Source of the DNA: Patescibacteria group bacterium | GTDB lineage: Bacteria; Patescibacteriota; Minisyncoccia; UBA6257; UBA9933 | Reading direction: 5' to 3' | Assembly: GCA_038062875.1 (NCBI GenBank) | Contig: JBBTWF010000001.1 | Coordinates: forward strand, 27,769-91,768 | Length of the DNA stretch: 64,000 nucleotides | Notes under the pieces: generated by a model | Told to the model about the DNA's origin: nothing | The model's input: the letters and a program-made list of their open reading frames with translations, nothing else | Databases searched by the model: none | Shown: positions 1-64,000 of the stretch, piece by piece | Layout of the letters: every line of letters begins with the position of its first letter | How positions within the stretch are numbered: the first letter of the stretch is position 1 | Position numbers and translations under genes: made by a program

Positions 1-3
1 TAA

Positions 4-180
4 ATTGGAAATAAAAAAAGCGATTGAATCGATTTATGGTGTGAAAGTAGTTTCGGTTAATGTCGTGAATATTAAAGGCAAGTCCAGGCGAATGGGGAGA
101 ACTCTTGGTCGGACTTCATCGTATAAAAAAGCGATTGTTACGTTAAAAGAAGGCCAGAAGATAGACGTGATGCCTACATA
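4..180 (+). CDS. rplW: 50S ribosomal protein L23, C-terminal part (5' end outside the window)
   Basis: In-frame reading gives ...[46 protein letters not shown], a typical L23 C-terminus; it lies immediately upstream of rplB as in S10 operons. Confidence 0.6.
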
Positions 181-187
181 AATTACA

Positions 188-1018
188 ATGAAACATTACA
201 AACCGACAACTCCATCAAGAAGACATACGACATCCGTTGATTACGGGGTCTTAAGCGCGGTTAAACCGTTCAAGAAATTATTAAAGAAGTTGCCTAAAAA
301 TTCCGGGCGCAACAATCAAGGGAGAATAACTACGCGTCATCAAGGAGGCGGAAATAAAAAGCTTTACAGAATCATTGATTTCTGTCAAAATAAGCTGGAT
401 GTTCCCGCTAAAATCGAATCGTTGGAATACGATCCGTATAGAACCGCTTTTATTGCCAGAATTTTGCATCAAGACGGAGAGCGGAGTTATATTTTAGCCT
501 CAAAAGTAATGAAGGTTGGAGACGAGATTATCGTTTCTCGCAAAGCGCCTTTTAAAGAAGGGAATCGTTTAGAATTAAAAAATATTCCTGTTGGTTATTT
601 AGTTTACAATATTGAATTAAATAAAGGCCAAGGAGGACAATTGGCAAGATCGGCCGGTTCTTATGCCGAGATTTTGGCTCAAGACGGCGACCTAACTCAT
701 TTGAAATTATCGTCAGGCGAAGTCAGGAAAGTGCGCGGGGAAAATTTTGCTTCTTTGGGGCAAGTTTCCAACTCTGACCATAATTTGGTAGTTATTGGCA
801 AAGCCGGTCGTTCGCGTTGGCTTGGTATCAGGCCGACGGTGCGAGGTTCGGCGATGAATCCGTGCGATCATCCTTACGGCGGCGGAGAAGGAAAAGCTTT
901 AAGGGGCACTAAAAGGCCAAAGACGAAATGGGGCAAGGTCACCGGCGGAAGAAAAACAAGAAATAGAAAGAAATGGTCAAATAAAATGATTATTCAAAGG
1001 AGAAAAATTAAAAAATAA
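188..1018 (+). CDS. rplB: 50S ribosomal protein L2
   Basis: 276-aa ORF with L2 hallmarks ([24 protein letters not shown]); position after L23. Confidence 0.95.
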
Positions 1019-1020
1019 TT

Positions 1021-1317
1021 ATGAGTAGAAGTTCAAAAAAAGGCCCGTATGTTTATGAGAAACTATTAAAGAAAATAGCCGGTTTAAAGCCGGACGACAA
1101 AATGATTATCAAAACATGGGCGCGAGATTCCGAAATAGCGCCACAAATGGTCGGTTTCACTTTCGGCGTTCATAACGGCAAAGATTTTATTTCCGTAAAG
1201 ATTGCAGAAGAAATGGTTGGACATCGTTTGGGAGAATTTTCGCAAACAAGAAAATTCACAAGGCACGGAGGGAAAATGCAGAGAGAATTGGAACAAAAAA
1301 CAACGGAAAAGAAATAA
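1021..1317 (+). CDS. rpsS: 30S ribosomal protein S19
   Basis: 98 aa, S19 motifs ([22 protein letters not shown]...GHRLGEF); follows rplB. Confidence 0.93.
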
Positions 1318-1322
1318 GTAAT

Positions 1323-1841
1323 ATGAAAACTCAAATCGCAAAATTAAATTATCTGCGGATGGCGCCGAGAAAAGCTCGTTTAGTCGCTAATACGATTAAG
1401 AAATTATCAATTAACGAAGCCGAGGCCTTACTTTTAGCCAGTCCCAGAAAAGCCGCGGAACCGATTTTAAAACTTTTGCGTTCGGCGATTGCCAACGCTA
1501 AAAACAACAAGCAAATGGAAATCAGTCGTCTTTTTGTTAAAGAAATCAAGGTTGATAAGGGGGCGATGTTAAAAAGATTGATGCCGAGGGCCAGAGGTCA
1601 AGCAGGCGCGATTCAGAAAAAAGGCAGTCACATCACTTTAATTTTGGAGGAATCAGATAAATTAAAGGCGCCAAGATTTAACATTGTTAAGCCGGAAAGA
1701 ATCAAGAAGTCCGAATTTAAAAAAATAAAGGAACAAAAAGAAGCGGAAAGGGAAAAATCGAAAGAAGCGCTTAGAATTGAGACAAAATCGTCAAAAGGTC
1801 CGGGATTTATGAAGAGAATGTTCAGGAGAAAATCTATTTGA
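1323..1841 (+). CDS. rplV: 50S ribosomal protein L22 with a long lysine/glutamate-rich C-terminal extension
   Basis: The N-terminal roughly 115 aa match L22 (KARLVANTIKKLSINEA...). About 55 extra basic residues at the C-terminus are unusual. Position is between rpsS and rpsC. Confidence 0.88.
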   Translation: MKTQIAKLNYLRMAPRKARLVANTIKKLSINEAEALLLASPRKAAEPILKLLRSAIANAKNNKQMEISRLFVKEIKVDKGAMLKRLMPRARGQAGAIQKKGSHITLILEESDKLKAPRFNIVKPERIKKSEFKKIKEQKEAEREKSKEALRIETKSSKGPGFMKRMFRRKSI

Positions 1842-1853
1842 TTATTTATATTT

Positions 1854-2525
1854 ATGGCGCAGAAAATTAAACCAAATTCATTTAGATTGGGGATAAGTAA
1901 GGACTGGAATTCTCGTTGGTTCCCCAAAAAGACCAATTATAAATCTTATTTACAAGAGGATGTTTTATTAAGAAAAGTAATTTTAAAAAAAATCGGAATT
2001 GCTGGAATTGATAAAATTGTCATAGAAAGAACCGGCAATAACTGTAAAATTTTCATTAAGGCTTCCAGACCAGGATTGATTATCGGACGAGGAGGAAAAG
2101 GGGTTGAAGAATTGACTAAATTATTAGAAAGTAAATTAAAAAAAATAAGGAAAGAAAATAAAATTTCCGAGTCCGTTTTTTTAAGTTTAAATATAGAAGA
2201 ATTGAAGCGTTCGGAAATTTCCGCTCAAGTGATTGCTCAGAGTATTGCTTGGGATTTTGAAAAAAGATTGCCTTTTCGGAGAACTATTAAAAAATATTTA
2301 GGCAATATTCTCCAGAATAGAGAAGCAAAAGGAGCGAAAATAGAGGTCTCCGGAAGATTGGACGGATCTGAAATCGCCAGAAGAGAACATTTAGAGCATG
2401 GAGCAATGCCGCTTCAAAATCTTCGGGCTAATATTGATTATGGCGAAGCCACGGCTTTTACCACCTATGGAACGGTCGGAGTAAAAATATGGGTGTATAA
2501 AGGAGAAATATTTAATAAAGCTTAA
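1854..2525 (+). CDS. rpsC: 30S ribosomal protein S3
   Basis: [13 protein letters not shown] start, KH domain and S3 C-domain; conserved gene order. Confidence 0.95.
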
Positions 2526-2535
2526 AAGTTTAATC

Positions 2536-2949
2536 ATGCTTATTCCAAAAAAAGTTAAACATCGCAAATGGCAAAAAGGGCGTTCTAAGAATCGTCAAGT
2601 TGAGACCCGCGGTATTTCGTTGAGTTTCGGGACTTTTGGGCTTCAATCCTTAGAAAATGCTTGGGTTAATTCAAGGCAGATTGAGGCCGCCAGAAAAACG
2701 ATGAGCCATTTTACCAAAAGAGGAGGAAAGATTTGGATAAGGATTTTCCCAGATAAGCCGATAACTAAAAAGCCGCCGGAAGTAACTTTAGGCGGCGGCA
2801 AAGGAGCGGTAGACCATTATGTGTTTCCAGTTAAGTCAGGGAGAGTGTTGTTTGAAATTGACGGGGTAAGCGATGAAACGGCAAAAGAAGCGTTGCGAAG
2901 AGCGGGGCATAAATTACCAGTTAAAACCAGGGTAATATCTAAAATATAA
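2536..2949 (+). CDS. rplP: 50S ribosomal protein L16
   Basis: 137 aa, [16 protein letters not shown] start typical of L16. Confidence 0.95.
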
Positions 2950-2950
2950 T

Positions 2951-3139
2951 ATGAAGAAAAACGAAATCAAACAATTGAAAAACAAACCCCTGCCAGAACT
3001 TCAGAAAAATTTAGCCGATTTTCAAGAGAAATTAAGAAAGATGAAATTTGATTTGGCGGCCGGCAAAGTAAAGAATATCAGAGAAATTAAGGCGATTAAA
3101 AAGGCGATTGCGAGGATTTTAACTACAATAAATATATGA
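2951..3139 (+). CDS. rpmC: 50S ribosomal protein L29
   Basis: 62 aa helical protein in the L29 position ([34 protein letters not shown]). Confidence 0.85.
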
Positions 3140-3366
3140 AACACAAATTACAAGGAATTATAGTTTCCGATAAAATGAATAAGACGAGAGTCGTTGCAGT
3201 CGAACGGCTTAAAAAACATCCGAGATACTTAAAGTATTATAAAATAACTCGGAGATTTAAGGCGCACGACGAGAATAATGAATACAAAACCGGAGATAAG
3301 GTTGTTATTGAAGAAACAAGGCCGTTAAGCAAAGAGAAAAGGTGGAGAATAATTGGAAGAATTTAG
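3136..3366 (+). CDS. rpsQ: 30S ribosomal protein S17
   Basis: 76 aa, [32 protein letters not shown]..., an S17 OB fold; overlaps the rpmC stop. Confidence 0.9.
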
Positions 3367-3434
3367 GGGATAGAATATAGAATTTAGGGACTAAAAATCC
3401 TAAATCCTAAATCCTAAATCCTAAATCCTAAATT
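3367..3434. repeat. Intergenic element of opposed heptamer tandem repeats: (TAGAATA/TAGAATT)n on the left facing (CCTAAAT)x5 on the right, able to fold as a long imperfect hairpin
   Basis: Sequence agaatatagaatttagggactaaaaatcctaaatcctaaatcctaaatcctaaatcctaaat read directly; the left arm is approximately the reverse complement of the right arm. Confidence 0.8.
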
Positions 3435-3800
3435 ATGATACAAGAACGTTCAATATTAAAAGTGGCTGACAACAGCGGAGCTAAAATTGTCCGTTGTTTT
3501 AGAATTTTAGGCGCAACCAGGCGGAGATACGCCGGAATAGGTGATATTATTGTCGCTTCGGTAATTGTCGCCGAGCCGAGAAAAGCCGTTAAGAAAAAAG
3601 ACATAGTTAGAGTTGTAATTGTAAGACAATGTAAGTCATTTCGTCGCTCGGACGGTTCATATATTAAATTTGACGAGAACGCAGTTGTTTTGGTTGATAA
3701 AAAAGAGCCGAAAGCAACAAGAATTTTCGGTCCAGTGCCGAGAGAATTAAAAGAAAGGGGTTTTGAAAAAATAGTTACAATGGCGGAGGAAATAGTATAA
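3435..3800 (+). CDS. rplN: 50S ribosomal protein L14
   Basis: [17 protein letters not shown] start, 121 aa; first gene of the spc-like block. Confidence 0.95.
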
Positions 3801-3804
3801 AAAT

Positions 3805-4110
3805 ATGAAAATTCATAAAAACGACACAGTCCAAATAATTACCGGTAAAGATAGCGGCAAGACCGGAAAAGTTTTAAAAGTTTTTCCTAAAAGGGGATCA
3901 ATTTTAATTGATGGATTGAATATTTATAAAAAACATGCCAAACCAAAAAAACAAGGAGAAAAAGGTCAGATAGTTTTGGTTCCGAGGCCGATTAATGTTT
4001 CAAATATAATGATTGTTTGTTCGGCTTGTCATAAAAATACAAAAGTCGGCTATAAATTAGAAAATAAAAATAAAGTTAGGTATTGTAGAAAATGTTCCGC
4101 TAAAATTTAA
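3805..4110 (+). CDS. rplX: 50S ribosomal protein L24 (KOW domain) with a Cys4 zinc-ribbon-like C-terminus
   Basis: The N-terminal KOW motif (KNDTVQIITGKDSGKTGKVLKV) matches L24. The C-terminus reads CSACHKNTKVGYKLENKNKVRYCRKC. Confidence 0.85.
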   Translation: MKIHKNDTVQIITGKDSGKTGKVLKVFPKRGSILIDGLNIYKKHAKPKKQGEKGQIVLVPRPINVSNIMIVCSACHKNTKVGYKLENKNKVRYCRKCSAKI

Positions 4111-4117
4111 AAAATAA

Positions 4118-4166
4118 ATCCCGCACCTTTTGACGGAGTTTAATGCTTAATTAAAAGGTGCGGGAT
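4118..4166 (+). promoter_or_regulatory. 14-bp stem hairpin (atcccgcacctttt ... aaaaggtgcgggat, about 21-nt loop) immediately upstream of and overlapping the rplE translation start
   Basis: Inverted repeat read directly. In E. coli the S8 autoregulatory target on spc mRNA lies at the rplE start, so the position is suggestive. Confidence 0.4.
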
Positions 4167-4172
4167 AAAACA

Positions 4173-4706
4173 ATGGAAAAAGAAATAATTAAAAAAATAA
4201 AACAAGAATTTGGTTACAAAAATGATTTAGCCGCGCCTCGGCTCAATAAAATTGTTGTCAATACTGGCGTCGGCCGGCTAAGCCAACAGCCAAATTTTGA
4301 AGAAAAGATTTTACCGGAAATTATCAAGGAATTGTCGTTAATTACCGGTCAAAAACCGTCAGCATCGGTTGCTAAAAAATCAATCGCCGGGTTTAAAACT
4401 AGAATCGGTCAGATTATCGGCCTTAAAACAACATTAAGACGCCGAAAAATGTACGATTTTTTAGAGAGATTAATTAAAATCACTTTGCCGCGAGTAAAGG
4501 ATTTTAGAGGAATTAATCTTAAAAATGTTGATAATGGAGGGAATTTAACCATCGGCTTGAAAGACCAATCGGCATTTTCGGAAATTAATCAGGAGCTATC
4601 AAAAGTTGACTTTGGCTTGGAAATAACTATCGTTAGTAATACCAAGAAAAGAGAAGAAGCGATAGGATTATATAGATTATTAGGAATACCGCTTAAGAGG
4701 GATTAG
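4173..4706 (+). CDS. rplE: 50S ribosomal protein L5
   Basis: MEKEIIKKIKQEFGYKNDLAAPRLNKIVVNTGVG, an L5 N-terminus; the ATG at 4173 is preferred over the upstream in-frame GTG at 4158, which lies inside the hairpin. Confidence 0.9.
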   Translation: MEKEIIKKIKQEFGYKNDLAAPRLNKIVVNTGVGRLSQQPNFEEKILPEIIKELSLITGQKPSASVAKKSIAGFKTRIGQIIGLKTTLRRRKMYDFLERLIKITLPRVKDFRGINLKNVDNGGNLTIGLKDQSAFSEINQELSKVDFGLEITIVSNTKKREEAIGLYRLLGIPLKRD

Positions 4707-4783
4707 AATATAGAATATAGGATTTAGGGATTAAAACCGCCCCTAAATTCTAAATCCTAAATACTAAATTCTTTAAAATTATC
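4707..4783. repeat. Intergenic opposed-heptamer hairpin element (tagaatatagaatataggatttaggg ... ccctaaattctaaatcctaaatactaaattc)
   Basis: Same architecture as 3367-3434; lies between rplE and rpsN. Confidence 0.8.
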
Positions 4784-4969
4784 ATGGCAAAAGCTTCAGT
4801 AATAGCAAGATCCAAGAAAAAACCGAAATTTTCCACCAGGATAACAAACAGGTGCTTTCGTTGTGGCAAAAAACGAGGTTATATGCGCGATTTTGGCATT
4901 TGCCGTATTTGTTTCAGGGAAATGGCGTCAAAAGGAGAAATACCAGGAGTGAAGAAGGCGTCATGGTAA
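4784..4969 (+). CDS. rpsN: 30S ribosomal protein S14, zinc-binding type Z
   Basis: 61 aa with CxxC...CxxC ([20 protein letters not shown]), the short Zn-S14 form. Confidence 0.9.
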
Positions 4970-4977
4970 TATAAATT

Positions 4978-5391
4978 ATGTATATAAATTTATTGATACA
5001 ACTTAAAAATGCTCAAGCTGTTGGAAAGGATGCGATTAAGACAACTTATTCAAAAATGGATGAGCGCGTTCTCGATGTTTTAAAGAAAAATAATTTTATA
5101 GAGGCCTACGCGAAAAAGGGAAGAGGAATAAAAAAAGTCCTTGATATTAAATTAAAATATTTTTCCGCCAGAGGCGGATCCGCCTTCGGCGGAAACGGCA
5201 AAAAAAGCGCGATTCAAGATGTTAAATTTATCAGCAAGCCGTCTCGTCGAGTCCAAGTCGGTTATCGTGAATTAAGGCCGGTGAAACACGGTTATGGATT
5301 ATTGGTGGTATCAACGTCTCAAGGCGTTATGGCTGGCAAGGAAGCGAGAAAATTGAAAGTCGGAGGCGAGGCGTTGTTTGAAATTTGGTAA
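4978..5391 (+). CDS. rpsH: 30S ribosomal protein S8 carrying an in-frame palindromic insertion (SARGGSAFGGNGKKS)
   Basis: S8 N- and C-terminal blocks are present; the inserted segment at 5164-5193 is a GC-rich palindrome that recurs in other genes. Confidence 0.9.
   Translation: MYINLLIQLKNAQAVGKDAIKTTYSKMDERVLDVLKKNNFIEAYAKKGRGIKKVLDIKLKYFSARGGSAFGGNGKKSAIQDVKFISKPSRRVQVGYRELRPVKHGYGLLVVSTSQGVMAGKEARKLKVGGEALFEIW
5164..5193. repeat. GC-rich palindromic in-frame mini-insertion TCCGCCAGAGGCGGATCCGCCTTCGGCGGA (family copy 1 of 4)
   Basis: Near-identical 30-mers occur at 6724-6753 (rpsE), 19459-19490 (ligA) and 53886-53915 (murB); each encodes about SA(R/E)GGSA(F/K)GG. Confidence 0.85.
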
Positions 5392-5402
5392 AAATTATTT
5401 TT

Positions 5403-5948
5403 ATGTCTAAAATAGGAAAAAAACCAATAACAATTCCAGAAGGGATAGAAGTCAAAATTAATGACGCTAATTTTGAATTGAAAGGAAAAAATGGAGAGAT
5501 GTCTGTTAATATTTTGCCTTATGTTAAAATAGACATTAAAGATAATCAGATTATCTTTGACATTAAAAATAATTCTAAACAAGCGCGGACTAATTGGGGG
5601 ACAATGCGGTCATTGGTTCAGAACGCCGTTTTGGGATTATGCGAAGGATTTACTAAAATTTTAGAAATTAACGGAGTTGGTTTTCGCGCGGAAATACAAG
5701 GTAGCGATTTAGTTCTTAATGTCGGTTTGAGCCATCCTATAAAATTAAGCCCGCCTAAAGGTATTAAAATTTCCGCTGAAAAAAACATCATTAAAGTTTT
5801 TGGAGTTGATAAAATCGCCGTAGGAGAAACAGCGGCCAAAATCAGGGCTTTTAAGAAGCCGGAACCGTATAAAGGTAAGGGAATTAAATACCAAGGAGAG
5901 ATTATACAAAGAAAAGAAGGCAAGAAGGTCGCGGGAACCACTAAGTAA
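5403..5948 (+). CDS. rplF: 50S ribosomal protein L6
   Basis: MSKIGKKPITIPEGIEVKI, an L6 start; the ATG at 5403 is preferred to the upstream in-frame TTG that overlaps rpsH. Confidence 0.9.
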   Translation: MSKIGKKPITIPEGIEVKINDANFELKGKNGEMSVNILPYVKIDIKDNQIIFDIKNNSKQARTNWGTMRSLVQNAVLGLCEGFTKILEINGVGFRAEIQGSDLVLNVGLSHPIKLSPPKGIKISAEKNIIKVFGVDKIAVGETAAKIRAFKKPEPYKGKGIKYQGEIIQRKEGKKVAGTTK

Positions 5949-5956
5949 ATTGAATT

Positions 5957-6280
5957 ATGACCAAGAGAAAAACATTAAATCAAATAAGATCTCGCAGAAA
6001 AAAGAGGACGCGAGCTAAAATAAACGGCACTTCTGACAAGCCGCGCCTTTCGATTTTTCGAAGCAATCGGAGCATCCAAGTCCAATTGATTGACGACAAA
6101 GTTGGGAAAACATTAATAGCCGCTTCGACAAAAGAAGCTAAGAATTTAGGAGAATTAATTGGCAAGAAGGCGTCTGAAAAAGGGATTAAAAAAGCGGTTT
6201 TTGACAGGGGCGGATATAAATATCACGGTCGAATAAAAAAAGTCGTTGAAGAAGCGCGAAAAGCCGGATTACAAATATGA
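5957..6280 (+). CDS. rplR: 50S ribosomal protein L18
   Basis: 107 aa, KPRLSIFRSNRSIQVQLIDD...FDRGGYKYHGRIKKVVEEARKAGL, L18 motifs. Confidence 0.9.
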   Translation: MTKRKTLNQIRSRRKKRTRAKINGTSDKPRLSIFRSNRSIQVQLIDDKVGKTLIAASTKEAKNLGELIGKKASEKGIKKAVFDRGGYKYHGRIKKVVEEARKAGLQI

Positions 6281-6762
6281 GAGAATTTAAACAACCAACC
6301 GAATTTAAAGACAAGGTTTTAGATTTGCGTCGTGTAACGCGAGTTGTCGCTGGCGGCAAGCGTTTTCGTTTTAGAGCAACCGTGATAATCGGCAATGAGA
6401 AGGGGAAAGTCGGAGTAGGCGTTGCCAAAGGATTAGACGTGGCTCAATCGGTTGATAAAGCCAAAACAGATGCAAAGAAAAAAATAATCGTAATAGATCT
6501 TAAAAATAGAACTATTCCTCATGAAGTTGGGGCGAAATACAGCGCGGCTAAAGTAATAATTAAACCGGCTAAAGTCGGTCATGGTTTAAAGGCCGGCGGA
6601 GCAGTAAGGGCGGTTTTACTTTTGGCCGGTGTTAGAGACGCGACGGCAAAATGTTTGGGCGGAACAAAAAACAAATTAACTAATGCTTTGGCGACGATAG
6701 AAGCGTTAAAAAAACTAAAAACTTCCGCCGAAGGCGGATCCGCCAAAGGCGGAAAAAACTAA
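6277..6762 (+). CDS. rpsE: 30S ribosomal protein S5 with an in-frame palindromic insertion near the C-terminus (TSAEGGSAKGGKN)
   Basis: S5 dsRBD and C-domain are present; the 6724-6753 insertion belongs to the GC-rich palindrome family. Confidence 0.9.
   Translation: MREFKQPTEFKDKVLDLRRVTRVVAGGKRFRFRATVIIGNEKGKVGVGVAKGLDVAQSVDKAKTDAKKKIIVIDLKNRTIPHEVGAKYSAAKVIIKPAKVGHGLKAGGAVRAVLLLAGVRDATAKCLGGTKNKLTNALATIEALKKLKTSAEGGSAKGGKN
6724..6753. repeat. GC-rich palindromic in-frame mini-insertion TCCGCCGAAGGCGGATCCGCCAAAGGCGGA (family copy 2)
   Basis: Direct sequence comparison with the copy at 5164-5193. Confidence 0.85.
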
Positions 6763-6775
6763 AAACCATAAAACA

Positions 6776-7183
6776 ATGCAACTTCATCAACTTCAATCAA
6801 AAATTAAATCAAGGAATAAAAAACGAATCGGCAGAGGCGGGAAAAGAGGCACTTATTCCGGTCGTGGGCAAAAAGGTCAAAAATCCAGAGCCGGCCATAA
6901 AATTAGACCAGCGGAACGCGATTTAATTCAACGTTTGCCTAAACTTCGAGGTTTTAAAAATAAACCGCTTAAATCAAAGCCGGTAGTGGTTAATTTTAGC
7001 GATTTAGAGAAAAAGATTGAAGGCAATATAATTAATAGAGAGATTTTATTAAAAGCGGGATTAATCAGGAAATCGGATAAATTGATAAAAATCTTGGGTC
7101 CAAAAAGCGGTAAAATTACAAAAAAATTTCAGATTGAAGGCGTAGAAATTTCTAATCAACTTAAAGAAAAAATAGCAGCTTAA
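6776..7183 (+). CDS. rplO: 50S ribosomal protein L15 (no rpmD/L30 gene lies between rpsE and rplO)
   Basis: 135 aa, GRGGKRGTYSGRGQKGQKSRAGH motif; only a 13-bp gap to rpsE, so L30 is absent. Confidence 0.9.
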   Translation: MQLHQLQSKIKSRNKKRIGRGGKRGTYSGRGQKGQKSRAGHKIRPAERDLIQRLPKLRGFKNKPLKSKPVVVNFSDLEKKIEGNIINREILLKAGLIRKSDKLIKILGPKSGKITKKFQIEGVEISNQLKEKIAA

Positions 7184-7200
7184 AAGCGTTTTATCGTGTT

Positions 7201-8469
7201 ATGTCCAAAATCCTCCAAATCTTCAAAATCAAAGACCTTCGCAATAAAATTTTAATTGTCGCTTTTTTGTTGCTGTGTTTTAGGGCTTTATCGGTTGTTC
7301 CTATACCGGGAATTGACGTTTCTCGACTGCAGGAATTTTTTTCTTCAAATCAGCTTTTCGGTTTTCTTAATATTTTTTCCGGAGGCGCTTTAGGAAATTT
7401 ATCGATTGTGATGTTGGGAGTCGCTCCTTACATCACAGCTACCATTATAATGCAGCTTTTGACGATGATTTTTCCGAAATTTAAGGAAATGTATTACGAG
7501 GAAGGAGCGGCCGGTCGGGCGAAATTCAATCGTTATTCCCGTTATTTAACGGTTCCTTTGGCCGGACTTCAGGCGTACGGGTTTTTGAATTTATTAATAT
7601 CTCAAAATGTAATTCCTCATTTGGGGATTTTTGACACTTTAAGAAATGTTGTGATTATTTCCGCCGGTTCAATGATTTTGGTATGGCTTGGAGAATTAAT
7701 TAGCGAGCAGAAAATCGGCAACGGAATTTCGCTTATAATTTTTGCCGGTATTGTAAGCGCCTTACCGACAACAATAAGGCAAGCGTTTTTATCTTATGAG
7801 CCTTCAATTTTGCCGACTTACATTACTTTCGCGATAGTGGCGGTTTTTGTAATTGCCGGCGTGATTTTCATTAATGAGGGAGAAAGGAAAATACCCGTTG
7901 CTTACGCTAAACGTGTAAGAGGAATGAAAATGTACGGAGGCGTTTCCAGTTATCTTCCATTAAAAGTCAATCAGGCCGGCGTTATTCCGATTATTTTCGC
8001 CATTTCGATTTTGCTTTTTCCACAGTTTGCCGCGCAAATCAGCGCTGTGATTTCGCAGGATTTCGCTTTAAAATTCAACGAATTAGTCAACAGTGTTTTT
8101 AATAATCAATATTTTTATACCGTTATTTATTTCGTGTTGGTGATGGTTTTTACTTATTTTTACACGGCAGTCACTTTTGACCCGAAAGAGATTTCCAAGA
8201 ATCTCCAGCGGGCAGGCGGATTTATCGCCGGTATTCGGCCGGGTGAATCAACTTCGGTATTTTTATCGAAAATCATCAGTCGGATAACTTTATTCGGCGC
8301 CATCTTTTTGGGGCTCGTGGCTATTTTGCCTAACCTAACTAGAATGGTTACCGGAATCGCCGTGCTTACTATCGGCGGAACCGCGCTTTTAATTGTGGTT
8401 TCGGTTGCTTTAGAATCAATGAAGCAAATAAATTCTCAGTTGATAATGCGTGAATACGAAGAAATATAA
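7201..8469 (+). CDS. secY: Preprotein translocase subunit SecY
   Basis: 422 aa, 10 predicted TM segments, SecY signatures; canonical position after rplO. Confidence 0.95.
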   Translation: MSKILQIFKIKDLRNKILIVAFLLLCFRALSVVPIPGIDVSRLQEFFSSNQLFGFLNIFSGGALGNLSIVMLGVAPYITATIIMQLLTMIFPKFKEMYYEEGAAGRAKFNRYSRYLTVPLAGLQAYGFLNLLISQNVIPHLGIFDTLRNVVIISAGSMILVWLGELISEQKIGNGISLIIFAGIVSALPTTIRQAFLSYEPSILPTYITFAIVAVFVIAGVIFINEGERKIPVAYAKRVRGMKMYGGVSSYLPLKVNQAGVIPIIFAISILLFPQFAAQISAVISQDFALKFNELVNSVFNNQYFYTVIYFVLVMVFTYFYTAVTFDPKEISKNLQRAGGFIAGIRPGESTSVFLSKIISRITLFGAIFLGLVAILPNLTRMVTGIAVLTIGGTALLIVVSVALESMKQINSQLIMREYEEI

Positions 8470-8548
8470 ATTAAGAATATAGAATTTAGAATATAGAATT
8501 TAGGGGCTTAAAATCCTAAATCCTAAATCCTAAATCTTAAATCCTACA
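8470..8548. repeat. Intergenic opposed-heptamer hairpin element (aagaatatagaatttagaatatagaatttagggg ... (tcctaaa)n)
   Basis: Same family as the elements at 3367 and 4707; lies between secY and adk. Confidence 0.8.
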
Positions 8549-9232
8549 TTGATTGCAATTATCTTTTACGGTCCTCCTGGTTCAGGGAAGGGAACTCAAG
8601 CCAGATTAATAGCCGATAAACTCGGTTTAATTCATTTTGATACCGGAAAATATATAGAAAGCGTTGTTCATAATCCAGCAAATAAAAAAAATAAGGAAAT
8701 TCAAAAACAACGGAAAATGTTTGATTCTGGTCTCTTGTGTGAACCCGCTTGGGTGTTGAAAATCATAAAGGAAAGAGTCGAGCAATTGGCCTTAATTGGT
8801 TCGGGCGTTGTTTTCAGCGGTTCGCCTCGCACTTTATTCGAGGCATTTGGAGACAAAAAAAATATCGGTTTAATAAAAATTTTAGAAAAATATTATGGTA
8901 AGAAAAATATTTTTATTTTTAATATTGACATTGCTAAAAAAGAGTCAATAAAAAGAAACAGTAGTCGTTTGATGTGTTCGGTTTGCGGGACTCAACTTCT
9001 CGCCACTTTCAAGAAAATAGCAGAACTTAAAATATGTCCGTTTTGCGGTTCTAAATTGTATCGTCGCACTTTAGATAAATCGGAAATTATCAAAATTCGC
9101 CTAAAAGAATATCAAGAAAGAACTTTACCTATCCCAAAAGAATTAAAAAAACAAGGATATCGGGTTATTCGTATCAACGGCGAACCATTACCAGGGAAAG
9201 TAACGCAATCGATTCTGAAATGGTTATTATAA
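8549..9232 (+). CDS. adk: Adenylate kinase (TTG start) with a Cys4 zinc lid
   Basis: P-loop IIFYGPPGSGKGTQA, lid CSVCG...CPFCGSKLYRR; position after secY. Confidence 0.85.
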   Translation: MIAIIFYGPPGSGKGTQARLIADKLGLIHFDTGKYIESVVHNPANKKNKEIQKQRKMFDSGLLCEPAWVLKIIKERVEQLALIGSGVVFSGSPRTLFEAFGDKKNIGLIKILEKYYGKKNIFIFNIDIAKKESIKRNSSRLMCSVCGTQLLATFKKIAELKICPFCGSKLYRRTLDKSEIIKIRLKEYQERTLPIPKELKKQGYRVIRINGEPLPGKVTQSILKWLL

Positions 9233-9981
9233 AATCCATCAAGGAGATTGAAGTAGTCGCCGCTTCCGGCAGAATTTTGGCGAAAGTTTTTAATGGAGTT
9301 TTGAAACAAGTTAAAATCGGAGCGAGATTGGAGGACTTGGATAGATTGGCTAGACGGCTTATTGAGGAATATGGTGGTCAGCCGGCGTTTTTGGGCTATC
9401 AGCCGGACGGAGCAAGCGTTCCTTATCCTGCAACGATTTGCGCTTCGGTTAATGACACTGTTGTCCACGGCCTTCCTTTAAACTACATATTAAAATCAGG
9501 AGATGTTCTAAAGCTTGATTTTGGAGTTAAATATAAAGGAATGTATTCTGATTCGGCTAAGACAATAATAATCGGGGATGTTTCTAAGACAGCAAAACAA
9601 TTAGTTAGGACAACCGAAAAAGCCCTTGAAGAAGCGATAAAACAAGCTATATCAGGCAATCATCTCGGTGATATAGGATGGACAATCAGCAGGTGCGTTA
9701 AAAAAGCAGGGTTTAACGTTGCAGAAGGACTTACCGGCCACGGCATTGGTTTTGAACTTCACGAAGAGCCGACTATTTATAATTTTGGTAAAAAGGCAAG
9801 CGGTATAGAATTAAAATCAGGAATGGTCTTGGCAATTGAACCTATGGTTTGTGTTGGCAACGGGAAAATAATAAAAAGAAAGGATAATAGTTATGCCACC
9901 GCTGATGGTTCTTTGTCAGCGCATTTTGAACATACGGTGGTGATTACCGAGCTTGGAAATAGAATTTTAACTGTGCTATAA
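9220..9981 (+). CDS. map: Methionine aminopeptidase type I
   Basis: 253 aa, pita-bread fold motifs (VVHGLP, metal ligands D/D/H/E/E); gene order secY-adk-map. Confidence 0.9.
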   Translation: MVIIKSIKEIEVVAASGRILAKVFNGVLKQVKIGARLEDLDRLARRLIEEYGGQPAFLGYQPDGASVPYPATICASVNDTVVHGLPLNYILKSGDVLKLDFGVKYKGMYSDSAKTIIIGDVSKTAKQLVRTTEKALEEAIKQAISGNHLGDIGWTISRCVKKAGFNVAEGLTGHGIGFELHEEPTIYNFGKKASGIELKSGMVLAIEPMVCVGNGKIIKRKDNSYATADGSLSAHFEHTVVITELGNRILTVL

Positions 9982-10004
9982 TAAAGTTCAAATATTAAAT
10001 TAAT

Positions 10005-10730
10005 ATGAAACCATATCTTTCCGTAATTATTCCGGCATACAACGAGGCAAAAAGTTTGCCCTTAACTCTGATTGATATTGATAAGCATCTTTCCGGAGCC
10101 GGTTATTCATATGAAATAGTGGTTGTTAACGATGGTTCAAAAGACGCGACGCCAGAAATTGTAAAAAGATTTTCTCATTTAATAAAAAATCTACGATTGA
10201 TTGATAATCAAGAAAATCACGGCAAGGGTTGGGTGGTGCGTCAGGGAATGCTTGAATCAAAAGGCGACATTCGTTTATTAATGGACGCTGACAATGCCAC
10301 TTCCGTTGACCAATTCAGCAAGATGATTCCGCATCTAAAAGAGGGTTATCAAGTGGTTATCGGCTCGCGCGATATTGAAGGCGCGAAATTAATTCCGCCT
10401 CAACCTTGGTATAAAAGACAGCTTGGCAATATCGGCAATCTTTTTATTCAGATTTTACTTTTACCTGGAATTTGGGATACTCAATGCGGTTTTAAGGCAT
10501 TCACAAAAGAAGCGGCAGAGAAAATTTTTTCTTTAACTAAAATTGACCGTTGGGGTTTTGACCCAGAAGCGCTGGCGCTTGCAAAAAAATTCGGCTATAA
10601 AATTAAAGAAATTCCGGTTACTTGGGTTAATAATCCGATTTCCCGAGTTAAAATCACTACTTATATTCAAGTGCTTTTGGAAGTTGTGAAGATAAAGTGG
10701 TGGATAATAACAGGGAAATATAAAATTTAA
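10005..10730 (+). CDS. Family-2 glycosyltransferase (polyprenyl-phosphate sugar synthase-like, DPM1/GtrB type)
   Basis: LSVIIPAYNEA...VVVNDGSKD...DAD motifs. Confidence 0.7.
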   Translation: MKPYLSVIIPAYNEAKSLPLTLIDIDKHLSGAGYSYEIVVVNDGSKDATPEIVKRFSHLIKNLRLIDNQENHGKGWVVRQGMLESKGDIRLLMDADNATSVDQFSKMIPHLKEGYQVVIGSRDIEGAKLIPPQPWYKRQLGNIGNLFIQILLLPGIWDTQCGFKAFTKEAAEKIFSLTKIDRWGFDPEALALAKKFGYKIKEIPVTWVNNPISRVKITTYIQVLLEVVKIKWWIITGKYKI

Positions 10731-10732
10731 AT

Positions 10733-11188
10733 ATGCAATATCATCTTACCAAAGAACGTCTTAGTGAATTGAAGAGCGAATTGGAACGTTTAAAAAAAGA
10801 AGGCCGTCAGGAAATCGCCGAACGGTTGAAGCGCGCCAAAGAACTCGGCGACCTTTCTGAGAATTCGGAATATTCCGACGCTAAAGACGCTCAAGCCAAG
10901 CTTGAGGGCCGGATTTTTGAATTGGATAATATATTAAGGAACGCGTCAATAATTAAAAAGGGAATCGGCAGTGAGGTTGTTCATATCGGTTCAACAATCG
11001 AGGTTGAAAAAGACGGCAAGCGTTTCATATATACGATTGTTGGTTCTCAAGAAGCCAAACCTGAAGCTAATCTGCTTTCCAACGAATCGCCGCTTGGCAA
11101 AGCGTTTTTGAACAAAAAAGTCGGAGATGTTGTTGAAGTTCAAATACCGCGCGGCGCGGCAAAATATAAAATAATAAAGGTGGAATAA
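10733..11188 (+). CDS. greA: Transcription elongation factor GreA
   Basis: 151 aa; N-terminal coiled coil plus a C-terminal FKBP-like domain (GSTIEVEKDGKRFIYTIVGSQEA). Confidence 0.85.
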   Translation: MQYHLTKERLSELKSELERLKKEGRQEIAERLKRAKELGDLSENSEYSDAKDAQAKLEGRIFELDNILRNASIIKKGIGSEVVHIGSTIEVEKDGKRFIYTIVGSQEAKPEANLLSNESPLGKAFLNKKVGDVVEVQIPRGAAKYKIIKVE

Positions 11189-11190
11189 GT

Positions 11191-12525
11191 ATGATAGAGG
11201 ATATCATTAAAGAAAGACGCCGAAAACTCAAAAATCTTATTGAAAACGGCGTTAATCCTTATCCGTCAAAAATTAGGAGGACGATTTCAATTGTCGAGGA
11301 ATTGAAGGAATTTAATAAATTATCGGCCGCTCGAAAATCGGTTTTTATTGTCGGCAGGATAATGGCTTTGCGTGACCAGGGGAATCTGATTTTTATTGAC
11401 GTAAAAGACGAATCGGGGAAAATTCAAGCGGTTTTCAAAAAGGAAAACGTTAAGAATTTTAAAATCTTAAAACAAAATTTAGACATAGGCGATTTTCTGG
11501 AAATCGGCGGACCGCTTTTTAAGACAAAAAAGGGAGAAAAAAGCGTTGAAGTGAAAAAAGCGGAGATTCTCGCTAAAAGTTTAAGGCCATTACCGAATCA
11601 GTGGTATGGCTTAAAGGACGTTGAAGAGCGGTATCGCAAGCGATATTTAGATATCATTTTAAATTCGGAAATAAAGGAAAATATCCAAAAACGTTCAAAA
11701 ATTATCCAAGATATAAGGGCTGATTTATCAAAAGTCGGTTTTTTGGAAATAGAAACGCCAATACTTCAGGAATTGCCAGGCGGCGCTTTGGCTCGGCCGT
11801 TTATCACTCATCATAACGCCTTAGACGCGGATTTTTATTTAAGAATTGCTCCGGAACTTTATTTAAAAAGATTACTGGTTGCAGGTTTTGAAAAGATTTT
11901 TGAAATTGGAAGAGTTTTTAGAAACGAAGGAATTGATCGCGACCATAATCCGGAGTTTACGATGTTGGAACTTTATTGGGCTTATCAGAACTGGGAGGGT
12001 TTGATGAAATTCACCGAAAAATTGCTTAAAAAATTTATTCCAAATAAATGGGAGAAAATTACTTATGAACAGGCCATAAAAAAATACGCCAATCGCGATT
12101 TAAAGAAATTAAAACCAGAAGAAATTGACGAAATTTTTAAAAAAGAAGCGCGGCCTAAAATCATAAAGCCGACTTTTATTACTCATTATCCGAAATCAAT
12201 TTCGCCGTTGGCAAAATCTTGCGAGGATAATCCGAATATGACCGAAAGATTTCAATTGATAGTTGACGGAATGGAAATCGTTAACGGTTTTTCCGAATTA
12301 AACGACCCTATAGATCAGCGCGAGCGAATGGAGGAGCAAGAAAAGAAATATCGTAAAGGGGACGAAGAGTCGACTCGTTTTGACGAGGACTTTTTGGAGG
12401 CAATAGAATATGGAATGCCGCCGGCAGCTGGTTTGGGAATCGGTATAGACCGGCTTGTAGCGCTTATAACAAAAAGTCATAATATTAAAGAAGTGATTAT
12501 ATTTCCGACATTGCGTCCTAAATAA
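11191..12525 (+). CDS. lysS: Lysyl-tRNA synthetase, class II
   Basis: N-terminal OB anticodon-binding domain plus class II motifs 1-3 (FLEIETPILQ, FRNEGIDRDHNPEFTMLE, GLGIGIDRLV). Confidence 0.85.
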   Translation: MIEDIIKERRRKLKNLIENGVNPYPSKIRRTISIVEELKEFNKLSAARKSVFIVGRIMALRDQGNLIFIDVKDESGKIQAVFKKENVKNFKILKQNLDIGDFLEIGGPLFKTKKGEKSVEVKKAEILAKSLRPLPNQWYGLKDVEERYRKRYLDIILNSEIKENIQKRSKIIQDIRADLSKVGFLEIETPILQELPGGALARPFITHHNALDADFYLRIAPELYLKRLLVAGFEKIFEIGRVFRNEGIDRDHNPEFTMLELYWAYQNWEGLMKFTEKLLKKFIPNKWEKITYEQAIKKYANRDLKKLKPEEIDEIFKKEARPKIIKPTFITHYPKSISPLAKSCEDNPNMTERFQLIVDGMEIVNGFSELNDPIDQRERMEEQEKKYRKGDEESTRFDEDFLEAIEYGMPPAAGLGIGIDRLVALITKSHNIKEVIIFPTLRPK

Positions 12526-12526
12526 C

Positions 12527-13783
12527 ATGTTAGACATCAATTTAATCCGTAGCAATCCAGAATTAGTCAAAAAAGGCGTTTCCGCCAAAAATATAAACCC
12601 TCAATTAGTGGACGAGTTTTTGGTCTTAGACAAAGAATGGAGGGAATTGACCGCCAAATTGGATAATTTGCGGGCAGAGCAGAATAAACTAAGCAGTGAA
12701 AGAAAAATTGACGAGGCAAAAGAAAATAAAATAAAAATTAAAGGGATAGAAGATAAATTAAATGAAACAGAAAAACGGCGCGAGGAAATTTTAATGAGTT
12801 TGCCGAATTTGCCGTTTGATGATGTGCCAGTTGGCAAAGACGAAAGTGGTAATGTAGTAATTCGCGAGGTTAATAAAAAACCCGATTTTGATTTTCAGCC
12901 AAAAAACTATTTAGAACTCGCCGAGAAGCTGGGCTTGATTGATATAGAGCGAGCATCTAAAGTTTCCGGCAGTCGGTTCGGTTATCTAAAAAATCAAGCC
13001 GCGCTTTTTGAATTCGCTTTGATAAAATTGGCGATGGATACGGCGGTTGCCGAAGGATTTACGCCGATTGTTCCGCCGGTAATGGTCAAAAGCAAAATGA
13101 TGAAAGCAATGGGATATATTGACCGCCGTGAAGATCAAGACGAAACATATTTTTTAAAAGAAGACGATTTATATTTAGTCGGGACATCCGAACAGTCAAT
13201 CGGCCCGATGCATAGCGATGAAATTTTTAACGAAAAAGAATTACCAAAAAGATATGTCGGATTTTCAACGTGCTTTCGGCGAGAAGCCGGTTCTTACGGA
13301 AAAGATACAAAAGGTATTTTAAGAGTTCATCAATTTGATAAAATCGAGATGTTTAGTTTTTGTGAGCCGGAAAAATCAAAAGAAGAGCACGGGTTGTTAT
13401 TGGGAATAGAAGAAAAATTAATGCAGGCGCTTGGATTGCCATATCGGGTTTTAAGTATTTGTACGGGCGATTTAGGGGGACCGGCAGCGGCAAAATACGA
13501 CATTGAAGTTTGGTTGCCGGGTGAAAATCGCTACCGCGAAACCCATTCCACTTCCAATTGCACCGACTTTCAGGCGCGCCGGTTGAATATAAAATATAAA
13601 CCTAAAACCCAAAACCTAAAACCTAAAACCGATTATGTTCATACTTTGAACGGCACCGCTTTCGCTATCGGCAGAACACTCATCGCTATTATTGAAAACT
13701 TTCAGCAAAAAGACGGCACAATTTTAGTGCCGGAAGTTTTACAAAAATATTTGGGATTTGAGAAAATTGGGCTGTCCAGTTGA
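12527..13783 (+). CDS. serS: Seryl-tRNA synthetase carrying an in-frame heptamer-repeat insertion (KPKTQNLKPKT)
   Basis: N-terminal coiled coil plus class II core (FRREAGSYGKDTKGILRVHQFDKIEMF); the insertion at 13601-13630 is (CCTAAAAC)-type repeats. Confidence 0.9.
   Translation: MLDINLIRSNPELVKKGVSAKNINPQLVDEFLVLDKEWRELTAKLDNLRAEQNKLSSERKIDEAKENKIKIKGIEDKLNETEKRREEILMSLPNLPFDDVPVGKDESGNVVIREVNKKPDFDFQPKNYLELAEKLGLIDIERASKVSGSRFGYLKNQAALFEFALIKLAMDTAVAEGFTPIVPPVMVKSKMMKAMGYIDRREDQDETYFLKEDDLYLVGTSEQSIGPMHSDEIFNEKELPKRYVGFSTCFRREAGSYGKDTKGILRVHQFDKIEMFSFCEPEKSKEEHGLLLGIEEKLMQALGLPYRVLSICTGDLGGPAAAKYDIEVWLPGENRYRETHSTSNCTDFQARRLNIKYKPKTQNLKPKTDYVHTLNGTAFAIGRTLIAIIENFQQKDGTILVPEVLQKYLGFEKIGLSS
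13601..13630. repeat. In-frame tandem repeat cctaaaacccaaaacctaaaacctaaaacc inside serS
   Basis: Same 7-8-mer repeat unit as the intergenic elements; it encodes a KPKTQNLKPKT loop. Confidence 0.85.
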
Positions 13784-13791
13784 CTGGACAG
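13772..13791. terminator. Perfect 20-bp palindrome CTGTCCAGTTGACTGGACAG spanning the serS stop codon, between convergent genes; likely a bidirectional terminator or protein-binding site
   Basis: Palindrome read directly; it shares the core CAGTTGACTG with the palindromes at 20143 and 22014. Confidence 0.5.
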
Positions 13792-13807
13792 GGAAGATTT
13801 ATAATAT

Positions 13808-14320
13808 TTAAAACTCTGTGGCGTTATCATAAGTAGTAGCGTTTTTGTTTATATAATTTTTTCCAAAACAATTCCAAGGCAATTTTATGTTAAAATCGGG
13901 AAAATGATTTAATATCCATTGAACGTAGGTGTTGCTATTGGGACCCCAAAGTAGATATTTGTCGCGATAAGGATAACTGTTTTTAGATTTTTCTATAAAA
14001 TTGAAAATATTTTTTGCTGCTGAATTTTCATTACCTTCAATATAGTTTAGTAATTTTGCGTTCCACAAAAATTTTGATATATAAGGAATTATTTCAATGC
14101 CCGAAAATGAGGGTAAAGAGTTTACGTGCAGATGTTTACCTATATTAGGATTACGATTATTTTTTTCAAAACGAACTTCCCACCTTGAAATCTCGCCATT
14201 TCTAACACAAACAAACCAAGAATGTATTGCAAAATTACACGGTATCGATGCTGGACAAATAAATAAAAAAACCTGATAGCCATTTGGTTTAACTAATTTT
14301 TGAAAATTCTTTGCCTCCAT
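13808..14320 (-). CDS. Hypothetical protein, DUF3750-like (GPNSNTY motif)
   Basis: 170-aa ORF; the WGPNSNTYVQWILNHFPDF block resembles the DUF3750 signature as recalled from memory, so the assignment is uncertain. Confidence 0.4.
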   Translation of the reverse strand: MEAKNFQKLVKPNGYQVFLFICPASIPCNFAIHSWFVCVRNGEISRWEVRFEKNNRNPNIGKHLHVNSLPSFSGIEIIPYISKFLWNAKLLNYIEGNENSAAKNIFNFIEKSKNSYPYRDKYLLWGPNSNTYVQWILNHFPDFNIKLPWNCFGKNYINKNATTYDNATEF

Positions 14321-14432
14321 AAAAATTAAACGGAGCGATCGATTTTACACAACTAATTATTATGCGAAATCGTGATTTCGGCTTTTGTTTATGCTATAAT
14401 TTTAGATATTAATTATAGAAAAGGCAAATAGT

Positions 14433-15242
14433 ATGATAAAAGACGGCATATATTTTGACGAAAAATTGGAGCGGAGGAGAAAGCGGATGTTAAAAATCAA
14501 AATTTACGGCGGGTTAACGATTTTTTTTCTTTTAATAATAGGCGCCGGGTATTTAGTTGTTTATTCTTCGGTTTTTCAAATAACGCGGATTGATGTTGAT
14601 ATTAACGCGGATTTACGCGGGTTTGAAACGCAAATAATTGAGGACTTAAAAATTCTCTTTACCAATCAGTCAAAAATATCTTCATTTCTTGGACCGGATA
14701 ATATTTTAATTTGGGAAAGCGGAGACGATATTGAGCAATTCAAAAAAAATAATCCATTAATTGCCTATTTGGTTATTAGTAAAGATTACATTGAGCGTAA
14801 AATTAAAATAGAAGTAAAAGGGAGGGAGAAATACGGCGTTTGGTGTAAATCAGCAATCAACTATTGTTGGTGGTTTGATAAAAGCGGTATTATTTTCGCC
14901 GAAGCGCCAATGGTTGAAGGCGCTTTGATAAATAAAGTGAATGATTCCACGGGTCGCGATTTAAAAATCGGCGACACGATTATTGAACAGAGATTTTTGG
15001 ATAATTTATTGAAAATTTTCGCGGTTTTGGAAGAAACGAATTTAGGAAAAGGTTTTTTGAATTTGGAAAATTTGAGTTTGCAAGAAATTATTTTTAATTC
15101 TCCTCTTGGCTTTAAAATATATTTTAGCTTAAGATTTGACCCGCGATTCAGCTTAGCCGGCATTAAGTCCATCAAAGAAATCGGTTTGGAAAAGATGGAT
15201 TATATTGATTTTAGAGTGGAGAATAGGGTTTATTATAAATGA
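14433..15242 (+). CDS. Cell-division FtsQ/DivIB-like protein (single TM plus POTRA-like domain)
   Basis: N-terminal basic segment, one TM helix, then a beta-rich extracytoplasmic domain; weak family-level call. Confidence 0.4.
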   Translation: MIKDGIYFDEKLERRRKRMLKIKIYGGLTIFFLLIIGAGYLVVYSSVFQITRIDVDINADLRGFETQIIEDLKILFTNQSKISSFLGPDNILIWESGDDIEQFKKNNPLIAYLVISKDYIERKIKIEVKGREKYGVWCKSAINYCWWFDKSGIIFAEAPMVEGALINKVNDSTGRDLKIGDTIIEQRFLDNLLKIFAVLEETNLGKGFLNLENLSLQEIIFNSPLGFKIYFSLRFDPRFSLAGIKSIKEIGLEKMDYIDFRVENRVYYK

Positions 15243-17137
15243 TAAATAAATATAGACGTTCCAGCTTTTGCGTCCGGTTTATACGGGTCTTTCAGCGCTT
15301 TCAGCCATCGATATTCGTCTTCGGGATTTCGTAATTGTCCTTGATGAAGTTTACCTATGGCGCCTTGTAAATTATTAATAGAAATCGCTATCCAGTTGAT
15401 TCCTTCTTCTTTAGGGTTGCCTTTTGACGATTGCCAATATTCAACCTTATTTTCTCCTAAGTAATACTTTGAATTTCCGCCGCCGAAATAATCGATCGCG
15501 ATTTTGTCGTTATTAGAAAGATTTTTTTCAACGAATATTTTCAGTCGTTTCAAGTCCTGTCCCCAGTCATAATTTGAATCAACTACATATTTATAGCCGC
15601 TCTCAACTCCGCCGCCGAATTGATTAAAGTAAGAAAGATAATGAGGAGTTGCAAATAAAACTTCCGTTAAGTACCAGATTATTAAAACAGCGATAACAAC
15701 ACCTTTAAAAGAAGTTTTTATAAGATTAAAGATGGTTTTGGCGATTCGTTTCCATAATCTTTCATCATTAATCATTTTTCTGATTGTCCATTTTTTTAGG
15801 GCGCTGGCGGTCAGAATATAAATAAAAGGCATAGTAGGCAGAATATGGCGAATGCCGATATTTAACGGGCTTTTAATGCTGTAGAGCCAGTAGAAAATCA
15901 CAAAAGAAATCATTGAAAATTCGGCGAAATGGGTGCCAATGTAGTCGCTGAAAGTTTTTAGTTTATAGGTTTTAGGTTTTAGGTTTTTAATAATACTCCA
16001 AAGACCCAACAAAAATGCTAATCCGATTAAAATCATTGAAGGAATCGGTTCTTTTAAAATAAAAACCATCGGGAAATAATACCACCAGCCACTGGCCGAG
16101 ACCTCACCCAAGAAATAAGCGGTGTTGCCTCCGGACGAACGTTGCATAACCATTAAAACGCCGAGCATATATTCGGCTAACGGCCGAGTAAGTCGGTTTT
16201 CAGACATAATAATATTAATATCAGCTAAACATCGCAGTTTGTTGTGATTCAAGTCGCATATTTTATTGCTTGGAGCCGGACCGTCGGCAAAAGAAGTTAG
16301 GATTGTTTTAGTGTCGGAAACCTGTTTTTCAACTGGATAGTTAAAAGTGAATAGAAAATAAACCGCGTAGACCAAAGCGTAACCGATTATAAAAATAGAA
16401 ATTAATTGACCTGCGCATTTAAGAAAGTGGAGCAAAATTTTTCTCCATTCAAGATTGATTTTCCAAATTAAGAAAATGATTATTAGAAAAATAAAGAACG
16501 GGATTAAAAGAACGGCGGAAAATTTTATCAATTGGGCGATACCGAAAGCCAAACCAGCCCAAATTAGATGTTTTCGCGACGGAGAAAAAAGAAATTTAAC
16601 GAAATAATAAATAGCCAGAAATATTCCCAAAGCCGCGCCGATATCTGTGGTCACATAATGGCCGTGCGCTAAAACAGCGGGGGAAAATGAAAAGAGAAAA
16701 GTCGGCAATAATGCCCACCAGCGGCCGATTAATTCCCGCGCCCAGATATAAATAAAAATAACCAAGAGCAGAGTTAAAAGCATTGGGCCAAGTCGCGCCC
16801 AACCAACTATTTTATCAGCGTCATTTCCGGATTCATAAAGGAATTGGGCGCCGGCTACCCATTGGCCGTTAACATCGGTTCGCCAAGACGATTTATCAGT
16901 TGGGAAATTTAGGTTTTGAAATAATAAGGGTAAAGCGGACAGGGCTTTAACTAAGGGCGGATGTTCGGGATTAAGTCGATAATCAAGATAGCGGGCATAG
17001 CCGTAGCCAGATGGAATATGCGCCAATTCATCCATAGTGGCTGATTCTTTAAGAGAGGCGTTGAGCATCAAACCAAAACAGGACAGAACCATCAGCGCTA
17101 CCAAGCCCCATTGAATCCAGGAAAGTGTCTTAGTCAT
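15233..17137 (-). CDS. Polyprenol-phosphate-dependent glycosyltransferase of the GT39/GT83 (PMT/ArnT) family, multi-pass membrane, with an in-frame repeat insertion
   Basis: N-terminal DELAH...YxxxP motif (MDELAHIPSGYGYARYLDYRLNPEHPPLVKAL), more than 10 TM segments; 15965-15988 on the minus strand is the heptamer repeat (NLKPKTYKLKT). Confidence 0.7.
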   Translation of the reverse strand: MTKTLSWIQWGLVALMVLSCFGLMLNASLKESATMDELAHIPSGYGYARYLDYRLNPEHPPLVKALSALPLLFQNLNFPTDKSSWRTDVNGQWVAGAQFLYESGNDADKIVGWARLGPMLLTLLLVIFIYIWARELIGRWWALLPTFLFSFSPAVLAHGHYVTTDIGAALGIFLAIYYFVKFLFSPSRKHLIWAGLAFGIAQLIKFSAVLLIPFFIFLIIIFLIWKINLEWRKILLHFLKCAGQLISIFIIGYALVYAVYFLFTFNYPVEKQVSDTKTILTSFADGPAPSNKICDLNHNKLRCLADINIIMSENRLTRPLAEYMLGVLMVMQRSSGGNTAYFLGEVSASGWWYYFPMVFILKEPIPSMILIGLAFLLGLWSIIKNLKPKTYKLKTFSDYIGTHFAEFSMISFVIFYWLYSIKSPLNIGIRHILPTMPFIYILTASALKKWTIRKMINDERLWKRIAKTIFNLIKTSFKGVVIAVLIIWYLTEVLFATPHYLSYFNQFGGGVESGYKYVVDSNYDWGQDLKRLKIFVEKNLSNNDKIAIDYFGGGNSKYYLGENKVEYWQSSKGNPKEEGINWIAISINNLQGAIGKLHQGQLRNPEDEYRWLKALKDPYKPDAKAGTSIFIYHL

Positions 17138-17172
17138 TGAATATTATTATATCATAATTTATAATTAAAGTA

Positions 17173-17583
17173 ATGTGGAAATCTAATAAATTTAAAAAAC
17201 AATCTGGGCAGGTGATGCTTCTGACAATAGTGGTTTTAAGCGGAACGCTTATGACAGTTTCAGGAGTTGTTGGGTTTTTAATGCTTCATAAAATAAGGCA
17301 GTCAACGGATATTGTTAATTCCGCTAAGGCGATTTTTGCCGCTGACAGTGGAATTGAATGGGAGCTTTACAGGTGTTTTAAATGCAAATCAGTTGAAATT
17401 TGCGATTTTTCTTGCGCGTCTCCTTACGACAATCCGCCTCCAATGACAAATAGTTCCAATTTTACCGCTATCATCACCGATATTGACACTGATGGAAAAC
17501 CGGATTTTATAAAATCAATCGGCAAAGCCGGAAACACTGCTAGGGCCTTTCTAATGATGCTCCAAGGCGCAACCGGACCCTAA
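17173..17583 (+). CDS. PilX-like pilus-assembly protein N-terminal domain protein
   Basis: KKQSGQVMLLTIVVLSG...NSAKAIFAADSGIEWELYR resembles the PilX N-terminal pattern (Q.G..L...L ... A..AAE.G.E). Confidence 0.35.
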   Translation: MWKSNKFKKQSGQVMLLTIVVLSGTLMTVSGVVGFLMLHKIRQSTDIVNSAKAIFAADSGIEWELYRCFKCKSVEICDFSCASPYDNPPPMTNSSNFTAIITDIDTDGKPDFIKSIGKAGNTARAFLMMLQGATGP

Positions 17584-17610
17584 ATTTTTGCTTAATAAAA
17601 ATTTAATAAG

Positions 17611-19701
17611 ATGGATAAAAAAGCCGCCAAAGAACGAATAGAACATCTCAAAAAAACAGTAAATCATCATCGCTATCTTTATCATGTTTTAGACCGTCAA
17701 GAAATATCTGACGCGGCTTTGGATTCTTTAAAAAAAGAACTTTTTGATTTAGAACAAGAATTTCCGGAATTTATCACTTCGGATTCTCCGACTCAAAGAA
17801 TTGGAGGCCAACCGTTAAAACAATTCAAAAAAGTTCGTCATGAAGCGCAGATGCTTTCTTTTAACGACGCTTTTTCCGAGCAGGATATGAGGGATTGGTT
17901 GAAGCGCGTTGAAAATTATCTTGGTTCTAAAATAACCCAAAACCCAAAACCCAAAACCCAAAACCTCTTTTATTGCGAATTAAAAATAGACGGTCTAGCG
18001 ATTGAGCTGGTTTACGAAAACGGCATTTTAACGCAGGGGTCAACTCGAGGAGATGGAATTGTTGGCGAAGATGTGACGCAGAATTTAAAAACTATTGAAG
18101 CGATACCGTTAAAACTAAAAACCAAAAACTTAAAAACTAAAAAACTTGTTGTAAGAGGCGAGGTCTTTATTAAAAAAAAAGAATTTGAAAGGATTAATAA
18201 AGAGCAGATTAAAAAAGGAGAAAAAGTTTTTGCTAATCCGCGTAATCTCGTGGCAGGTTCAATTCGCCAGCTTGACCCGAAAATTACCGCCAGTCGCAAA
18301 TTAGATTCGTATATTTATGATATAGCAACGGATTTAGGCATTGCTGTTCATGAAGAAAAACATAATTTTCTTGAGTCGTTTGGTTTTAAAATTAATTCTC
18401 ATAATAAAGCGGTTGGGTCGTTAGAAGAGGTTTTTAAATTTCGCGACTATTGGGAGAAGCATAGAGATAAATTACCTTACGAAATTGATGGCATTGTGAT
18501 AATTGTTAATGATAATAAAATTTTTGAGGAAGCCGGAGTTATCGGCAAAGCGCCGAGGGGCGCGATTGCTTATAAATTTTCGGCTAAGGAGGCAACGACG
18601 ATTGTTGAAGATATTAAAATCCAAGTTGGTCGGACCGGCGCGTTAACGCCCGTAGCTATTTTAAGGCCCATAGAATTGGGCGGGATAAGAATTTCGCACG
18701 CTACTTTGCATAATTTTGGCCAGATTAAACGGCTGGAATTGAAAATCGGCGATACTGTTATTATTTCAAGGGCAGGAGACGTAATTCCCCAAGTAAGTAA
18801 AGTATTAAAGGATTTGCGAAACGGGAAAGAAAAAGAATTTAAAATACCCGCTAATTGTCCAGTTGACGATTCAAAAGTAATAAAGCAGGGGGAGATTTAT
18901 CGTTGTTCTAATAAAGATTGCGGCGCTAGAAATAGGGAATCGTTGCGTCATTTTGTTTCTAGGGCGGCTTTTGATATTAGGGGATTGGGAGGTAAAATTA
19001 TAGACCGATTTCTTGACGAGGGTTTGATCAGCGACGCGGCTGATATTTTTACTCTTGAAGAAGGGGACATCGCCGGTCTTGAAAGATTCGGCGAAAAATC
19101 CAGTCAAAACATAATTTCTGAGATTCGGTCCCGTAAAATTATAAATTTAGCGAGGTTTATTTATGGTTTGGGGATTTTACATATCGGTGAAGAGACGGCT
19201 TTGCTTCTTGCGAAAGCAGTGTCAAGTATTAAGTATTCCGCCTTCGTGGCTGCTTCGGTGGGCAAGCAAGTATTAAGGCCTGTTCAAATATCGGAAATTT
19301 TAAAAAACTTTTCATTAGAAAAACTTCAAGAAATTCCCGATATCGGGCCTAAAGTGGCGCAGAGTATTTATGATTGGTTTCATAATAAGCGAAGTGTTGA
19401 GTTTTTAAAGAAATTGGAAAAAGTTGGAATTCAAATAGAAATTCCCAAACTAAAAACTTCCGCCAGAGGCGGATCCGCCTTCGGCGGAAAAACCTTCGTA
19501 TTAACCGGCAGTTTGGAATCAATGAGTCGTGAACAGGCAAAAGAAAAAATCCGTTCGCTGGGCGGCGATATTTCAGAATCAGTTAGCAAGAAAACCGATT
19601 ATTTAGTGACTGGTTTTGAACCTGGCTCAAAATACGAAAAAGCGAATAAATTAGGAGTGAAAGTGATTAATGAAAAAGAGTTGTTGGAATTACTTGGTTA
19701 A
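17611..19701 (+). CDS. ligA: NAD-dependent DNA ligase LigA with three in-frame repeat insertions
   Basis: Adenylation site KIDG (CELKIDGLAIELVYENG), OB fold, Zn finger (CPVDDSKV...CSNKDC), HhH and BRCT domains. Insertions lie at about 17934-17967, 18111-18145 and 19459-19490. Confidence 0.95.
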   Translation: MDKKAAKERIEHLKKTVNHHRYLYHVLDRQEISDAALDSLKKELFDLEQEFPEFITSDSPTQRIGGQPLKQFKKVRHEAQMLSFNDAFSEQDMRDWLKRVENYLGSKITQNPKPKTQNLFYCELKIDGLAIELVYENGILTQGSTRGDGIVGEDVTQNLKTIEAIPLKLKTKNLKTKKLVVRGEVFIKKKEFERINKEQIKKGEKVFANPRNLVAGSIRQLDPKITASRKLDSYIYDIATDLGIAVHEEKHNFLESFGFKINSHNKAVGSLEEVFKFRDYWEKHRDKLPYEIDGIVIIVNDNKIFEEAGVIGKAPRGAIAYKFSAKEATTIVEDIKIQVGRTGALTPVAILRPIELGGIRISHATLHNFGQIKRLELKIGDTVIISRAGDVIPQVSKVLKDLRNGKEKEFKIPANCPVDDSKVIKQGEIYRCSNKDCGARNRESLRHFVSRAAFDIRGLGGKIIDRFLDEGLISDAADIFTLEEGDIAGLERFGEKSSQNIISEIRSRKIINLARFIYGLGILHIGEETALLLAKAVSSIKYSAFVAASVGKQVLRPVQISEILKNFSLEKLQEIPDIGPKVAQSIYDWFHNKRSVEFLKKLEKVGIQIEIPKLKTSARGGSAFGGKTFVLTGSLESMSREQAKEKIRSLGGDISESVSKKTDYLVTGFEPGSKYEKANKLGVKVINEKELLELLG
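17934..17967. repeat. In-frame tandem repeat (AACCCAAAAC)n inside ligA (NPKPKTQNL)
   Basis: Direct repeat read from sequence. Confidence 0.8.
18111..18145. repeat. In-frame tandem repeat (CTAAAAAC/CAAAAAC)n inside ligA (LKLKTKNLKTKKL)
   Basis: Direct repeat read from sequence. Confidence 0.8.
19459..19490. repeat. GC-rich palindromic in-frame mini-insertion TCCGCCAGAGGCGGATCCGCCTTCGGCGGA in ligA (family copy 3)
   Basis: Identical to the rpsH copy; preceded by ctaaaaact. Confidence 0.85.
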
Positions 19702-19733
19702 TAATCTTTTTTGTTTTATGTTAAAATATTTTT

Positions 19734-20033
19734 ATGGAAAAACTTAGTAAAAAAACTTTAGAATATTTGGCTGGATTAGCGAGGATTGAATTAGATAAAA
19801 AGGGCGAGGATAAGTTATTAAGGGATTTACAAAAAATCTTCGATTATTTTGAGGAACTTAAAGAAGTTAATACGGAGAATGTTGAATCGATGACTGGCGG
19901 TAATATTTTTTCGGAAAATGTTTTTCGCGAAGATATTCAAAACTTAAAGCTAAAAGCTAAAAACTCAAAGCTAATTGAGGTGTTCCCGGAAGAAAAAGAC
20001 GGATTTTTGAAAGTGCCGCCTGTTTTTGAATAA
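19734..20033 (+). CDS. gatC: Asp/Glu-tRNA amidotransferase subunit C, with a repeat-derived LKLKAKNSKL segment
   Basis: 99 aa; LAGLARIELDKKGEDKLLRDLQKIFDYFEEL is a GatC signature; tandem repeat at 19940-19975. Confidence 0.8.
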   Translation: MEKLSKKTLEYLAGLARIELDKKGEDKLLRDLQKIFDYFEELKEVNTENVESMTGGNIFSENVFREDIQNLKLKAKNSKLIEVFPEEKDGFLKVPPVFE

Positions 20034-20084
20034 TTAATTTCAATTACGTAACCTGATTTCGTAACATTGAAAATATTGATATTG

Positions 20085-20130
20085 AGGCGCTCTAACGCAT
20101 TAGAGCGCTCTAACCGGTTAGAGCGCTTGA
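20085..20130. promoter_or_regulatory. Compound palindrome GCGCTCTAAC-GC-ATTAGAGCGCTCTAA-CC-GGTTAGAGCGC: three overlapping inverted copies of a 10-mer, a candidate operator or attenuator
   Basis: Read directly; the central TTAGAGCGCTCTAA is itself palindromic. It sits 65 bp upstream of the Cys-rich ORF. Confidence 0.5.
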
Positions 20131-20142
20131 TATAATTTGGCT

Positions 20143-20162
20143 GGTGCAGTTGACTGCACCAC
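20143..20162. repeat. Palindrome TGGTGCAGTTGACTGCACCA, the upstream flank of the Cys-rich gene
   Basis: An identical 18-bp core (GGTGCAGTTGACTGCACC) recurs at 22015-22032 just after the same gene. Confidence 0.85.
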
Positions 20163-20193
20163 TTCTATATAATTATCAAAATTGAATTAGACT

Positions 20194-21972
20194 ATGAACC
20201 CAGAAACAAAAATTTGCCAGAATTGTAAAAAGGATTTTACAATTGAACCCGACGATTTTTTGTTTTACGAAAAAATAAAAGTCCCAGCGCCGACTTTTTG
20301 CGAGGAATGCCGGGAACAGCGAAGAATTGCTTTTCGCAATGAACGCAGTTTATACAAAAGAAAATGCGATTTATGCGGAGAAATCGTGGTTTCTCGGATT
20401 TCGTCGGACAAACTCTATCCGATGTATTGTAAAAAATGTTGGTGGTCAGACAAATGGGACGCGTTGAGTTATGGAAGAGAATATGATTTTAACAAGACCT
20501 TTTTTGAACAGTTTAAGGACTTATTGTTTTCAGCACCTCATATTTCGCTTTTGAGCAGTAATACGGTCAATAGCGAATGGGTTAATCAGGAAACCGATGA
20601 TAAAAATTGTTATTTAAATATAGGCGGACATTACAACGAGGATTCGGCTTATAACACTTACGAACTTTACGGCAAAGATTGTTTTGATAATTTCTGGATT
20701 TTCAAAAGCGAACTTTGTTATGAAAATATAAATTGCGAGCGGTGTTATAAAACTTTATTTTCCAGGGATTGTTTTGATTGCGTAGATACTGTTTTATCTT
20801 TTGATTGCCGAAATTGTCAAAATATCTTTGGTTGCGCCGGCTTAAGAAATAAGCAATATCATATTTTTAACAAGCCAGTTTCTAAAGAAGAATATCAAAA
20901 ATTTTTAAAGGACAATCCGCTGGCTTCGCGCAAAAATCTTTTATCATTCAAAGAAAAAGTCAAACAAATTTGGTTGTCAGCGCTTTATCGTGATAAATTT
21001 ATAGTGAAATCAGTTAATTCTTGGGGAAATTTTATCAATGAATCAAAAAAATGCCAAAATTGTTGGAATGCTGAAAAAGTGGAAGATTGTAAAAATTTAT
21101 ACGTAGCCGCGTCGTTAAAAGACACTTATGATGCGACATCTTACGGCTGGGGAGAGTTATGTTACGAAGGCGCTCATTCGGTTGGTTTGTACAACTCAAA
21201 ATTTTTTCTTTATAGCGTTGGAGGAGGTAAAGCGGGAAACAGACAATCATCATTTTTAGAATATTGTTATGCGGTTATGGACAGCCATAATTGTTTCGGT
21301 TGCGCCAATTTAAGAAATAAAGAATATTGTATTTTAAATAAACAGTATACTAAAGAAGAATACGAAGCGCTTATCCCCAAAATCAAAAAACATATGGAAG
21401 AAATGCCGTATATTGACAAAAGGGGTAGAATTTATAAATACGGTGAATTTTTCCCGATTGAATTTTCACCATTCGGTTATAATGAAACCGCAGGGCAAGA
21501 TTATTATCCTTTGACTCGCGAACAAGTTTTAGAAAACGGTTATTCTTGGAACGATTATGAATCAGATATGAAATATGAATTTTCCGATTACGAAATTCCC
21601 GATGATATTGGCAGTGTTAAAGACGATATTTTGGACAAAATTTTAAAATGCGAGGTCTCGAGCAAAGCGTATAAAATTATTCCGATGGAACTTGAGTTTT
21701 ACAGACGAATGGGATTGCCGATTCCGCGCCGTGCGCCGCTCCAACGGCACAAAGACAGAATTAGCCAATTATTACCGAGGAAATTATTTAAACGGCAATG
21801 CCAATGTGAAGGAGGGCAAAGCGTAAAGCGCGAATCGCAAAGCGTATATAAAAATACAATCAAGCATTTTCATGGAGACGATTCTTGTCCAAATCAAATT
21901 AACACTCCGTACGCGCCCGATAGACCGGAGATTGTATACTGTGAAAAGTGCTATTTAGCAGAAGTAGTATAA
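20194..21972 (+). CDS. Hypothetical 592-aa cysteine-rich protein with about 10 CxxC pairs and an internal repeat, inserted between gatC and gatA
   Basis: ORF read directly; no family recognised. N-terminal CQNCKK...FCEECREQRR...CDLCGE...YCKKCWW. The internal motif C-x-C-x2-LRNK-x-Y-x-I-x-NK-x4-EEY occurs twice (CFGCANLRNKEYCILNKQYTKEEYEAL and CAGLRNKQYHIFNKPVSKEEYQKF). Confidence 0.6.
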   Translation: MNPETKICQNCKKDFTIEPDDFLFYEKIKVPAPTFCEECREQRRIAFRNERSLYKRKCDLCGEIVVSRISSDKLYPMYCKKCWWSDKWDALSYGREYDFNKTFFEQFKDLLFSAPHISLLSSNTVNSEWVNQETDDKNCYLNIGGHYNEDSAYNTYELYGKDCFDNFWIFKSELCYENINCERCYKTLFSRDCFDCVDTVLSFDCRNCQNIFGCAGLRNKQYHIFNKPVSKEEYQKFLKDNPLASRKNLLSFKEKVKQIWLSALYRDKFIVKSVNSWGNFINESKKCQNCWNAEKVEDCKNLYVAASLKDTYDATSYGWGELCYEGAHSVGLYNSKFFLYSVGGGKAGNRQSSFLEYCYAVMDSHNCFGCANLRNKEYCILNKQYTKEEYEALIPKIKKHMEEMPYIDKRGRIYKYGEFFPIEFSPFGYNETAGQDYYPLTREQVLENGYSWNDYESDMKYEFSDYEIPDDIGSVKDDILDKILKCEVSSKAYKIIPMELEFYRRMGLPIPRRAPLQRHKDRISQLLPRKLFKRQCQCEGGQSVKRESQSVYKNTIKHFHGDDSCPNQINTPYAPDRPEIVYCEKCYLAEVV

Positions 21973-22013
21973 TAGAGACGAAAGGTAAGAGATAAAAAAA
22001 ATAAAAAATATAG

Positions 22014-22033
22014 CGGTGCAGTTGACTGCACCA
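22014..22033. repeat. Palindrome CGGTGCAGTTGACTGCACCAG, the downstream flank of the Cys-rich gene
   Basis: Same 18-bp core as the palindrome at 20143. Confidence 0.85.
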
Positions 22034-22043
22034 GTGGTAAGGA

Positions 22044-23486
22044 ATGATAAAAAAAATGGATTTACAGAATCTGACAATTAAAAAATTCCATCAAGGACTG
22101 ATAAATAAAGAATTTTCCGCTTCGGAAATTACAAAAGAGTTTTTTGATTATATTGACGGAAAAGATTCTAATATTAACGCTTATTTGCGTTTAACAAAGG
22201 ATTTGGCTATGTCGCAGGCCAAAGCGGTTGACACGGATTTGGCTACTGGCAAGAATTTGGATATTTTGGCCGGCGCGCCATTGGCGATTAAGGATAATAT
22301 TTTGATTGAAGGCGAGTTAACAACGGCAGCTTCCAAAATTTTGGAAAATTATCGCGCGAGCTATGACGCAACTGTAATTAAAAAACTTAAAGATAAGGGC
22401 GCGGTTTTTCTCGGCAAGACCAATTTAGATGAATTCGCGATGGGCTCTTCAACGGAAAATTCCGCTTTTGGGCCGACAAAAAATCCTTTTGATTTGGAGC
22501 GGGTTCCAGGCGGTTCATCTGGCGGTTCAGCCGCGGCAGTGGCAGTTGATATGGCATTAGCGGCTCTCGGTTCTGATACTGGCGGTTCAATCAGGCAACC
22601 GGCAAGTTTCTGCGGAGTGGTCGGTTTGAAGCCGACTTATGGCGCTGTTTCTCGGTACGGATTAATAGCAATGGCTTCAAGTTTGGACCAAATTGGGCCT
22701 ATTACTAAAACCGTTGGGGATGCGGAGATTTTATTTGATGTTATTAAAGGAAAAGATAAATTAGATTCAACTTCTATTAAACCTAAAACCCAAAACCTAA
22801 AACCTAAAACCTCAAATTATACCATCGGACTGCCGAAAGAATATTTTGCTGGCGGATTAGATAAAGATGTTGCTATCGCCGTTGACGAAGCGATTAAAAA
22901 TTTGAAAGGCATGGGGATTAAATTCAAAGAAATAAGTTTACCCCATACTAAATACGCGCTTTCTTGTTATTACATTATTATGCCGGCGGAAGTAAGCGCC
23001 AACCTCGCCCGTTTTGACGGCATTAGATATCCACAACCTAAAACCTACAATCTAAAACCCAAAACCTTATTGGATGTTTATTTAAAAACCCGGGGCGAGG
23101 GATTTGGCGAAGAAGTAAAACGAAGAATTATTTTAGGAACATTTGTTTTGTCGTCAGGATATTACGACGCTTATTATACCAAGGCGCAAAAAGTCCGTAA
23201 TTTGATAAAACAGGATTTTGATAAAGCATTTAAAGAAGTTGACGTGATTTTGACTCCGGTCGCGCCGACTCCGGCTTTCAAAATCAATGAAAAAACAAAA
23301 GATCCGCTTTCAATGTATTTGTCGGATATTTTCACAATTCCGGTTAATCTGGCGGGTCTTCCGGCAATTTCAATACCAGTTAACCTAAAACCTAAATTAC
23401 CAGTTGGGTTTCAGTTGATTGGCAATTATTTTCGCGAAGCGGATATTTTAGAAATAGGAAAGCGGTACGAAAATGAGAATTATTAA
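22044..23486 (+). CDS. gatA: Glutamyl-tRNA(Gln) amidotransferase subunit A (amidase signature family) with three in-frame heptamer-repeat insertions
   Basis: Amidase signature GGSSGGSAAAVA...GSDTGGSIRQPASFCG. Insertions at 22780-22813 (IKPKTQNLKPKTS), 23034-23066 (PQPKTYNLKPKT) and 23381-23400. Confidence 0.9.
   Translation: MIKKMDLQNLTIKKFHQGLINKEFSASEITKEFFDYIDGKDSNINAYLRLTKDLAMSQAKAVDTDLATGKNLDILAGAPLAIKDNILIEGELTTAASKILENYRASYDATVIKKLKDKGAVFLGKTNLDEFAMGSSTENSAFGPTKNPFDLERVPGGSSGGSAAAVAVDMALAALGSDTGGSIRQPASFCGVVGLKPTYGAVSRYGLIAMASSLDQIGPITKTVGDAEILFDVIKGKDKLDSTSIKPKTQNLKPKTSNYTIGLPKEYFAGGLDKDVAIAVDEAIKNLKGMGIKFKEISLPHTKYALSCYYIIMPAEVSANLARFDGIRYPQPKTYNLKPKTLLDVYLKTRGEGFGEEVKRRIILGTFVLSSGYYDAYYTKAQKVRNLIKQDFDKAFKEVDVILTPVAPTPAFKINEKTKDPLSMYLSDIFTIPVNLAGLPAISIPVNLKPKLPVGFQLIGNYFREADILEIGKRYENENY
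22780..22813. repeat. In-frame (CCTAAAAC)n repeat in gatA
   Basis: Read directly. Confidence 0.8.
23034..23066. repeat. In-frame degenerate (CCTAAAAC)n repeat in gatA
   Basis: Read directly. Confidence 0.75.
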
Positions 23487-23790
23487 AAAACCGAAAACTC
23501 TTTTTTGGACTAATCACAGCCAGGCGAAGATGCGTTTTTATAAATTATCAGAGCAAAGAGTAAAAAGGGTGATTCATTCGCCGAAAAGAGTAGAGAGCGG
23601 GATCGCGCCTAACACCGTTGCTATGCTTCAGTCGGCCGGCAGTAAAAAGCATCCGTACGAAATCTGGGTAATGATTCAAGACAAGGCAAGCAAGCGTAAA
23701 ATCATTTCCACTTGGCGTTATCCGGGGATAACCAGGGCTGGCGAACCGTTGCCAGATGGAATTTTAAGAGAAATAGATGATATTGAATAA
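23473..23790 (+). CDS. Small hypothetical protein, DUF4258-like (T.H...RM..R.I motif), overlapping the gatA stop
   Basis: TNHSQAKMRFYKLSEQRVKRVIHSP resembles the DUF4258 N-terminal pattern (T.HA.eRm.eR.I); it occupies the slot where gatB would be expected. Confidence 0.35.
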   Translation: MRIIKKPKTLFWTNHSQAKMRFYKLSEQRVKRVIHSPKRVESGIAPNTVAMLQSAGSKKHPYEIWVMIQDKASKRKIISTWRYPGITRAGEPLPDGILREIDDIE

Positions 23791-23816
23791 AATTCTCCCT
23801 TGGGCTTTTAAATTTG

Positions 23817-23845
23817 TTGACAAAAATTATTAAGTATGTTATTTT
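23817..23845 (+). promoter_or_regulatory. Sigma70-like promoter TTGACA-N17-TATTTT upstream of the HhH/IS110-like gene, followed by a strong RBS (AAAGGAGAGAG)
   Basis: Hexamers and spacing read directly. Most neighbouring genes lack such clear signals. Confidence 0.5.
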
Positions 23846-23911
23846 GTTAGACAGTATAGGGTCTAACTCTATTAAAATAATTTAAAATAAGGTACGAAAG
23901 GAGAGAGTAAA

Positions 23912-24676
23912 ATGGCGGAAAAAATAGTTGTAGAAGTAAAAGAAGAAAACCCGTTTGTGTTTTTGGTAAGATCAATGTTGCAGGTTGAAAAATTAAGAGT
24001 TGCAACGCAAGTAAGACAAACTCATTTGAAGTTGCAGGCGAGGGTTGATTTAGAGACGGATAAACTTCTCGAAAGAATAGATGACCTCGAGAAGTATGCT
24101 GACGAGAGGATAGCATCTTTAATAAAAAGCCATCCTGCATATCCGTGGTTTAGCCGCGTCAAGGGCGTTGGTAAAGAAAATATTGGCAAGGTTATTGGCC
24201 TTGTTGATATTGAAAAAGCTAACACTATCAGCGCGCTCTGGAAGTTTGCTGGTTACCATGTTGATAACGGCAAAGCTCCAAAACGCGTGAAAGGCGGCGG
24301 TAAACTGGGATACAACAGCCAACTTCGTTCAATGTGCTGGAGACTTGCCAGTTCCTTACTCAAAGGACAGGGCAAGTTTTATAAGTATTACCTCGTAGAA
24401 AAAGGAAAGTATCAGAGCAGATTTATATCTCAGGGGATGAAGATTGTTCCGGCGAGCCAGTTGTCGAGAAATAACGGTAAAAAACAGGAGACAGAAGGAA
24501 AAATTTCTGAAGGGCATATTCATAATATGGCTCTTCGGAAAATGATTAAACTCTTTCTCGCCTGTTTATGGTTGGAATGGAGAAAGGCAGAAGGATTATC
24601 TACAAGATCTCCATATTCTCATGAGTATCAAGGGCACACAACAATGATAAGCCCTGAGGAGATGGTGGACAGATAA
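23912..24676 (+). CDS. Protein homologous to the C-terminal coiled-coil plus HhH 'Tnp' half of IS110-family recombinases (Transposase_20-like), lacking the N-terminal RuvC-like DEDD domain
   Basis: HPAYPWFSRVKGVGKENIGKVIGLVDIEKANTISALWKFAGYHVDNGKAPKRVKGGGKLGYNSQLRSMCWRLASSLLK matches the IS110 pattern (IPGIG...A..L.EIGDI.RF.S...L..YAGL.P....SG......ISK.GN..LR..L..AA). The C-terminal ALRKMIKLFLACLW aligns with the ARKL..I...L tail. The N-terminal 45 aa is unrelated to DEDD nucleases. Confidence 0.55.
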   Translation: MAEKIVVEVKEENPFVFLVRSMLQVEKLRVATQVRQTHLKLQARVDLETDKLLERIDDLEKYADERIASLIKSHPAYPWFSRVKGVGKENIGKVIGLVDIEKANTISALWKFAGYHVDNGKAPKRVKGGGKLGYNSQLRSMCWRLASSLLKGQGKFYKYYLVEKGKYQSRFISQGMKIVPASQLSRNNGKKQETEGKISEGHIHNMALRKMIKLFLACLWLEWRKAEGLSTRSPYSHEYQGHTTMISPEEMVDR

Positions 24677-24699
24677 GCCATACCACTCGAGGAAACCAA

Positions 24700-25030
24700 G
24701 GGGCTAGAGCGAGCCGTGATAATTAAGAAAACCAATGCATGTGAGCGAGCCACAACTAAAGAGCAAACCAAGAGATAGAGCGAGTCGGGTTTATCAAGTA
24801 GCCCAATGATAAGGAGCGAGTCATCGCAATCAAGTAAACCAGAGGAGAAGAGCGAGCCAGAGTAGTTGAGAAAACCAGTCCGTGGGAGCGAGCCAGAGTA
24901 GTTGAGAAAACCAGCATAAGCGAGCGAGCCAAAAAATGAGATGAAAACCAAAGTATAGAAGCGAGCCGGGCATATAGAGAAAACCAAAGAAATAAAGCGA
25001 GCCATATGAGGAGAGAAACCCAGATACACA
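24700..25030 (+). repeat. Array of 9 direct repeats with about 36-bp period; each unit is GAGCGAGCC - variable 12-14 nt - AAAACCA - variable about 8 nt
   Basis: Unit starts at about 24706, 24743, 24777, 24814, 24850, 24885, 24921, 24958 and 24994; non-coding on the plus strand (stops in all frames). Confidence 0.8.
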
Positions 25031-25036
25031 GAGCTA

Positions 25037-25072
25037 AGCCCAGAAGTTGAATATTCAACTTCTGGGCTTTTT
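25037..25072 (+). terminator. Rho-independent terminator: 15-bp perfect stem AAGCCCAGAAGTTGA/TCAACTTCTGGGCTT followed by a T-run
   Basis: Read directly; it closes the HhH-gene plus repeat-array unit. Confidence 0.8.
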
Positions 25073-25103
25073 AATTTTTATGAAAAAGTGTTAAATTGTA
25101 GTT

Positions 25104-26108
25104 ATGAAACTTTCCATCGGCATTGTTGGTTTGCCTAATGTCGGCAAGTCAACGCTTTTTAAAATTTTAACCAAACAAGAGGTGAATATCGCTAATTATC
25201 CTTTCGCGACCATAGACCCTAATGTCGGGGTTGTTGCGGTTCCGGACGAACGGCTGGAAAAATTGGCGAAATTGAGCGCTTCCAAAAAGATTGTTCCGGC
25301 GTTCGTGGAATTTTATGATATCGCCGGCCTTGTTAAGGGCGCCAACAAAGGCGAGGGCTTGGGCAACCAATTTTTAAGCCATATCCGCGAAACGAATGCT
25401 ATTGTCCATATTGTTCGTTGTTTTCAATCAGCGGAAATTATTCACGTTGAAACCGAAATTAATCCATTAAGGGATTTGGAAATTATCAATACCGAATTGA
25501 TTTTAAAGGACTTGGAAACCGTTGAAAAAAGATTGAATAGTTTGGAAAAAGAAGCGAGAACAGGCGAGAAGCAAAGAACCAAAGATTTGGAAATTTTAAA
25601 AACAATTAAAGAAAATTTAAATAAAAATATTTTAGCGATTAATTCGGGGGAAATCGCAGTCGAACAGGTTATAAAAGAATTAAATTTATTGACAGCTAAA
25701 AAAGTCATTTATTTATTAAATGGAGAACCAAAAGATGTAAGCGATGAATTAAGTGGAGCGATTAAGGAGTTAAACTCGGATTATTTAATTGTTGATTTGG
25801 CAATCGCTGAAAATATTGACGAGTTAATAAAGAAAGCGTATGAAATTTTGGGTTTGCTTAGTTTTTTCACAACTGGCGAAGACGAAACGCGCGCTTGGAC
25901 TATTAGAAAAGGCGAAATAGCTCCGCAGGCGGCTGGCGCGATTCATACGGATTTTGAAAAGAAATTTATTAAAGCGGAAACGGTCGGTTATGAAAAACTT
26001 TTGGAAAGCGGCTCGTGGAACAGCGCCAGACAAAAAGGATTTCTCCGATTAGAAGGGAAAGAATATGTCGTCCAAGACGGAGATGTAATAGTAGTAAGAC
26101 ATGGGTAA
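25104..26108 (+). CDS. ychF: Ribosome-binding ATPase YchF (Obg-family GTPase)
   Basis: G1 [10 protein letters not shown]2 region, C-terminal TGS domain ([18 protein letters not shown]). Confidence 0.9.
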
Positions 26109-26168
26109 GAGTTGAAATTTGTTAGAAAATTTGAGAAAATATAAGTATCATTAAATTAACTATTAATT

Positions 26169-27557
26169 ATGAATAAAAAAAGAGTAAAAATGGCGGATAT
26201 TGTAAGGACGACGCGGCCGACTCATTCGGTTGATCCAGAGCGCAAAGCCAGTTTCTTGGTGGAAAACAAACACGTTCAAGAATCAAAAAATAAAAAACAC
26301 GAAGATAAAATTTTAAATGAATTAAGCAAAAAAGTCGAGTATTTTGAAAAAGAAGAGGTTGACGTATTTAACAAAGAAGACGCTCATCGCAAAAAAAGAT
26401 TTTTTTCCTTAAGAAAACCAAAATGGAAAACTTTTATTTTGTTGATTTTGATATTAATTTTAATCGGAGGCGGAGCTTATTGCGCTGTTACATTTCTTCC
26501 GCGGGCGGAAATTAAAATTATTACAGAAAAATCCAATTGGGAATATAACGATTCAGTAATCGCGAGTAAGAAAATTAGCGGAGTTGATTTAGCCGGAAAA
26601 AAAATTCCCGCGGAAGTTTTTTCTCAGAAAAAAAACAACAATCTTTTGTTTCCGGCGACCGGGACTAAAGATGTTAAGCAAAAAGCAATCGGCAAAATCA
26701 TAATTTATAACGCTTACAGTTCAGAGTCGCAGTTGCTAATCGCCAATACTCGTTTTCTGGCTCCTGATGGGAAAATTTTCCGTCTAACCAACAAAATTAT
26801 CGTTCCGGGAGCTAAAATCGTTGAAGGAAAAATTATTTCTTCAAGTATTGAGGCGGGAGTGATGGCTGACGCGGCTGGTGAAGAATACAATATTAAACCC
26901 GTTGAATATTTTTCTATTCCCGGTTTTAAGGATTCGGCGAAATACAAAGGATTTTACGCTGAATCAAAAAATTCAATGACTGGCGGTTTTATAGGAAAGA
27001 TGGCCGTGCCGACCGATGAGAACATTAAGCAGGCAAAAGAAAAAAACAGGCAAATTCTGCAACAAGCGTTGAATTCTTTTATATATTCGCAAATACCGGA
27101 GGGTTTTAAGATTATTGAGGGAGCCGAACAATTTAATATTATAAAAGAAACCGTTAATAAAGAAACCGACGCGGTCGGAAATTTTGCGGTCTTCGGCGAA
27201 GCCGAACTTTCAATAACCGCTTTTAAAGAAGAAGACGCGAAGAATTTAATAGTTAGTTTAGCGAAAGGAGAATTAGGCAAGGAATTTGAGCCAAAGGAAT
27301 ATCAATTGAATTACGGAATCAGCAGGGCAGATATTAATAACGGTTCGATTTCATTCCCAGTTGATTTTCAAGGAGTTTTTTGGCAAGCAATAGATATTGG
27401 AACATTCAGAGAATCAATAAAGAATAAAAGCGAATCGGAGTTGAGAGGCGCGGTTTTTTCTTTGCCTAAGGTGGAAAAAGTAGAGGTTTCTTTCTGGCCT
27501 TTTTGGGTTAATCAGGTGCCAGATAATACTGATAGGATAAAAGTGGTAATAGAATAA
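26169..27557 (+). CDS. Hypothetical membrane-anchored protein (basic cytoplasmic N-terminus, one TM helix, large extracytoplasmic domain)
   Basis: ORF structure only; no family recognised. Confidence 0.45.
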   Translation: MNKKRVKMADIVRTTRPTHSVDPERKASFLVENKHVQESKNKKHEDKILNELSKKVEYFEKEEVDVFNKEDAHRKKRFFSLRKPKWKTFILLILILILIGGGAYCAVTFLPRAEIKIITEKSNWEYNDSVIASKKISGVDLAGKKIPAEVFSQKKNNNLLFPATGTKDVKQKAIGKIIIYNAYSSESQLLIANTRFLAPDGKIFRLTNKIIVPGAKIVEGKIISSSIEAGVMADAAGEEYNIKPVEYFSIPGFKDSAKYKGFYAESKNSMTGGFIGKMAVPTDENIKQAKEKNRQILQQALNSFIYSQIPEGFKIIEGAEQFNIIKETVNKETDAVGNFAVFGEAELSITAFKEEDAKNLIVSLAKGELGKEFEPKEYQLNYGISRADINNGSISFPVDFQGVFWQAIDIGTFRESIKNKSESELRGAVFSLPKVEKVEVSFWPFWVNQVPDNTDRIKVVIE

Positions 27558-27599
27558 AGGTTATTTGACTTTTAAATTTGCTTAATATATTATTCTTAC

Positions 27600-27839
27600 G
27601 TGGCATTTGGCAGGAAGAAATTTTTAAATAAAAAACCATCAGAAAACCAGATTGAAGGGATGGTTATTGAAGCGTTGCCCGGAGCCAGTTTTAAAGTTAA
27701 GATAATGGGAGATAAAGATATTTTGGCTTATCTTGCCGGAAAAATGAGGATGTATCATATTAAGGTTTTGCCTGGCGATAAAGTTCTTTTGGAACTTAGT
27801 CCTGATGGGAATAGGGGGAGAATAGTTAGAAGATTATAA
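27600..27839 (+). CDS. infA: Translation initiation factor IF-1 (GTG start)
   Basis: S1-like OB fold (GMVIEALPGASFKVKIMGDKDILAYLAGKMR); first gene of the displaced alpha-operon block. Confidence 0.9.
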   Translation: MAFGRKKFLNKKPSENQIEGMVIEALPGASFKVKIMGDKDILAYLAGKMRMYHIKVLPGDKVLLELSPDGNRGRIVRRL

Positions 27840-27845
27840 ACAATT

Positions 27846-27959
27846 ATGAAAGTGCGTTCATCAGTAAAAAAAATTTGTAAAAATTGTAAAACCGTCCGGC
27901 GTCAAGGACGGATTTATGTGATTTGTAAGATAAAGAAACATAAGCAGAGGCAAGGATAA
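27846..27959 (+). CDS. rpmJ: 50S ribosomal protein L36 (37 aa; not in the supplied ORF track)
   Basis: Manual translation [37 protein letters not shown] with the zinc ribbon C-x2-C...C-x-x-H-like pattern; it lies between infA and rpsM. Confidence 0.85.
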
Positions 27960-27960
27960 T

Positions 27961-28344
27961 ATGAGATTAATCGGCATAAACATTCCAGATAATAAAAGGA
28001 TGGAGATCGCCTTAACGTATATCTACGGCATTGGCCGTTCTTTAGCGACTCAAATTTTACAATCAGTTAAGATTGATATTGGTAAGCAAGCCAAGGATTT
28101 AACACAAGAAGAAGTCAGCCGCCTTAAGGAATTTATTGAAAAGAATTATAAAATTGAAGGTGAATTGCGCCAAATTATCAAACAAAACATCGGTCGCCTT
28201 AAGGAAATTAAATGTTATCGCGGAACCAGGCATTTGAAGAGATTGCCGGTAAGGGGTCAGCGAACCAAGACAAATTCTCGGACAATCAGAGGCAATGTCA
28301 GAAGAACGGTTTCCAGCGGTAAAAGAAAAACAGACCTTAAATAA
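27961..28344 (+). CDS. rpsM: 30S ribosomal protein S13
   Basis: MRLIGINIPDNKRMEIALTYIYGIGRSLA, an S13 start. Confidence 0.95.
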   Translation: MRLIGINIPDNKRMEIALTYIYGIGRSLATQILQSVKIDIGKQAKDLTQEEVSRLKEFIEKNYKIEGELRQIIKQNIGRLKEIKCYRGTRHLKRLPVRGQRTKTNSRTIRGNVRRTVSSGKRKTDLK

Positions 28345-28349
28345 AAAAT

Positions 28350-28808
28350 ATGGGTAAGAAAAAAATAACTCAAAAAACCGAAGAAGAGGTTTTGAAGGAA
28401 AAGGAGAAACTTGAGACGGCGATGACAAAAGCCGCTTCTAAAAACCAAAAAGAACCGAAAAGAATAGAAATCGGCAGGGCTTATATTAACGCGACTTATA
28501 ATAATACTATTTTAACGATTACCGATAAAGACGGTAGCGTAATAGCTTGGTCTTCAGCCGGCTCTTTGGGGTTTTCCGGTCCTAAAAAAGCAACACCTTT
28601 CGCCGCTTCAAAAGTAGTGGCTGCTGTTGTTGAGAAATTAAAGAAATCAAAACCGGAGAATTTGGAAGTAATCGTTAAGGGCGTTGGAAGCGGTCGAGAT
28701 TCAGCGGTGAGGTCTTTAGCCAATCAAGGGTTTAATATTTTATCAATTAAAGATGTTACGCCGATTCCGCATAACGGGCCAAGACCGACAAAAACGAGAC
28801 GCGTATAA
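28350..28808 (+). CDS. rpsK: 30S ribosomal protein S11 (with a lysine/glutamate-rich N-terminal extension)
   Basis: Core GRAYINATYNNTILTITDKDGSVIAWSSAGSLGFSGPKKATPFAA, an S11 signature. Confidence 0.9.
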   Translation: MGKKKITQKTEEEVLKEKEKLETAMTKAASKNQKEPKRIEIGRAYINATYNNTILTITDKDGSVIAWSSAGSLGFSGPKKATPFAASKVVAAVVEKLKKSKPENLEVIVKGVGSGRDSAVRSLANQGFNILSIKDVTPIPHNGPRPTKTRRV

Positions 28809-28819
28809 ATTATAAAATT

Positions 28820-29437
28820 ATGAAAAGATCGTCAGAAAAAAAAGAACGTTCATTGGGGATGAAACTTTTCTTAAAAGGGGATCGTTGTAATTCTCCAAAA
28901 TGCGTAATGATTAGGCGTCCTTATAAACCCGGAATTCACGGCAAGGGACGGCATCGGGCGCTTTCCGAATATGGACAGCAATTGCTTGAAAAACAGAGAA
29001 TCAAAGCGAGCTACGGGTTAAAAGAAACGCAAATGCGCAATATTTTTAAAAAAGCGTTAAGTAAAACCGGCGCGACGGTGGGTGAAATTATAATTAAATC
29101 ATTGGAACGGCGTCTTGATAACGCGATTTTTCGTTTAGGATTCGCTTCTTCAAGAGTTGTTGCCAGACAATTGATAAATCACGGACATTTTTCGGTGAAT
29201 GGCAGAAAAATAACAATACCTTCATTTCAAGTTAAGCCGAATGATATTATTTCAATTAGGCCTTCTTCGGCGAACCTCTTGATTTTTAAGAATTTATCCG
29301 ATATAATTAAAAAATACGAAGCGCCGGATTGGCTGGCGATTGACAAGGAAAAAATTGAAGGTTTAGTCGTGTCGTTGCCAAAAGACATAGAAATGCCTTT
29401 TGATATTAATTTAGTGGTTGATTATTATTCAAGATAA
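28820..29437 (+). CDS. rpsD: 30S ribosomal protein S4
   Basis: Zn-ribbon-like N-terminus (CNSPKC) plus S4 domain (RRLDNAIFRLGFASSRVVARQLINHGHFSVNGRKI). Confidence 0.95.
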   Translation: MKRSSEKKERSLGMKLFLKGDRCNSPKCVMIRRPYKPGIHGKGRHRALSEYGQQLLEKQRIKASYGLKETQMRNIFKKALSKTGATVGEIIIKSLERRLDNAIFRLGFASSRVVARQLINHGHFSVNGRKITIPSFQVKPNDIISIRPSSANLLIFKNLSDIIKKYEAPDWLAIDKEKIEGLVVSLPKDIEMPFDINLVVDYYSR

Positions 29438-29439
29438 TT

Positions 29440-30231
29440 ATGGAATACGCTCGTTTAAGTGAAACGGTAAAAATTAAAAAAATTTCCGAAACCGATAAAA
29501 TTGGTATTTTTGAAATTGAAGGACTTTTTACAGGATATGGCCTGACTTTAGGCAATGCTTTGCGTCGCGTCCTTCTTTCTTCATTGCCGGGCGCGGCTAT
29601 CACCAGAGTGAAAATAAAAGGGGTTCCCCATGAATTTTCTACGATTAACGGAGTGATGGAAGACGTGGTGGAAATCATTTTAAATCTTAAAAAGATTCGT
29701 TTTAAATTTTTTGCCGATGAACCGCAGATTCTTACAATTAAAGAAAAAGGAGAAAAGAAAATAACGGCCGCAGACATAAAAACCAATTCTCAAGTTGAGG
29801 TAGTTGATTTAGAGGCGCCGATCGCCACTTTGACCAGTAAAAACGCCGAATTGGATATAGAGATTACCGTTGAGAAGGGATTGGGTTATGTGCCGGTTGA
29901 AATCAGGAAATCCGAAAAATTACCGATTGGAACGATTGCGATTGACGCTATTTTCACGCCGATTACCAAAGTAAATTTCATTATTGAAAATATGCGGGTT
30001 GGAGACAGAACCGATTATAATCGATTAAGAATTATTATAGAGACAGACGGTACGATATCTCCTTCAAAGTCCTTGCATAAAGCCAGTAATATTTTAAAAG
30101 ACCATTTTGATAAAGCGTCGGCAATTGAGGTGCAAGAAGTTAAAGAAATTGTTCCAACAAAAGAAACCAAAAAAGCCAAAACAATAAAAACAAAAATAGT
30201 TAAAAAGGCGGTTAAAAAGAAAAAGAAATAA
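29440..30231 (+). CDS. rpoA: DNA-directed RNA polymerase alpha subunit, N-terminal domain only; a lysine-rich tail replaces the alpha-CTD
   Basis: 263 aa against about 330 typical; alpha-NTD motifs (GYGLTLGNALRRVLLSSLPGAAIT) are present. The final about 40 aa are a poly-K tail with no alpha-CTD HhH. Confidence 0.8.
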   Translation: MEYARLSETVKIKKISETDKIGIFEIEGLFTGYGLTLGNALRRVLLSSLPGAAITRVKIKGVPHEFSTINGVMEDVVEIILNLKKIRFKFFADEPQILTIKEKGEKKITAADIKTNSQVEVVDLEAPIATLTSKNAELDIEITVEKGLGYVPVEIRKSEKLPIGTIAIDAIFTPITKVNFIIENMRVGDRTDYNRLRIIIETDGTISPSKSLHKASNILKDHFDKASAIEVQEVKEIVPTKETKKAKTIKTKIVKKAVKKKKK

Positions 30232-30239
30232 AGGTAAAT

Positions 30240-30590
30240 ATGAGGCATCTTAAAAAAAATAGAAAATTTCATCGAAAAAAAGGGCAACGAACAGCCCTTT
30301 TTAAAAATTTGGCTAATAATTTAATTTTAAAAGGAAAAATCGAGACCACGGAAGAAAAAGCCAAGACGATCAAATCAAGAGTGGAAAAATTGATAACCGT
30401 CGCGAAAAAACAAAATTTGGCGGCTTTAAGAATTTTAATCAGCCGTTTATCGAAAAAAATGGCTGAAAAACTTTATTATGAAACAGCTCTTCGTTATAAA
30501 GAACGCAAAGGAGGATATTTAAGAATTATTAAGTCCGGGAAAAGAAGAAAAAACGACGGAGCAAAAATGGCGATAATTGAATTTGTGTAA
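30240..30590 (+). CDS. rplQ: 50S ribosomal protein L17
   Basis: MRHLKKNRKFHRKKGQRTALFKNLANNLI, an L17 start; follows rpoA. Confidence 0.9.
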   Translation: MRHLKKNRKFHRKKGQRTALFKNLANNLILKGKIETTEEKAKTIKSRVEKLITVAKKQNLAALRILISRLSKKMAEKLYYETALRYKERKGGYLRIIKSGKRRKNDGAKMAIIEFV

Positions 30591-30592
30591 AT

Positions 30593-30940
30593 ATGGATAT
30601 TACAATCGACGCTAAAAATAAAAAATTAGGCAGATTGGCTTCCGAGATAGCTTCTTTTTTACAAGGGAAAAACGACCCAAAACACGAGTCGCGTTTTGAA
30701 GGCGATAATCGCGTGATTGTAAAAAATATCGGCAAAATAGAAATAAGCGGGCGAAAAATTAAAGACAAAGTTTATTATCATCACACCACTCAAATCGGCC
30801 ATTTAAAAAAACAGACGTTTCAGCAGGTTTGGGACAAACTCGGTCCGGCAGAAGTTTTACGCCGAGCCGTGGTTGGAATGTTGCCAAAAAATAAACTGCA
30901 GGCGAAAAGGATAAAAAGATTAATTATAGAAAATGCCTAA
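30593..30940 (+). CDS. rplM: 50S ribosomal protein L13
   Basis: 115 aa; rplM-rpsI pair; RLASEIASFLQGK motif. Confidence 0.88.
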   Translation: MDITIDAKNKKLGRLASEIASFLQGKNDPKHESRFEGDNRVIVKNIGKIEISGRKIKDKVYYHHTTQIGHLKKQTFQQVWDKLGPAEVLRRAVVGMLPKNKLQAKRIKRLIIENA

Positions 30941-31388
30941 ACAATCACCAAAAATTACTAAAATAAAAAAACAAGAAAAAGAAGCGGTTCCAGAAAAAAA
31001 GGAGCGTTATTTTGAGGCGGTTGGACGCAGAAAAACAGCCATAGCCAGGGTTAGGCTTTATACTAAGAAGCTCGGTTTTACGATTAACGGCAGAGATTTG
31101 GATAAGTATTTTCCTGTTTTGCGTTTTCAAAAAGAAGCTATAATGCCTTTGGTTAAAATGAAGATCTCCGATAAATTAGGCGTAACCGTGAATGTAAAAG
31201 GCGGAGGTTTATCGGCCCAATCCGGCGCTGTTCGCCACGGTATCAGTCAGGCGTTAGTTAAGTTCAACCCGGAATTTAAGAAGAGATTGCGCAAAGTAGA
31301 TTATCTTACCCGTGATTCCAGAATGGTGGAACGCAAAAAACCAGGCCTAAAAAAGGCAAGGCGAGCGCCACAATGGAAGAAGCGATAA
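30933..31388 (+). CDS. rpsI: 30S ribosomal protein S9 (with an N-terminal extension)
   Basis: C-terminal GGGLSAQSGAVRHGISQAL...RKKPGLKKARRAPQWKKR, the S9 signature. Confidence 0.9.
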   Translation: MPKQSPKITKIKKQEKEAVPEKKERYFEAVGRRKTAIARVRLYTKKLGFTINGRDLDKYFPVLRFQKEAIMPLVKMKISDKLGVTVNVKGGGLSAQSGAVRHGISQALVKFNPEFKKRLRKVDYLTRDSRMVERKKPGLKKARRAPQWKKR

Positions 31389-31389
31389 T

Positions 31390-31821
31390 ATGACTTCTGA
31401 TAAATTTATTTTTATTTTTCTGTTTTTAATTTTGTTTCTTCATGTCGCGGCGATGATTAATTTTTGGTACTGGACTTATGCTTGGTTTGACATTCCGATG
31501 CATTTTTTGGGCGGTTTTTGGGTGGCTTTATTATTTTTCAATTTAAATTCAAAATTTAATTTTCTCCCTAATAATTCGTTATCCGGTAATTCAATAATTA
31601 ATAATTTAACAATCATAGTTTTGTCTCTCGGTTTCGTGGCCTTAGTGGCGGTTTGCTGGGAATTTTTTGAGTTTCTTTATGATGTTTTCATCTCATCTAA
31701 GGGATATGCCGGAGTTGCTCAATTGGGCGTTGCCGACACGATAGGGGATTTATTTTTAGGTCTTTTAGGCGGTTTAACCGCATCAATAATTATTAGAATT
31801 AGGCAGGAAATAAATTCATAG
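31390..31821 (+). CDS. Hypothetical integral membrane protein (4 predicted TM segments)
   Basis: Hydrophobic ORF only. Confidence 0.4.
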   Translation: MTSDKFIFIFLFLILFLHVAAMINFWYWTYAWFDIPMHFLGGFWVALLFFNLNSKFNFLPNNSLSGNSIINNLTIIVLSLGFVALVAVCWEFFEFLYDVFISSKGYAGVAQLGVADTIGDLFLGLLGGLTASIIIRIRQEINS

Positions 31822-33129
31822 CGCTATTTTCCACAAAGAGTTGTTTTGAATAAAATAAATTAAATTATTTTCTCGGTCGTAAAAAAATTGCAAAGATTGA
31901 TTAACGATAGCATATTGGTTCAAAGGCAAGCGGTCGTCAATTTCAATAAAATCGAACCGGTTGTCGTAATCGACAAAAAGATGCTCTGAATCCGCGTGCC
32001 AGATAATTTTTCTAATTTTTGACTTATTTTCTAAATTTAACCGGATAACATCGCCGGTTTTTTTGTTAATGTTTTGACGCAAGTCCTCCAAAAAGTGGAT
32101 ATTAACCCATCCGTCATTATCAAGAAAAGCGATTTTTTTATTGTCCGGCGAAAAAACAAAATCTTTGGCTGAATGGGCGATTTGGAGTAGCTCCTGGTTA
32201 GATGGATTGAATATATAAATATCGTCAAAATTGTCCAAAAAAGCGATTTTATTGTCAGCGTTGTCAACGCCGATTTTTTTAATTTCAGAACCTTTTTCAA
32301 TTGCCAACGGTTTTTGATTAAGCGCGGTTTTTGTTTTTAGGATTAAATTATAAGAGTAGAGGGTATAGCTTTTAGGTTTATCCGCCAGCTGGCGGATTTG
32401 GCTTTTAGTTCCTGTTTCATAGTAGATATTCGAATTCCCAATTGCCCAAGCTATCGGTTGTTCATTAATTATAGTATTTAAAATTAAGCGGTTGGTGTCT
32501 AAAATTTTCAATCCTTTTTTCGTTTCAATAATAAGTTTATCCGATTCAAAAGGATGAAAAGCAATACTTATAATATCAGTTTTTTCTTTACCAGAAGCGT
32601 TGTCAAAAGCAACGTTAATATTAAAAGCCGTTGACAGATTATTTAAATCATAAAGATAATACATTTGGCTCCCAGATTCTTTCAATATAATTTTATTGCC
32701 GTCTTTGCTTAAAGCAATGAATTCATCGCCTTTTATTTTTTGAGAATTTCCCAGCGACTCTTTTCTAATTTCTTGAGGAATTAAAATTACGTCGATTAAT
32801 TCGCTTACAACCGCTGATTCAACTGAAATATTTTTAAAGTAGGGGAGATATCCGTCTTTTTTAAGTTCAATTTTATAAGATTTAGATAGAAGATTTGGAA
32901 CTAAAGTGCCTTTCTGAATAATGCCCGAGCGGTTTTTAAAGTAGATATTGTTTATTTTTATAAAGGCGTCTTTTGGTTTTGTTTCAATATAAATCGCCCC
33001 AGTTTTTTTGAAATGAAAACTTGCGGGATTAAATCTCCAACCGTTGGAATATAAAATCGCTCCGGCGCCGGACAAGATAAAAATAAAGAATAAGCCGTAG
33101 AATAAGAAACGACGAGTTTTTAAGGTCAT
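31816..33129 (-). CDS. Hypothetical exported protein: N-terminal TM/signal, PEGA-like domain, then TolB-like beta-propeller repeats
   Basis: IYIETKPKDAFIKINN (PEGA-like) and repeated ...FSPDNKKIAFLDN... blades. Confidence 0.45.
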   Translation of the reverse strand: MTLKTRRFLFYGLFFIFILSGAGAILYSNGWRFNPASFHFKKTGAIYIETKPKDAFIKINNIYFKNRSGIIQKGTLVPNLLSKSYKIELKKDGYLPYFKNISVESAVVSELIDVILIPQEIRKESLGNSQKIKGDEFIALSKDGNKIILKESGSQMYYLYDLNNLSTAFNINVAFDNASGKEKTDIISIAFHPFESDKLIIETKKGLKILDTNRLILNTIINEQPIAWAIGNSNIYYETGTKSQIRQLADKPKSYTLYSYNLILKTKTALNQKPLAIEKGSEIKKIGVDNADNKIAFLDNFDDIYIFNPSNQELLQIAHSAKDFVFSPDNKKIAFLDNDGWVNIHFLEDLRQNINKKTGDVIRLNLENKSKIRKIIWHADSEHLFVDYDNRFDFIEIDDRLPLNQYAIVNQSLQFFYDRENNLIYFIQNNSLWKIAL

Positions 33130-33203
33130 TTTTAAATAGTTTTTAGTTGTTAGTTTTTGGCTTTTAGTTTATTATAATTCAATAAAGATATATTTAAAAG
33201 AGT

Positions 33204-34502
33204 ATGAACAGTTATATTATTAACGGAGGGAGAAAATTAAAAGGAGAGGTGATTATTAATCCGTCAAAGAATTCGGCAACCGCTATTTTGATTGCTTCGT
33301 TGTTAAACAAGAAAAAAACGACTATTGCCAATCTTCCTAAAATAGAAGAGGTTTTTAGAATAATTGAGGTTTTGGAAAGTATTGGCGTTAAAACAAAATG
33401 GAAAGGGAAAGCGCTTGAGATAACCCCTTCCGCAAAATTTACTCTTAATAAAATAAATATAAAAGCCGCCATTAGAACACGAAGTATAATTTTATTTATA
33501 GGCGCTTTAGTTCATAAATTTGGTTCTTTTGGTTTGCCAATGTCTGGAGGATGCAAACTTGGAGTAAGAACGATAATGCCCCATATTTACGCTCTGGAAA
33601 ATTTTGGAATTAAAATAAAGATGCTTTGCGATAAATTAAACGTAAGCCATAAAAAACTTCGTCCTGCGGGAGAAATTATAATGTATGAATCCGGAGACAC
33701 CGCGACTGAAAACGCCATTCTTGCCGCTTCGCTGATACCAGGAAAGACCGTTATAAAATTCGCCTCGTCAAATTATCAGGTTCAAGATTTATGTTATTTT
33801 TTAAGTAAATTGGGAGCGCGCATTGACGGAATTGGTTCAACAACTTTAACTATCTTAGGAAAAAGAAAATTATCCAAGGACATTAAATATTATTTGACCG
33901 AAGACCCGATTGAATCAATGCTTTTTCTTGCGGCGGCAGTTGTTACTAAATCGTCAATTATTATAAAAAGATGTCCCATTGAGTTTTTAGAGATAGAGCT
34001 TTTGAAGTTGAAAAAAATGGGATTTAGGTATAAGCTCTTAAGAAGTTATAAGGCAAGAAACGGATATGGAAAATTAGTGGATATTAGGACTTTTCCTTCA
34101 AATTTAACAGCCCCGGTTGAGAAGCTTTACGGAAGGCCGTTTCCAGGATTAAACATAGACAATCTTCCTTTTTTTGTTCCGATTTCCACGCAAGCCAAAG
34201 GGGAAACGCTGATTCACGATTGGGTTTACGAGAATAGGGCGATTTATTACGCTGAATTGAATCGGCTTGGAGCCAATGTGCGGCTTGCCGACCCGCACCG
34301 TATTTTTATAACTGGACCGACAAAACTGGAAGGAGCGGAAATTATGTGTCCGCCGGCGCTTCGGCCTTCGGCGATTATTTTAGTGGCGATGCTGGCGGCA
34401 AAAGGAAAATCGATTCTTAGAAACACTTATGCGATTGAGAGAGGATACGAAGATTTAGTTGGAAGATTGAAGAAATTAGAAGCAGATATAAAGAGAATAT
34501 AG
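33204..34502 (+). CDS. murA: UDP-N-acetylglucosamine 1-carboxyvinyltransferase
   Basis: EPT fold; active-site Cys in LPMSGGCKLG; a cell-wall gene neighbourhood. Confidence 0.85.
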   Translation: MNSYIINGGRKLKGEVIINPSKNSATAILIASLLNKKKTTIANLPKIEEVFRIIEVLESIGVKTKWKGKALEITPSAKFTLNKINIKAAIRTRSIILFIGALVHKFGSFGLPMSGGCKLGVRTIMPHIYALENFGIKIKMLCDKLNVSHKKLRPAGEIIMYESGDTATENAILAASLIPGKTVIKFASSNYQVQDLCYFLSKLGARIDGIGSTTLTILGKRKLSKDIKYYLTEDPIESMLFLAAAVVTKSSIIIKRCPIEFLEIELLKLKKMGFRYKLLRSYKARNGYGKLVDIRTFPSNLTAPVEKLYGRPFPGLNIDNLPFFVPISTQAKGETLIHDWVYENRAIYYAELNRLGANVRLADPHRIFITGPTKLEGAEIMCPPALRPSAIILVAMLAAKGKSILRNTYAIERGYEDLVGRLKKLEADIKRI

Positions 34503-34568
34503 AATTTAGAATATAGAATTTAGGGAACGAAAATCCTAAATCCTAAATCCTAAATCCTAAATCCTAAA
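34503..34568. repeat. Intergenic opposed-heptamer hairpin element (tagaatttagaatatagaatttaggg ... (tcctaaa)x5)
   Basis: Same family as 3367 and 4707; between murA and mreB-1. Confidence 0.8.
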
Positions 34569-35576
34569 ATGTTTACTCGCAAAATAGGCATTGACCTTGG
34601 AACTGCTAATACGGTTGTTTTTGTGCCGGGACGCGGCTTTGTTATTAATGAACCGACCATAGTCGCTTTAAATGTACCGGACAACACTGTTTTGGCGGTA
34701 GGCAAAGAAGCTAAGGAAATGATTGGCCGAACACCTGAGGACATCGCTCCTTATCAGCCGTTGAAAGACGGGGTGATCGCGGATTATTACATAACAAAGG
34801 CAATGTTGAAATATTTTATAACTAAAGCAACCGGTCAATTTAATTTTTTCAAGCCCGAGGTGGTGATTTCAGTGCCGGCCGGCATTACTCAAACAGAGCG
34901 TAGGGCTGTGGATAACGCGGCTCGGGAAGCCGGAGCCAGAAAAACGTATGTTGTCAGAGAACCGATTTTAGCAGCTTTAGGCGCGGGCATTTCTATTAAT
35001 TCCCATTCCGGAAATATGATTATAAATATCGGCGGAGGAACATCTGAAACAGCCGTAATTTCTTTAGGTGGGATTGTTTCATGGGAGAGTTTGAGAATCG
35101 CCGGCAATAAATTCGACCAGGCGATTATTGATTATATTAAAAAGAAATATTCGCTTTCAATCGGCGAACAAACCGCGGAATTGATAAAAATAGAAATCGG
35201 TTCCGCTTTACCAACAAGAGCAAAATTAAGTTTTCAGGTGCGAGGAAGAGATTCGGTCTCCGGTTTGCCGAAAGATATAGTGATTAATTCTAATGAAATT
35301 GCCGAGGCGCTTAATCGTCATTTGATGGATATCGCCGCTTCAGTCCAGAATGTCTTTAATGTGACGCCGCCGGAATTGGTGTCGGACGTAATGGCTAAGG
35401 GAATCATAATTTCCGGAGGCGGAGCCCAATTACGCCACATTGACGAATTTTTCAAAAGGATATTGGGCGTGCCCGCTTATATAGCCGAAGATTCGCTTTT
35501 TTGCGTTGCCAAAGGAACGGGATTGATTTTAGACCATTTGGAGGTTTATAAGAGGACGTTATTGAATAAACGCTAA
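34569..35576 (+). CDS. mreB: Rod-shape protein MreB paralog (copy 1, stand-alone)
   Basis: Actin-fold motifs IGIDLGTANTVVFV, GGGTSE, IISGGGAQL. Confidence 0.85.
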   Translation: MFTRKIGIDLGTANTVVFVPGRGFVINEPTIVALNVPDNTVLAVGKEAKEMIGRTPEDIAPYQPLKDGVIADYYITKAMLKYFITKATGQFNFFKPEVVISVPAGITQTERRAVDNAAREAGARKTYVVREPILAALGAGISINSHSGNMIINIGGGTSETAVISLGGIVSWESLRIAGNKFDQAIIDYIKKKYSLSIGEQTAELIKIEIGSALPTRAKLSFQVRGRDSVSGLPKDIVINSNEIAEALNRHLMDIAASVQNVFNVTPPELVSDVMAKGIIISGGGAQLRHIDEFFKRILGVPAYIAEDSLFCVAKGTGLILDHLEVYKRTLLNKR

Positions 35577-35677
35577 ATAGAATTTAGAATATAGGATTTA
35601 GAATTTAGGGAACTTTTAAAAATCGAATTTAATTCTTCCCCAAATTCTATATTCTAAATTCTAACCCCTTATTATTT
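35577..35677. repeat. Intergenic opposed-heptamer hairpin element with a longer loop
   Basis: atagaatttagaatataggatttagaatttaggg ... ccccaaattctatattctaaattctaacccc. Confidence 0.75.
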
Positions 35678-36526
35678 ATGGTTGGCCACGAGGATTTAAT
35701 TAAAGATTTCAAAAAATTAACAGACAATAGTAAGCTTTCTCACGCTTATTTATTTTTTGGCGAGTCGCAAGTCGGGAAATTCTTCTTTGCCCGACATTTA
35801 GCTAATTTTTTGGAGAATAAGATTTTTAGTCCGCCTCTTTCTTTTTTAAGCGAAACAATTATTATTTCTTCCGATAATGAGGGCGATCATAAGGGTTCTA
35901 TCGGCATTGACGCGGTTCGTTCGTTAAAACATTTTTTATATCAAAAACCCGTGGTTTCGAAACGGCGGACGGCGATTATCAGAGACGCCGAGAATTTAAC
36001 TGCAGACGCCCAGAACGCCGTTTTAAAAATTTTGGAAGAACCGCCGACGCAATCGTTGATTATTTTTACGGCTGATAATTATGAAAATCTTTTCCCTCCG
36101 GTTTTATCCCGTCTCCAAAAAATCTATTTTCCAAGAGTTTCGTCTGTTAAAATAGAGGAATTTTTAACAAGTAAATATAAAATTAGTAGTGAAAAAGCGA
36201 AGAAAATATCCGCCGAGTCATTCGGTCGTCCTGGCCGGGCAATTGATTTATTGGAAAATAAAAATTTGGAAAATGCCAAAAAAATGGCGAAAGAGTTTTT
36301 ACGGATTAACAATTTGACGGGGAAAAGGCGTTTTATCAAAGAAAATTTCGTGAATAAAGAGGATAAATTTGACGATTATATAATTGATAAATTTTTTGAA
36401 TTTTTGATTATTGAGCTTCGTCATGATTGCGTTCGAAATTATAAGGGACTCCAAGAAGTTTTTAAAAGATTAGTTTTAATCAAGCAATTTAACGTAAATA
36501 AAAAATTACAGCTTCAATGTTTATAA
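35678..36526 (+). CDS. holB: DNA polymerase III delta-prime-like clamp-loader subunit (AAA+ fold)
   Basis: N-terminal SHAYLFFGESQVGKFFFARHLANFL and sensor motifs; weak. Confidence 0.5.
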   Translation: MVGHEDLIKDFKKLTDNSKLSHAYLFFGESQVGKFFFARHLANFLENKIFSPPLSFLSETIIISSDNEGDHKGSIGIDAVRSLKHFLYQKPVVSKRRTAIIRDAENLTADAQNAVLKILEEPPTQSLIIFTADNYENLFPPVLSRLQKIYFPRVSSVKIEEFLTSKYKISSEKAKKISAESFGRPGRAIDLLENKNLENAKKMAKEFLRINNLTGKRRFIKENFVNKEDKFDDYIIDKFFEFLIIELRHDCVRNYKGLQEVFKRLVLIKQFNVNKKLQLQCL

Positions 36527-36527
36527 T

Positions 36528-37619
36528 ATGGGTAAATTAGGCGAAAATAAATCAGGAGGGAATAAGACAGGCGACGCCATAGTAATAGTGTTAATTTGGG
36601 GAGGGTTGGCGACTATGTTATTCAATTTTCTTCCAAGTATTAATTTTCCGAATAATTCTTTAGCTTCGGCGTTTTCGGTTTTTAACCCTCCGGCCGAAAG
36701 CCGTTATTATAAAGAAATAATCAGTATCTCCAAAGATAAAGAAAATTTTCAAAACGTTGCTTTTCATTCCGAAAATCAAGCGGATATTTTTGATATTAAG
36801 GCGTCAGTCGCGAGTTCGGATTTGTTTTTCGCGGGTTCCGATAATGGTTTATTCGTCAGCCGCAACGGTGGTTTGGATTGGTACGTTTTTTCCGATTTAG
36901 AAAAAGAAATCGACTCTTCCGAAATTTATAAAATTTTAACAGGCGCGGAACAAAATAACGAAATTTTCATTTCCGCGTTTAAGAACAATAAAGGAGTGGT
37001 TTATAAGACCACTGATGATTTTTTTTCTTTGGAAAAGATATTTGAAATTAACGACGAAGCGGTTTACGATTTCGCGATTTCCGGAGATTCTTTGTATTTT
37101 GGTTTATCCGATGGAAGAATTTTAATTTATTCCATAAACAAGAAAGAAGTTTCCGTTTTAACGGATTTGGGTTCGCCGATAGTCGGTTTGGAAATCAGAA
37201 ATAACGGTAATTTTATTTACGCGCTTTTAAAATCTGGGAATTTTTTAGTTAGCGAAAATGGAGGTAAAAGTTTCAGCCGATGTAAATTTTCAGATATATA
37301 TCGGGGCGTTAAAATCAAAATGTTTTTTGTTGAGCCAACTAATAATTTTGCCATTTACGCGGCCACTAATTACGGCTTAGCGCGTTCTTATGATTTCGGA
37401 AATAGCTGGAAAATGTTAAAATCAATTCCTTCGGAGGACTCGGCGGTTAGCGCTTTATACATTGATAAAGGAGAAATTTACGCGGCTTCTGGAGAAAAAA
37501 TCTATAAAAGCCGTGATTTTGGCTTAAACTGGCTTATTTTAGACCCGCAGATTGGGGAGAGAGTAATTTCAACAATTATAATAGATAATGGTAGGATTAT
37601 CGTAGGAACTAAAGATTAA
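36528..37619 (+). CDS. Hypothetical membrane-anchored protein with BNR/sialidase-like beta-propeller repeats
   Basis: Repeated S-x-D-x-G-x-(S/T)-W motifs (SRNGGLDWY, SENGGKSF, SYDFGNSW, SRDFGLNW). Confidence 0.45.
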   Translation: MGKLGENKSGGNKTGDAIVIVLIWGGLATMLFNFLPSINFPNNSLASAFSVFNPPAESRYYKEIISISKDKENFQNVAFHSENQADIFDIKASVASSDLFFAGSDNGLFVSRNGGLDWYVFSDLEKEIDSSEIYKILTGAEQNNEIFISAFKNNKGVVYKTTDDFFSLEKIFEINDEAVYDFAISGDSLYFGLSDGRILIYSINKKEVSVLTDLGSPIVGLEIRNNGNFIYALLKSGNFLVSENGGKSFSRCKFSDIYRGVKIKMFFVEPTNNFAIYAATNYGLARSYDFGNSWKMLKSIPSEDSAVSALYIDKGEIYAASGEKIYKSRDFGLNWLILDPQIGERVISTIIIDNGRIIVGTKD

Positions 37620-38168
37620 ATGGATATCATAAAAGATTTACAAATTAAAATAGACGAATCAATCCAGTATTTTAAGAATCAGATTTCAAGTATTCGCGGA
37701 GGTAGGCCCACGCCTAAATTAGTGGAAAATATTTCGGTTGATTATCTTGGGCAGAAATTATCAATTAGGCAATTGGGTTCAATTATTATTGTTCCGCCAA
37801 GAGAGATTCAGATTTCCGTATGGGACAAGCAAGGCGTGGCTAATGTCGCCAAAGCCATTGAGTCGTCTAATTTAAATATCAGCGCCAACATTGAAGGCAA
37901 TTTAATCAGAATAAATTTGCCGCCTTTGTCTCAAGAGCGCCGATTGGAATTAATTAAAGTGGCGAAAAAAGAATCCGAAGAAACAAAAATAAAAATTCGT
38001 TCTTTTCGCGACGAAACTAATAAAAAAATAAGTCATCAGTTGGAACAAGGCGGAATTACCGAAGACGATAAATTTAAATTAAAAGAAGAAGCGCAAAAAT
38101 TGGTTGATAAAAGTAATGAAGAAATTGAGAAGTTATTAGGAAATAAAGTAAAGGAGATAGAAGAGTAA
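37620..38168 (+). CDS. frr: Ribosome recycling factor
   Basis: 182 aa; ...SSIRGGRPTPKLVENISVDYLGQ...INLPPLSQERR... Confidence 0.9.
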   Translation: MDIIKDLQIKIDESIQYFKNQISSIRGGRPTPKLVENISVDYLGQKLSIRQLGSIIIVPPREIQISVWDKQGVANVAKAIESSNLNISANIEGNLIRINLPPLSQERRLELIKVAKKESEETKIKIRSFRDETNKKISHQLEQGGITEDDKFKLKEEAQKLVDKSNEEIEKLLGNKVKEIEE

Positions 38169-38169
38169 T

Positions 38170-39210
38170 ATGTTCATAGGGATTATCGCGGTTATAATTT
38201 TTTTATCAATTTTAATTTTAGTCCATGAACTTGGGCATTTTTTGGCTGCCAAGAAATTCGGTTTATTGGTTGAAGAATTCGGTTTTGGTTTGCCGCCGCG
38301 AATTTGGGGCAAGAAAATAGGGGAGACAATTTATAGCGTTAATGCTTTGCCTATCGGGGGCTTTGTTAAAATTTTTGGCGAAGATGGAGAAGATGCGACC
38401 CTAAAAACCCGAATTTCGGGTCGCATAGAAAGAAGTTTCACAAGTTTAAAAATCTGGCAAAGGGCGCTCATTCTTTTAGCCGGCGTCTTTATGAATTTTT
38501 TGCTCGGTTGGCTGGTGATTTCAGTTGTTTTTTTCATCGGTATTCCTCAAACGATTTTAATTACCGAAGTGGCTCCTAATAGTCCGGCGTCTGAAATCGG
38601 TTTAATGTCAGGCGACAGAATAGCTAATTTTTCCAAAATGGATGAATTTATCGGATATGTTAATGATAATAGAGGTAAAGTGATTAATTTAGAGATTGAA
38701 CGTTTAGATAAGTCGTTTAGCGTTCAAGCAACGCCAAGAATAAATCCACCCGAAGGGCAGGGCGCTTTAGGCATTTCTTTGGCTGAAGGCGGTTCGCCGA
38801 AAATGGGCGTTTTTGAGGGATTTTATGAGGGATTGAAAACCTCGGCGGAAATCGTTAAAAGTATTTTCTTGGCTTTATTCGGTTTGATTAAGTCGGCTTT
38901 TGTTGGCAAGGGGAGTTTGGAATCAGTGGCAGGCCCGGTTGGAATCGTAAAAATTACCGCTCAAGCCGGCAGTTTGGGATTTGTTTATTTGCTTCAGTTG
39001 TTAGCTTTGATTTCTTTGAATTTAGCCGTAATAAATATAATTCCTTTTCCGGCTTTGGACGGCGGTCGTTTGCTATTTTTGTTTATTGAGAAAATCAAGG
39101 GCTCGCCACTTAATCCTAAATTTGAAAAATTCTCCAATGCCGCGGGAATGGTTTTGCTGTTGCTTTTAATGCTGTTGATTACAATAAAAGATATCTCAAG
39201 ATTTTTCTGA
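38170..39210 (+). CDS. rseP: Site-2 protease, M50 family (RseP-like), with a PDZ domain
   Basis: HELGHFLAAKKFG (HExxH) in TM1, PDZ (GLMSGDRI), and a second metal-ligand region near LDGGRL. Confidence 0.8.
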   Translation: MFIGIIAVIIFLSILILVHELGHFLAAKKFGLLVEEFGFGLPPRIWGKKIGETIYSVNALPIGGFVKIFGEDGEDATLKTRISGRIERSFTSLKIWQRALILLAGVFMNFLLGWLVISVVFFIGIPQTILITEVAPNSPASEIGLMSGDRIANFSKMDEFIGYVNDNRGKVINLEIERLDKSFSVQATPRINPPEGQGALGISLAEGGSPKMGVFEGFYEGLKTSAEIVKSIFLALFGLIKSAFVGKGSLESVAGPVGIVKITAQAGSLGFVYLLQLLALISLNLAVINIIPFPALDGGRLLFLFIEKIKGSPLNPKFEKFSNAAGMVLLLLLMLLITIKDISRFF

Positions 39211-39214
39211 ATTC

Positions 39215-39356
39215 CTCGCGAGCAATTCATCAAGAAAACACGCTATCTCCGACCCCAGCGTGGTCGGAGCGCTTGCTCTCGGCCTCACTCTCCTCGCTGT
39301 GCTCGGAACCATGCCCGTTCGGCCTGCGAGACAGTTTTCTTGATGAATTGCCCGCG
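39215..39356. ncRNA. GC-rich 140-nt extended hairpin with a 23-bp outer stem and nested inner hairpins; a candidate structured RNA
   Basis: Outer stem CGCGAGCAATTCATCAAGAAAAC/GTTTTCTTGATGAATTGCCCGCG (22/23 bp pairs); inner stem CTCCGACC/GGTCGGAG. It starts 5 bp after the rseP stop. Confidence 0.4.
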
Positions 39357-39430
39357 GTAGAATACAAACAACACTTGAGATTTTTATACATTATTCAGAA
39401 CAGGCAGGCAGAGCAAAATAGATAAAGACA

Positions 39431-39604
39431 GCCAGAAAATCTTTTTAGAGTGAGTATCGCGGAGCCGAAGAGAAAATCTCTGAGCGAATAGGAAATTTGT
39501 CGGGCACCCCCGACGAAGGGAGGCAGGGTGGCAAATTTTCGTATATGAGCGAAGTTAGATTTTCCTTCGGCGGAGCGCACGAACGAAGAAAGATTTTCTG
39601 GACT
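39431..39604. ncRNA. Candidate structured RNA of about 175 nt, closed by a 13-bp stem CCAGAAAATCTTT/AAAGATTTTCTGG with nested hairpins
   Basis: Nested inverted repeats read directly (gtcggg/cccgac; gagaaaatct/agattttc); GC-rich against the flanks. Confidence 0.35.
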
Positions 39605-39943
39605 ATAAACGACTTTCGGGAATTTCACATTTTAATTATTTTTTAATTATCAAAAACGTCATTATAACGGCGTTTTTTGATGTATTGACAAATAAAGCAA
39701 AGTATGCTATTATTTTAGCAGAAAATTAAGATGCAAGGATAAATTTTTAACCGCATTTTCGGCCCACCATAAGGACGAAAGAATTTATTTTATATAATTT
39801 TCATTTCGTCCTCCTACCCGAAATCGGGAAACAAAATTTCGCGGCTTCGGACAAGAGAAAAAAGTTCTTTGAAAAATTAAAATGGAAATTCTTGCCTTTG
39901 GCGAGGGATTAAACGTTTATAGAAGTAAAAAAGAAGGGAGAAT

Positions 39944-40207
39944 ATGATGGAAAAAATAGGAATTGGAATTCTCGTAATAATTATTTTGGCAATGGTGATA
40001 CTGGTCAATATGTTTTTAGGGATTCTGTTGTTGGATTACACGTCGTCGATTATTGGCATGCCTATCCAAAATTCTATCAGTAATCTTTTTCTGGTGGGAA
40101 TTTTATGGGTTTTCATGACGGCGTTTGCTGGCGCCGTGTGTTACCTTATCGGTGATGTTGTTTTAAAAGTGGCAAATTTTTTGAAATTAAGGGGAGTAAT
40201 AAAGTAA
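39944..40207 (+). CDS. Small hypothetical membrane protein (2 TM segments)
   Basis: 87-aa hydrophobic ORF with an RBS-like AAGGGAG upstream. Confidence 0.3.
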   Translation: MMEKIGIGILVIIILAMVILVNMFLGILLLDYTSSIIGMPIQNSISNLFLVGILWVFMTAFAGAVCYLIGDVVLKVANFLKLRGVIK

Positions 40208-40318
40208 GTAAATTTAGTAAATTTTCAGAGAGGCCTGCGCGAGTTTTCCGCATTGCCTCTCTTTTTATTTGTTTTTTTATGTTTTGACTTAAAAATGTTT
40301 TTTGATTAAGATAAAGAT

Positions 40319-41551
40319 ATGCGTCAATCAACTCTTTTTACTAAAACTCGTAGAGAAGCGCCGAAAGACGAAGAAGCAGTCAACGCCAAACTGCTTATTC
40401 GAGCTGGTTTTGTTGATAAACTAATGGCAGGGGTCTATACTTTTTTGCCTTTGGGTTTTCGAGTGCTTAAAAAAATTGAGAATATTGTAAGAGAGGAAAT
40501 TAACAAAGCGGACGGAGTGGAAATTCTGATGCCAACGCTTCAGCCAAAAGAAAATTGGCAGAAAACTGGACGCTGGGACACGATGGACGATTTATACAAA
40601 GTTAAAGATAAAAGCGAAAAAGAATTCGCTTTGGGTCCTACGCACGAAGAAGTTATTTTTCCTTTATTAAAAAAATATATTTTTTCTTACAAAGACCTGC
40701 CGCTTTATATTTATCAAATACAGAATAAATTCAGAATGGAATTAAGAGCGAAATCCGGACTTTTGCGCGGAAGAGAATTTTTAATGAAAGACCTTTATTC
40801 GTTTCATACCAATGAAGAAGACAGAGATAAGTATTACGATAAAATCATAGAGGTCTATAAAACAATTTTTGACAAAGTCGGCATAGGCGAAAAAACATAT
40901 TTTACGCTCGCGCCGGGAGGGACTTTTTCCAGACATTCCCATGAATTTCAGACGATTACGGAAGCCGGCGAAGACATAATCCATATCTGCGAGGCCTGTA
41001 AGATTGCAATTAATGACGAAATAATAAAAGAACAAAAATCTTGTCCGAAATGCGGAAAAAATAAATTTCAAAAAGAAAAATCCGTTGAGACGGGGAATAT
41101 TTTTAAATTAAAAGATAAATTCGCGGAGGATTTTGATTTAAAATTCAGAGACAAAGACGGATCGGAAAAATTTGTTTCAACTGGATGCTACGGGTTAGGA
41201 TTCGGACGTTTGATTGGAGTTGTCGTAGAAGTAAATCATGATGATAAAGGAATAATCTGGCCGGAATCAATCGCGCCGTTTCAAGTTCATTTGTTAGATA
41301 TAAGAGGAAAGGGGCAAGAGGAAAGAGGAAAGAAAATTTACGAAACTTTACAGAAAAATGGAGTTGAAGTATTGTATGATGACAGAAATGATGCCAGCGC
41401 GGGCGAAAAATTCGCTGACGCGGATTTAATCGGTATTCCGTACAGAGCCGTAATCAGCGAAAAAACCGGGGATAAAATTGAAATAAAAAAGAGGAGCGGT
41501 AAAGAAATTAAATTAGTTAGCGAGAAAGAGTTAATTAAATCTCTGATATGA
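40319..41551 (+). CDS. proS: Prolyl-tRNA synthetase, short form without the editing insertion, with an inserted Cys4 zinc ribbon
   Basis: Class II motifs (FRMELRAKSGLLRGREFLMKD, GCYGLGFGRLIGVV); C-terminal anticodon-binding domain; ribbon CEACK...CPKCGKN. Confidence 0.85.
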   Translation: MRQSTLFTKTRREAPKDEEAVNAKLLIRAGFVDKLMAGVYTFLPLGFRVLKKIENIVREEINKADGVEILMPTLQPKENWQKTGRWDTMDDLYKVKDKSEKEFALGPTHEEVIFPLLKKYIFSYKDLPLYIYQIQNKFRMELRAKSGLLRGREFLMKDLYSFHTNEEDRDKYYDKIIEVYKTIFDKVGIGEKTYFTLAPGGTFSRHSHEFQTITEAGEDIIHICEACKIAINDEIIKEQKSCPKCGKNKFQKEKSVETGNIFKLKDKFAEDFDLKFRDKDGSEKFVSTGCYGLGFGRLIGVVVEVNHDDKGIIWPESIAPFQVHLLDIRGKGQEERGKKIYETLQKNGVEVLYDDRNDASAGEKFADADLIGIPYRAVISEKTGDKIEIKKRSGKEIKLVSEKELIKSLI

Positions 41552-42591
41552 AGATTTTTAATTATTTTACAAAAGACATAGGAATTGATTTAGGTACGGC
41601 CAATTCATTGGTTTATCTTAAAGGCGAGGGGATAATCGTTAATGAGCCGTCAATCGCCGCGGTTAATAATAAAACCGGACAGGTTTTGGCAATCGGCGAG
41701 GAAGCTAAAAAAATGTTGGGCCGGACTCCCAGCCACATTACAGTAATCAGACCATTGATTAACGGCGTAATTTCAGATTTTGATATGACCCACGAGATGC
41801 TCAGGCATTTTTTCAAAAAAATCAACAATAATCCGATTCTGAATTATCACCGCGCAGTTATTGGAATTCCGACCAATTTAACCGAAGTGGAAAGAAAATC
41901 CGTTGAAGACGCGGTGGTAATGGCCGGAGCAGCTAAGGCCTATTTAATTGAAGAGCCGGTTGCCGCGGCTCTTGGCGCGCGATTGCCGATTAACGAGCCG
42001 ACAGCCAATATGATTATTGATATCGGTGGTGGCACTACTGATATCGCCATTATTTCAATGGGGGGAACGGTTACAGCTAAGAGTTTAAAAATTGCCGGTG
42101 ATAAATTTAATGACGATATTATTAAATTTATTCGCGATGAGTTTAAATTAGCAATTGGCGAGCCCACTGCCGAAGAATTAAAAGTCGCTATCGGTTCAGC
42201 GGTTCCAATTGATGAAAAGTTGGAATTGGCAATTCGCGGTCGCGATATGGCAACAGGTCTTCCTCGTGAAGTAGTGGTTAAAGGCGGTCAAATAAGAGCG
42301 TCAATCAGCCGTTCTTTGCGTTCAATTATTGAGGCCGTTAAAGAGACAATTGAAATCGCGCCTCCGGAATTAGTAGGTGATATTTTAAAACGGGGCATTT
42401 TTCTCTGTGGCGGAGGCAGCTTATTAAAAGGAATCGACCAGTTGATTGAGAAAGAAATTTCCGTTTCTGCGATTATTGTTGATGACCCGTTAACCTGCGT
42501 AGTTAGAGGAACCGGCATTGCCGCTGAAAATATTACCGAATATCAGCATGTTTTTGCCATCGCGTTGAAGCCGATGGATATAAACATTTAA
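41548..42591 (+). CDS. mreB: Rod-shape protein MreB (copy 2, in the mreBCD-mrdA cluster)
   Basis: IGIDLGTANSLVYL, IDIGGGTTD, GIFLCGGGSLL. Confidence 0.9.
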   Translation: MKIFNYFTKDIGIDLGTANSLVYLKGEGIIVNEPSIAAVNNKTGQVLAIGEEAKKMLGRTPSHITVIRPLINGVISDFDMTHEMLRHFFKKINNNPILNYHRAVIGIPTNLTEVERKSVEDAVVMAGAAKAYLIEEPVAAALGARLPINEPTANMIIDIGGGTTDIAIISMGGTVTAKSLKIAGDKFNDDIIKFIRDEFKLAIGEPTAEELKVAIGSAVPIDEKLELAIRGRDMATGLPREVVVKGGQIRASISRSLRSIIEAVKETIEIAPPELVGDILKRGIFLCGGGSLLKGIDQLIEKEISVSAIIVDDPLTCVVRGTGIAAENITEYQHVFAIALKPMDINI

Positions 42592-42626
42592 TTTTCAATT
42601 TCTAATTTTTAATTTTTAATAACCAG

Positions 42627-43310
42627 ATGAAAAAAGGTATTTTAATCGGTTTAATTATTGTTTTGACTTTCATTGTTTTTTTCACGGATTTTTTTATACC
42701 AAAAAATTTTTTAGACAAGCCGATTAATTTACTTCGGTCTTTTCTCTCTCAAAGCGACGTTTATAAAGAAAATTTATTTCTTAAACAGGAGATCGAGGAT
42801 TTACGGGCGCAGATGCAATTAATAAATATAAGAGGAAATGGAGAAGAGGAAAGAGGAAAGTTAATCACCAAAATTTTTTCCGCTTATCCTTTTAATATTA
42901 AAAATACTTTAACTTTAAATGTGGGAACAAAACAGGGGATTAAAAAAGGAATGACGGCGACTTTCGGTGAAAATATTTTACTCGGACAAATCATAGATGT
43001 TTTTGAAGATAAAAGCGTTATACGGACAATTTTTGACCCCAAGTGGCAGTTGTCGGTCAGAATCGGCCAATCCGAAATTGACGGGCTTTTAATTGGCGGA
43101 ATTGAACCGAAAATCACTCTTTTGGAAAAAGATAAACCATTGCAAGTCGGCGACGTTGTTTATTCAGCGAGTTCAGATCTTCCTTACGGTTTGAAAATCG
43201 GCGAAATCGCGGGAATTAAACAATCCAGCGGAGATGTTTTCAAGGAAGCCCGTTTAAAAACATCTTATAATATTAATGATCTAAAGGAGGCGTATGTTTT
43301 AATTTTCTAA
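42627..43310 (+). CDS. mreC: Rod-shape protein MreC
   Basis: N-terminal TM, coiled coil, beta domain; position after mreB. Confidence 0.7.
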   Translation: MKKGILIGLIIVLTFIVFFTDFFIPKNFLDKPINLLRSFLSQSDVYKENLFLKQEIEDLRAQMQLINIRGNGEEERGKLITKIFSAYPFNIKNTLTLNVGTKQGIKKGMTATFGENILLGQIIDVFEDKSVIRTIFDPKWQLSVRIGQSEIDGLLIGGIEPKITLLEKDKPLQVGDVVYSASSDLPYGLKIGEIAGIKQSSGDVFKEARLKTSYNINDLKEAYVLIF

Positions 43311-43753
43311 TGTTTAAAAAAAAATTAATTCTTTTTTTTATTATTATTTGTTTCAGTTTTCTCCAGACGGTTGATTTTTCTATTTTCGGCGTTAAACCCA
43401 ATTTGGCTTTAGTAGCGGTTATTGCCGCTGCTTTTTTTATTTCGGATATTTGGGAAGGCGTATTATTGGCGGTTATAGCGGCTTTAATTTTGAAATTCAG
43501 TCCGGGGTTTAGCAAAGAAATTTTAATCTTTTTTTTAATCGTTGCCGCGGCGATTATCGCGAAAAAGTATCTTCCTTGGCGTTCAATGATTAATTTAATT
43601 TTTTTAATTATTTCCGCTACTTTACTTTTTTATGTTTTTTCGTTTCCGACATCGATTATCTCCGGTATTTTTATTCAGGAACTAATTTATAATATATTGA
43701 TTGGAATTTTTATATTTATTGTTTTTTCTTTCTGCGTTAAGCGCTATATATGA
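43310..43753 (+). CDS. mreD: Rod-shape protein MreD-like (polytopic membrane)
   Basis: 147 aa, about 5 TM segments; position between mreC and mrdA. Confidence 0.5.
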   Translation: MFKKKLILFFIIICFSFLQTVDFSIFGVKPNLALVAVIAAAFFISDIWEGVLLAVIAALILKFSPGFSKEILIFFLIVAAAIIAKKYLPWRSMINLIFLIISATLLFYVFSFPTSIISGIFIQELIYNILIGIFIFIVFSFCVKRYI

Positions 43754-45657
43754 GAAAAAAACCTGAATTTTTATTAGAAGAAGCCGTGCTTGACGATTTA
43801 GCGCAAGATTTCGATGTTATGGAATTGCCGCTTTCCAAGCGCGCTTTTAAGTTACTAGGTTTATCCGTTATCATAGTCATAGTCATCGTCATAGTCAGAG
43901 TTTTATATTTAGGAATTTGGCAGGGAAATTTTTACAAAACTATAGCTCAGATTAACGCCAATCAAATCATTGTTTTGCGAGCCGAACGAGGAATAATTTT
44001 TGATCGATTTAATAAGCCAATGGTTGAAAACTTGCCGAGTTTTCAATTAGATTTAATTCTCGCTGAATTGTTAAAAAATCCGCAAGAACGCGAGCAAACG
44101 CTGGAAGCCATTGCCAAAACCGTCGGTTTGTCTCCGTCTTATGTGGAGAATCTTATTAAAGATATTGATTTGGAAAAACAAAATTCTTTAATCTTAGCCA
44201 AAAATCTTACAATTGAACAGGTTATTCAATTAAAAAGTTTAAATTTTAAAGCCCTCAGAATCGAAGAAAATTTTGAGCGCCAATATTCCGATTCAAAAAC
44301 CAACGCGCATATTCTTGGTTATACCGGAATTGCCAATAAAGAAGATTTATCGGGAAATTCCGAATTTTTACTTAACGATATCGTCGGAAAATCCGGCTTG
44401 GAAAGTTATTATGACAAAGAATTGCGCGGTCAAGACGGCCAAAGAGCGAATTTTCGCAATGCCAAAGGAGAAATTATTGATGAAAAACTTTTGACCGAGC
44501 CGGTGGCCGGAGACAATCTTTATTTAACTATTGACAGTGAGTTTCAGTCCTATTTTTACCAGCGTTTAAAACAAGGGTTAAATAGTTTGGGACGTCAGTC
44601 CGGCGTTGGAATCGCCATTAATCTCCAAAACGGAGAGGTCTTAGCGCTGGTTAGTCTGCCAAGTTTTGACGCCAATCAAAATTTAAGCGATTTTTTTTCT
44701 GACCCTAATAAACCGTTTTTTAATCGAGCCATCAGCGGGGCTTACGCTCCAGGCTCAACCATTAAACCGCTAGTTGCTTTGGCGGCTTTAAAAGAAAATA
44801 TCATCACTCCGACTCAAGAAATTTTTTCCCGCGGCTATTTGGAAATTCCCAATCCTTATCATCCGGAACAACCGAGTCGTTTTCTTGATTGGAAACCGAA
44901 TGGTTGGGTGAATTTATATTCGGCTTTAGCGCGTTCTTGCAATATTTATTTTTACGCGCTTGGCGGCGGTTTGCCGTCTTCGGTCAGCGGTATAATGCGA
45001 GGCGGCTCTGATAATATAAAAGGATTAGGCATAGAGAAATTAAAAGAATATTGGGGAAAATTCGGTTTAGGAGAAACAACGGGCATTGATTTGCCCGGAG
45101 AAAATAATGGATTTTTACCCGACCCGAAAGAAAAAGAACAGCGAACCGGCGAGCCGTGGCGACTGGGCGACACTTATAACGTAAGCATCGGTCAAGGCGA
45201 CCTTTTAATCACTCCAATTCAGTTGATTAATTACATCGCGGCTATTGCTAATGGCGGAAAGATTTTCCAGCCGTTTATCGTAAAAAAAATTATTTCTGAA
45301 GATGGACATGTAATTAAAGAAAGACAGCCGAAAATTCTCAAAGATTATTCTGAATTTGATAATTATATTAAAGAAGTCCAAAAAGGAATGGTTGATGTTG
45401 TGGAAAAATCCTACGGCACCGCTTATCTTTTAAATGATTTACCGGTAATGGTAGCGGCGAAGACAGGCACGGCTCAGATTGAAGGCAATGAGAAAATAAA
45501 CGCTTTTTTCGTCGGTTACGCGCCTACTGACAATCCTCAATTAGTAGTTTTAGTCCTTGTTGAAAACGCCCGAGAAGGCAGTTTAAACGCCGTGCCAATA
45601 GCCAAAGACGTATTTAATTGGTATTATTACAATAGACTAAAGATAGGTGTTAGGTGA
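43750..45657 (+). CDS. mrdA: Penicillin-binding protein 2 (peptidoglycan D,D-transpeptidase)
   Basis: SxxK (STIKP), SxN (SCN) and KTG (KTGTAQ) transpeptidase motifs; N-terminal TM and dimerisation domain. Confidence 0.85.
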   Translation: MRKKPEFLLEEAVLDDLAQDFDVMELPLSKRAFKLLGLSVIIVIVIVIVRVLYLGIWQGNFYKTIAQINANQIIVLRAERGIIFDRFNKPMVENLPSFQLDLILAELLKNPQEREQTLEAIAKTVGLSPSYVENLIKDIDLEKQNSLILAKNLTIEQVIQLKSLNFKALRIEENFERQYSDSKTNAHILGYTGIANKEDLSGNSEFLLNDIVGKSGLESYYDKELRGQDGQRANFRNAKGEIIDEKLLTEPVAGDNLYLTIDSEFQSYFYQRLKQGLNSLGRQSGVGIAINLQNGEVLALVSLPSFDANQNLSDFFSDPNKPFFNRAISGAYAPGSTIKPLVALAALKENIITPTQEIFSRGYLEIPNPYHPEQPSRFLDWKPNGWVNLYSALARSCNIYFYALGGGLPSSVSGIMRGGSDNIKGLGIEKLKEYWGKFGLGETTGIDLPGENNGFLPDPKEKEQRTGEPWRLGDTYNVSIGQGDLLITPIQLINYIAAIANGGKIFQPFIVKKIISEDGHVIKERQPKILKDYSEFDNYIKEVQKGMVDVVEKSYGTAYLLNDLPVMVAAKTGTAQIEGNEKINAFFVGYAPTDNPQLVVLVLVENAREGSLNAVPIAKDVFNWYYYNRLKIGVR

Positions 45658-45725
45658 TAGGTTTTAGGTGTTAGATATTTTTAAGTTTTTTATCCTAAAA
45701 CCCAAAACCTAAAACCCAAAACCTA
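45640..45725. repeat. Opposed 8-mer repeat hairpin element (GGTGTTAGGTGATAGGTTTTAGGTGTTAG ... CCTAAAACCCAAAACCTAAAACCCAAAACCTAA) overlapping the 3' end of mrdA
   Basis: A variant of the heptamer family; the left arm encodes the last residues of PBP2. Confidence 0.75.
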
Positions 45726-46760
45726 ATGAATAGCGAACTACGACAAGACCTTGTTTCCGGCGACTGGATTGTTCTTTCTCCTCAAAGAGCAAAACGTCCG
45801 GCTGATTTAATTAAAAAATCGGAAAAAAGAAAAAAAGCGCCGCTCAAAGGGTGTCCCTTTGAAGACCCGCAGAAATCCGGTAACGGCGAACCCATATTAA
45901 TATATCCAACTAAAAGCCAAAAACTAAAAACTAAAAACTTGTTCGAATGGTGGGTTCAGATTATTCAAAATAAATATCCGGTTTTTGTATCAGGGTTAGA
46001 TTCGAAAGATGGTATTCATATTTGCGCCAGCGTATTTCAGAAGGGTCCTTATTTAGTTATAGACGGCAGAGGTTATCATGATTTAGTAATTACTAAAAAT
46101 CATCACAAAAATTTTGCTCATCTTCCTGAACAACAAGCAGAGGCGGTTTTAAAGATTTTTCAAAACCGTTATAAAATGTTTTTAAATGATTCATGTTTGG
46201 CTTATACTTCGATTTTTCACAATTGGGGACCGAAATCCGGGGCTTCAATTTATCACCCTCATTACCAGATAATCGCTTTGCCGGTGATTCCGCCGGATGT
46301 CCAGCATTCGCTTAATGGTTCATCTGATTATTTTAAAAAATATCGTAAATGCGTTCATTGCGTGATGATTGAATGGGAAAAGAAAAACCGTTCGCGAGTT
46401 GTTTTTGAAAATAAAGGCGCCATCGCTTTCACGCCTTTTGTTTCGCGAGAGCCGTTTGAAGTGAGAATTTTCCCCAAATCTCATTCTCCTTTTTTTGAGG
46501 ATGCTCCTAAAAAAGAATTAAGCGACGTTGTCGAGGCGTTACAAAATATTCTTTTGAAAATAGAAAAGAAATTAAATGACCCGGATTATAATTTTTTTAT
46601 TCATACGGCGCCGATTCGCGACAAACAAAAATATGGTCATTATCATTGGCACATTGAAATTTTGCCGAAAATAAGCACTTCTGCCGGATTTGAACTTGGA
46701 ACTGGAATTGAGATTACGGTCGTTGACCCGGACGAAGCGGCTAAAATTCTTAAATTGTAA
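45726..46760 (+). CDS. galT: Galactose-1-phosphate uridylyltransferase-like HIT-superfamily nucleotidyltransferase with an in-frame repeat insertion
   Basis: HxHxQ-type motif IYHPHYQII and a second half-barrel (HYHWHIEILPK); repeat (AAAAACT)n at 45912-45940 (KSQKLKTKNL). Confidence 0.65.
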   Translation: MNSELRQDLVSGDWIVLSPQRAKRPADLIKKSEKRKKAPLKGCPFEDPQKSGNGEPILIYPTKSQKLKTKNLFEWWVQIIQNKYPVFVSGLDSKDGIHICASVFQKGPYLVIDGRGYHDLVITKNHHKNFAHLPEQQAEAVLKIFQNRYKMFLNDSCLAYTSIFHNWGPKSGASIYHPHYQIIALPVIPPDVQHSLNGSSDYFKKYRKCVHCVMIEWEKKNRSRVVFENKGAIAFTPFVSREPFEVRIFPKSHSPFFEDAPKKELSDVVEALQNILLKIEKKLNDPDYNFFIHTAPIRDKQKYGHYHWHIEILPKISTSAGFELGTGIEITVVDPDEAAKILKL

Positions 46761-46765
46761 TTTAA

Positions 46766-47404
46766 ATGATATCAGCGTTTCTACAGGCAATTTCTAATTT
46801 TATTTTGCTGATAATTCAAAAAATCGGTTATCTTGGAATTTTTTTCCTGATGTTGCTTCAGAGTTTAAATATCCCAATTCCGTCGGAGATAACAATGCCT
46901 TTTTCTGGTTTTTTGGTCCATCAAGGGATATTCTATTTTTGGTTGGTTGTTTTAATCGGCGTTTTTGGTAATTTAATCGGCGCTTTGATTTCTTATTATT
47001 TAGCTTCCGCGTTGATTAAAAATGGCTGGCGGGAGAAATATAAAATTTTAAGAATTTTAATAAGCGAACACAATCTTCAATCCGCCGAGAAATGGTTTCA
47101 AAAATACGGTCCGTTCTCAATTTTTCTTGGCAGAATGATGCCGATTGTCAGCACCTTCATCTCTTTTCCGGCCGGATTGGCGAAAATGAGGATTTCAACT
47201 TTTTCTATTTTAACTTTTAGCGGTTCGTTTGTTTGGTCGACTTTCCTTACTTATCTCGGATTTATTTTTGGAGAAAATTGGCATGTCTTACAAATTTATT
47301 TCAGGAAATTCGATTATTTGATTTTGATAATAATTTTATTTGTGTTTGGCTTGTGGCTGAAACGACATTTTAAGTTAAATAATAAAAATAAGCATGTTTT
47401 ATAA
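46766..47404 (+). CDS. DedA/SNARE-associated family membrane protein
   Basis: GYLGIFFLMLLQSLNIPIPSE...F.GRMMP, DedA motifs. Confidence 0.7.
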   Translation: MISAFLQAISNFILLIIQKIGYLGIFFLMLLQSLNIPIPSEITMPFSGFLVHQGIFYFWLVVLIGVFGNLIGALISYYLASALIKNGWREKYKILRILISEHNLQSAEKWFQKYGPFSIFLGRMMPIVSTFISFPAGLAKMRISTFSILTFSGSFVWSTFLTYLGFIFGENWHVLQIYFRKFDYLILIIILFVFGLWLKRHFKLNNKNKHVL

Positions 47405-50030
47405 TCAAACCCATTCTGAGATTTTAGAAAATTTAAAATCAAGTGAAAGCGGATTAACGCAGGATGAGGCGGAGAAACGTTTAAAAGAATATGGTTTTAA
47501 TGAGTTGTCGGAAGTTAAACTTGACAATATTTTTATTATTTTTCTTCGGCAGTTTCAAAGTTCGTTGATTTATATTTTATTTGGCGCGGCTTTGGTTGTT
47601 TTTTATTTAGGCGGGGTAGTTGATGGATTAATTATTTTAGCGGTTCTTTTATTTAACGCTTTTGTCGGTACTCTTCAAGAAGGTAAAGCGCAAAACACTT
47701 TATCGGCTTTAAAAAAATTTATTAAAACCAAAGCCGTGGTTCTGCGCAACGGAAAAGAAATTATTGTTTCTGATGAACAGCTTGCGCCGGGCGATATTAT
47801 TATTCTTCAGGAAGGAGAGAAAATTCCGGCTGATGCCAGAGTAATTGTTTCTAATAATCTTAAAATTGACCAAGCTGCCTTGACCGGCGAATCAGAGTCG
47901 GTTTTTAAAATAGCAGAAATTCTTTCCCGTAAGGATTTACAAATCGCTGACCAGAAAAATATGGTTTTTAAAGGAACTTATATTGTTTCCGGAAATGGTC
48001 AGGCAGTGGCGGTTAATACCGGCGTCAATACGATAATTGGAAAAATCGGCCAAAAAATTGCCTTTATTGACACGGAAATACCGCTTAAAAAAGATATTCG
48101 TCAGCTTTCGCGATTTATTATTTTTACGGTCGCTTTAATCAGCGTTGTTTTATTTATCGCAGGTGTTTTTTTCGGAAAATCTTTAATAGAAATGTTTAAG
48201 GTTGTGGTTGCTCTTTCGGTTTCTGTTATCCCCGAGGGCTTGCCGATAGTTATTACTTTGGTCTTGGCTACCGGCGTCTGGCGGATGGCAAAACGCAATG
48301 CCTTAGTTAAACGGCTTCAAGCGGTTGAGGCCTTAGGCCAGACAAAAATCATCGCTCTCGATAAGACCGGAACTATCACAAAGAATGAATTGGCGGTTAA
48401 AAGAGTTTTTATTAATGGAAAATTTTTTGAAATTGGCGGAGTCGGTTATGAGCCAAAAGGAGAAATTTATTACGGCAAGCAATTAATTTCTCCGCCGGAT
48501 TTTCCGGAATTGATTTTGGCAGGTAAAATAGCGGCTTTTTGTTCTAATGCTTATGTTTTTTATTCAGAAGAAGACGAGACCTATAAAATCAGCGGTGATC
48601 CGACTGAAGCCGCGATTTTAGTTTTCAGTAAAAAAATGGGTTTTCAAAAAGAAATTATTGAAAAACAGCACCCACTTATTAAAGAAATCCCTTTTGATTA
48701 TAAAATAAAATATCGTCTGACTTTGCGGCAGAAAGATGAAAGGGGATTTTTATCAGTCATCGGCGCGCCAGAAGAGGTGCTTTTTTTATGCGAACTTACC
48801 AAAAAAGAAAAAGAGGATTTAGAAAGTATTTTTCACAAGATGTTAGCCGAAGGATTGCGGGTTTTGGCTTTTGCCTATAAAGAAGTCGGTCTTAAAAGAA
48901 AAATTGAGCTCGAGAAAACGGAATTTATTTTCGGCGGATTTTTCGGAATGAAGGACGGCTTGAAAGAAGAAGCCAAGAAAGCGATTAAACAAGCGCAGGA
49001 GGCGGGTATTAGAATAATAATGATTACCGGAGACCATAAAATAACCGCTCAGGTAATCGCCAAAGAAGCGGGAATTTTTAAAGATAACGACGAGGTTTTG
49101 ACCGGCAAAGATTTAGAAGAAATTTCTGAAGAAGAATTAAGTTTAAAACTGCCAAGGGTTTCGGTTTTCGCCCGAGTGACGCCTGAACATAAATTAAGAA
49201 TTATTGAGGCCTTTCGGAAAAGAAAAGAAATTATCGCGATGACCGGCGATGGCGTTAATGACGCGCCTTCTTTGGTGGCAGCTGATTTGGGAATAGCAAT
49301 GGGCAAAATCGGCACTGAAGTTGCCAAAGAAGCGTCTGATATTATTCTTTTGGACGATAATTTTGAAACTATCATTATAGCCATTGAAGAAGGAAGAAGT
49401 ATTTATAAGACGATTAAAAAAGTAATTACGTATCTTTTTTCCACAAGTTTAGGCGAGGTTTTAACTATTAGCATCGCGCTTTTTTTCGGTTATCCTTTGC
49501 CGCTTTTAGCCAGCCAAATTATTTGGCTTAATTTCGTCACGGACGGTTTTTTAACCGTGGCTTTAGCAATGGAGCCGAAAGAAAAAGGATTACTCCGGGC
49601 GAAATTTAAAAGACCAGGCAGATTTTTAGTTGATTCATTGATGATTCAGCGGATGTTCGTGATGGCTTTGCCAATGTCAATCGGCGCATTCTTTGTTTTT
49701 CAGAGATATTTAGATTTTGATTTAACTAAAGCCATGACGATGTGTCTGACAACTTTGGCGATTTTTCAATGGTTTAATGCCTTTAATTGCCGTTCGGAAA
49801 ACAAGTCAATTTTTCGAATGAATTTTTTCTCAAACAAATGGTTGATTGGAGCAATGTTTGTCGTAATTTCTTTTCAATTATTGGCAGTTTATCATCCAAT
49901 AATGCAGAGAATTTTACATACCGCCGCTTTGGAATTATCTGATTGGCTGATTGCTATCGCTATTGCTTTTTCTATTATAATATTTGAAGAAGTCAGAAAG
50001 GCAATTTACAGAAAGATTTTTAAGGATTAA
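47394..50030 (+). CDS. P-type cation-transporting ATPase (type II, Ca2+/Mg2+-like)
   Basis: DKTGTIT phosphorylation site, TGES actuator, MITGDH and GDGVNDAPSL; 10 TM segments. Confidence 0.9.
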   Translation: MFYNQTHSEILENLKSSESGLTQDEAEKRLKEYGFNELSEVKLDNIFIIFLRQFQSSLIYILFGAALVVFYLGGVVDGLIILAVLLFNAFVGTLQEGKAQNTLSALKKFIKTKAVVLRNGKEIIVSDEQLAPGDIIILQEGEKIPADARVIVSNNLKIDQAALTGESESVFKIAEILSRKDLQIADQKNMVFKGTYIVSGNGQAVAVNTGVNTIIGKIGQKIAFIDTEIPLKKDIRQLSRFIIFTVALISVVLFIAGVFFGKSLIEMFKVVVALSVSVIPEGLPIVITLVLATGVWRMAKRNALVKRLQAVEALGQTKIIALDKTGTITKNELAVKRVFINGKFFEIGGVGYEPKGEIYYGKQLISPPDFPELILAGKIAAFCSNAYVFYSEEDETYKISGDPTEAAILVFSKKMGFQKEIIEKQHPLIKEIPFDYKIKYRLTLRQKDERGFLSVIGAPEEVLFLCELTKKEKEDLESIFHKMLAEGLRVLAFAYKEVGLKRKIELEKTEFIFGGFFGMKDGLKEEAKKAIKQAQEAGIRIIMITGDHKITAQVIAKEAGIFKDNDEVLTGKDLEEISEEELSLKLPRVSVFARVTPEHKLRIIEAFRKRKEIIAMTGDGVNDAPSLVAADLGIAMGKIGTEVAKEASDIILLDDNFETIIIAIEEGRSIYKTIKKVITYLFSTSLGEVLTISIALFFGYPLPLLASQIIWLNFVTDGFLTVALAMEPKEKGLLRAKFKRPGRFLVDSLMIQRMFVMALPMSIGAFFVFQRYLDFDLTKAMTMCLTTLAIFQWFNAFNCRSENKSIFRMNFFSNKWLIGAMFVVISFQLLAVYHPIMQRILHTAALELSDWLIAIAIAFSIIIFEEVRKAIYRKIFKD

Positions 50031-50049
50031 ACTATTAATTAGATTACAT

Positions 50050-50856
50050 ATGAAGAAGCTCATAGTTTTTAACTGGAAAATGGCGCCCGACTCGTTAAAA
50101 AAAGCGAAGCAACTTTTTAATTTAGCCCTAAATTCTTCCGCCAAAGGCGGGAAATCTCATATTCTAAATTCTGAAATTGTTGTCTGCCCGCCGTTTATTT
50201 ATTTATCAGAACTCGTTGGTCTTATTAATAAGACCAAAATTAAATTAGGAGCGCAAAACGTTTTTTGGGAAAACCCATTGGTTGGTGGAGGCGTTTATAC
50301 CGGTGAAATCTCGCCAAAAATGCTGAAAAATTTAGGAGTGGAATACGCGATTATTGGCCATTCCGAACGCCGGAAATATTTAAACGAAACCGATGAAATA
50401 ATTAATAAAAAGGTTTTAGCGGCACTAAAAGCGGGGTTGAAAGTGATTTTATGTATTGGCGAGGATTTATCAATTCGCAAACGTGGCAAAAAAGCAGTTG
50501 AAAAATTTATTAAAAACCAATTAGGAAAAGACTTAAAAAATTTATCCCTAAATTCTATCCGCCAGCTGGCGGACTCTATTCTAAATTCTCGTCTTATTAT
50601 TGCTTACGAACCCATCTGGTCCATCGGCACCGGCCATTCTGATACTCCGCAGGACGCCTTGGAAATAATAAAATTCATTAAAGAAACCCTCAATTCTCAA
50701 TTCTCAATTCTCAATTCTAAAATATTATACGGCGGCTCTGTCGATTCCAAAAACATCGTTAAATTTTTAAAACATCCCGAAATCGACGGCGCGCTCATCG
50801 GCCACGCGAGCTTGAAAACGGGGGAAATCAGGAAAATTTTTAAAGAACTTTATTAA
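50050..50856 (+). CDS. tpiA: Triosephosphate isomerase with several in-frame repeat insertions
   Basis: FNWKM start motif, IIGHSERR, YEPIWSIGTG, YGGSV. Insertions: the palindrome at 50217-50238 and ctaaattct-type repeats at about 50540-50590 and 50690-50725. Confidence 0.85.
   Translation: MKKLIVFNWKMAPDSLKKAKQLFNLALNSSAKGGKSHILNSEIVVCPPFIYLSELVGLINKTKIKLGAQNVFWENPLVGGGVYTGEISPKMLKNLGVEYAIIGHSERRKYLNETDEIINKKVLAALKAGLKVILCIGEDLSIRKRGKKAVEKFIKNQLGKDLKNLSLNSIRQLADSILNSRLIIAYEPIWSIGTGHSDTPQDALEIIKFIKETLNSQFSILNSKILYGGSVDSKNIVKFLKHPEIDGALIGHASLKTGEIRKIFKELY
50217..50238. repeat. 22-bp perfect palindrome TTGGTCTTATTAATAAGACCAA in frame in tpiA (LVGLINKTKI)
   Basis: An identical 22-mer occurs at 60657-60678 in pgk. 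Confidence 0.9.
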
Positions 50857-50928
50857 AAAAAGAAAAGGTGTTATAATTTTAAAAAACAGCGGTTTAGTCG
50901 GCTGCTGCTTAATAATAATAAAAAAATA

Positions 50929-51687
50929 ATGGAAAACAACAACGGCGTAAAAGTCAAAAATACGGCGGTCGCGGTTTTTATGGTTTTTCTGACGTTAATA
51001 CTTTTTTATTCTCTTTTTTGGGGGCCGGCGAAGAAATTCGGCGATTCTTTAATATCGGCAAAAACCGTTTCCGTATCTGCCGAAGGTAAAGTAACAGTAT
51101 CACCAGATATCGCAAAAATTTCTTTTTCGGTGGTTTCCGAAGGCGTCAATCCAAAAGCGTTAGCCGAGGATAACAATAAAAAAATGAATTCCGCCATCAA
51201 TCTTATAAAGTCGCAGGGCGTTGATGAAAAAGACATTAAAACCGTTGAGTACAATCTAAATCCGCGTTACGAATACGATGAAAAGACAAAGAAAACATTT
51301 ATCAGCGGTTATTCTTTGACTCAGTCGGTCTTGGTAAAAGTCCGCGATCTTGATAAGACAGCGGAAATTTTGGCTGGTTTGCCTGAATTAGGCATTAATC
51401 AAATCGGTCAAATTTCTTTTGAAATTGACGAGCCGGAAAAATATTTAGTTGAGGCAAGAGATCAAGCGTTCAATAAAGCAAAAATAAAAGCCGGGGAAAT
51501 GGCGGCGAAAAATGGCGTTCGGCTCGGGAAAGTGATTAATTTCAGCGATTATCAATCAGGCCCGATTCCTTATTACAATTCGTTCGGCAAGGGCGGGCAG
51601 ATGGAAGCGTTGTCTCCAGCGCCGTCAATCCAACCGGGTTCGCAGGAAGTAACGGTGAATGTGAGCGTGACTTATGAAATTAAATAA
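50929..51687 (+). CDS. SIMPL-domain (DUF541) exported protein
   Basis: N-terminal TM/signal; ...SVSAEGKV...ISFSVVSEG... and the C-terminal pattern typical of SIMPL proteins. Confidence 0.65.
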   Translation: MENNNGVKVKNTAVAVFMVFLTLILFYSLFWGPAKKFGDSLISAKTVSVSAEGKVTVSPDIAKISFSVVSEGVNPKALAEDNNKKMNSAINLIKSQGVDEKDIKTVEYNLNPRYEYDEKTKKTFISGYSLTQSVLVKVRDLDKTAEILAGLPELGINQIGQISFEIDEPEKYLVEARDQAFNKAKIKAGEMAAKNGVRLGKVINFSDYQSGPIPYYNSFGKGGQMEALSPAPSIQPGSQEVTVNVSVTYEIK

Positions 51688-52474
51688 ATCAGCTGTGAGC
51701 GCTATAATTATTTTAGTGGCTTTGGCGACGATTATCGGTTTATCGGGATTAAGTTTTATTATTCCTTCGGAAACGCGTAAAGTATCGGATAATCTCGATG
51801 ATAATCAACGTGAATCAATAAATATGGAGAAGATTTTTCTTACAGCAAAAGATGGAGTGAAAATCGCCGCTAATTTATATTCCGTGAAGCCGACTCGCGG
51901 TTGGTTGGTTTTGACGCATATGATGCCGGCGACGAAAGAGTCATATCAGGACTTAGCCAAAAGATTTCAGAATCTCGGTTATGAATGTCTTGCTATTGAT
52001 TTAAGAGGGCACGGAGAGTCGGACAAAGGCCCCGATGGTTTTATGAAGTTTTCCGACAGCGAGCATCAAAAAAGTATTCTTGATTTAGAGGCAGCGGTTG
52101 ATTATTTGATTGAAAATAGGGGAGCGAGCGTTGTTAGAATTTCTTTTATCGGCGCTTCCATTGGAGCGAATTTATCGTTACAATATATAAGTGAGCATTC
52201 GGAATTTAAGACAGCGATTTTACTTTCGCCTGGTTTGAATTATAAAGGGATTAAAACCGAGCAGATGGTTGAAAAATTAAAAGATGGGCAAAAAGTTTTT
52301 TTCGTAAGCAGTCGTGATGATGTGTCCAACGCCGACCAAAACCAGGTGCTTTACGATTTAACGCCAGATGGTATAATAAATAATATCAAGATTTATGAAA
52401 CCGCAGGCCACGGCACGGATATTTTAGAAAACGAACCGAAATTAATAAATTTAATTATTGATTTTATAAAATAA
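51674..52474 (+). CDS. Alpha/beta-hydrolase-fold protein
   Basis: Nucleophile elbow GASIG and HG motif near the C-terminus; N-terminal TM. Confidence 0.6.
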   Translation: MKLNKSAVSAIIILVALATIIGLSGLSFIIPSETRKVSDNLDDNQRESINMEKIFLTAKDGVKIAANLYSVKPTRGWLVLTHMMPATKESYQDLAKRFQNLGYECLAIDLRGHGESDKGPDGFMKFSDSEHQKSILDLEAAVDYLIENRGASVVRISFIGASIGANLSLQYISEHSEFKTAILLSPGLNYKGIKTEQMVEKLKDGQKVFFVSSRDDVSNADQNQVLYDLTPDGIINNIKIYETAGHGTDILENEPKLINLIIDFIK

Positions 52475-52507
52475 AATGAATTTGTTAATTAAGCATAGAA
52501 AATAAAA

Positions 52508-53149
52508 ATGAATAAAAAAGATTATATACTTGGAATTTCATCCGGACTACTTATAGGGGTTTTGGCTTTACCTGTAATAAGGGCTATAAAGCCGGAGATA
52601 TACGGAAAATTCGCATTTTTAGTTATACCATTTTTTTTAATCGGCACGCCTCTTGGACTGATAGTTGCTAATTATATCGGCAGAAAAATTTCAATAATAT
52701 GGCAGATTGGGAAATTCGGCGTAATCGGTGTCTTGAATACATTGGTTGACTGGGGAGTTCTGGCGATATTAATTTTTTCTTTCAGGAAATATTTGAATAT
52801 AGATTCAAAAGATTTACTGATAGCTGGAATCGCGTTCTACTCTTTATACAAAGCAATTTCGTTTATAATCGCGAATATAAATAGTTATTACTGGAATAAA
52901 TACTGGACATTCGCAACCGGTGTTGCCAAAAAAACAAAGGCGGAGTTTCTGCAATTTTTTATGGTTAGTATTTTAGGTTTTTCCATTAATGTCGGTATTG
53001 CTTCTTATGTATTTAAATATATTCATCCTATTGGCGGGCTTAATTTTGACCAATGGGGCATTATCGGAGCGGCAGTAGGAAGCGTGGTTGGCTTGGCTTG
53101 GAATTTTATCGGCTATAAATTTATTGTTTTCCACAGCCCAAGGTCTTGA
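52508..53149 (+). CDS. GtrA-family membrane protein (polysaccharide synthesis or flippase accessory)
   Basis: KFGVIGVLNTLVDWGVL, a GtrA signature. Confidence 0.7.
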   Translation: MNKKDYILGISSGLLIGVLALPVIRAIKPEIYGKFAFLVIPFFLIGTPLGLIVANYIGRKISIIWQIGKFGVIGVLNTLVDWGVLAILIFSFRKYLNIDSKDLLIAGIAFYSLYKAISFIIANINSYYWNKYWTFATGVAKKTKAEFLQFFMVSILGFSINVGIASYVFKYIHPIGGLNFDQWGIIGAAVGSVVGLAWNFIGYKFIVFHSPRS

Positions 53150-53184
53150 CATTTATAAGTGAATTATATTATAATAGCAATAAT

Positions 53185-53385
53185 AGATGAGTATCAGTAA
53201 TCCTTAACGATGATATCGATTGAGGATTGCCCACAATTTGTTTGGCCGAGCACATAATATTTATGTGCTCGGTTTTGTTTTTACTGGATTTTTTGTATAC
53301 TTAAATTGGAGCCGCGGGACGAGCACTCATCTATTACAAACAGAATTGGAGGTCACCGCTCGCGGCTCCACGAGTTTGTATTTTC
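53185..53385. ncRNA. Candidate structured RNA or leader upstream of murB: long-range pairing AATAGATGAGTAT/GCACTCATCTATT enclosing two hairpins
   Basis: Inner hairpins CCGAGCACATAATATTTATGTGCTCGG+T-run and GGAGCCGCG...CGCGGCTCC; the GC-rich ORF 53220-53420 in the track is probably spurious. Confidence 0.35.
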
Positions 53386-53391
53386 CCGATT

Positions 53392-54381
53392 ATGTTTCAA
53401 AAAAGAGTTTTACTCAGTAAATACAGTAATTTTAAAATCGGGGGACCGGCGAAATATTTTTTTGAAGCAAAAAATGTAGAAGAAATTATAAAAGCGGTTA
53501 AATTAGCGAAGCGTTTAAAAACGCCTTTTTTTATTTTAGGCGGCGGAACCAATATTTTATTTAGCGATAAAGGATTCAACGGGTTGGTTTTAAAACCTAA
53601 TATTAAATTTATTAAAAGAAATGGAAATTTTTTGCGAGTCGGCGTTGGAGTCCAAATATCTCAATTGCTTAATTATTCAATAAATAATAATTTAACTGGC
53701 TTAGAGTGGTCGGCCGGTATTCCCGGAACGATTGGTGGAGCGGTTAGGGGCAATGCCGGCGCGTTCGGCGGAGAAATGAAAGATATAATCACGGAGGTTT
53801 CGAGTTTGGATATTTCAGAAGCGCGTTTTAAAATTATAAAAAGAAAAAAATCAGATTGTTGTTTTGGTTATCGTTCGAGTATATTCTCCGCCGAAGGCGG
53901 ATCCGTCTCTGGCGGAAAAAATTCAAAAACGAAGGAGATTATTACGGAAGTTGTTTTGCGATTAAAAAAAGGCGAAAAGAGTAAAATAAAAGAAATTATA
54001 AATAGAAACATCAGTTACCGTCGGAAAAATCACCCTCTGGGATATCCCAGCGCCGGAAGTGTTTTTAAAAATGTGGATATCGTTGATTTTCACGAATATG
54101 AGCGCGAATATCGTAAATATTTAAATAAAAGATTCGTAAAAATTAGCGGAAAATTCGCACCGATTAACGATGGTAAGATTCCAGCCGCTTATTTAATTGC
54201 AGAAGCCGATTTAAAGGGAATTTCTCGCGGCGGAGCGATGATTTCGTCTAAACATCCGAATTTTATTGTTAATATTTCTAATGCTACGGCAAAAGATGTA
54301 AAAAATTTGATTAAATTAGCAAAGAAAGAAGTAAAAAATAAATTTAAAGTAGATTTAGAAGAGGAAATAGTTTTTGTTTGA
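53392..54381 (+). CDS. murB: UDP-N-acetylenolpyruvoylglucosamine reductase with an in-frame GC-palindrome insertion
   Basis: FAD-binding FKIGGPAKYFFE...GGGTNILF, catalytic Ser region; the insertion at 53886-53915 encodes SAEGGSVSGGKN. Confidence 0.8.
   Translation: MFQKRVLLSKYSNFKIGGPAKYFFEAKNVEEIIKAVKLAKRLKTPFFILGGGTNILFSDKGFNGLVLKPNIKFIKRNGNFLRVGVGVQISQLLNYSINNNLTGLEWSAGIPGTIGGAVRGNAGAFGGEMKDIITEVSSLDISEARFKIIKRKKSDCCFGYRSSIFSAEGGSVSGGKNSKTKEIITEVVLRLKKGEKSKIKEIINRNISYRRKNHPLGYPSAGSVFKNVDIVDFHEYEREYRKYLNKRFVKISGKFAPINDGKIPAAYLIAEADLKGISRGGAMISSKHPNFIVNISNATAKDVKNLIKLAKKEVKNKFKVDLEEEIVFV
53886..53915. repeat. GC-rich palindromic in-frame mini-insertion CTCCGCCGAAGGCGGATCCGTCTCTGGCGGA (family copy 4, slightly degenerate)
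   Basis: Compared directly with the copies at 5164, 6724 and 19459. Confidence 0.8.
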
Positions 54382-54645
54382 GGAAAATTTTTATTTTTAA
54401 TGAAATTAAAGTTATCCACAGTTTACATTTAATCTAATTGTTCTAAAATTAATATAAAGATTGAAAAATTATTTTTTAAATTATCAATCTTTTAGTAAAG
54501 TTATATAATCTAATACGGTTGAATGGTCGGCAATCGTGTTAAATTTAAAAATTCTTAATTAGTCGATATTGAGCTTAACGTGAAATATCGACAATACGCC
54601 ACAATGGCAAAGAAAAAAGCAGGAAAAAAAAAGAAGAAATAAATT

Positions 54646-54706
54646 CTTTCCCCCTCTTTCCCCACTTAATAAAAGCGACAAGAAAGAGGGGTTTTTATTT
54701 TTAATA
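54646..54706 (+). terminator. Hairpin CCCTCTTTC...GAAAGAGGG followed by a T-run, just after a 12-codon lysine-rich mini-ORF (MAKKKAGKKKKK, 54604-54642)
   Basis: Read directly; upstream of hpf. Confidence 0.45.
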
Positions 54707-54727
54707 AAATAAGTTATAATATATAAT

Positions 54728-55081
54728 ATGAAAATCAACATTAAAACAACCAACTTGGAAATCACCCCCGCTATTAACGATTATTTAGAATTAAAAATCG
54801 GCTCTCTTAAGCGTTTTCTTAATAAATTTGAAAAAGACGATGAGGTGATTATTTCCACGGAAATTGCCAAGACAACCAAGCATCACAAAAAGGGAGATGT
54901 GTTCTACGCTGAAGCCAATATTTGTTTACCGGGAAAAATTTTAAGAGCCGAACATTCCGATTGGGATATTAGGGTGGCGATTGATAATGTTAGGGACAAA
55001 CTTCAACAAGAAATAAAGAAATATAAAACAAAGAAAGAAATTTCTCGTAAAATTGGAGCTAAGTTGCGCGGGAAAAAATAA
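54728..55081 (+). CDS. hpf: Ribosome hibernation promoting factor / RaiA family
   Basis: MKINIKTTNLEITPAINDYLELKIGSLKRF, the YfiA/HPF fold signature. Confidence 0.8.
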   Translation: MKINIKTTNLEITPAINDYLELKIGSLKRFLNKFEKDDEVIISTEIAKTTKHHKKGDVFYAEANICLPGKILRAEHSDWDIRVAIDNVRDKLQQEIKKYKTKKEISRKIGAKLRGKK

Positions 55082-55096
55082 TTTGCGGATTATTAT

Positions 55097-57592
55097 ATGT
55101 TTAATTTTTTTAAAAATATTTCAAAAAAACAATCTTATGCGCCTCTAATCGAGGCGATTAATAATTTTGAGCCGGCTTTAGAAAAATTAACGGATGAAGA
55201 ATTAAAAAAGAGAAGCGAAGGAATTAAAAAATCTGTTGCTGAGGATACTAATTTTAATTTAGACGATTTATTACCTGAAGCGTTCGCTTTAACGCGGGAA
55301 GCCGCGAAACGAACACTTAATCAGCGTCACTTTGACGTTCAATTAATCGGTGGCATTGTTCTCCACCAAGGAAAAATCGCAGAGATGCTTACTGGAGAAG
55401 GAAAAACTTTGGCAGCCACGGCGCCAGCTTATTTAAACGCTTTAACCGGAAAAGGCGTTCATATTATTACTGTGAATGATTATTTGGCTCGGCGCGACGC
55501 AGTTTGGATGGGACAGATTTATTACGCGTTAGGAATGTCGGTGGGGTGTTTGACTCATGAATCCGCTTATTTATACGACCCGGGTTATGTCAATGAAAAA
55601 GATAAAGAACGCGATATTTTGGGCGGCTTTAAGGTGATTCAGGATTTTTTAAAACCAATTAGTCGTCGCGAAGCGTATCAAGTCGATATTCTTTACGGCA
55701 CCAATCATGAATTCGGCTTTGATTTTCTTCGGGATAATTTAGCTTATCGTTTGGAAGACCAGGCCCAAAGCAATAAATACAATTATGCGATTATTGACGA
55801 AGTTGACAGTATTTTAATTGACGAAGCTAGGACGCCATTGATTATCGCGGCGCCGGACGCCGAATCCAGCGATTATTATCGGATTTTTTCCAAAGTCGTC
55901 GAGCGGCTCCAGAAAGATGAGGACTACGCGGTTGATGAAAAAATGAAATCAGTTAATATTACTGACGTTGGAATCGATAAAGTTGAAAAAATTCTTAGCG
56001 TTGAAAATTTTTATGGTTCGGAAAATTTCCGTTTAGTCCATTATTTGGAAGAATCTTTACGCGCTAAAGCGCTGTTTCATTTAGATAAGAATTATGTTGT
56101 GAAGAATGGCGAAATTATTATTGTTGACGAGTTTACGGGTAGGATGATGCACGGCCGCCGATATTCCGGCGGACTTCATCAGGCGATTGAAGCCAAAGAA
56201 GGCGTAGCCATCAAGCAGGAGTCAAAGACATTCGCCCAGATTACAATTCAGAATTATTTCCGTTTATACAAAAAAATCGCCGGGATGACAGGAACGGCTC
56301 AAACATCAGCTGAAGAATTTCATAAAGTTTATAATTTAGAAGTAGTTAGTATCCCGTCTAATAAACCGACAATCAGGCAAGATTTATCAGACCTTATTTA
56401 TAAAAACCTTGAGGCAAAATATAGGGCTGTTATTGACGAAATTAAAAATCGGCATTCAATGGGCCAGCCGATTTTAATAGGCACCGCTTCAATTGAAAAA
56501 AATGAAATTTTGTCGGATTTACTGAAACAAGTCGGCATCCCTTACGAGGTCTTAAACGCTAAGAATCATGAGCGGGAAGGCGCGATTATCGCCCAAGCCG
56601 GAAAATTGGGAGCTGTTACAGTTGCCACTAATATGGCTGGCAGAGGAGTTGACATTGTTTTAGGCGGCAATCCGGCAGACCCATTGGAAGCTCAAAAAAT
56701 AAAAGAAATCGGCGGTCTTCATATTATCGGCACTGAACGGCACGAAGCTCGGCGAATTGATAATCAATTGAGGGGAAGAGGCGGTCGGCAAGGCGACCAG
56801 GGTTCTTCCCAATTCTTTTTGTCTTTAGAAGACGATTTGCTTCGGATTTTCAGCGGCGAAAAAATAAAGTCGTTTATGGAAAGATTTAATTTGCCGGAAG
56901 ACCAGCCGATTGAATCAAAATTGGTCTCAAAAGTCGTTAACGAGGCGCAAAAGAAAATTGAGGGATTAAATTTTGACGCCCGAAAACATCTTTTGGATTT
57001 TGACGATGTTTTAAACAAACAGAGAACGGCGGTTTATTCAAAGCGTCAGGCAATTTTGGGATCTCAAGCTATCGGCGAAGAGCTTAAAAAAATTATTTTT
57101 AGCGCTTTTGAACGGATTAAAAATCAAGTTGCGAACGAAGAAGAATTAAAAAAGATTTTAAATGAATCTGGTATTGAATTATCGGAAGGCGGACTTCTGA
57201 ATATTGACGTGGAAATAGAAAGCCTTCTTAAAGATTTTCAAGAACAAACCAAAATGAAAATTTTGGGAATTTTAGATATGCTTTGGATGAGTCATTTGGA
57301 AAATATGGAGGCATTGTCGGAATCGGTTCGGTTAAGGGCTTACGGTCAGCACGACCCATTAGTTGAATATCGGCATGAAGGCAGACGTTTGTTTAAGGAT
57401 TTATTCGTTAATTTTGAGGGATTGGTATTCGGCAATATTTTTAAAACACAAGCTGGCACCGGCAATCAATCTCAAGGAGTAAAAAAAGTTGTTTTGTCTA
57501 ATGAAATTAATAGCGGACAGAAAAAAATAGGACGAAATGATTTATGTTTTTGCGGTTCTAATAAAAAATATAAAAAATGCCACGGAGCTTAA
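55097..57592 (+). CDS. secA: Preprotein translocase ATPase SecA (with a C-terminal zinc-binding tail)
   Basis: DEAD-like motor motifs (MLTGEGKT, DEVDSILIDEARTPLII), preprotein-binding domain and wing domain; the tail reads CFCGSNKKYKKCHG. Confidence 0.95.
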   Translation: MFNFFKNISKKQSYAPLIEAINNFEPALEKLTDEELKKRSEGIKKSVAEDTNFNLDDLLPEAFALTREAAKRTLNQRHFDVQLIGGIVLHQGKIAEMLTGEGKTLAATAPAYLNALTGKGVHIITVNDYLARRDAVWMGQIYYALGMSVGCLTHESAYLYDPGYVNEKDKERDILGGFKVIQDFLKPISRREAYQVDILYGTNHEFGFDFLRDNLAYRLEDQAQSNKYNYAIIDEVDSILIDEARTPLIIAAPDAESSDYYRIFSKVVERLQKDEDYAVDEKMKSVNITDVGIDKVEKILSVENFYGSENFRLVHYLEESLRAKALFHLDKNYVVKNGEIIIVDEFTGRMMHGRRYSGGLHQAIEAKEGVAIKQESKTFAQITIQNYFRLYKKIAGMTGTAQTSAEEFHKVYNLEVVSIPSNKPTIRQDLSDLIYKNLEAKYRAVIDEIKNRHSMGQPILIGTASIEKNEILSDLLKQVGIPYEVLNAKNHEREGAIIAQAGKLGAVTVATNMAGRGVDIVLGGNPADPLEAQKIKEIGGLHIIGTERHEARRIDNQLRGRGGRQGDQGSSQFFLSLEDDLLRIFSGEKIKSFMERFNLPEDQPIESKLVSKVVNEAQKKIEGLNFDARKHLLDFDDVLNKQRTAVYSKRQAILGSQAIGEELKKIIFSAFERIKNQVANEEELKKILNESGIELSEGGLLNIDVEIESLLKDFQEQTKMKILGILDMLWMSHLENMEALSESVRLRAYGQHDPLVEYRHEGRRLFKDLFVNFEGLVFGNIFKTQAGTGNQSQGVKKVVLSNEINSGQKKIGRNDLCFCGSNKKYKKCHGA

Positions 57593-57599
57593 TTTTTTG

Positions 57600-59396
57600 A
57601 TGAATAATATAAGAAATTTCGTTATTATCGCGCATATTGACCACGGCAAGTCAACTTTAGCTGATAGATTTCTGGAGATTACCGGAACTGTTGAATCCCG
57701 CAAAATGAAAGAGCAGTACTTAGATCAATTGGATTTAGAAAGAGAACGTGGGATTACTATAAAAATGGCTCCTGTGCGGATGTCCTATATTCTTTCGCCT
57801 CAGGCGGAAAATTCTCAACCCTACATTCTTAATCTTATTGACACGCCAGGCCATCCGGATTTCTCTTACGAGGTCTCTCGGGCCTTAATAGCTGTTGAGG
57901 GAGCTATTTTATTGGTTGATGCCACTCAAGGTATTCAGGCGCAAACTTTAGCTAATTTTCATATTGCTAAACGAGCGGGTTTAAAAATAACAGGCGCAGT
58001 CAATAAAATAGATATGAATCCGCCGCAGTTGTTTCAAGTAATGAAAGAGTTAGCGGATTTGATAGGTTGTTCTATTGAAGAAATTTATAAGATTTCCGCA
58101 AAAACTGGAGAAGGAGTGGAGGAACTTTTAAAAGCGGTTATTAGAAATACGCCACCGCCGAAAAATTTAATGCCCGAATCCACTCGAGCTTTGGTGTTTG
58201 ATTCTTTTTACGATGACCATAAAGGAATTATCGCGTCAGTAAGAGTTTTTGATGGCGAAATAAAAGGCGACAATGATATGCGTTTAATCGCCACCGATAC
58301 TCCTTTTAAGATTAAAGAAATCGGTTATTTTTCTCCGCAATTGATGCCGGCAAAATCATTAAATACCGGAGAAATTGGTTATGTCGCTACTGGTATTAAA
58401 GATCCGGAGAATGTAAAAATCGGCGATACGATAACAATTGGCGAATCGCAAAGCGCAAATCGTAAAGCGTTGGCATTGGAAGGTTATCAGGAGCCAAAAC
58501 CGGTGGTTTTTGTGTCTTTTTATCCGGAAGAAAGTGATAATTACGATGATTTAAAAAGAGCGCTGCAGAAATTAAAATTAAACGATTCAGCGTTGAAATT
58601 TGAACCTGACTTTAATGATGTTTTGGGAAGGGGATTTAAGGGGGGATTTTTAGGCAAACTTCATTTTGAAATTACGGCAGAGCGTCTTGAGCGGGAATTC
58701 AATATGAAAACCATCAATAGTTTCCCGTCCGTAGCTTATAAGATAAAAAAGAAAAATGAATGGTTGGTTATTGAAAATCCCAAAGATCTTTCGGGCGATT
58801 TCGACGAAATCCAAGAGCCTATAGTTAATTTGGAAGTTATTACGCCAACGATTTATCTGGGCGGTATTTTTCAACTAAAAGAGATTTTCAGGATAAATGA
58901 TATTCATGCCCATAATCAAGGAGACAGAACGTTAATCACCGCGAAAATGCCTTTAGCTGAATTAATTTCCGATTTTGACGACAAACTTAAATCCGTTTCC
59001 AACGGTTTCGCTTCTTTCAGTTATGAATTAGTCGATTACAAGAAGTCAGATTTGCAAAAATTGGAAATTTTAGTCGCTGGCGATTTAGTCGCCGGTTTAA
59101 TAAGGGTCTTTCCCAGAAAATCCATTGAGCATGAAGCGAGAAAAATGGTTGAGAAACTTAAAAAAGTATTGCCTCGTCAGCAGTTTAGCCAGGCGATTCA
59201 GGCGGTTGTTGGGAGCAAGATTATTGCCCGCGAGACGGTCCCGGCTTTCAGGAAAGACGTTACGGGTTATCTTTACGGAGGCGATCGCACCCGTAAAATG
59301 AAGCTCTGGAAAAAACAGAAAAAAGGCAAGAAGCGGCTAGAGAAGATGGGAAGCGTAAAAATATCTACAGACGTATTCAAAAAAATGATACAATAA
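57600..59396 (+). CDS. lepA: Elongation factor 4 (LepA)
   Basis: NFVIIAHIDHGKSTL, DTPGH, NKID G-motifs plus a LepA-specific C-terminal domain; ATG at 57600. Confidence 0.95.
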   Translation: MNNIRNFVIIAHIDHGKSTLADRFLEITGTVESRKMKEQYLDQLDLERERGITIKMAPVRMSYILSPQAENSQPYILNLIDTPGHPDFSYEVSRALIAVEGAILLVDATQGIQAQTLANFHIAKRAGLKITGAVNKIDMNPPQLFQVMKELADLIGCSIEEIYKISAKTGEGVEELLKAVIRNTPPPKNLMPESTRALVFDSFYDDHKGIIASVRVFDGEIKGDNDMRLIATDTPFKIKEIGYFSPQLMPAKSLNTGEIGYVATGIKDPENVKIGDTITIGESQSANRKALALEGYQEPKPVVFVSFYPEESDNYDDLKRALQKLKLNDSALKFEPDFNDVLGRGFKGGFLGKLHFEITAERLEREFNMKTINSFPSVAYKIKKKNEWLVIENPKDLSGDFDEIQEPIVNLEVITPTIYLGGIFQLKEIFRINDIHAHNQGDRTLITAKMPLAELISDFDDKLKSVSNGFASFSYELVDYKKSDLQKLEILVAGDLVAGLIRVFPRKSIEHEARKMVEKLKKVLPRQQFSQAIQAVVGSKIIARETVPAFRKDVTGYLYGGDRTRKMKLWKKQKKGKKRLEKMGSVKISTDVFKKMIQ

Positions 59397-59403
59397 TAAC
59401 GGC

Positions 59404-59664
59404 ATGAAGATTATCATTGTTATCATTATCGTTATTGTTATTATTATGGTGTTGGCCTATGTTTATTTCAGTTTTCAGGAACAGCGACAGATGAAAGAAA
59501 ATCTTTCCAATTTAAACGCGCAAATTAAAACGCTTGTTGGAGAAAATGACGAGCTTAAATCGGAAATTGAATATTTCTCTCATCCGGAAAATCTAGAAAA
59601 GGAATTGAAAACGAAATTTAATTATCGGAAACCGGACGAAAAAATGATGATTATTGTACCGTGA
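59404..59664 (+). CDS. FtsB/DivIC-like septum formation initiator (TM plus coiled coil)
   Basis: Hydrophobic N-terminus, then a heptad coiled coil (NLNAQIKTLVGENDELKSEIEY) and KPDEK, resembling the FtsB PGE motif. Confidence 0.45.
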   Translation: MKIIIVIIIVIVIIMVLAYVYFSFQEQRQMKENLSNLNAQIKTLVGENDELKSEIEYFSHPENLEKELKTKFNYRKPDEKMMIIVP

Positions 59665-60248
59665 TTAAAATGAAATACAAAAAAATACTATTTTGGCTTA
59701 TCCCCCTTATTTTAATTGCCGGAGGACTATATTTTATATTATCCGATTCTTATCCTGTGGCTTTGGTTAATGAGCAGATAATTGAGGCGAGAGATTTTGA
59801 AAAGGACTATGCCAGCGCTCTGCGATATTATCAGAGTGTTTTTAAGGTTTACAAGGAAGATGCGGCAAAACTTGATTCCCAAGAATCTAAACAGGAAATC
59901 AGGCGGGCGACTTTGGATAAATTGATTGAAAATAAACTGATTCGCGAAAATTTGGAGAAATTGATTAAAAACGATGAATTAAAAAATATGGTTGCTCAAA
60001 AAATCAAAGAAGCCGTTAAAGAAAGCCCCGATATTCAAAAAGGCGTTCAGACGCTTTATGGGCTTTCATTAGATGATTTTAAGCAAAGAATTTTAGCGCC
60101 TCAAGCGGAAAGGGAAATTCTTGAAGGTCGGTTGTATCTTGACGGTAAAAAAATAGATGAATGGCTGAAACAAGAAAAATCCAAAGCCAAAGTAATAATT
60201 TTAATTTCCGGTTTTGGTTGGGACGGAGAAGGAGTTATAATTAAATAA
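59661..60248 (+). CDS. Hypothetical membrane-anchored SurA-N-terminal-like chaperone domain protein
   Basis: N-terminal TM plus a helical domain; weak. Confidence 0.35.
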   Translation: MIKMKYKKILFWLIPLILIAGGLYFILSDSYPVALVNEQIIEARDFEKDYASALRYYQSVFKVYKEDAAKLDSQESKQEIRRATLDKLIENKLIRENLEKLIKNDELKNMVAQKIKEAVKESPDIQKGVQTLYGLSLDDFKQRILAPQAEREILEGRLYLDGKKIDEWLKQEKSKAKVIILISGFGWDGEGVIIK

Positions 60249-60254
60249 CTAATT

Positions 60255-60325
60255 TGCGGGATTAGTATAGTGGTAATACGCAACCTTCCCAAGGTTGAGT
60301 CGCCGGTTCAATTCCGGTATCTCGC
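60255..60325 (+). tRNA. tRNA-Gly (anticodon CCC)
   Basis: Manual cloverleaf: acceptor GCGGGAU/AUCUCGC (one G-U pair), D-arm AGUAUAGUGGUAAUAC, anticodon stem CAACC/GGUUG with loop UUCCCAA, T-arm GCCGG-UUCAAUU-CCGGU. Confidence 0.85.
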
Positions 60326-60336
60326 TTTTTTAAAAA

Positions 60337-61506
60337 ATGAAATTTTTAAGCGATTTAAAACAGAAAAATTTACGAGATAAAACCTGTCTTTTACGGGTTG
60401 ATTTTAATATTCAAAATGTTGATTTACGTAGATATTCGCAAAAAGCTCCGTTTAGAATAGAAGCGGTTTTGCCGACGATTAAATTTTTAACCAGCAGGGG
60501 AGCGAAGGTGGTGATTTTGAGCCATCGCGGTCGCCCCAAAGGGGCAAACCTCGCCCAAAAGGCGGGAAGGCCAACTTCGTTATCTCTTAAGCCGTTCGTA
60601 AAAATTTTATCTTCTTTATTAAAAAATCCTGTTAATTTTATAACTCTAAGCGAGCTTGGTCTTATTAATAAGACCAAGCAAAAAATAAAAAATGCGAAAC
60701 CTGGGAGTGTTTTTTTGGTAGAGAACCTTCGTTTTTTCCCGGTCGAAGAAAAAAATGACAAAAAATTCGCAAAGCGGCTGTCTTTTTTGGGTGATATTTA
60801 TATAAATGACGCTTTTGCGGTGAGCCACCGAAAAAATGCTTCGGTTGTCGCCATTACGAAGTTTCTTCCAAGCTATGCCGGCTTGCTTTTGGAAAAAGAA
60901 ATAAAAAATTTAAATAAGGCGATGAAAAATCCTCAAAAACCTTTAGTCGTTATTTTGGGCGGCGCTAAAATTTCAGATAAAATCAGCGTGATTAAAAATT
61001 TTCTAAAAAATGCCGATTGTTTTTTGCTCGGCGGGGGAGTGGCAAATACTTTTTTTGCGGCTCAAGATTTGCCGGTCGGCGGTTCGCTTTATGACAAAAA
61101 CTCAATTCCTTTTATTGCTAATTTATTGAAGTTTAATTTTAACAAATTGATTTTGCCGATAGATTTAGTTGTTCATCAACGAGATATTTTAGATATCGGA
61201 TTGAGAACTATTGAAAAATATTCAAAAATCATTAAGGATGCCAAAACAATCATTTGGAACGGGCCAATGGGATATATTGAAGATCCTAAATTCGCAAATG
61301 GTTCAAAAGAAATAGCTAAGGTGATTATGGCTAACAAAAAAGCATTTGTAGTGGTTGGCGGCGGCGAAACAGTCGTTTCGTTAAAGTCCCCAAATTCTAA
61401 ATCCTATATTCTAAATTCTAATGTTTTCATTTCCACCGGCGGTGGAGCAATGTTGGAATATTTGGCGGGCAAAAAACTGTCGGGTATAACGGCTTTAAAT
61501 AAATAA
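60337..61506 (+). CDS. pgk: Phosphoglycerate kinase with in-frame repeat insertions
   Basis: N- and C-domain motifs (RVDFN, SHRGRPKG, GGGVANTF, GPMGY, GGGA). Insertions: the palindrome at 60657-60678 and (ctaaattct)-type repeats at 61389-61421. Confidence 0.9.
   Translation: MKFLSDLKQKNLRDKTCLLRVDFNIQNVDLRRYSQKAPFRIEAVLPTIKFLTSRGAKVVILSHRGRPKGANLAQKAGRPTSLSLKPFVKILSSLLKNPVNFITLSELGLINKTKQKIKNAKPGSVFLVENLRFFPVEEKNDKKFAKRLSFLGDIYINDAFAVSHRKNASVVAITKFLPSYAGLLLEKEIKNLNKAMKNPQKPLVVILGGAKISDKISVIKNFLKNADCFLLGGGVANTFFAAQDLPVGGSLYDKNSIPFIANLLKFNFNKLILPIDLVVHQRDILDIGLRTIEKYSKIIKDAKTIIWNGPMGYIEDPKFANGSKEIAKVIMANKKAFVVVGGGETVVSLKSPNSKSYILNSNVFISTGGGAMLEYLAGKKLSGITALNK
60657..60678. repeat. 22-bp perfect palindrome TTGGTCTTATTAATAAGACCAA in frame in pgk (ELGLINKTKQ)
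   Basis: Identical to the tpiA copy at 50217-50238. Confidence 0.9.
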
Positions 61507-61507
61507 T

Positions 61508-62341
61508 ATGAAAAATATTGTAATTTTATATCACGCCGATTGCCCAGATGGTTTTGGGGCGGCTTGGGCCGCCTGGAAAAAATTTGGCAAAAAAGCCGAA
61601 TATATAGCTGTTTTTCATCAGCAGCCGATACCTAAAGGATTAAAAAATAAAGAAATTTATTTAGTTGATTTTTGTTATCCAATTTCAGAAATGAAAACAC
61701 TTAAAAAAGAAGCGGCTTCGGTTACAGTGATTGACCATCATATTACGGCTAATTCGGCTATTAAAATCGCCGATAATTATCTCTATAAAAACAGTAATTC
61801 AGGTTCGGTCTTAAGCTGGAAGTATTTTCATCCAAAGAAATCAGTTCCTAAATTATTGCTTCACATTGAAGATATTGACCTTTGGCGATTTAAATTGCCG
61901 TTTACCCGCGAAATAATAGAGGCGTTAGAATCTTTTGATTTTGATTTCAGGATTTGGGATAAAATCGCCGCTGATATCAATAATTCCAAAAAATTCAAAA
62001 AATACGTTATGGACGGCAAGATTATTTTGAGATACCAAAAAGAAATTTTGAATTATCTTCTACGTCAGGCCGATAAAGTCAAGTTTAACGGTTACGAGGT
62101 TTTAGCGGTGAATTCGCCGGTTTTTAATTCTGAATTAGGGCATCTTTTATCAAAAAAGAAATCGTCATTTGGCGTAGTTTGGTATCGCAATAATCACAGT
62201 AATATTTTTTCTTTAAGATCTGATGGTAAAGTTGATGTTTCTAAAATTGCCAAAAAATACGGCGGCGGAGGACATAAATCAGCTGCTGGTTTTTCTTTGG
62301 ATATTAAGAAAGGATTGCCGTGGAAATATATCAAAAATTAA
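61508..62341 (+). CDS. DHH-superfamily phosphoesterase (NrnA-like)
   Basis: N-terminal ILYHADCPDGFGAA, a DHH-type metal-binding motif. Confidence 0.55.
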   Translation: MKNIVILYHADCPDGFGAAWAAWKKFGKKAEYIAVFHQQPIPKGLKNKEIYLVDFCYPISEMKTLKKEAASVTVIDHHITANSAIKIADNYLYKNSNSGSVLSWKYFHPKKSVPKLLLHIEDIDLWRFKLPFTREIIEALESFDFDFRIWDKIAADINNSKKFKKYVMDGKIILRYQKEILNYLLRQADKVKFNGYEVLAVNSPVFNSELGHLLSKKKSSFGVVWYRNNHSNIFSLRSDGKVDVSKIAKKYGGGGHKSAAGFSLDIKKGLPWKYIKN

Positions 62342-62799
62342 CTATGGCTATTAACAATAATAATGACAAAATAATTATATATTGCGATGGAGGAAGTCGG
62401 GGAAATCCGGGACCGGCGGCTATCGGAGTTGTTATTAAAGAGGAAAGCGAAAAGAGAAAAGAGGGGAGAGAATATTCAAAATTCATCGGTGAGGCGACGA
62501 ATAACGAAGCCGAATATCAAGCGGTGATTTTTGGGTTGAAAAAAGTAAAACAATTAATCGGCAAAGAAAAAGCCAAAAAAGAAAAAATTGAGATTAAAGC
62601 AGACAGCGAATTAATCGTCAATCAACTGAACGCTGAATATAAAATTAAAGAAAAGGGCTTAATCCCGTTTTTTATTGAAATCTGGAATCTGCGGCAGGAT
62701 TTCGGAGAAGTGAATTTCGTTCATATCCCCAGAGAACAAAATAAAGAAGCCGACAGATTAGTGAATGGGGAATTAAACGGTAAAAATACGCTTTATTAA
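62320..62799 (+). CDS. rnhA: Ribonuclease HI
   Basis: IIIYCDGGSRGNPGPAAIG...EATNNEAEYQAVIFGL...D...H..N.EAD, RNase H-like catalytic residues. Confidence 0.85.
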   Translation: MEIYQKLTMAINNNNDKIIIYCDGGSRGNPGPAAIGVVIKEESEKRKEGREYSKFIGEATNNEAEYQAVIFGLKKVKQLIGKEKAKKEKIEIKADSELIVNQLNAEYKIKEKGLIPFFIEIWNLRQDFGEVNFVHIPREQNKEADRLVNGELNGKNTLY

Positions 62800-62807
62800 A
62801 CAAAAAA

Positions 62808-63162
62808 CCGGCAAGTCATAAGCCGGATTCTGTTCCGCCAATCGGCGGATAACGATAATTTGTCTGGGCCTTCGATTACTCTAGGGCTCTTGCGGTACTC
62901 TCCGACTTTACGTCGGAGTACGACCTTGCACCCAGTAAGGAATTTAGCCGTTTCACCTCTGCTTTTTTATCCCTATGGCAGAGCTAGACCTTCTACGTTA
63001 GGATCGGGTCTCCCGAACCTTTCGGTTCTAAGGCGTCACTGTTCGCACCTCTAAGATTACTCTCGACGGCTGTTAGCCGCTACAATTACCAACGCTAAGC
63101 GCTGGCTGGGTGTCCGGACTTTCCTCCCCGACTTACGCCGGAGCTATCGTCTGACTTGCCGA
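62808..63162 (-). ncRNA. rnpB: RNase P RNA (bacterial type A-like), minus strand
   Basis: The reverse complement contains GGGGAGGAAAGUCCGGACACCC (CR-I/P4), AGAGGUGAAACGGCU, and ACAGAAUCCGGCUUAUGA (CR-V/P4 3' strand). P1 pairs UCGGCAAGUCAG with UGACUUGCCGG, followed by UUUUUU. The GC-rich region carries only a spurious ORF (62860-63054). Confidence 0.8.
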
Positions 63163-63240
63163 TTTTTTATAATTATACTCCTTTAAAATAATTTTGTCAA
63201 CCACGGCTTATGATTTATGAGTGGCAATAAGCAATAGATT

Positions 63241-64000
63241 TCATTGACTTGTTGTAAATGATTGCCCTGTTGATGTGGCGGTATTATTTGCCGCATTTTT
63301 TGATTCCACAGCGAAATAATAAGTGCTACTCGCGGTTAAACCGCTTAAACCAAGTAAATGGCTCATTGACAAAGTCAAAGTGCTTACGGAAAGTGTACTG
63401 GTGCTTGAAACATCAAGCGGCGAAATAGTTGAATAATACGCTTTGCTGGTAGATGCTTCATTTGTTGTCCAAGTAATTGTTGCGGTGCTGGTGGTGGCAT
63501 TTACTGAAATTGCTGAAATTATCGGGGCAGTTGTATCAGGCGTTGAAGTCGCTTGTTCTAATTTTTTGGCTATTCCTATTGGCAATATTTGGCATAAAGG
63601 GATAATCGGTTGTTCGTCTTTCTGTTTTTTTAACCAGCCTGGAGCGATTAAATGGCCCGGCGGAACAATGGCGCAAAGCCGGCCGGCGTTAGATATTTTA
63701 TCATCGTCACTTTTTTCTTTTTCAGCTTTTTCAAACGCCAAAGGATGTTCTTTGAGCAATTCATTAAGTTTAAGTTTTGTTTTTGGACCGACAAATCCGA
63801 CTTTTTCCAAACTATGTTTTTCTTGGAATTTTCTGATTGCTTTTGTCGTAAGCGGACCGTAAAAACCGGTGATTAACCCTTCTGGATAAATGCTCGAATC
63901 AGCGGCTAAAAGCGCCTGAAGCGTCTTTACATTCTCGCCCCTATCTCCTTCTTTTAATGTGACTGCAATTTCCGAAATAGTTTGCGTTACTTCCTGCTGT
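63241..64000 (-). CDS. Exported protein with a peptidoglycan-binding domain (PG_binding_1-like) and a fibronectin type III-like domain; its 5' end lies beyond the window
   Basis: The reading frame continues upstream of the TTG at 63810 (…LKEGDRGENVKTLQALLAADSSIYPEGLITGFYGPLTTKAIRKFQEKHSL, a PGBD pattern). The C-terminal Thr/Ser-rich segment has an FN3-like ...TITWTT...YYF..... pattern. Confidence 0.5.
   Translation of the reverse strand, partial: QQEVTQTISEIAVTLKEGDRGENVKTLQALLAADSSIYPEGLITGFYGPLTTKAIRKFQEKHSLEKVGFVGPKTKLKLNELLKEHPLAFEKAEKEKSDDDKISNAGRLCAIVPPGHLIAPGWLKKQKDEQPIIPLCQILPIGIAKKLEQATSTPDTTAPIISAISVNATTSTATITWTTNEASTSKAYYSTISPLDVSSTSTLSVSTLTLSMSHLLGLSGLTASSTYYFAVESKNAANNTATSTGQSFTTSQ

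Follow-up and report, generated by a model that had tools for sequence, protein, structure and literature searches.

Among co-directional housekeeping genes of this genome, six spacers are filled by tandem heptanucleotides, and the question is whether these are signals of transcription, mobile sequences or a by-product of replication. The window analysed here is 64,000 nt long and belongs to a Wolfebacteria-like member of the Paceibacteria (CPR), a tiny groundwater bacterium. An initial annotation had described one architecture at all six spacers, a TAGAATA/TAGAATT array, a short loop and a CCTAAAT array folding into long hairpins at operon junctions, and we find this observation partly confirmed and its interpretation partly supported. 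The explanation that we favor, to which we give an even chance, is that the six spacers hold clade-specific short dispersed repeats of the REP/MITE/STRR type, with any function a matter of inference.

Convergent heptanucleotide arrays at six spacers

Heptamer arrays are present at all six spacers, between the genes that had been named for them (Table 1), and lie far above chance: TAGAATATAGAAT is matched 16 times with at most one mismatch against 0.15 expected, CCTAAATCCTAAAT 17 times against 0.10, and tandem arrays of at least three units number 20 in the window for period 7 and none for periods 5 and 8-12. Each element consists of two convergent arrays, with 3-6 units in each arm and between them a loop that varies from 7 to 30 nt, and spans the interval from stop to start of a co-directional gene pair, with the upstream stop codon -25 to +19 nt relative to the left edge and the downstream start codon 0 to +19 nt past the right edge. 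Both arms hold stop codons in every frame, and the right arm lacks G and is A/U-rich. The order (TAGAATW)n-loop-(CCTAAAT)n is present in four elements only, those starting at 3358, 4700, 8467 and 34490; at MreB/HolB the right arm is (AAATTCT/ATATTCT)n, and at PBP2/GalT-like the units are TAGGTGT/AAAACCY.

Neighbouring arrays are mostly inverted (16 of 25 pairs, with one pair direct, in the window and L001-L080). Over all loci the complementarity of an element's own arms has a median of 0.81 and is at least 0.75 in 52 of 69 pairs, whereas direct similarity reaches this level in 7 of 69. A class of repeated elements with hairpin symmetry, lying between cistrons, is supported. Beyond the six spacers, 12 more period-7 arrays lie within ORFs and two other spacers carry single arrays.

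Table 1. Period-7 arrays of the window and their counterparts in relatives (L numbers) and homologs
Position	Strand	Location	Type	Sequence	Comparison
3358-3434	+	S17/L14, whole spacer	family A1 element	left arm AGAATTTAG-GGGA-TAGAATA-TAGAATT-TAGGGA, with S17 stop TAG (3364-3366); right arm (AAATCCT)5.6, ending 1 nt short of L14 ATG (3435)	orthologous copy in L104, arms ~97-100% identical
4700-4783	+	L5/S14, whole spacer	family A element	first TAG of left arm is L5 stop (4704-4706); right arm mixes CCTAAAT, TCTAAAT, ACTAAAT; S14 ATG at 4784	junction in L041 also carries family A
8467-8548	+	SecY/Adk, stop TAA (8467-8469) to TTG start (8549)	family A1 element	left arm AAGAATA TAGAATT TAGAATA TAGAATT TAGGGG; right arm (AAATCCT)5	orthologous copy in L004/L090
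34490-34568	+	MurA/MreB	family A1 element	left arm holds final three MurA codons and stop (AAG AGA ATA TAG, to 34502); right arm (AAATCCT)5.4 adjoins MreB ATG (34569)	orthologous copy in L101
35574-35677	+	MreB/HolB	family A2 element	left arm TAGAATT TAGAATA TAGGATT TAGAATT TAGGGAA; 27-nt loop region with small stem of its own; right arm CCAAATTCT ATATTCT AAATTCT AA, near-perfect complement of left arm	
45642-45725	+	PBP2/GalT-like	family B element, reversed orientation	left arm TAGGTGT TAGGTGA TAGGTTT TAGGTGT TAG, coding last PBP2 residues and stop TGA (45655-45657); right arm (CCTAAAA CCCAAAA)n adjoins ATG (45726)	forward version (TTTTAGG)n/(CTAACAC)n in L003, L004, L023, L104
33137-33170		divergent spacer 33130-33203	single array	TAGTTTT/TAGTTGT/TAGCTGT type	
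42587-42620	+	MreB2/MreC, whole spacer	single array	TTTAATT/TTCTAAT	
13598-13630	+	SerRS loop	in frame	AAACCTA AAACCCA AAACCTA AAACCTA AAACC; codes KPKTQNLKPKT	
15953-15987	-	PMT-family glycosyltransferase	in frame	(AAAACCT)n (KNLKPKTYKLKT)	same loop of orthologs: (AAATGTC)5, (AAAAGCT)4 or GTTTCAG-type arrays
17932-17965	+	LigA	in frame	(AACCCAA)4.6 (ITQNPKPKTQNL)	~8 aa extra vs E. coli LigA
18109-18143	+	LigA	in frame	AAAACTA/AAAACCA (LKLKTKNLKTKK)	in place of a loop of near-equal length (+1 aa vs 2owo)
19935-19974	+	GatC	in frame	AAAGCTA/AAAACTT	
22777-22812	+	GatA	in frame	33-nt string common to SerRS array (IKPKTQNLKPKTS)	region 4 aa shorter vs Aquifex GatA
23035-23067	+	GatA, second array	in frame	QPKTYNLKPKTL	
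23382-23396	+	GatA, third array, short	in frame	VNLKPK	equal-length substitution vs 3h0l
41302-41333	+	class-II aaRS, ProRS type	in frame	(AAGAGGA)n (IRGKGQEERGKK)	
42830-42860	+	MreC	in frame	(AAGAGGA)n (IRGNGEEERGKL)	77% identical to 41288-41349 over 62 nt; second unit imperfect in both
45908-45939	+	GalT-like protein	in frame	(AACTAAA)n	
50685-50718	+	TpiA	in frame	perfect (CTCAATT)4.3; LNSQFSILNSK	
61387-61421	+	Pgk	in frame	family-A right-arm units TCCCC-AAATTCT AAATCCT ATATTCT AAATTCT	78% identical to right arm of MreB/HolB element
62437-62463	+	ORF 62320-62799	in frame	purine-rich AAAGAGA/AAAGAGG; KEESEKRKEG	

Folding of the elements

The arms had been taken for mutual reverse complements, but AGAATTT opposes AAATCCT and the arms are only ~75-80% complementary. 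Each heptamer leaves one A·C mismatch on the + (mRNA) strand, which is a G·U pair on the - strand, and because of this mismatch sense-strand folding is marginal for four of the six elements, so that long hairpins, as judged by the z-scores of RNA MFE and of DNA folding, are weak there on the transcribed strand. For the elements starting at 3358, 4700, 8467, 34490, 35574 and 45642, in that order, the + strand RNA has MFE values of -18.0, -22.3, -14.2, -15.3, -28.5 and -24.7 kcal/mol (z = -1.35, -2.93, -1.17, -2.15, -5.37 and -3.82), and the corresponding z-scores on the - strand are -2.93, -2.08, -4.34, -6.02, -5.16 and -5.73. Folded as DNA of the + strand, the four family-A1 elements do no better than shuffled sequence (z -0.2 to -1.5). 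The MreB/HolB element is the only A-type copy that folds strongly (RNA z -5.4 and -5.2; DNA z -5.4).

Distribution among relatives

Period-7 arrays are confined to close relatives, and their units are genome-specific. At orthologous junctions the spacer is short in most relatives, with 30 nt or less in 51 of 63, 57 of 65 and 34 of 59, and opposed arrays running from stop to start occupy it in a patchy subset. Ancestrally, the genes at these junctions are separated by 0-5 nt and translationally coupled. Between filled and empty junctions the protein termini are unchanged and the element stands exactly in place of the short spacer, with no target-site duplication visible.

The families recur over genomes and junctions (A, TAGAATW/CCTAAAT; B, TTTTAGG/CTAACAC; and others), and family A, always in one orientation, is also found upstream of tuf and rpsM, at the S8/L6, L3/L4, NusB/Rnc and FtsE junctions and at PilC/pilin. 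Family identity does not track genome relatedness. Copies of one family with the same imperfections lie at many unrelated loci, and in genomes whose proteins are only 65-75% identical. This recurrence, with the patchiness at orthologous junctions, bears out the suggestion of MITE- or REP-like dispersal, while no transposase or other mobilising gene was found in the window and no viral copies of the elements were found.

The easy expansion and contraction that had been expected of such arrays is not supported, since contigs 99.7-100% identical show no differences in unit number and, in orthologous copies whose proteins are ~80% identical, the arrays vary by no more than 1-2 units. At orthologous sites the arms are ~90-100% identical, compared with only 49-63% at codon position 3, and the loops differ. 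The conservation extends to the non-pairing A·C positions, a pattern that points to sequence-specific constraint and not just to tolerance.

Arrays within genes

The same unit families also occur in frame in variable loops of housekeeping proteins, as single arms in the window and, in relatives L055 and L072, as entire hairpins within a MurC-type protein. These arrays have the unit families of the other copies, with common imperfections and flank bases, and orthologous protein loops carry arrays of differing units. In SerRS the sole C variant falls exactly where a frame-0 TAA would occur, so that an in-frame stop is avoided. The comparisons for LigA and GatA show that the arrays mostly replace loops of similar length instead of being cleanly inserted, with no consistent gain in length, which would be awkward for simple transposition.

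Origin and possible role of the elements

By analogy, the elements are closer to repeat elements known from bacteria than to terminators. The closest known likeness to the opposed arrays is found in Xanthomonas, where convergent heptamer pairs lie near or overlap stop codons (PMC4692102). TAACTGA repeats adjoin start codons without Shine-Dalgarno sites, r-protein operons included (PMC4679880), and Correia and ERIC elements act on mRNA, while RPEs occur in frame (PMC10969869).

As dispersed repeats, the elements were presumably copied from site to site as units, the only change seen being slow slippage in unit number, and would persist where they are harmless. The stops in three frames of both arms would terminate upstream translation. 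Because it is G-free and A/U-rich, the right arm could act as a normal leader, Shine-Dalgarno sites being hardly used in this genome (an SD-like motif precedes only 9 of 79 genes). The imperfect stem may draw stop and start together, and translational coupling could therefore be kept; the sense-strand hairpin that this needs is thermodynamically marginal in family A1. Probably co-transcribed inside operons, the elements would at most modulate mRNA stability, processing or coupling, as do REP, ERIC and Correia elements.

The constraint on the arms could also point to a regulatory module, in which they would be binding arrays for a conserved trans-acting factor controlling a post-transcriptional regulon of r-protein, tuf, pilin, mreB and rnc genes, with the hairpin symmetry secondary or acting as a switch. 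Such a factor might be RNase III, a small RNA or a protein, of the cold-shock-domain or S1-like type, that binds ~7 nt of each unit. We regard this as unlikely, even though it would fit arms that are conserved at A·C positions around varying loops, a right arm that adjoins the start codon in all cases and the orientation of family A relative to genes, which is constant wherever flanks are identifiable. It also agrees with the role proposed by MacGregor for TAACTGA repeats, the binding of a trans-acting factor (PMC4679880), and in L084 and L092 the gene that directly follows family A encodes RNase III. However, many unrelated unit families have the one architecture, even at one junction across genomes, and no recognition sequence is conserved over the whole class. 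The same units stand in frame within ORFs, where leader binding is senseless, the downstream genes are without common function, and a candidate factor was not found.

It is rather improbable that the arrays are a mutational by-product, arising in situ wherever tolerated through a clade peculiarity of replication or repair that favors 7-nt slippage, a process put forward for long heptanucleotide SSRs, with opposed arms from local inverted duplication and neither copying between loci nor function. Inverted arms are not produced by slippage alone, unit-number polymorphism is absent between near-identical contigs, the arms are conserved far above neutral sites, and identical families with the same imperfections recur at unrelated loci of diverged genomes. 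In favor of a by-product are the specific enrichment of period 7 in one clade only, the differing units that one orthologous spacer or loop carries in different genomes, the in-ORF arrays that overwrite loops without consistent length gain, and some elements, such as those of L047, L009 and L010, whose unit takes in the stop codon and final codons at that site. An excess of heptamer repeats, with polymerase slippage as the idea behind it, is attributed to Mrazek 2007 where that work is cited in PMC4679880 and PMC4692102.

The elements are very probably neither intrinsic terminators nor promoters. Terminators or attenuators, with a hairpin halting or pausing RNA polymerase between operons such as S10/spc and spc/adk, had been proposed. 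The hairpin symmetry speaks for this, as do some copies at classical operon boundaries (S17/L14, downstream of secY, and upstream of rpsM, tuf and mreB), but we consider it very improbable. No element has a T-run or receives a terminator-like call, the stems are AT-rich, are broken by periodic mismatches and fold only marginally on the sense strand, the right arm ends 0-19 nt ahead of the next start, and the ancestral spacer is translationally coupled. Nor are the elements placed exactly at operon boundaries, since the same family is also at the internal junctions L5/S14, S8/L6 and L3/L4, while canonical terminators with GC-rich hairpin and T-run exist elsewhere in the window (25036-25080, 40227-40275 and 39655-39680).

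We give hardly any credence to an internal promoter and leader, with TAGAAT as -10 box, a start in the loop and (CCUAAAU)n as unstructured 5' UTR: TAGAAT does retain T1, A2 and T6 of TATAAT, weak promoter-like matches lie at 8471-8514 and several downstream genes typically come first in operons, but the elements are without a -35 element, promoter-like matches are near shuffle level (69 against 54.8 ± 7.4), copies occur at operon-internal junctions, the families TAACGAC, TTTTAGG and TAGCCAC have no -10-like unit, and the genuine promoters of the window are canonical sigma-70 promoters (TTGACA-17-TATAAT).

Convergent heptamer arrays between co-directional genes

The tandem heptamers described in the initial annotation occur in the window far beyond chance: TAGAATATAGAAT, allowing at most one mismatch, has 16 matches against 0.15 expected, and CCTAAATCCTAAAT has 17 against 0.10. 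Tandem Repeats Finder (TRF) reports numerous period-7 arrays, and our own scan of the window found 20 arrays of at least three units with period 7 and none with period 5 or periods 8-12. The arrays detected by TRF and by our scan are 3-5.6 units long and show the head-to-tail 7-nt organization of heptanucleotide SSR/STRR. A single architecture had been ascribed to six intergenic spacers, whose flanking genes were correctly named, and it holds for four of them (family A1), which consist of a (TAGAATA/TAGAATT)n left arm closing in TTTAGGG, a loop of 6-11 nt and a (CCTAAAT)n right arm. The MreB/HolB element (A2), a near-perfect palindrome with a loop region of 27 nt, and the PBP2/GalT-like element are built from other units in one or both arms (Table).

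The elements span the distance from stop to start. Measured from the left edge, the upstream stop codon lies at -25 to +19 nt; the downstream start codon follows the right edge by 0 to +19 nt, in some cases directly after the right arm (CCTAAATT-ATG, CCTAAA-ATG). In the ribosomal-protein and cell-envelope operons of the window there is about one repeat-filled spacer every few kb. The + strand encodes 72 of the window's 79 genes, and the GC skew is positive throughout. The S5 gene (6277-6762) is followed directly by L15 (6776) with no L30 gene, an absence that is a known CPR trait, and two MreB paralogs are present (34569 and 41548).

Table. Heptamer elements, families and other features of the window and its relatives (window coordinates unless a locus is named; MFE and z from RNA folding)
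Feature	Coordinates	Units or description	MFE, + strand (kcal/mol)	z, + strand	z, - strand
S17/L14 element	3358-3434	family A1	-18.0	-1.35	-2.93
L5/S14 element	4700-4783	family A1	-22.3	-2.93	-2.08
SecY/Adk element	8467-8548	family A1	-14.2	-1.17	-4.34
MurA/MreB element	34490-34568	family A1	-15.3	-2.15	-6.02
MreB/HolB element	35574-35677	left arm as in A1; right arm (AAATTCT/ATATTCT)n	-28.5	-5.37	-5.16
PBP2/GalT-like element	45642-45725	TAGGTGT/TAGGTGA and AAAACCT/AAAACCC	-24.7	-3.82	-5.73
Family A		TAGAATW/CCTAAAT			
Family B		TTTTAGG/CTAACAC; sixth element of the window is family B reversed			
Family C		AGAATGT-AGAATTA/AATTCTA			
Junction arrays, L003		(TTTTAGG)n/(CTAACAC)n			
Junction arrays, L047		TAGGGxA/(CCCTAAA)5			
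Junction arrays, L009		(TAACGAC)n/(TCGTAAG)n and (AAATCGC)n			
Junction arrays, L010		TAGCCAC-type and (AATTTCT)4			
Junction arrays, L004 and L041		units identical to those of the window			
Family A, NusB/RNase III	L084 ~7429-7470 (-)	directly upstream of rnc start			
Family A, NusB/RNase III	L092 5549-5626	directly upstream of rnc start			
SerRS		in-frame array, peptide KPKTQNLKPKT			
PMT-family glycosyltransferase		in-frame array			
LigA		two in-frame arrays			
GatC		in-frame array			
GatA		three in-frame arrays, two below scan threshold			
ProRS-type aaRS and MreC		(AAGAGGA)n in each			
GalT-like protein		in-frame array			
TpiA		perfect (CTCAATT)4.3			
Pgk		in-frame array			
ORF without annotation	62320-62799	in-frame array			
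MurC-type ligase	L055 7878-7947	in-frame complete hairpin, (AGTATCA)/(AATACTC)			
MurC-type ligase	L072 6891-6975	in-frame complete hairpin, (GAATTAC)/(ATAATTC)			
Canonical intrinsic terminators	25036-25080, 40227-40275, 39655-39680	with T-runs			
RNase P RNA	62804-63162 (-)	bacterial class A, 112.5 bits			
tRNA-Gly(CCC)	60256-60326 (+)				
~49-nt family	5152-5200	in frame in S8			
~49-nt family	6712-6760	in frame in S5 (C-terminus)			
~49-nt family	19447-19495	in frame in LigA (linker before BRCT)			
~49-nt family	53875-53923	in frame in MurB			
GC-rich insert	39211-39394	184 nt, MITE-like, -68 kcal/mol			
18-nt repeat	20087-20127, 20143-20160, 22015-22032	nested hairpins			
36-nt tandem repeat	24836-25004	2.3-2.7 copies, 75-80% matches			

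Arm symmetry and folding

The arms had been taken for mutual reverse complements, which overstates their symmetry, as they are only about 75-80% complementary. With AGAATTT opposite AAATCCT, every heptamer contributes one A·C mismatch on the + strand and one G·U pair on the - strand, and it is this mismatch that accounts for the weak z-scores of the + strand RNA. When folding energies were computed, the predicted hairpins stood up for the MreB/HolB and PBP2/GalT-like elements and were marginal on the sense strand for the four family A1 copies (z -1.2 to -2.9). Folding of the same four + strands with DNA parameters is equivalent to that of shuffled sequences (z -0.2 to -1.5), and for these four of the six elements we rejected a cruciform or hairpin in the + strand DNA on that ground.

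Despite the marginal sense folding, inverted arm symmetry is the rule for these arrays. Among neighbouring period-7 arrays in the window and in 80 retrieved loci (L001-L080), 16 of 25 pairs are inverted and one is direct. Over all loci, the complementarity of an arm to its own partner has a median of 0.81 and is at least 0.75 in 52 of 69 pairs; direct similarity between paired arms is that high (at least 0.75) in only 7 of 69. The correlation of arm lengths, considered as a sign of selection on the hairpin, is weak (r = 0.15).

Terminators, promoters and translation signals

A role as terminators, one of the functions first proposed for the hairpins, does not fit the elements. Their A/T-rich stems, with one mismatch per 7 nt, fall short of a stable G+C-rich stem-loop, no U/T-run lies 3' of the stem, where the right arm is followed by the start codon, and a terminator consensus scan made no terminator-like call on any of the six. 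A promoter consensus scan gave 69 matches, close to the 54.8 ± 7.4 of shuffles, with only weak hits at 8471-8514. Canonical intrinsic terminators occur elsewhere in the window, as do canonical sigma-70 promoters (for example TTGACA-17-TATTAT near 39687) and extended -10 boxes. The organism therefore relies on ordinary signals of both kinds, and the heptamer elements look like neither. Scanning the whole window against Rfam 15 at the gathering threshold placed no family at the elements, and the only two matches are an RNase P RNA and a tRNA-Gly, both unrelated to them.

An SD-like motif (positions -17 to -6) precedes only 9 of the 79 window genes, and the sequence before start codons is normally A/U-rich and G-poor; the G-free right arm thus has the appearance of an ordinary leader. 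Sequestration of the SD was dropped as an explanation because the genome barely uses this signal.

Orthologous junctions in relatives

Retrieval by SecY places the window in a Patescibacteria/CPR genome near metagenome-assembled genomes of Candidatus Wolfebacteria/Paceibacterota, with a best SecY identity of 88%. Period-7 enrichment is found only in the closer relatives (loci L003, L004, L009, L010, L012, L018, L023, L044, L047 and others), the units vary between genomes, and most of the more distant loci are free of period-7 arrays. At three orthologous junctions most relatives have tiny spacers or overlapping genes, with at most 30 nt in 51 of 63, 57 of 65 and 34 of 59 loci. Opposed arrays running from stop to start are present at orthologous junctions in a patchy subset of relatives, mostly with other heptamers, and both filled and empty sites can be compared. 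At codon resolution, the termini of the flanking proteins are the same at filled and empty junctions (e.g. SecY ...QLVMREYEEI*), and the element exactly replaces an ancestral spacer of 0-5 nt. In places the element provides the stop codon, as in L010, where S17 extends two codons into its array.

Three families, A, B and C, recur across genomes. Family A has five copies within 64 kb, and a metagenome scan recovered 23 stretches, mostly from groundwater (Hainich, JGI sets), several of which are redundant, near-identical contigs. Wherever the flanks can be identified its orientation is constant, with the left arm after the upstream stop and the right arm leading into the downstream start. It occurs upstream of tuf and rpsM and at S8/L6, L3/L4, NusB/RNase III, RF2/FtsE, FtsE/FtsX and PilC/pilin, as well as at the window's own sites S17/L14 (L104), SecY/Adk (L090) and MurA/MreB (L101). 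At these last three orthologous sites the arms are about 90-100% identical and third-codon positions in the flanks 49-63%; the loops vary in both sequence and length, and copies differ by no more than 1-2 units. Family identity does not track relatedness. With a mean of about 76% over up to 16 proteins, L010 and L001 are closest to the window, and they carry other families or an empty site; family A is common to the Hainich H51 genome (L004, L090 and L104 are the same contig, about 69-75%), L023 and L041 (65-68%). Viral contigs scanned for families A and B contained no copies. In two loci the NusB/RNase III copy stands directly upstream of rnc. Long imperfect hairpins are substrates of RNase III, and in E. 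coli a hairpin in the rnc leader mediates autoregulation of the gene.

The easy expansion and contraction expected of such arrays was not seen at strain level: contig pairs 99.7-100% identical, which are consensus assemblies, show no difference in unit number and have indels only outside the arrays. The elements are therefore not hypervariable SSRs. An exact-protein lookup for MreB gave only short Logan unitigs. Two of them (L082 and L083) end inside the arrays, and such breaks, if the arrays are confirmed genome-wide, are a warning to annotators and assemblers. In a third (L081 1030-1200, compared with window 35569-35740) MreB is identical and divergence begins right after the left arm of the MreB/HolB element; the sequence beyond is unrelated and GC-richer, and could reflect a chimeric join made in assembly at the repeat or a rearrangement of the strain at this element.

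Arrays inside coding regions

Coding sequence makes up 93.4% of the window, and of its 24 arrays 12 lie in frame inside ORFs. Since 7 and 3 have no common factor, a unit containing TAA meets each reading frame in the course of three units. The SerRS and GatA arrays have a lone C variant (AAACCCA) exactly at the frame-0 position. Aligned to solved homologs, the in-ORF arrays fall in variable segments and are mostly substitutions, not insertions, with length changes of +8 and +1 aa in LigA and -4, +3/4 and 0 aa in GatA. Such equal-length substitutions fit neither simple transposition nor simple slippage.

Across relatives, the SerRS loop carries (AAACCTA), (AAATCTT) or (CCCTCAA-CCCTAAC), and the glycosyltransferase loop (AAAACCT), (AAATGTC)5, (AAAAGCT) or a GTTTCAG-type array; in more distant orthologs both loops are shorter and free of repeats. 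The encoded peptide differs between orthologs and the 7-nt periodicity is kept. In two loci, L055 and L072, a complete opposed-heptamer hairpin lies in frame in the same loop of a MurC-type ligase, between WRRME(F/Y)RG and DDYAHHP.

The in-ORF arrays are built from the intergenic families of the genome and have imperfections in common with other copies. Identity between the Pgk array and the right arm of the MreB/HolB element is 78%, TCCCC prefix included; it is 77% over 62 nt between the two AAGAGGA arrays, and one identical 33-mer occurs in both the SerRS and the GatA array.

Comparison with known repeats

The nearest precedent is the convergent GGGAATC heptamer pairs of Xanthomonas, of which a genome has 70-75, lying close to stop codons or overlapping them, with a position conserved between species; Nostoc has GGGGA(T/C)T heptamer repeats (Rehm et al. 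2015, PMC4692102). These are likewise tandem heptamers, often two convergent arrays on opposite strands with potential stem-loops, and are intergenic, 0-50 bp from ORFs, sometimes over a stop codon and usually transcribed (PMC4692102). The window elements match them in intergenic, near-ORF placement and in overlap with stop codons, and the predominance of inverted, complementary pairs over a stop-to-start span makes them convergent pairs in the same sense. As reported for Xanthomonas and Nostoc, where position and single or paired type are kept between related species and lengths vary (PMC4692102), so too in the relatives of the window. However, Xanthomonas, a high-GC gamma-proteobacterium, has a single G-rich unit per genome with G-quadruplex potential, whereas the window units (TAGAATW, CCTAAAT, TTTTAGG, CTAACAC and others) contain no runs of at least three G repeated four times. 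Here several A/T-rich, G-poor families coexist in one compact CPR genome, co-directional spacers are wholly filled, the arm mismatches are systematic, and units also stand in frame in essential genes.

An excess of heptanucleotide long SSRs (Mrazek et al. 2007) and the cyanobacterial STRR (Mazel et al. 1990), as cited in PMC4679880 and PMC4692102, offer a second likeness, with period 7 specifically over-represented, lineage-limited and mostly intergenic. In those citing accounts they are described mainly as single direct arrays, in contrast to the opposed pairs, shared families and in-frame coding copies found here, and slippage polymorphism is absent from our 99.7-100% identical pairs of consensus assemblies. 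The TAACTGA direct repeats of marine Beggiatoaceae and cyanobacteria, patchy in phylogenetic distribution (MacGregor 2015, PMC4679880), share stop-containing heptamers of which three units close all frames, overlap with upstream stops, placement a few nt before SD-less starts, ribosomal-protein operons included, and rarity in ORFs, where they take a readable orientation. They consist, however, of one unit in 169 direct sets and one indirect set with no predicted hairpin (PMC4679880), unlike the inverted pairs of many families described here.

REP/BIME, ERIC and Correia elements, which affect mRNA stability and RNase III/RNase E processing and do not act by classical termination (PMC10969869), are similarly short, multi-copy, hairpin-symmetric and patchy, lie between co-transcribed genes and form families common to related species. 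They are palindromes of unique sequence with defined ends, whereas the window arms are tandem heptamers of variable unit number. The Rickettsia palindromic elements (RPE) show that palindromic repeats are tolerated in frame in unrelated housekeeping genes of a small genome (PMC10969869). The 12 in-ORF arrays of the window, with single arms in SerRS, LigA, GatA, Pgk, TpiA and others, and the whole hairpins in the MurC-type protein of L055 and L072, are comparable. RPE are insertions of about 100-150 bp with a conserved peptide, in contrast to segments of 20-85 nt that are mostly equal-length loop replacements and whose peptide is not kept between orthologs.

The literature searched yielded no report of heptamer, REP or MITE repeats in CPR bacteria. 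New with respect to the precedents are the multiple A/T-rich families, the exact stop-to-start placement, the systematic arm mismatches, the compact CPR genome, and in-frame copies whose periodicity, not peptide, is kept across orthologs. A resemblance to telomeric repeats (CCCTAAA in L047, CCTAAAA/CCTAAAT in the window) was dismissed as a compositional coincidence, because the families TAACGAC, TAGCCAC, AAATGTC, AAGAGGA and CTCAATT are unrelated.

Possible mobility and maintenance of the elements

The elements are clade-specific dispersed repeats of convergent heptamer arrays whose families are common to genomes and sites. They are gained, lost or replaced at stop-start junctions, with conserved arms, and copies or half-copies lie in protein loops. 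The MITE-like character first suggested for them is plausible in so far as they are patchy, have inverted arms and shared families, and are dispersed (five copies of family A in 64 kb, 23 metagenome stretches) without coding capacity. MITEs, however, have target-site duplications and partner transposases. Comparison of filled with empty junctions showed no flanking direct repeat, although a 2-nt TA duplication is possible in the AT-rich context, and the genes of the 64-kb window are housekeeping genes, with no transposase, mobilizing factor or dedicated binding factor among them. The elements are REP-like in being palindromic, intercistronic and multi-copy, yet they are built of tandem units and also occur inside ORFs.

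We infer that the elements moved or were copied as units, slippage merely adjusting unit number. They may persist because the operon continues to work, given all-frame stops, a G-free leader and a stem bringing stop and start together. Any function would probably be modulatory, acting on mRNA stability, processing or coupling, by analogy with REP, ERIC and Correia elements (PMC10969869).

A sequence-specific constraint is suggested by the conserved A·C mismatches, and conserved mismatched arms, if confirmed genome-wide, are a hint of a sequence-specific process or factor. The mismatches favour a model in which the arms are sequence-specific binding arrays of a regulon, and we regard this model as unlikely. 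We think it very improbable that a dedicated trans-acting system writes or maintains the families, whether a templated repeat-adding or patch-converting enzyme or a selecting sequence-specific binding protein. Such a system would overwrite permissive DNA genome-wide, in stop-start spacers and protein loops, leaving its length unchanged. It would explain why different families occupy the same sites in different genomes and one family many sites, why arms are conserved, mismatches included, far beyond neutral expectation, and why essential enzymes have 7-aa-periodic loops in which the peptide is irrelevant. If true, it would be a new genome-wide sequence-homogenizing or regulatory mechanism in CPR bacteria.

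The repeats also bear on the view of CPR genomes, which are usually described as extremely streamlined at about 1 Mb. Essential enzymes with in-frame 7-nt repeats include SerRS, LigA, GatA, Pgk, TpiA and the MurC-type ligase. If confirmed genome-wide, the arrays would be an extra repeat class for CPR biology, a natural system for asking what makes heptamers the preferred long SSR of some bacteria, and a case of protein loops shaped by DNA-level repeats regardless of the encoded peptide.

Other repeats in the window and its relatives

Four copies of about 49 nt (AAACTAAAAACT-TCCGCCnnnnGGCGGA-TCCGCCnnnnGGCGGA), all in frame and encoding SA(E/R)GGSA(K/F)GG, make up a second dispersed family; the copy in the LigA linker leaves its length unchanged relative to E. 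coli. In S8, S5 and LigA the minus strand of the copy is terminator-like, with a mini-hairpin followed by a T-rich tail, and the family could represent antisense terminators or RPE-like in-frame palindromes. Mini-palindromes of the form TCCGCC-N3-5-GGCGGA are common in relatives as well.

The highly structured, GC-rich 184-nt insert lies in an otherwise AT-rich spacer and has inverted ends of about 20 nt (GAGCAATTCATCAAGAAAAC...GTTTTCTTGATGAATTGC). GC-rich inserts of 183-344 nt occupy the SecY/Adk or S17/L14 spacers of L002, L017, L023 and L034. The 160-nt spacer that precedes the ORF at 20194 contains an 18-nt repeat, GCGCTCTAAC(c/g)nnTTAGAGCGC, which folds there into nested hairpins, and an identical small hairpin, GGTGCAGTTGACTGCACC, lies upstream of both this ORF and gatA. 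The 36-nt tandem repeat overlaps ORFs on both strands and is situated just upstream of the strong bidirectional terminator at 25036-25080.

Follow-up and report, generated by a model that had tools for sequence, protein, structure and literature searches.

A 30-nt palindromic repeat, apparently an undescribed element, inserted in frame in conserved genes of a groundwater patescibacterium

A 64,000-nucleotide stretch of DNA (the window) from an ultra-small bacterium of the Patescibacteria from Hainich groundwater, with 37% GC, carries what looks like an undescribed small repeat element, one whose copies persist in genes only where the loop they encode is flexible and harmless. It is 30 nt long and consists of two successive TCCGCC-NNN-GGCGGA units (TCCGCCNNNGGCGGATCCGCCNNNGGCGGA). 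A search with this pattern returned exactly 4 matches in the window and 0 in 100 dinucleotide-preserving shuffles. Pattern search and translations together confirm the original prediction that four copies lie in frame inside conserved genes, these being rpsH, rpsE, ligA and murB:

5164-5193, plus strand: copy in rpsH (S8, 4978-5391), variable triplets AGA/TTC, 0 mismatches
6724-6753, plus strand: copy in rpsE (S5, 6277-6762), variable triplets GAA/AAA, 0 mismatches
19459-19488, plus strand: copy in ligA (17611-19701), variable triplets AGA/TTC, 0 mismatches
53887-53916, plus strand: copy in murB (53392-54381), variable triplets GAA/TCT, 1 mismatch (stem GCC>GTC)

The coordinates first given for the S8 and S5 copies stand, while the end of the LigA copy moves from 19490 to 19488 and the MurB copy from 53886-53915 to 53887-53916. 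The element had been described as about 70% GC in a 33% GC background; its measured G+C is 73%, in agreement with the first figure, and that of the window is 37.3%. The four copies are those within this 64-kb window.

Each copy adds ten residues. In S8 these are SARGGSAFGG, placed after Lys-Tyr-Phe (...KYF-SARGGSAFGG-NGKK...), and in S5 the insert is in the C-terminal tail, two codons ahead of the stop (...KKLKT-SAEGGSAKGG-KN*). The LigA copy falls in the stretch linking the HhH domain to the BRCT domain (...KLKT-SARGGSAFGG-KTFVLTG...). In MurB (...SSIF-SAEGGSVSGG-KNSK...) the GAA/TCT copy is the reverse complement of the AGA/TTC variant found in S8 and LigA. The sites occupied are all permissive: a coil in S8, a linker in LigA, a tail in S5 and a loop in MurB. 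In the AlphaFold model of S8 the insert is coil, its residues having pLDDT<50. Alignments to solved structures have gaps at the insert, as in MurB against Listeria MurB 3tx1, and the PDB alignment for S5 stops short of it.

The segments are insertions, as had been supposed from comparison with the canonical proteins, and not an ancient feature of the proteins. Empty alleles are present in relatives: at the S8 site the window has TAT TTT, the element and AAC where relative L130 has TAT TTT and GAT, and at the MurB site it has ATA TTC, the element and AAA where relative L259 has ATT TTC and AAA AAG. At both, the filled and empty sites differ by exactly 30 nt (10 codons) with no target duplication. 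The S5 of L130 ends ...ALKKLKSEV* without the insert. The segment is absent from 118 of the 120 closest homologs of S8, which are 126-127 aa long, from the corresponding site in 115 of 120 homologs of MurB and from that in 115 of 119 homologs of LigA. The same sites have been used repeatedly, with recurrent gain in LigA and MurB. The four LigA homologs that bear the insert are not monophyletic and belong to three non-sister lineages; in MurB, 4 distant homologs have the site filled, and the closest ones have it empty.

The element acts at the level of nucleotides rather than as a peptide motif. A codon-degenerate scan of metagenomes for SAxGGSAxGG gave 144 matches which, sorted by third-position changes, are bimodal. 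One group, of 71 sites with 0-2 changes, comes entirely from contigs of 30-65% GC; the second, of 73 sites with 3-8 changes, consists of Gly/Ala-rich tandem repeats on contigs of 50-79% GC, 71 of them at >=55%. Thus in low- and medium-GC DNA the decapeptide is encoded by the hairpin codons only, in 71/71 cases. By genome codon usage the probability of TCC GCC. GGC GGA given S A. G G is 0.0038. The idea that the decapeptide itself is selected, as a flexible linker, a modification site or a recognition tag, with the DNA likeness being secondary, draws on the strong preference for one reading frame and on the presence of copies in linkers and loops. It is contradicted by this codon set, and it is also at odds with the roughly one third of copies outside long ORFs, with the copies in other frames or with in-frame stops in their variable triplets, and with one copy in the RNA region of a group II intron. 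It is very improbable.

Copies within genes are filtered both by frame and by orientation. The Ser-Ala-x-Gly-Gly frame is used by 106 of the 131 copies in long ORFs, and in ORFs of >=150 aa the copies divide among the three frames as 70:6:6 for the genome set and 36:9:4 for the metagenome set, an independent sample. The orientation encoding Lys/Glu and Ser is favoured over that encoding Arg/Gly and Phe (42 vs 15, p = 4.6e-4). Another reading is that the insert goes untranslated, with ribosomes jumping the 15 nt between the two GGA codons or bypassing the element in its entirety. Two in-frame GGA codons do lie 15 nt apart on either side of a stable predicted hairpin, and parallels are T4 gene 60 and, in AT-rich Magnusiomyces mitochondrial genes, the GC-rich inserts called 'byp'. 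Efficient bypass would, however, free the insert from the constraints of frame and stop codons, yet the coding copies are frame-restricted and stop-free, making this scarcely credible.

The element is not confined to this lineage, and it has many more members than the four in the window. A species-level genome collection of 596 Gb, in which about 0.004 chance matches to the 24 fixed bases are expected, contains at least 120 exact copies, to which about 70 of the 144 metagenome matches are added. By record label the MAGs bearing copies belong to many classes of Patescibacteria, to Omnitrophota, to PVC and to Ignavibacteria, so that the element occurs across phyla. Exact copies number 0 in the E. 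coli, plasmid and phage collections. ORFs of >=150 aa hold 64% of the copies in the genome set and 71% in the metagenome set, which is still under the coding density of about 90%.

Copies in one genome resemble each other, with identical variable triplets in 14 of 30 same-genome pairs vs 5.2% between MAGs (permutation p < 2e-4). From this within-genome similarity and the polymorphism of sites, we infer that the element proliferates within genomes in a selfish manner. Independent assemblies of the window's population are identical and no insertion polymorphism was seen within it, which counts against a mobile repeat. Across the 120 8-kb loci around copies no transposase or other gene family is enriched, the largest cluster comprising 5 loci; this too counts against mobility.

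Folding prediction gives a single long hairpin with GGATCC at its centre, instead of the two back-to-back hairpins originally proposed. The flanks have the consensus TTY|RAA, with T at position -2 in about 80% and A at +2 in 88-100%, so that the element is effectively 34 nt when the preferred TT...AA flanks are counted. Target duplications of 2-6 nt are no more frequent than chance among 176 copies. A direct 7-mer is common to both flanks in 28 of these 176, against 9 expected.

The window has about 35 period-7 tandem arrays, many of them in genes, hairpin cores often lie between direct heptamer repeats, and in relatives the same loops hold different, genome-specific repeats. Further sequences with the same stem are present in the window beyond the four first listed:

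50137-50151, plus strand: single 15-nt unit TCCGCCAAAGGCGGg in tpiA (50050-50856), adding SAKGG
50558-50573, plus strand: 16-nt palindrome TCCGCCAGCTGGCGGA in tpiA, with the same stem and a 4-nt centre
32380-32397, minus strand: 18-nt palindrome ATCCGCCAGCTGGCGGAT, containing the TCCGCCAGCTGGCGGA core, in the minus-strand ORF 31816-33129
62834-62849, minus strand: hairpin TCCGCC-AATC-GGCGGA in the RNase P RNA gene (62804-63162)

The first tpiA unit is flanked by AAATTCT heptamers and corresponds to a 5-aa gap against Thermotoga TIM 1b9b. The second is read in another frame (IRQLAD), has direct AAATTCT heptamers on both sides (about 50545-50590) and corresponds to a 9-13-aa gap against both 1b9b and relative L259. 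The palindrome at 32380-32397, in an ORF with no Pfam match, is flanked by directly repeated A-rich heptamers, and the same 16-nt core, likewise with heptamer flanks, is found in the PMT gene of relative L128. The hairpin in the RNase P RNA falls where the Rfam model is variable, and its membership of the family is uncertain.

On another view there is no mobility. Palindromes could form in situ in simple-repeat loops, where slippage and intrastrand template switching would turn quasi-palindromes into perfect ones, with gene conversion making copies alike. The period-7 arrays, the cores between heptamers, the shared flanking 7-mers and the different repeats in the same loops of relatives all fit, and compensatory changes in stems fit arm-to-arm templating. 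This process cannot, however, generate the same 24 fixed bases in >100 unrelated genomes; repeats are lacking around the S8 and MurB sites, which gain a clean 30 nt, and the sharing of variable triplets within genomes requires copying from a template. In-situ formation is therefore improbable.

Conservation of the element raises a different alternative, that selection or molecular drive maintains the palindrome as a functional signal in nucleic acid, the protein insert being a tolerated by-product. It could act as an uptake sequence, marking DNA for the competence machinery of these nucleotide-auxotrophic bacteria, provide a site bound by a conserved DNA- or RNA-binding protein, or form an mRNA structure pacing translation at domain boundaries. 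In LigA copies at the same site the stems are 100% conserved while neighbouring synonymous sites differ, and several of the degenerate copies found elsewhere have compensatory stem changes; selection on structure would give both, and they count against a mobile repeat. The core is identical across phyla, and the patchy same-site pattern could come from patch recombination after DNA uptake. The DUS of Neisseria and the USS of the Pasteurellaceae are likewise short conserved motifs in many copies, some as inverted pairs, and in Neisseria and Haemophilus the intragenic copies are also frame-biased, towards tolerated frames and variable protein regions. Against this, a strain that is 97% identical shows a copy in decay, with 3 changes in its 30 nt vs 11 across the gene's other 384 nt, and two of the three break pairing. 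Such decay, like the degenerate copies elsewhere, speaks for a mobile repeat. The favoured orientation gives an A.C mismatch and not G.U in the mRNA hairpin, and therefore argues against mRNA-structure selection. Position relative to genes is irregular, and a single uptake specificity for Patescibacteria, Omnitrophota, PVC and Ignavibacteria is implausible. Uptake sequences, moreover, arise by point substitution and belong to one bacterial family each, whereas the copies here are clean 30-nt insertions. A functional signal is, on this evidence, distinctly unlikely.

The Rickettsia palindromic elements (RPE-1 to RPE-10), to which the element was originally likened, are palindromic, lie in frame in unrelated housekeeping genes at fold-compatible positions and are regarded as selfish DNA (PMC10969869; PMC3733652). 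The analogy holds for behaviour, namely in-frame copies where housekeeping proteins have loops, linkers or ends, but fails for length, tag and host range. An RPE measures about 100-150 bp, encodes about 30-50 aa and is restricted to Rickettsia, whereas the element has 30 nt, encodes 10 aa and crosses phyla; short RPEs end in CGTC, a tag that is not enriched in the flanks here. REP and REPIN sequences resemble the element as 20-40-nt GC-rich palindromes in many copies with no target duplication, and intragenic REP-type repeats have been reported from several species, in genes for DNA ligase, tRNA synthetase and repair, frequently within linkers or loops (PMC3733652). REP palindromes are imperfect, whereas the two-fold symmetry of the element is nearly perfect, and they are mainly extragenic, whereas about two thirds of the element's copies are in ORFs. 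They are also GTAG- or CGTC-tagged and served by RAYT transposases. Neither tag is enriched here, GTAG/CTAC occurring in 2 and 6 of 180 flanks (4-5 expected) and CGTC/GACG in 7 and 4 (about 10 expected), and no RAYT-like neighbour (an IS200/IS605-like tyrosine transposase, flanked by repeats in REP/REPIN systems) was seen in the 120 8-kb loci. REP families are normally species-specific; the 24-nt core here is identical across phyla, which is unusual for such families and counts against a mobile repeat of this kind.

MITEs are small non-autonomous repeats able to create in-frame fusions (PMC10969869), but they are larger (70-300 bp), end in inverted repeats and duplicate their target site, whereas the element has 30 nt and no duplication. 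The GC clusters and repetitive hairpin-forming elements of fungal and sponge mitochondria are short GC-rich hairpins spread in AT-rich genomes, occasionally in coding regions (PMC2800124). These are organellar, mostly intergenic and of a different sequence family, and offer an analogy only. Mitochondrial double-hairpin elements are likewise short GC-rich hairpin repeats.

The element is probably best seen as a REP- or RPE-like, small non-autonomous palindromic repeat that inserts at TTY|RAA. It would be copied within genomes and land at short T-run|A-run junctions without target duplication. Insertion would never truncate a protein, because the length is a multiple of three and there is no stop codon in any frame. 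Selection would then purge most intragenic copies, leaving those in loops, linkers and termini, mostly in the frame that gives Ser-Ala-x-Gly-Gly twice, with its small, flexible residues, and preferentially in the orientation that gives Lys/Glu and Ser, not Arg/Gly and Phe. We tentatively infer that copying may occur in trans through a single-strand, hairpin-recognising reaction like that of HUH or tyrosine transposases, which fits because there is no target duplication, the substrate is a hairpin and insertion is beside a short motif; this is possible but doubtful. A bolder proposal, and an unlikely one, is a micro-element of a new kind that spreads horizontally with its own sequence-specific insertion machinery for TTY|RAA, carried from phylum to phylum by vehicles such as group II introns and, together with the heptamer arrays, continuously rewriting surface loops of essential proteins, ribosomal ones included, in ultra-small and other uncultured bacteria.

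If the reading as a REP- or RPE-like repeat is right, this would be the smallest known bacterial repeat to colonise coding sequence, its 10 codons being about a fifth of an RPE. The identical core across phyla implies that the element often moves horizontally and that an activity able to mobilise it is broadly available, and the element could serve as a sequence tag for tracing the responsible enzyme by phyletic profiling. Together with the heptamer arrays, it breaks short-read assemblies, inflates the apparent divergence of proteins in Patescibacteria and yields spurious ORFs (PPxADPPxAE, RQRRIRLRR). The surviving copies constitute a natural mutagenesis screen that reveals permissive sites in S8, S5, LigA, MurB, TIM and many other proteins, and that displays selection on frame and orientation.

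A search of the window with the pattern TCCGCCNNNGGCGGATCCGCCNNNGGCGGA, in which up to 3 mismatches were allowed, identified exactly four sites, with 0 matches in 100 dinucleotide-preserving shuffles. The search and translation bear out the original prediction of four in-frame copies inside conserved ORFs, although two of its end coordinates were shifted by 1-2 nt. The copies, and other sequences of the family in the window, are:

5164-5193, element in S8, in frame, KYF-SARGGSAFGG-NGKK
6724-6753, element in S5, in frame, C-terminal end KKLKT-SAEGGSAKGG-KN*
19459-19488, element in LigA, in frame, KLKT-SARGGSAFGG-KTFVLTG
53887-53916, element in MurB, one mismatch, in frame, SSIF-SAEGGSVSGG-KNSK
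50137-50151, single unit with the family stem in tpiA, encodes SAKGG
50558, 16-nt palindrome TCCGCCAGCTGGCGGA with the family stem, in tpiA
32380, 18-nt version of the TCCGCCAGCTGGCGGA palindrome, within the minus-strand ORF 31816-33129
62804-63162, minus strand, RNase P RNA gene (Rfam RF00010, 112.5 bits)
62834-62849, candidate family hairpin UCCGCC-GAUU-GGCGGA, in a variable region close to the 3' end of the RNase P RNA gene

In the relative L259, PPAGGG, a conserved native segment of TIM, is encoded by the 16-nt palindrome (position 3649) with no insertion.

The element has a G+C content of 73%, against 37.3% for the window, which had earlier been put at 33%. Three of the four copies are of the AGA/TTC variant. 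Reverse-complementing the S8/LigA variant (AGA/TTC) gives the MurB copy (GAA/TCT), and the element is therefore present in both orientations, either of which gives the same type of peptide because the element is palindromic. The window LigA and MurB match proteins of an NCBI 'Patescibacteria group bacterium' MAG at 100% identity, on contigs of 93-105 kb. The host population is from Hainich groundwater (0.1-0.2 um filtered), its nearest named relatives are Wolfebacteria/Paceibacteria, and its independent assemblies are base-for-base identical across 28 kb. Identical copies of the element are seen in independent assemblies from ENA, NCBI, Logan and JGI, some of them on contigs of Mb size; together with the lack of matches in the shuffles, this rules out chance or artefact.

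The copies are insertions relative to the canonical proteins, a claim on which empty sites in relatives and gaps in structure alignments agree. S8 is 126-127 aa long in 118 of the best 120 homologs, among which a length of 137 aa is found only in the window protein and one 97%-identical protein. The empty S8 site of a relative reads TAT TTT / GAT GAT AAA, where the window has TAT TTT / 30 nt / AAC GGC AAA; the predicted empty allele is AAATTAAAATATTTT joined to AACGGCAAAAAAAGC. Likewise, MurB of a 63%-identical relative has AGT ATT TTC / AAA AAG for AGT ATA TTC / 30 nt / AAA AAT, so that the filled site is, as in S8, exactly 10 codons longer. S5 of the relative with the empty S8 site terminates in ALKKLKSEV*. 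In alignments with solved structures, gaps are present at the MurB and TIM sites, the S5 insert falls beyond the folded domain, and the S8 insert is in the loop where Thermus S8 bears an extension of its own. Residues 65-74 of the window S8 have a pLDDT below 50 and no secondary structure in the AlphaFold model. No target-site duplication of 2-6 nt was found in the two empty/filled pairs or in 176 copies elsewhere; an exact 7-nt direct repeat is present at 4 of the 176, all in heptamer-array contexts.

It is the nucleotide sequence, rather than the peptide, that is conserved. Under the codon usage of this genome, the probability of S-A-x-G-G being written TCC GCC nnn GGC GGA is 0.0038 (YFSARGGSAFGGNGK is an example of a peptide that read-through translation would give). 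A codon-degenerate metagenome scan with TCNGCNNNNGGNGGNTCNGCNNNNGGNGG gave 144 sites, which fall into two clearly separate classes. The first (71 sites, 46 of them exact) departs from the hairpin codons at 0-2 third positions, and all its contigs are 30-65% GC. The other 73 have 3-8 deviations, are all Gly/Ala-rich tandem repeats, and lie on contigs of 50-79% GC (71 of 73 at 55% GC or above). These classes exclude a peptide-level motif as the selected feature. Third-position changes (19/26 C>T, 2/26 A>G) are uninformative as a test of RNA-level selection, because an AT-biased mutation spectrum yields the same changes.

The family extends well beyond the four window copies, with at least 120 stretches matching the exact pattern in a one-genome-per-species collection, where about 0.004 are expected by chance. 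Approximately 70 of the 120 listed loci are labelled Patescibacteria, of many classes, and others Omnitrophota, Kiritimatiellae/Verrucomicrobiota/Lentisphaerae/Planctomycetes, Chloroflexota, Desulfotomaculaceae and others, although some labels may be unreliable; Ignavibacteria-labelled loci are also listed, including contigs of 1.6 Mb. In Ignavibacteria MAGs (L029 6021, L042 390, L072 2838) the palindrome is at the same spot of a shared motif, Y.VQF-SAxGGSAxGG-...SGVY, which we take to resemble a C-terminal type IX secretion sorting domain. In the Kiritimatiellae MAG STD1_155 (55% GC; L005 4560-4740 and 6380-6560, L002, L050) it heads a longer intergenic composite repeat, followed by a second hairpin element (...gtcattccgagcgtag...ggaatctc...) that accounts for the spurious 'HPERSEEPALSEVEGISRGEIP' ORFs of many environmental genomes.

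No copy was found in 5,426 complete E. coli genomes or in 72,556 plasmid and 50,697 phage records, and 2.9 million viral contigs hold 2; phage or plasmid carriage was rejected on these counts. One of the two viral-contig copies is within a group II intron (Rfam RF02005 and RF00029, Pfam RVT_1), where the reverse-transcriptase ORF lies on one side of it and domain V on the other. In this contig (L122 217-2194, IMG/VR UViG_3300037067_014859) the copy forms the last reverse-transcriptase codons, 15 nt upstream of domain V. It is possible that group II introns are a vehicle for horizontal spread of the element.

Copies within genes, here ORFs of at least 150 aa, have been filtered. Frames 0, 1 and 2 are used in the ratio 70:6:6 among the genome-set matches listed and 36:9:4 in an independent metagenome set, frame 0 encoding SAxGGSAxGG and the remaining frames PPxADPPxAE and RQRRIRLRR. 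Stop codons in the variable triplets are found in non-coding copies and in none of the coding copies. Such constraints of frame and stop make translational bypass of the element unlikely. Some 64-71% of copies are in long ORFs (genome-set matches listed and metagenome set), compared with a coding density of about 90%. The flanks have the consensus T(-3) T(-2) Y(-1) before and R(+1) A(+2) A(+3) after the insert, and frame-0 coding copies have Phe before it in about 46% and Lys after it in about 56%. At the S8 and MurB sites the TTT/TTC and AAA flanks are host sequence, and the consensus is therefore a target or retention preference and not part of the insert.

Every copy folds as one long hairpin, as RNA or DNA, in ViennaRNA, and the 'loops' of the original prediction are reduced to a small internal mismatch within it. 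The outer stem TCCGCC/GGCGGA, lengthened by the flanking T and A, is followed by an inner stem GGCG/CGCC and a GAUC loop, with RNA fold energies of -19 to -24 kcal/mol (z-scores -3.6 to -4.5). No known RNA family was found at the element in an Rfam search. In a set of 177 copies, A at position 9 and T at position 22 are each found in about 93%, and the two pair in 90%; the conserved core is therefore a 14-nt palindrome, A-GGCGGATCCGCC-T. Watson-Crick pairing between positions 8 and 23 is present in 21%, against 39% expected (1000 of 1000 shuffles had at least the observed pairing), and the two positions are mostly G.T or A.C, a single state viewed from two strands. Either perfect symmetry over all 30 nt is avoided or the majority of copies derive from an AGA/TTC-type master. 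Among frame-0 copies with this asymmetric central mismatch, 42 are in the Lys/Glu plus Ser orientation, with A.C in the mRNA hairpin, versus 15 in the Arg/Gly plus Phe orientation, with G.U (p = 4.6e-4). The bias points to protein- or translation-level tolerance and not to selection for strong mRNA structure.

Copies resemble each other within genomes: the variable triplets agree in 14 of 30 within-MAG pairs versus 5.2% of between-MAG pairs (permutation p < 2e-4). Particular sites are also used repeatedly. In LigA, the element is at the identical linker position in the homologs P0001, P0005 and P0017/19, which are not sister sequences, and the nearest relatives of the window LigA (P0002-4) are without it; in P0089 it is 7 residues upstream and in P0116 at a different site. 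Four MurB homologs of 53-55% identity carry the element at the site used in the window, and those of 63% do not. Same-site LigA copies have identical stems while adjacent synonymous positions have diverged, the sole change being in a variable triplet (TTC, TTA, TTG). Decay is also evident. In the 97%-identical strain, 3 of the 30 nt of the S8 copy are changed, with two of these changes breaking pairs, versus 11 in the other 384 nt, and 10 degenerate copies were found in 1 Mb of locus DNA, several with compensatory stem changes. In the MurB homolog P0284 the palindrome is interrupted centrally (SARGA-HLPDGQ-GSAFGG), which suggests that 'HLPDGQ' may be a nested insertion.

The main rival explanation is that the element serves as a functional signal in DNA or RNA, as the conservation of the stems, the compensatory changes and the same core across phyla would suggest. 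Points against it are the decaying S8 copy, an orientation bias that favours the weaker mRNA hairpin, and the insertional origin of the copies.

The loops that carry the element are also occupied by other repeats. About 35 period-7 tandem arrays are present in the window, many within conserved genes, with units including AAACCTA, AACCCAA, AAAACTA, AAAGCTA, AAGAGGA and CTCAATT. Intragenic arrays encode KPKTQN-type low-complexity loops although their period, 7, is not divisible by 3.

13598-13630, 17934-17965, 18111-18143, 19946-19974, 22779-22816, period-7 arrays, examples
23035-23067, 41302-41333, 45908-45939, 50689-50718, period-7 arrays, further examples
GatA 22044-23486, PMT 15233-17137, LigA ~17930, SerRS 12527-13783, GatC 19734-20033, window genes compared with L128
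3358-3438, 4693-4780, 8460-8554, 34494-34574, 35574-35677, 45642-45730, AT-rich intergenic palindromes

GC-hairpin cores are frequently between direct heptamer repeats. In the 176-copy sample, a direct 7-mer is common to both flanks at 28 copies, against 9 expected, and period-7 arrays are adjacent to 5, against 1 expected. The window was compared with L128, a syntenic relative whose LigA has 80% identity in the conserved columns of the alignment, and, for TIM and MurB, with L259. Each genome has its own repeat family at equal loop positions (GatA, PMT, LigA, SerRS, GatC, MurB, TIM): AAAACCY heptamers (KPKTQN) in the window, and in L128 'TNTDYTQTNTDSLHKSAF...' elements, AAATTCA heptamers flanking TCCGCCAGCTGGCGGA, 'TNTDYTQTNTDSLHKSAFSQRKSA'-type palindromic elements and, in LigA, an insert of about 40 aa, 'LPLRKVSRRPSGHGSERSEESE...'. 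This suggests that the shared loops may be hot spots in which one repeat takes the place of another, or may reflect concerted evolution within genomes. The 30-nt palindrome is one occupant among several of these insertion/replacement hot-spot loops.

Other repeats were noted in the window. Long AT-rich palindromes fill the intergenic spacers listed above, and their arms are heptamer arrays in inverted orientation, (AGAATAT/AGAATTT)n ... (AAATCCT)n. The arms pair on the plus strand with a single A.C mismatch in each heptamer, where G.U would stand on the minus strand; short-read contigs of the host population break at these palindromes (L252 stops just past S17). Identical 18-nt palindromes, GGTGCAGTTGACTGCACC, at 20143-20160 and 22015-22032 are either side of ORF 20194-21972 (592 aa), which has an internal 77-nt duplication (20818-20894 and 21286-21362) and no Pfam match. 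A period-36 tandem repeat (consensus ...GAGCGAGCCAGAGTAGTTGAGAAAACCAG..., about 2.7 + 2.3 copies) is at 24836-25004, with no long plus-strand ORF across it.

Taken together, the findings fit a small non-autonomous palindromic repeat. It would copy within genomes and transfer between them, inserting at T/A junctions in the absence of target duplication, and selection afterwards would leave copies in a harmless frame, orientation and place. For the copying mechanism, we infer only by analogy that a single-strand HUH/tyrosine-transposase-like reaction (IS200/IS605, RAYT) may be involved, because there is no duplication, the substrate is a hairpin and insertion is beside a short motif. When the 1,456 ORFs of 120 loci were clustered all against all, no recurrent neighbour gene emerged, nor was an HUH/tyrosine transposase gene found near the copies in these loci; a linked transposase was rejected, no gene family recurring beside them.

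In-frame palindromic repeats are known as the RPEs of Rickettsia (PMC10969869), and intragenic REPs from several bacteria, including in DNA ligase and tRNA synthetase genes (PMC3733652). The element is alike in behaviour, but length, tags and host range place it outside both: it is far shorter, has two-fold symmetry about GGATCC and has the same core across phyla. The GTAG and CGTC REP superfamilies were rejected, both tags being absent. No description of the element was found in the literature, searched by sequence, lineage and concept.

Follow-up and report, generated by a model that had tools for sequence, protein, structure and literature searches.

Heptanucleotide tandem repeats translated within variable loops of essential enzymes in a groundwater Patescibacteria genome

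Short tandemly repeated repetitive heptanucleotide sequences (STRR) were reportedly described in cyanobacteria by Mazel et al. in 1990. The small dispersed repeats (SDR) of Nostoc, as Elhai et al. are said to have found in 2008 (Genome Res 18:1484), are very small hairpin elements embedded in tandem heptamer arrays. Rickettsia palindromic elements, reportedly described by Ogata et al. in 2000, are palindromic, have a size of ~100-150 bp and are said to add a peptide segment. In many bacteria, heptanucleotide repeats outnumber all other long SSRs, and polymerase slippage has been proposed as their origin (Mrazek et al. 2007, as relayed in PMC4679880 and PMC4692102). According to PMC4692102, the published heptamer families mostly lie between genes, with under-representation in coding sequence. 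The neuO gene of E. coli K1 carries a phase-variable heptanucleotide tract and is ON only with copy numbers that are multiples of 3; this perfect, population-variable tract of 3-53 units lies at the 5' end of a dispensable phage-borne gene (PMC13001214). Lastly, Borg tandem repeats create disordered regions, and their ORF-internal unit lengths are all divisible by three (PMC9879509).

The DNA analysed here, referred to as the window, is a stretch of 64 kb from a Patescibacteria (CPR) genome of the Hainich groundwater. It contains 26 tandem arrays with a period of 7, as opposed to ~0.5 expected (TRF and our own period scan; Markov-1 shuffles), and in our own scan each of the other periods from 4 to 13 was represented by 0-2 arrays. 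Likewise, CCYAAAACCYAAAACC occurs 14 times in the window against 0 expected. These numbers speak against chance low-complexity sequence, an explanation that, together with an assembly or sequencing artefact, can be regarded as effectively refuted. Within the arrays, identity to the window is 100% for the ENA assemblies ERZ1292624 and ERZ1292633 as well as for the Logan assemblies of ten runs, independent assemblies of other samples reproduce the arrays base for base, and all ORFs are maintained intact. Because the independent assemblies are identical, the arrays are not the artefact that the earlier note had considered. An observation that would favour an artefact is that the longest arrays and the double hairpins interrupt Logan contigs; these breaks indicate that the repeats trouble k-mer assemblers. 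The pgk array was identical in 7 assemblies, in a look-up conditioned on an identical Pgk protein.

All units in the window belong to one family, NCTAAAW, from which every unit is 1-2 substitutions or fewer away. They are arranged as in the cyanobacterial STRR and the long SSRs of Mrazek: head-to-tail units of 7 nt, enrichment of period 7 only, a modal number of ~4 units, frequent inverted pairs, genome-specific units, and positions that are conserved between relatives in spite of differing sequence. Cyanobacterial loci retrieved alongside and scanned identically likewise yielded this pattern, with 95 arrays in intergenic regions and 11 in CDS. Unlike the STRR, the present arrays reside in a Patescibacteria (CPR) host and are frequent in genes: 14 of the 26 window arrays (54%) are in frame within genes, as compared to ~10% in the cyanobacterial loci. 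Across 92 Patescibacteria loci (1.1 Mb), 113 period-7 arrays were found in CDS and 74 in intergenic regions, which places 60% within genes, the CDS counts being inflated because ligA and gatA served to find these loci. For periods 5, 6 and 8-11, any single period gave at most 21 CDS or 9 intergenic arrays in these loci. A count without the window, without duplicates and with ligA, gatA and gatC masked gave 30 period-7 arrays in CDS and 50 in intergenic regions, and period 7 was still 2-2.5 times as frequent as periods 6 and 9. In this CPR bacterium, heptamer repeats like those of cyanobacterial spacers are translated inside variable loops of essential enzymes.

We probably deal with heptanucleotide repeats of the STRR or long-SSR type that evolve in concert and are tolerated and translated in weakly constrained loops, although our confidence in this explanation is modest. 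A process operating in a 7-nt register would create arrays of ~4-5 units and keep re-homogenising them, most likely through replication misalignment or slippage within arrays combined with short-patch exchange between arrays of one genome. The arrays would persist only in weakly constrained sequence, namely short intergenic spacers, variable surface loops and inter-domain linkers. We infer both the molecular mechanism (slippage or conversion) and the near-neutrality of the arrays.

In the intergenic spacers, units of the NCTAAAW family occur as inverted arrays. The proposed process would generate such inverted pairs in very short spacers, and the paired arrays would therefore form hairpins. 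In the representative module at 34494..34568 (plus strand), a (TAGAATW)n left arm contains the stop codon of the upstream gene; TAGGG and a loop come next, and the right arm, (AAATCCT)5.4, adjoins the next ATG. Similar modules are located at 3362-3433, 4704-4769, 8474-8546, 35578-35664 and 45644-45723, and no SD is visible where the right arms of the modules adjoin start codons. The units CCTAAAA/CCCAAAA and AAATTCT/AAATCCT are common to coding arrays and right arms, in agreement with the earlier claim that the intergenic hairpins are built from the units found in genes.

The gene identities of the previously claimed sites were confirmed by Pfam, and tandem arrays were indeed present in all nine genes named in the earlier note, with the exception of two individual sites (gatA 23381-23400 and tpiA 50540-50590). 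Of the claimed 7-8-mers, the period of 7 was confirmed and octamers were seen only as irregularities in ligA 18111-18143. The arrays lie on the plus strand, save for that of the PMT/GT39 glycosyltransferase gene (15953..15987, minus strand), which shows CCTAAAA on the sense strand and encodes KNLKPKTYKLKT. The serS array (13598..13630; AAACCTA/AAACCCA, 4.7 units) encodes KPKTQNLKPKT in the variable loop that precedes motif 3, a loop that is 3 aa longer than in PDB 2dq0/2dq3 and 2 aa longer than in L093, one of the Patescibacteria loci. In ligA, the perfect array of site A (17934..17965; (AACCCAA)x4.6) encodes TQNPKPKTQN and adds a net 8 aa relative to most orthologs and to E. coli LigA; L020 and L023 also have arrays at this position. 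Site B (18111..18143) is imperfect, with AAAACTA-like units of 6-8 nt encoding LKLKTKNLKTKK; its net length change is ~0, and ~10 orthologs carry heptamer arrays there. The gatC array (19939..19969) is also imperfect (AAAGCTA-like, ~80% matches) and encodes QNLKLKAKNSK in a linker of the same length as in orthologs (0 aa difference). Site 1 of gatA (22779..22816; KPKTQNLKPKTSN) is 2 to 4 aa shorter than in orthologs, with arrays there also in L014, L018, L020 and L023, and site 2 (23035..23066), encoding QPKTYNLKPKT, differs from orthologs by 0 to +4 aa, with arrays also in L003, L007, L015, L020 and L023. Repeat units are present at site 3 (23382..23396) as well, yet instead of the 3 to 5 copies claimed there is a two-unit remnant (AACCTAA, 2.1 units) with no length difference to orthologs. 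The AAAAACT array of the galT-like HIT-family gene (45912..45939) encodes KSQKLKTKNL and amounts to a net 7 aa (21 nt) relative to L119. The perfect tpiA array (50689..50718; (CTCAATT)x4.3) encodes LNSQFSILNS, its unit being a stop-free variant of CTAAATT, and the length differs from PDB homologs by -3 to +5 aa. The pgk array (61392..61421; AAATTCT/AAATCCT/ATATTCT) encodes PNSKSYILNSN, with a net gain of 4 aa over 1vpe.

Altogether, the coding arrays span 10-12 aa in variable loops whose lengths differ from those of orthologs by -4 to +9 aa. The proposal that repeats were inserted into genes when they landed in frame is mostly not borne out, as most arrays add no protein length; net insertions in the window were restricted to ligA site A, the galT-like gene and a tpiA hairpin element (+9 aa, see below). 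The arrays resemble the Rickettsia palindromic elements in that repeated DNA of a non-coding type is tolerated in frame at surface-exposed positions of conserved housekeeping genes. They differ from those elements by being ~30 nt long, not self-complementary and mostly without added length. In other genomes, moreover, the arrays found at homologous sites consist of different units.

Among 60 ligA orthologs, 38 period-7 arrays were detected versus 2-4 for other periods, all at four hot spots, and the arrays of 38 gatA orthologs cluster at two loops. At ligA site D, in the HhH-BRCT linker, each array-bearing ortholog has 31 residues, like most array-free orthologs (range 28-33), and L089 carries perfect arrays with as many as 6.3 units in this linker of invariant length. 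The array at site C is a true net insertion of 10-12 aa in a subclade versus outgroups. Heptamer arrays persist at the same ligA loops across orthologs of 50-65% identity. The earlier note would have taken homologous loops in all orthologs as a refutation of its claim: many Patescibacteria orthologs do have arrays in the same loops, built from other units, but not all of them, and this counts in part against the claim. As the same loops of relatives hold arrays of different units, these are long-lived, constantly re-homogenised repeat sites and not fresh insertions; the array sites in the ligA and gatA loops are old.

Such maintained periodicity over deep divergence could also point to selected functional elements, such as RNA or DNA binding sites for a protein that recognises heptamer repeats (a cold-shock-domain protein, for example), translational pause or unstructured segments at domain boundaries and in front of start codons, or flexible hydrophilic linkers under selection at the protein level. 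This view is in line with the narrow array length, with intergenic right arms adjoining start codons that lack a visible SD, and with arrays at inter-domain linkers of aaRS, ligA, MreC and MurB. Furthermore, CspB binds heptamer repeats according to PMC4679880. Nevertheless, we consider selected function unlikely. Sites do not conserve the sequence of their units, many orthologs have no arrays at the same loops and are otherwise unchanged, and selection on a peptide cannot yield a 7-nt DNA period. In addition, the arrays are positioned exactly where anything is tolerated, and the trans factor that would read them is hypothetical.

In the Patescibacteria loci, units were identical in 10-12% of the pairs that came from one genome and were separated by more than 500 nt, as compared to ~1% of the pairs between genomes. 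Units within 1 substitution of each other accounted for 36% of pairs from different sites of the same genome, 14% of pairs from the same site in different genomes, and 7% of pairs sharing neither. Since identical units are ~10 times commoner within a genome, a genome-level process acts on the family. The unit sequence follows the genome more closely than the site, a pattern of concerted evolution. Of the proposed single proliferating repeat family, the single unit family and the genome-level process are therefore retained, and insertion into genes mostly is not. The strong sharing of units within a genome also points to a dispersal or trans-acting component beyond simple local slippage. A rival explanation, which is the view of the earlier note and has an analogy in the Rickettsia palindromic elements or the cyanobacterial SDR, is a proliferating miniature mobile element: heptamer cassettes of ~30 nt would be copied to new sites, or home into existing arrays, and survive in genes when in frame. 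In favour of this explanation are gatA site 1, whose first 33 nt match the serS array exactly, the units common to genes and spacers, the ~10-fold sharing of units within genomes, the narrow array size of ~4-5 units, the true net insertions at ligA sites A and C and in the galT-like gene, and the insertion-like nested hairpins described below. We nonetheless regard it as possible but rather improbable, as most arrays have no added length, unrelated units occupy the same loops in other genomes, the arrays have neither termini, target duplications nor self-complementarity, and no transposase or RT candidate was found among the subset of window ORFs that was scanned.

The tpiA site at 50540..50590 (plus strand), listed earlier as a tandem run, turned out to be a 16-nt GC palindrome (TCCGCCAGCTGGCGGA) flanked by CTAAATT-type units; this is the element that adds a net 9 aa versus PDB 1b9b and versus L119/L017. 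Generally, the GC hairpins are of the 15-nt form TCCGCC-NNN-GGCGGA, occur mostly as 30-nt doublets and lie inside NCTAAAW units. At ligA site D (19459..19488, plus strand), the double hairpin TCCGCCAGAGGCGGA + TCCGCCTTCGGCGGA is nested within heptamer units and encodes SARGGSAFGG; the loop has 34 residues in the window versus 31 in most orthologs and aligns to E. coli LigA without gaps and with equal length. Another copy is in frame in the gene for ribosomal protein S8 (5164..5193, plus strand), and sister copies are found in the S5 tail (6724-6753) and the MurB linker (53887-53916). All four 30-nt copies in the window use one reading frame, S-A-x-G-G-S-A-x-G-G. A 30-nt double hairpin of different sequence is nested in an array of L102, other than the one at ligA site B, and absent from L101. 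This one filled/empty pair suggests mobility, and the small GC hairpins behave as separate insertions inside arrays. By description, they resemble the tiny hairpins within heptamer arrays of the Nostoc SDR, from which they differ by being in frame in S5, S8, ligA, MurB and tpiA, always as S-A-x-G-G.

Like the Borg repeats, the arrays are A-rich, fast-evolving and present in spacers and ORFs, where they specify low-complexity hydrophilic protein segments. Unlike those repeats, the unit of 7 nt is not divisible by three, so that a unit is translated in all three frames and the encoded peptide repeats every 7 aa. That the coding arrays are translated and filtered by selection is supported by the distribution of stop triplets in 11 coding arrays, with 0 in the reading frame against 15 and 18 in the two remaining ones, and in genes a mutation has removed the in-frame TAA of the ideal unit in every case. 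For arrays within genes, the favoured concerted evolution of tolerated repeats would involve four filters. The sense strand would be the A/C-rich one, so that the loops are hydrophilic (K/P/T/Q/N/S/L); a point change would remove the TAA that otherwise recurs in frame every 21 nt in a perfect array; length would be allowed to change only by 3 units at a time (21 nt, 7 aa); and loop length would be kept within the ortholog range. The sense-strand rule applies to minority-orientation genes as well, with A>T in 10 of 13 cases and C>G in 11 of 13.

A slippage of one unit frameshifts an essential gene, and homogenisation within genes therefore needs 3-unit steps or length-preserving conversion. Neither has been observed directly, which counts against the slippage reading. 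The same is true for the lengths of the CDS arrays in the Patescibacteria loci, which show a sharp peak at 4 units (63 of 113) and no geometric distribution, for the 6.3-unit arrays of L089, which expansion plus deletion explains poorly in a linker of invariant length, and for the lack of population copy-number variation at the level of consensus assemblies. The predicted proneness to length variation was thus not seen among the available assemblies of this population, and it was seen between relatives: L101 and L102, whose LigA proteins are 96.6% identical, show a length difference of exactly 21 nt (3 units) at site B. In another pair, L083 and L098 (97.1%), the ligA site C array differs at the same position in every unit.

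The heptanucleotide tracts in CDS share the architecture of neuO, including that frame is kept only for 3-unit changes and lost upon a one-unit change. They might accordingly be viewed as contingency loci that switch genes on and off by slippage, an explanation that we consider highly improbable. The hosts are single-copy essential housekeeping genes (serS, ligA, gatCA, tpiA and pgk), and the tracts, unlike that of neuO, are short (4-5 units), mostly imperfect, located in mid-gene loops instead of the 5' end, and identical, with intact ORFs, in all assemblies examined.

Three additional in-frame period-7 sites, which were absent from the earlier note's list, were observed on the plus strand. 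A purine-rich AAGAGGA array is located in a class II aaRS (41302..41333), in the linker from the catalytic core to the anticodon-binding domain. A short AAGAGGA array lies upstream of the barrel core of MreC (42844..42860), and an AAAGAGG-type array is present in RNase H (62437..62463).

Period-7 repetition in the window far exceeds chance. Tandem Repeats Finder reported dozens of period-7 rows with 2-5.6 head-to-tail copies, and an autocorrelation scan detected 26 period-7 arrays (tandem runs of 7-nt units), compared to about 0.5 expected from Markov-1 shuffles. The other periods from 4 to 13 gave 0-2 arrays each, and the signal at period 14 reflected the period-7 arrays again. CCYAAAACCYAAAACC occurs 14 times in the window and never in 100 shuffles. 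The AT-rich units all lie within 1-2 substitutions of NCTAAAW (CCTAAAA, CCCAAAA, CCTAAAT, TCTAAAT, which equals CTAAATT, ACTAAAA, GCTAAAA and TCTCAAT). 14 of the 26 arrays are located wholly within ORFs, and 12 in, or at the edge of, very short spacers. An earlier note, made from the sequence alone, had placed heptamer and octamer repeats in nine genes. Pfam bore out its gene names (serS, a PMT/GT39 glycosyltransferase gene, ligA, gatC, gatA, the gene of a GalT-like HIT-family enzyme, tpiA and pgk), and all repeat sites that it named are present, subject to four corrections. The period is 7, with 8-mers found only as irregular units in ligA at 18111-18143; the gatA run at 23381-23400 comprises only about two units; and the supposed tandem run in tpiA at 50540-50590 is actually a 16-nt GC palindrome with heptamer units on its flanks. 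Three further in-frame arrays, in a class II aaRS linker, MreC and RNase H, had been missed.

The window has a GC content of about 37%, a positive GC skew throughout and nearly all of its genes on the plus strand. The nearest relatives of its GatA and LigA proteins are encoded by Patescibacteria/CPR MAGs, with best identities of 70% for GatA (from GTDB representatives) and 73-79% for LigA (from JGI/ENA metagenomes), and no genome of the same species was found in these collections. The same DNA is also present in contigs of 93-104 kb from the 0.1 and 0.2 µm filter fractions of the Hainich aquifer. An assembly artefact, which the earlier note had considered as a possible refutation, is not what we observed, since the window is matched at 100% identity across 3405-5190, 10194-23178 and 50337-64000 by ENA assemblies from other samples and by Logan assemblies from ten runs. 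No copy-number variation of the arrays was seen within the population of the window, all contigs of which are 100% identical consensus assemblies. Exact-protein look-ups of the gatA and serS ORFs returned no match, but this is not evidence of variation: the index must be incomplete because serS is present and identical in contig L151 and yet had no exact match, and the gatA look-up was affected by the later start codon chosen by the gene caller. The corresponding pgk look-up required an identical Pgk protein and is uninformative about the pgk array itself. Phase variation of the host genes in the manner of neuO, a contingency locus in which a long, perfect and variable tract resides in a dispensable gene, is very unlikely, because the tracts in the window are short (4-5 units), imperfect, located mid-gene in essential genes and identical in all assemblies.

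Two Logan k-mer contigs (L001 and L002) begin at window position 3405, inside the longest AAATCCT array, and another (L152) begins at 19463, within a double hairpin in ligA. These small repeats therefore suffice to fragment short-read assemblies of this genome. Both the arrays and the nested hairpins break k-mer assemblies, and both could serve as strain markers.

Inside genes, the arrays of the window are single direct repeats without an inverted partner, and their A/C-rich strand is always the sense strand, also in the minus-strand PMT gene. If (CCTAAAA)n or (CTAAATT)n were repeated perfectly, an in-frame TAA would recur every 21 nt. In every coding array this triplet is altered to CAA, TAC, TAT or TCA, or a stop-free unit (CCCAAAA or CTCAATT) is used instead. 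Across 11 coding arrays we counted 15 and 18 stop triplets in the two alternative frames but none in the reading frame, which shows that the arrays are translated and held by purifying selection. The sense strand of the coding arrays consists of 49% A, 24% T, 19% C and 8% G, whereas background CDS have more G than C. Replication-strand bias was ruled out as the cause of this orientation, since genes in the minority orientation obey the same sense-strand rule (A exceeds T in 10 of 13 and C exceeds G in 11 of 13). The orientation is therefore tied to the sense strand rather than the replication strand, presumably through the hydrophilic peptide that it specifies.

The arrays had been described as inserted in frame. 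Since array boundaries are fuzzy (lengths of 28-38 nt), a multiple-of-3 test on array lengths was dropped, and only net differences in loop length are meaningful. These were derived from ortholog alignments comprising 80 genome loci, 61 metagenome loci and solved structures. The arrays, corresponding to 10-12 aa, sit in variable loops or inter-domain linkers that are nearly as long as in array-free orthologs. Most sites differ by only -4 to +4 aa (gatA site 1, -2 to -4 aa; gatA site 2, 0 to +4 aa; gatA site 3 and gatC, 0; ligA site B, about 0; serS, +2 to +3 aa; pgk, +4 aa), and the tpiA array at 50689 by -3 to +5 aa. A net insertion is apparent only at ligA site A (+8 aa), in the galT-like gene (+7 aa, 21 nt) and at the tpiA hairpin element (+9 aa).

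The main new result of our analysis is that such arrays recur in the same loops of orthologous proteins. In 60 ligA genes there were 38 period-7 arrays, versus 2-4 for each of the periods 5, 6, 8, 9 and 10, and all 38 are located at four hot spots (window residues ~103-119, 167-179, 536-558 and 607-627). Among 38 gatA genes, arrays were concentrated in two segments (residues 246-258 and 330-341), in Patescibacteria only. The units vary from genome to genome and include AAATTCC, AATTCAG, GTATCAA, GACAAGC, TACAAAT, AAAGCGA and CAAGTTT. At ligA site D, the linker between the HhH and BRCT domains, the array-bearing orthologs all span 31 residues, as do most array-free ones (range 28-33); one of these 31-residue loops holds 6.3 perfect units, and the loop of the window, which has 34 residues and includes a double hairpin, aligns without gaps to E. 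coli LigA. A loop can therefore hold an array at unchanged length. The arrays at ligA site C represent an insertion of 10-12 aa that goes back to the ancestor of a subclade. Loops of low complexity at equivalent positions, the universal presence of which in orthologs would have spoken against the earlier note, were found in many relatives, but not universally.

The period-7 excess extends beyond these genes. Among 92 Patescibacteria loci totalling 1.1 Mb, 113 period-7 arrays were detected in CDS and 74 in intergenic regions, while other periods reached at most 21 in CDS or 9 in intergenic regions; the total of 187 compares to no more than 28 for any other period. When ligA, gatA and gatC were masked, the window excluded and duplicates removed, 30 period-7 arrays remained in CDS (4.7 per 100 kb), compared to 12 at period 6 and 15 at period 9, and 50 in intergenic regions (60 per 100 kb). 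Although 113 of the 187 arrays in the full set of loci are in CDS, spacers contain 6-15 times more arrays per kb. The 20 cyanobacterial loci returned by the same search contain 11 period-7 arrays in CDS and 95 in intergenic regions, and so display the known signal of short tandemly repeated repetitive (STRR) heptanucleotide sequences almost wholly between genes. In both groups the most frequent array length is 4 units (63 of the 113 arrays in Patescibacteria CDS). An even denser region than the window is present in a contig of MAG AUK098 (JAGGVK010000031.1), where 18 period-7 arrays occur in 21 kb (our locus L010, notably at 9300-17150), with the units ATTTTTC, AAAAATG, AGATTTG and AAAATCT and recurring composite blocks around 12190-12700 and 16684-17131.

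The turnover of arrays was read from MAFFT alignments of close pairs, a blastn gap census with cheap gap penalties having proved too noisy. Between two loci with 96.6% identical LigA proteins (L101 and L102), the difference at site B is exactly 21 nt, i.e. three heptamers or 7 aa, one locus having a single TTAGAAA-like unit and the other four, and at site C it is a 30-nt double GC hairpin (TCTCGCTTCGCGAGA + TCTGGCAAAGCCAGA) inside the heptamer array. In a second pair (97.1% identical), site C consists of perfect (AATTCAG)x4.5 in L083 and of AATTAAG/AATTTAG in L098. Every unit is altered at the same position, which looks like homogenisation. In these pairs and in the cross-genome loops, copy number and unit vary between relatives at a conserved position, as is characteristic of STRR. 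Considering all arrays, identical consensus units were shared by 10-12% of the pairs separated by more than 500 nt in one genome, compared to about 1% of the pairs between genomes. For the ligA and gatA sites, units with at most one substitution were shared by 36% of pairs from the same genome but different sites, 14% of pairs from the same site but different genomes, and 7% of the rest. This indicates that the position of an array is inherited with the gene, and that its unit sequence depends largely on the genome. Repeat turnover can be measured against a protein clock at these orthologous sites, of which ligA offers four and gatA two.

The best-supported view is that the arrays are STRR-like heptanucleotide repeats, with which they share head-to-tail 7-nt copies and a specific over-representation of period 7; the original definition, however, specifies a heterocystous cyanobacterium as the host, whereas the present host belongs to the Patescibacteria/CPR. 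A process acting in a 7-nt register would create and re-homogenise short arrays, and purifying selection would restrict them to spacers and to protein loops that are not constrained. In genes, this selection would set the orientation of the array, its in-frame stops, its length steps and the overall length of the loop. For the excess of bacterial heptanucleotide repeats, Mrazek et al. 2007 proposed an origin by slippage, according to the summaries in PMC4679880 and PMC4692102. Three features are left unexplained by simple local slippage: units are strongly shared within a genome, array length peaks sharply at 4 units, and perfect arrays occur within a linker of fixed length. These features leave real room for a component of dispersal, conversion or trans-templating. 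Pfam revealed no transposase or RT among the window ORFs scanned, which argues against a mobile element. It is a rather doubtful possibility that the arrays reflect active rewriting, specific to the genome and for the most part preserving length (by homing or conversion of heptamer cassettes, perhaps trans-templated), shared in kind with cyanobacteria, that continually overwrites intercistronic spacers as well as permissive loops and linkers of essential proteins in Patescibacteria. The nested 15-nt hairpins would then be passengers of the heptamer cassettes, no smaller repeat elements than those described here would be known to act routinely within coding sequence, and the unit sequence would be fixed by a putative genome-encoded determinant rather than by local slippage.

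The nested GC hairpins follow the motif TCCGCC-N3/4-GGCGGA (15 nt) and have heptamer units on their flanks. The window contains four doublets and at least four single copies, with none expected. The doublets, 30 nt long (TCCGCCNNNGGCGGA twice, also 0 expected), are located in the gene for ribosomal protein S8 (5164-5193), the C-terminal tail of ribosomal protein S5 (6724-6753), a linker of ligA (19459-19488) and a linker of MurB (53887-53916). As judged from the coordinates, all four begin a multiple of three bases from the start of the host gene and therefore read in one frame, S-A-x-G-G-S-A-x-G-G. Single copies were found at 32381-32396, 50137-50151 and 50558-50573; two singles are in tpiA, one is in a minus-strand ORF and one inside the gene for RNase P RNA. 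This gene is on the minus strand at 62804-63162 (Rfam RF00010, 112.5 bits) and contains the motif TCCGCCAATCGGCGGA at 62834-62849. According to Vioque (1997), cyanobacterial RNase P RNAs reportedly carry STRR repeats in a variable helix. Rfam found only the RNase P RNA and one tRNA in the window and had no match at arrays or hairpins. Relatives carry analogous GC palindromes in the same loops, read for example as PALPAGR, PSASWR or SAKGGSASGGK. The single filled/empty case concerns a doublet of different sequence, the 30-nt element present in L102 and absent from L101, and none was found for the copies of the window itself. Elhai et al. are said to have described in 2008 small dispersed repeats (SDR) embedded in heptamer arrays of Nostoc. 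The nested hairpins appear to mirror these, as SDR are hairpins of 15-30 nt embedded in tandem heptamers and dispersed in many copies. Rickettsia palindromic elements (RPE), on the other hand, are self-complementary hairpins that cause a net peptide insertion, whereas our coding arrays are direct repeats that mostly change length by -4 to +4 aa, and only the nested GC hairpins and intergenic pairs fold.

Tandem heptamers have been reported from cyanobacteria, Xanthomonas and Beggiatoaceae, in which they are described as mainly intergenic (PMC4679880, PMC4692102). The tandem repeats inside ORFs of Borgs create disordered loops, and all have unit lengths divisible by three (PMC9879509), unlike the 7-nt unit described here. 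Units that are not a multiple of three would be expected to be purged from coding sequence, and yet heptamers are the dominant repeat class within essential genes of this streamlined genome and recur at the same loops over a large uncultured lineage, with their sequence following the genome. In the literature on Patescibacteria/CPR we found no description of heptamer arrays or of their recurrence in orthologous loops of housekeeping proteins. Both therefore appear to be new, while heptamer repeats themselves were already known. The arrays explain some of the small insertions of CPR proteins and some of their low-complexity loops rich in K/P/T/N, and they offer a natural system for studying how STRR-type heptanucleotide repeats arise and homogenise, a question dating from 1990.

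Between genes, the units of the coding arrays also build the right arms of inverted modules; the earlier note had recognised them in intergenic hairpin elements. The order is (TAGAATW)n as left arm, TAGGG, a short loop, and (AAATCCT)n or (CCYAAAA)n as right arm. The left arm often includes the stop codon of the upstream gene, and the right arm stops one to a few bases short of the start codon that follows; no Shine-Dalgarno sequence is visible. Spacers at 3362-3433, 4704-4769, 8474-8546, 34494-34568, 35578-35664 and 45644-45723 consist almost entirely of such inverted heptamer arrays. The inverted pairs fold, and in three of the five pairs folded the minus-strand RNA is clearly more stable (-30.2 kcal/mol versus -14.8 for the plus strand at 34485-34572), because A.C mismatches on the plus strand become G.U pairs.

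Two other features were noted in the window. About 340 nt of non-coding DNA at 24690-25075, between an unannotated 254-aa ORF (23912-24676, no Pfam match) and the next gene (25104-26108), comprise some 10 tandem units of about 36 nt, in which the cores GCGAGCC ... AAAACCA are conserved. A strong hairpin and a T-run come after these units. This region had no match in Rfam, but looks like a non-coding RNA of repeated motifs. Lastly, the interval between gatC and gatA contains an ORF (20194-21972) for a cysteine-rich protein of 592 aa with many CxxC pairs and no Pfam match, which is encoded identically in several Hainich assemblies.
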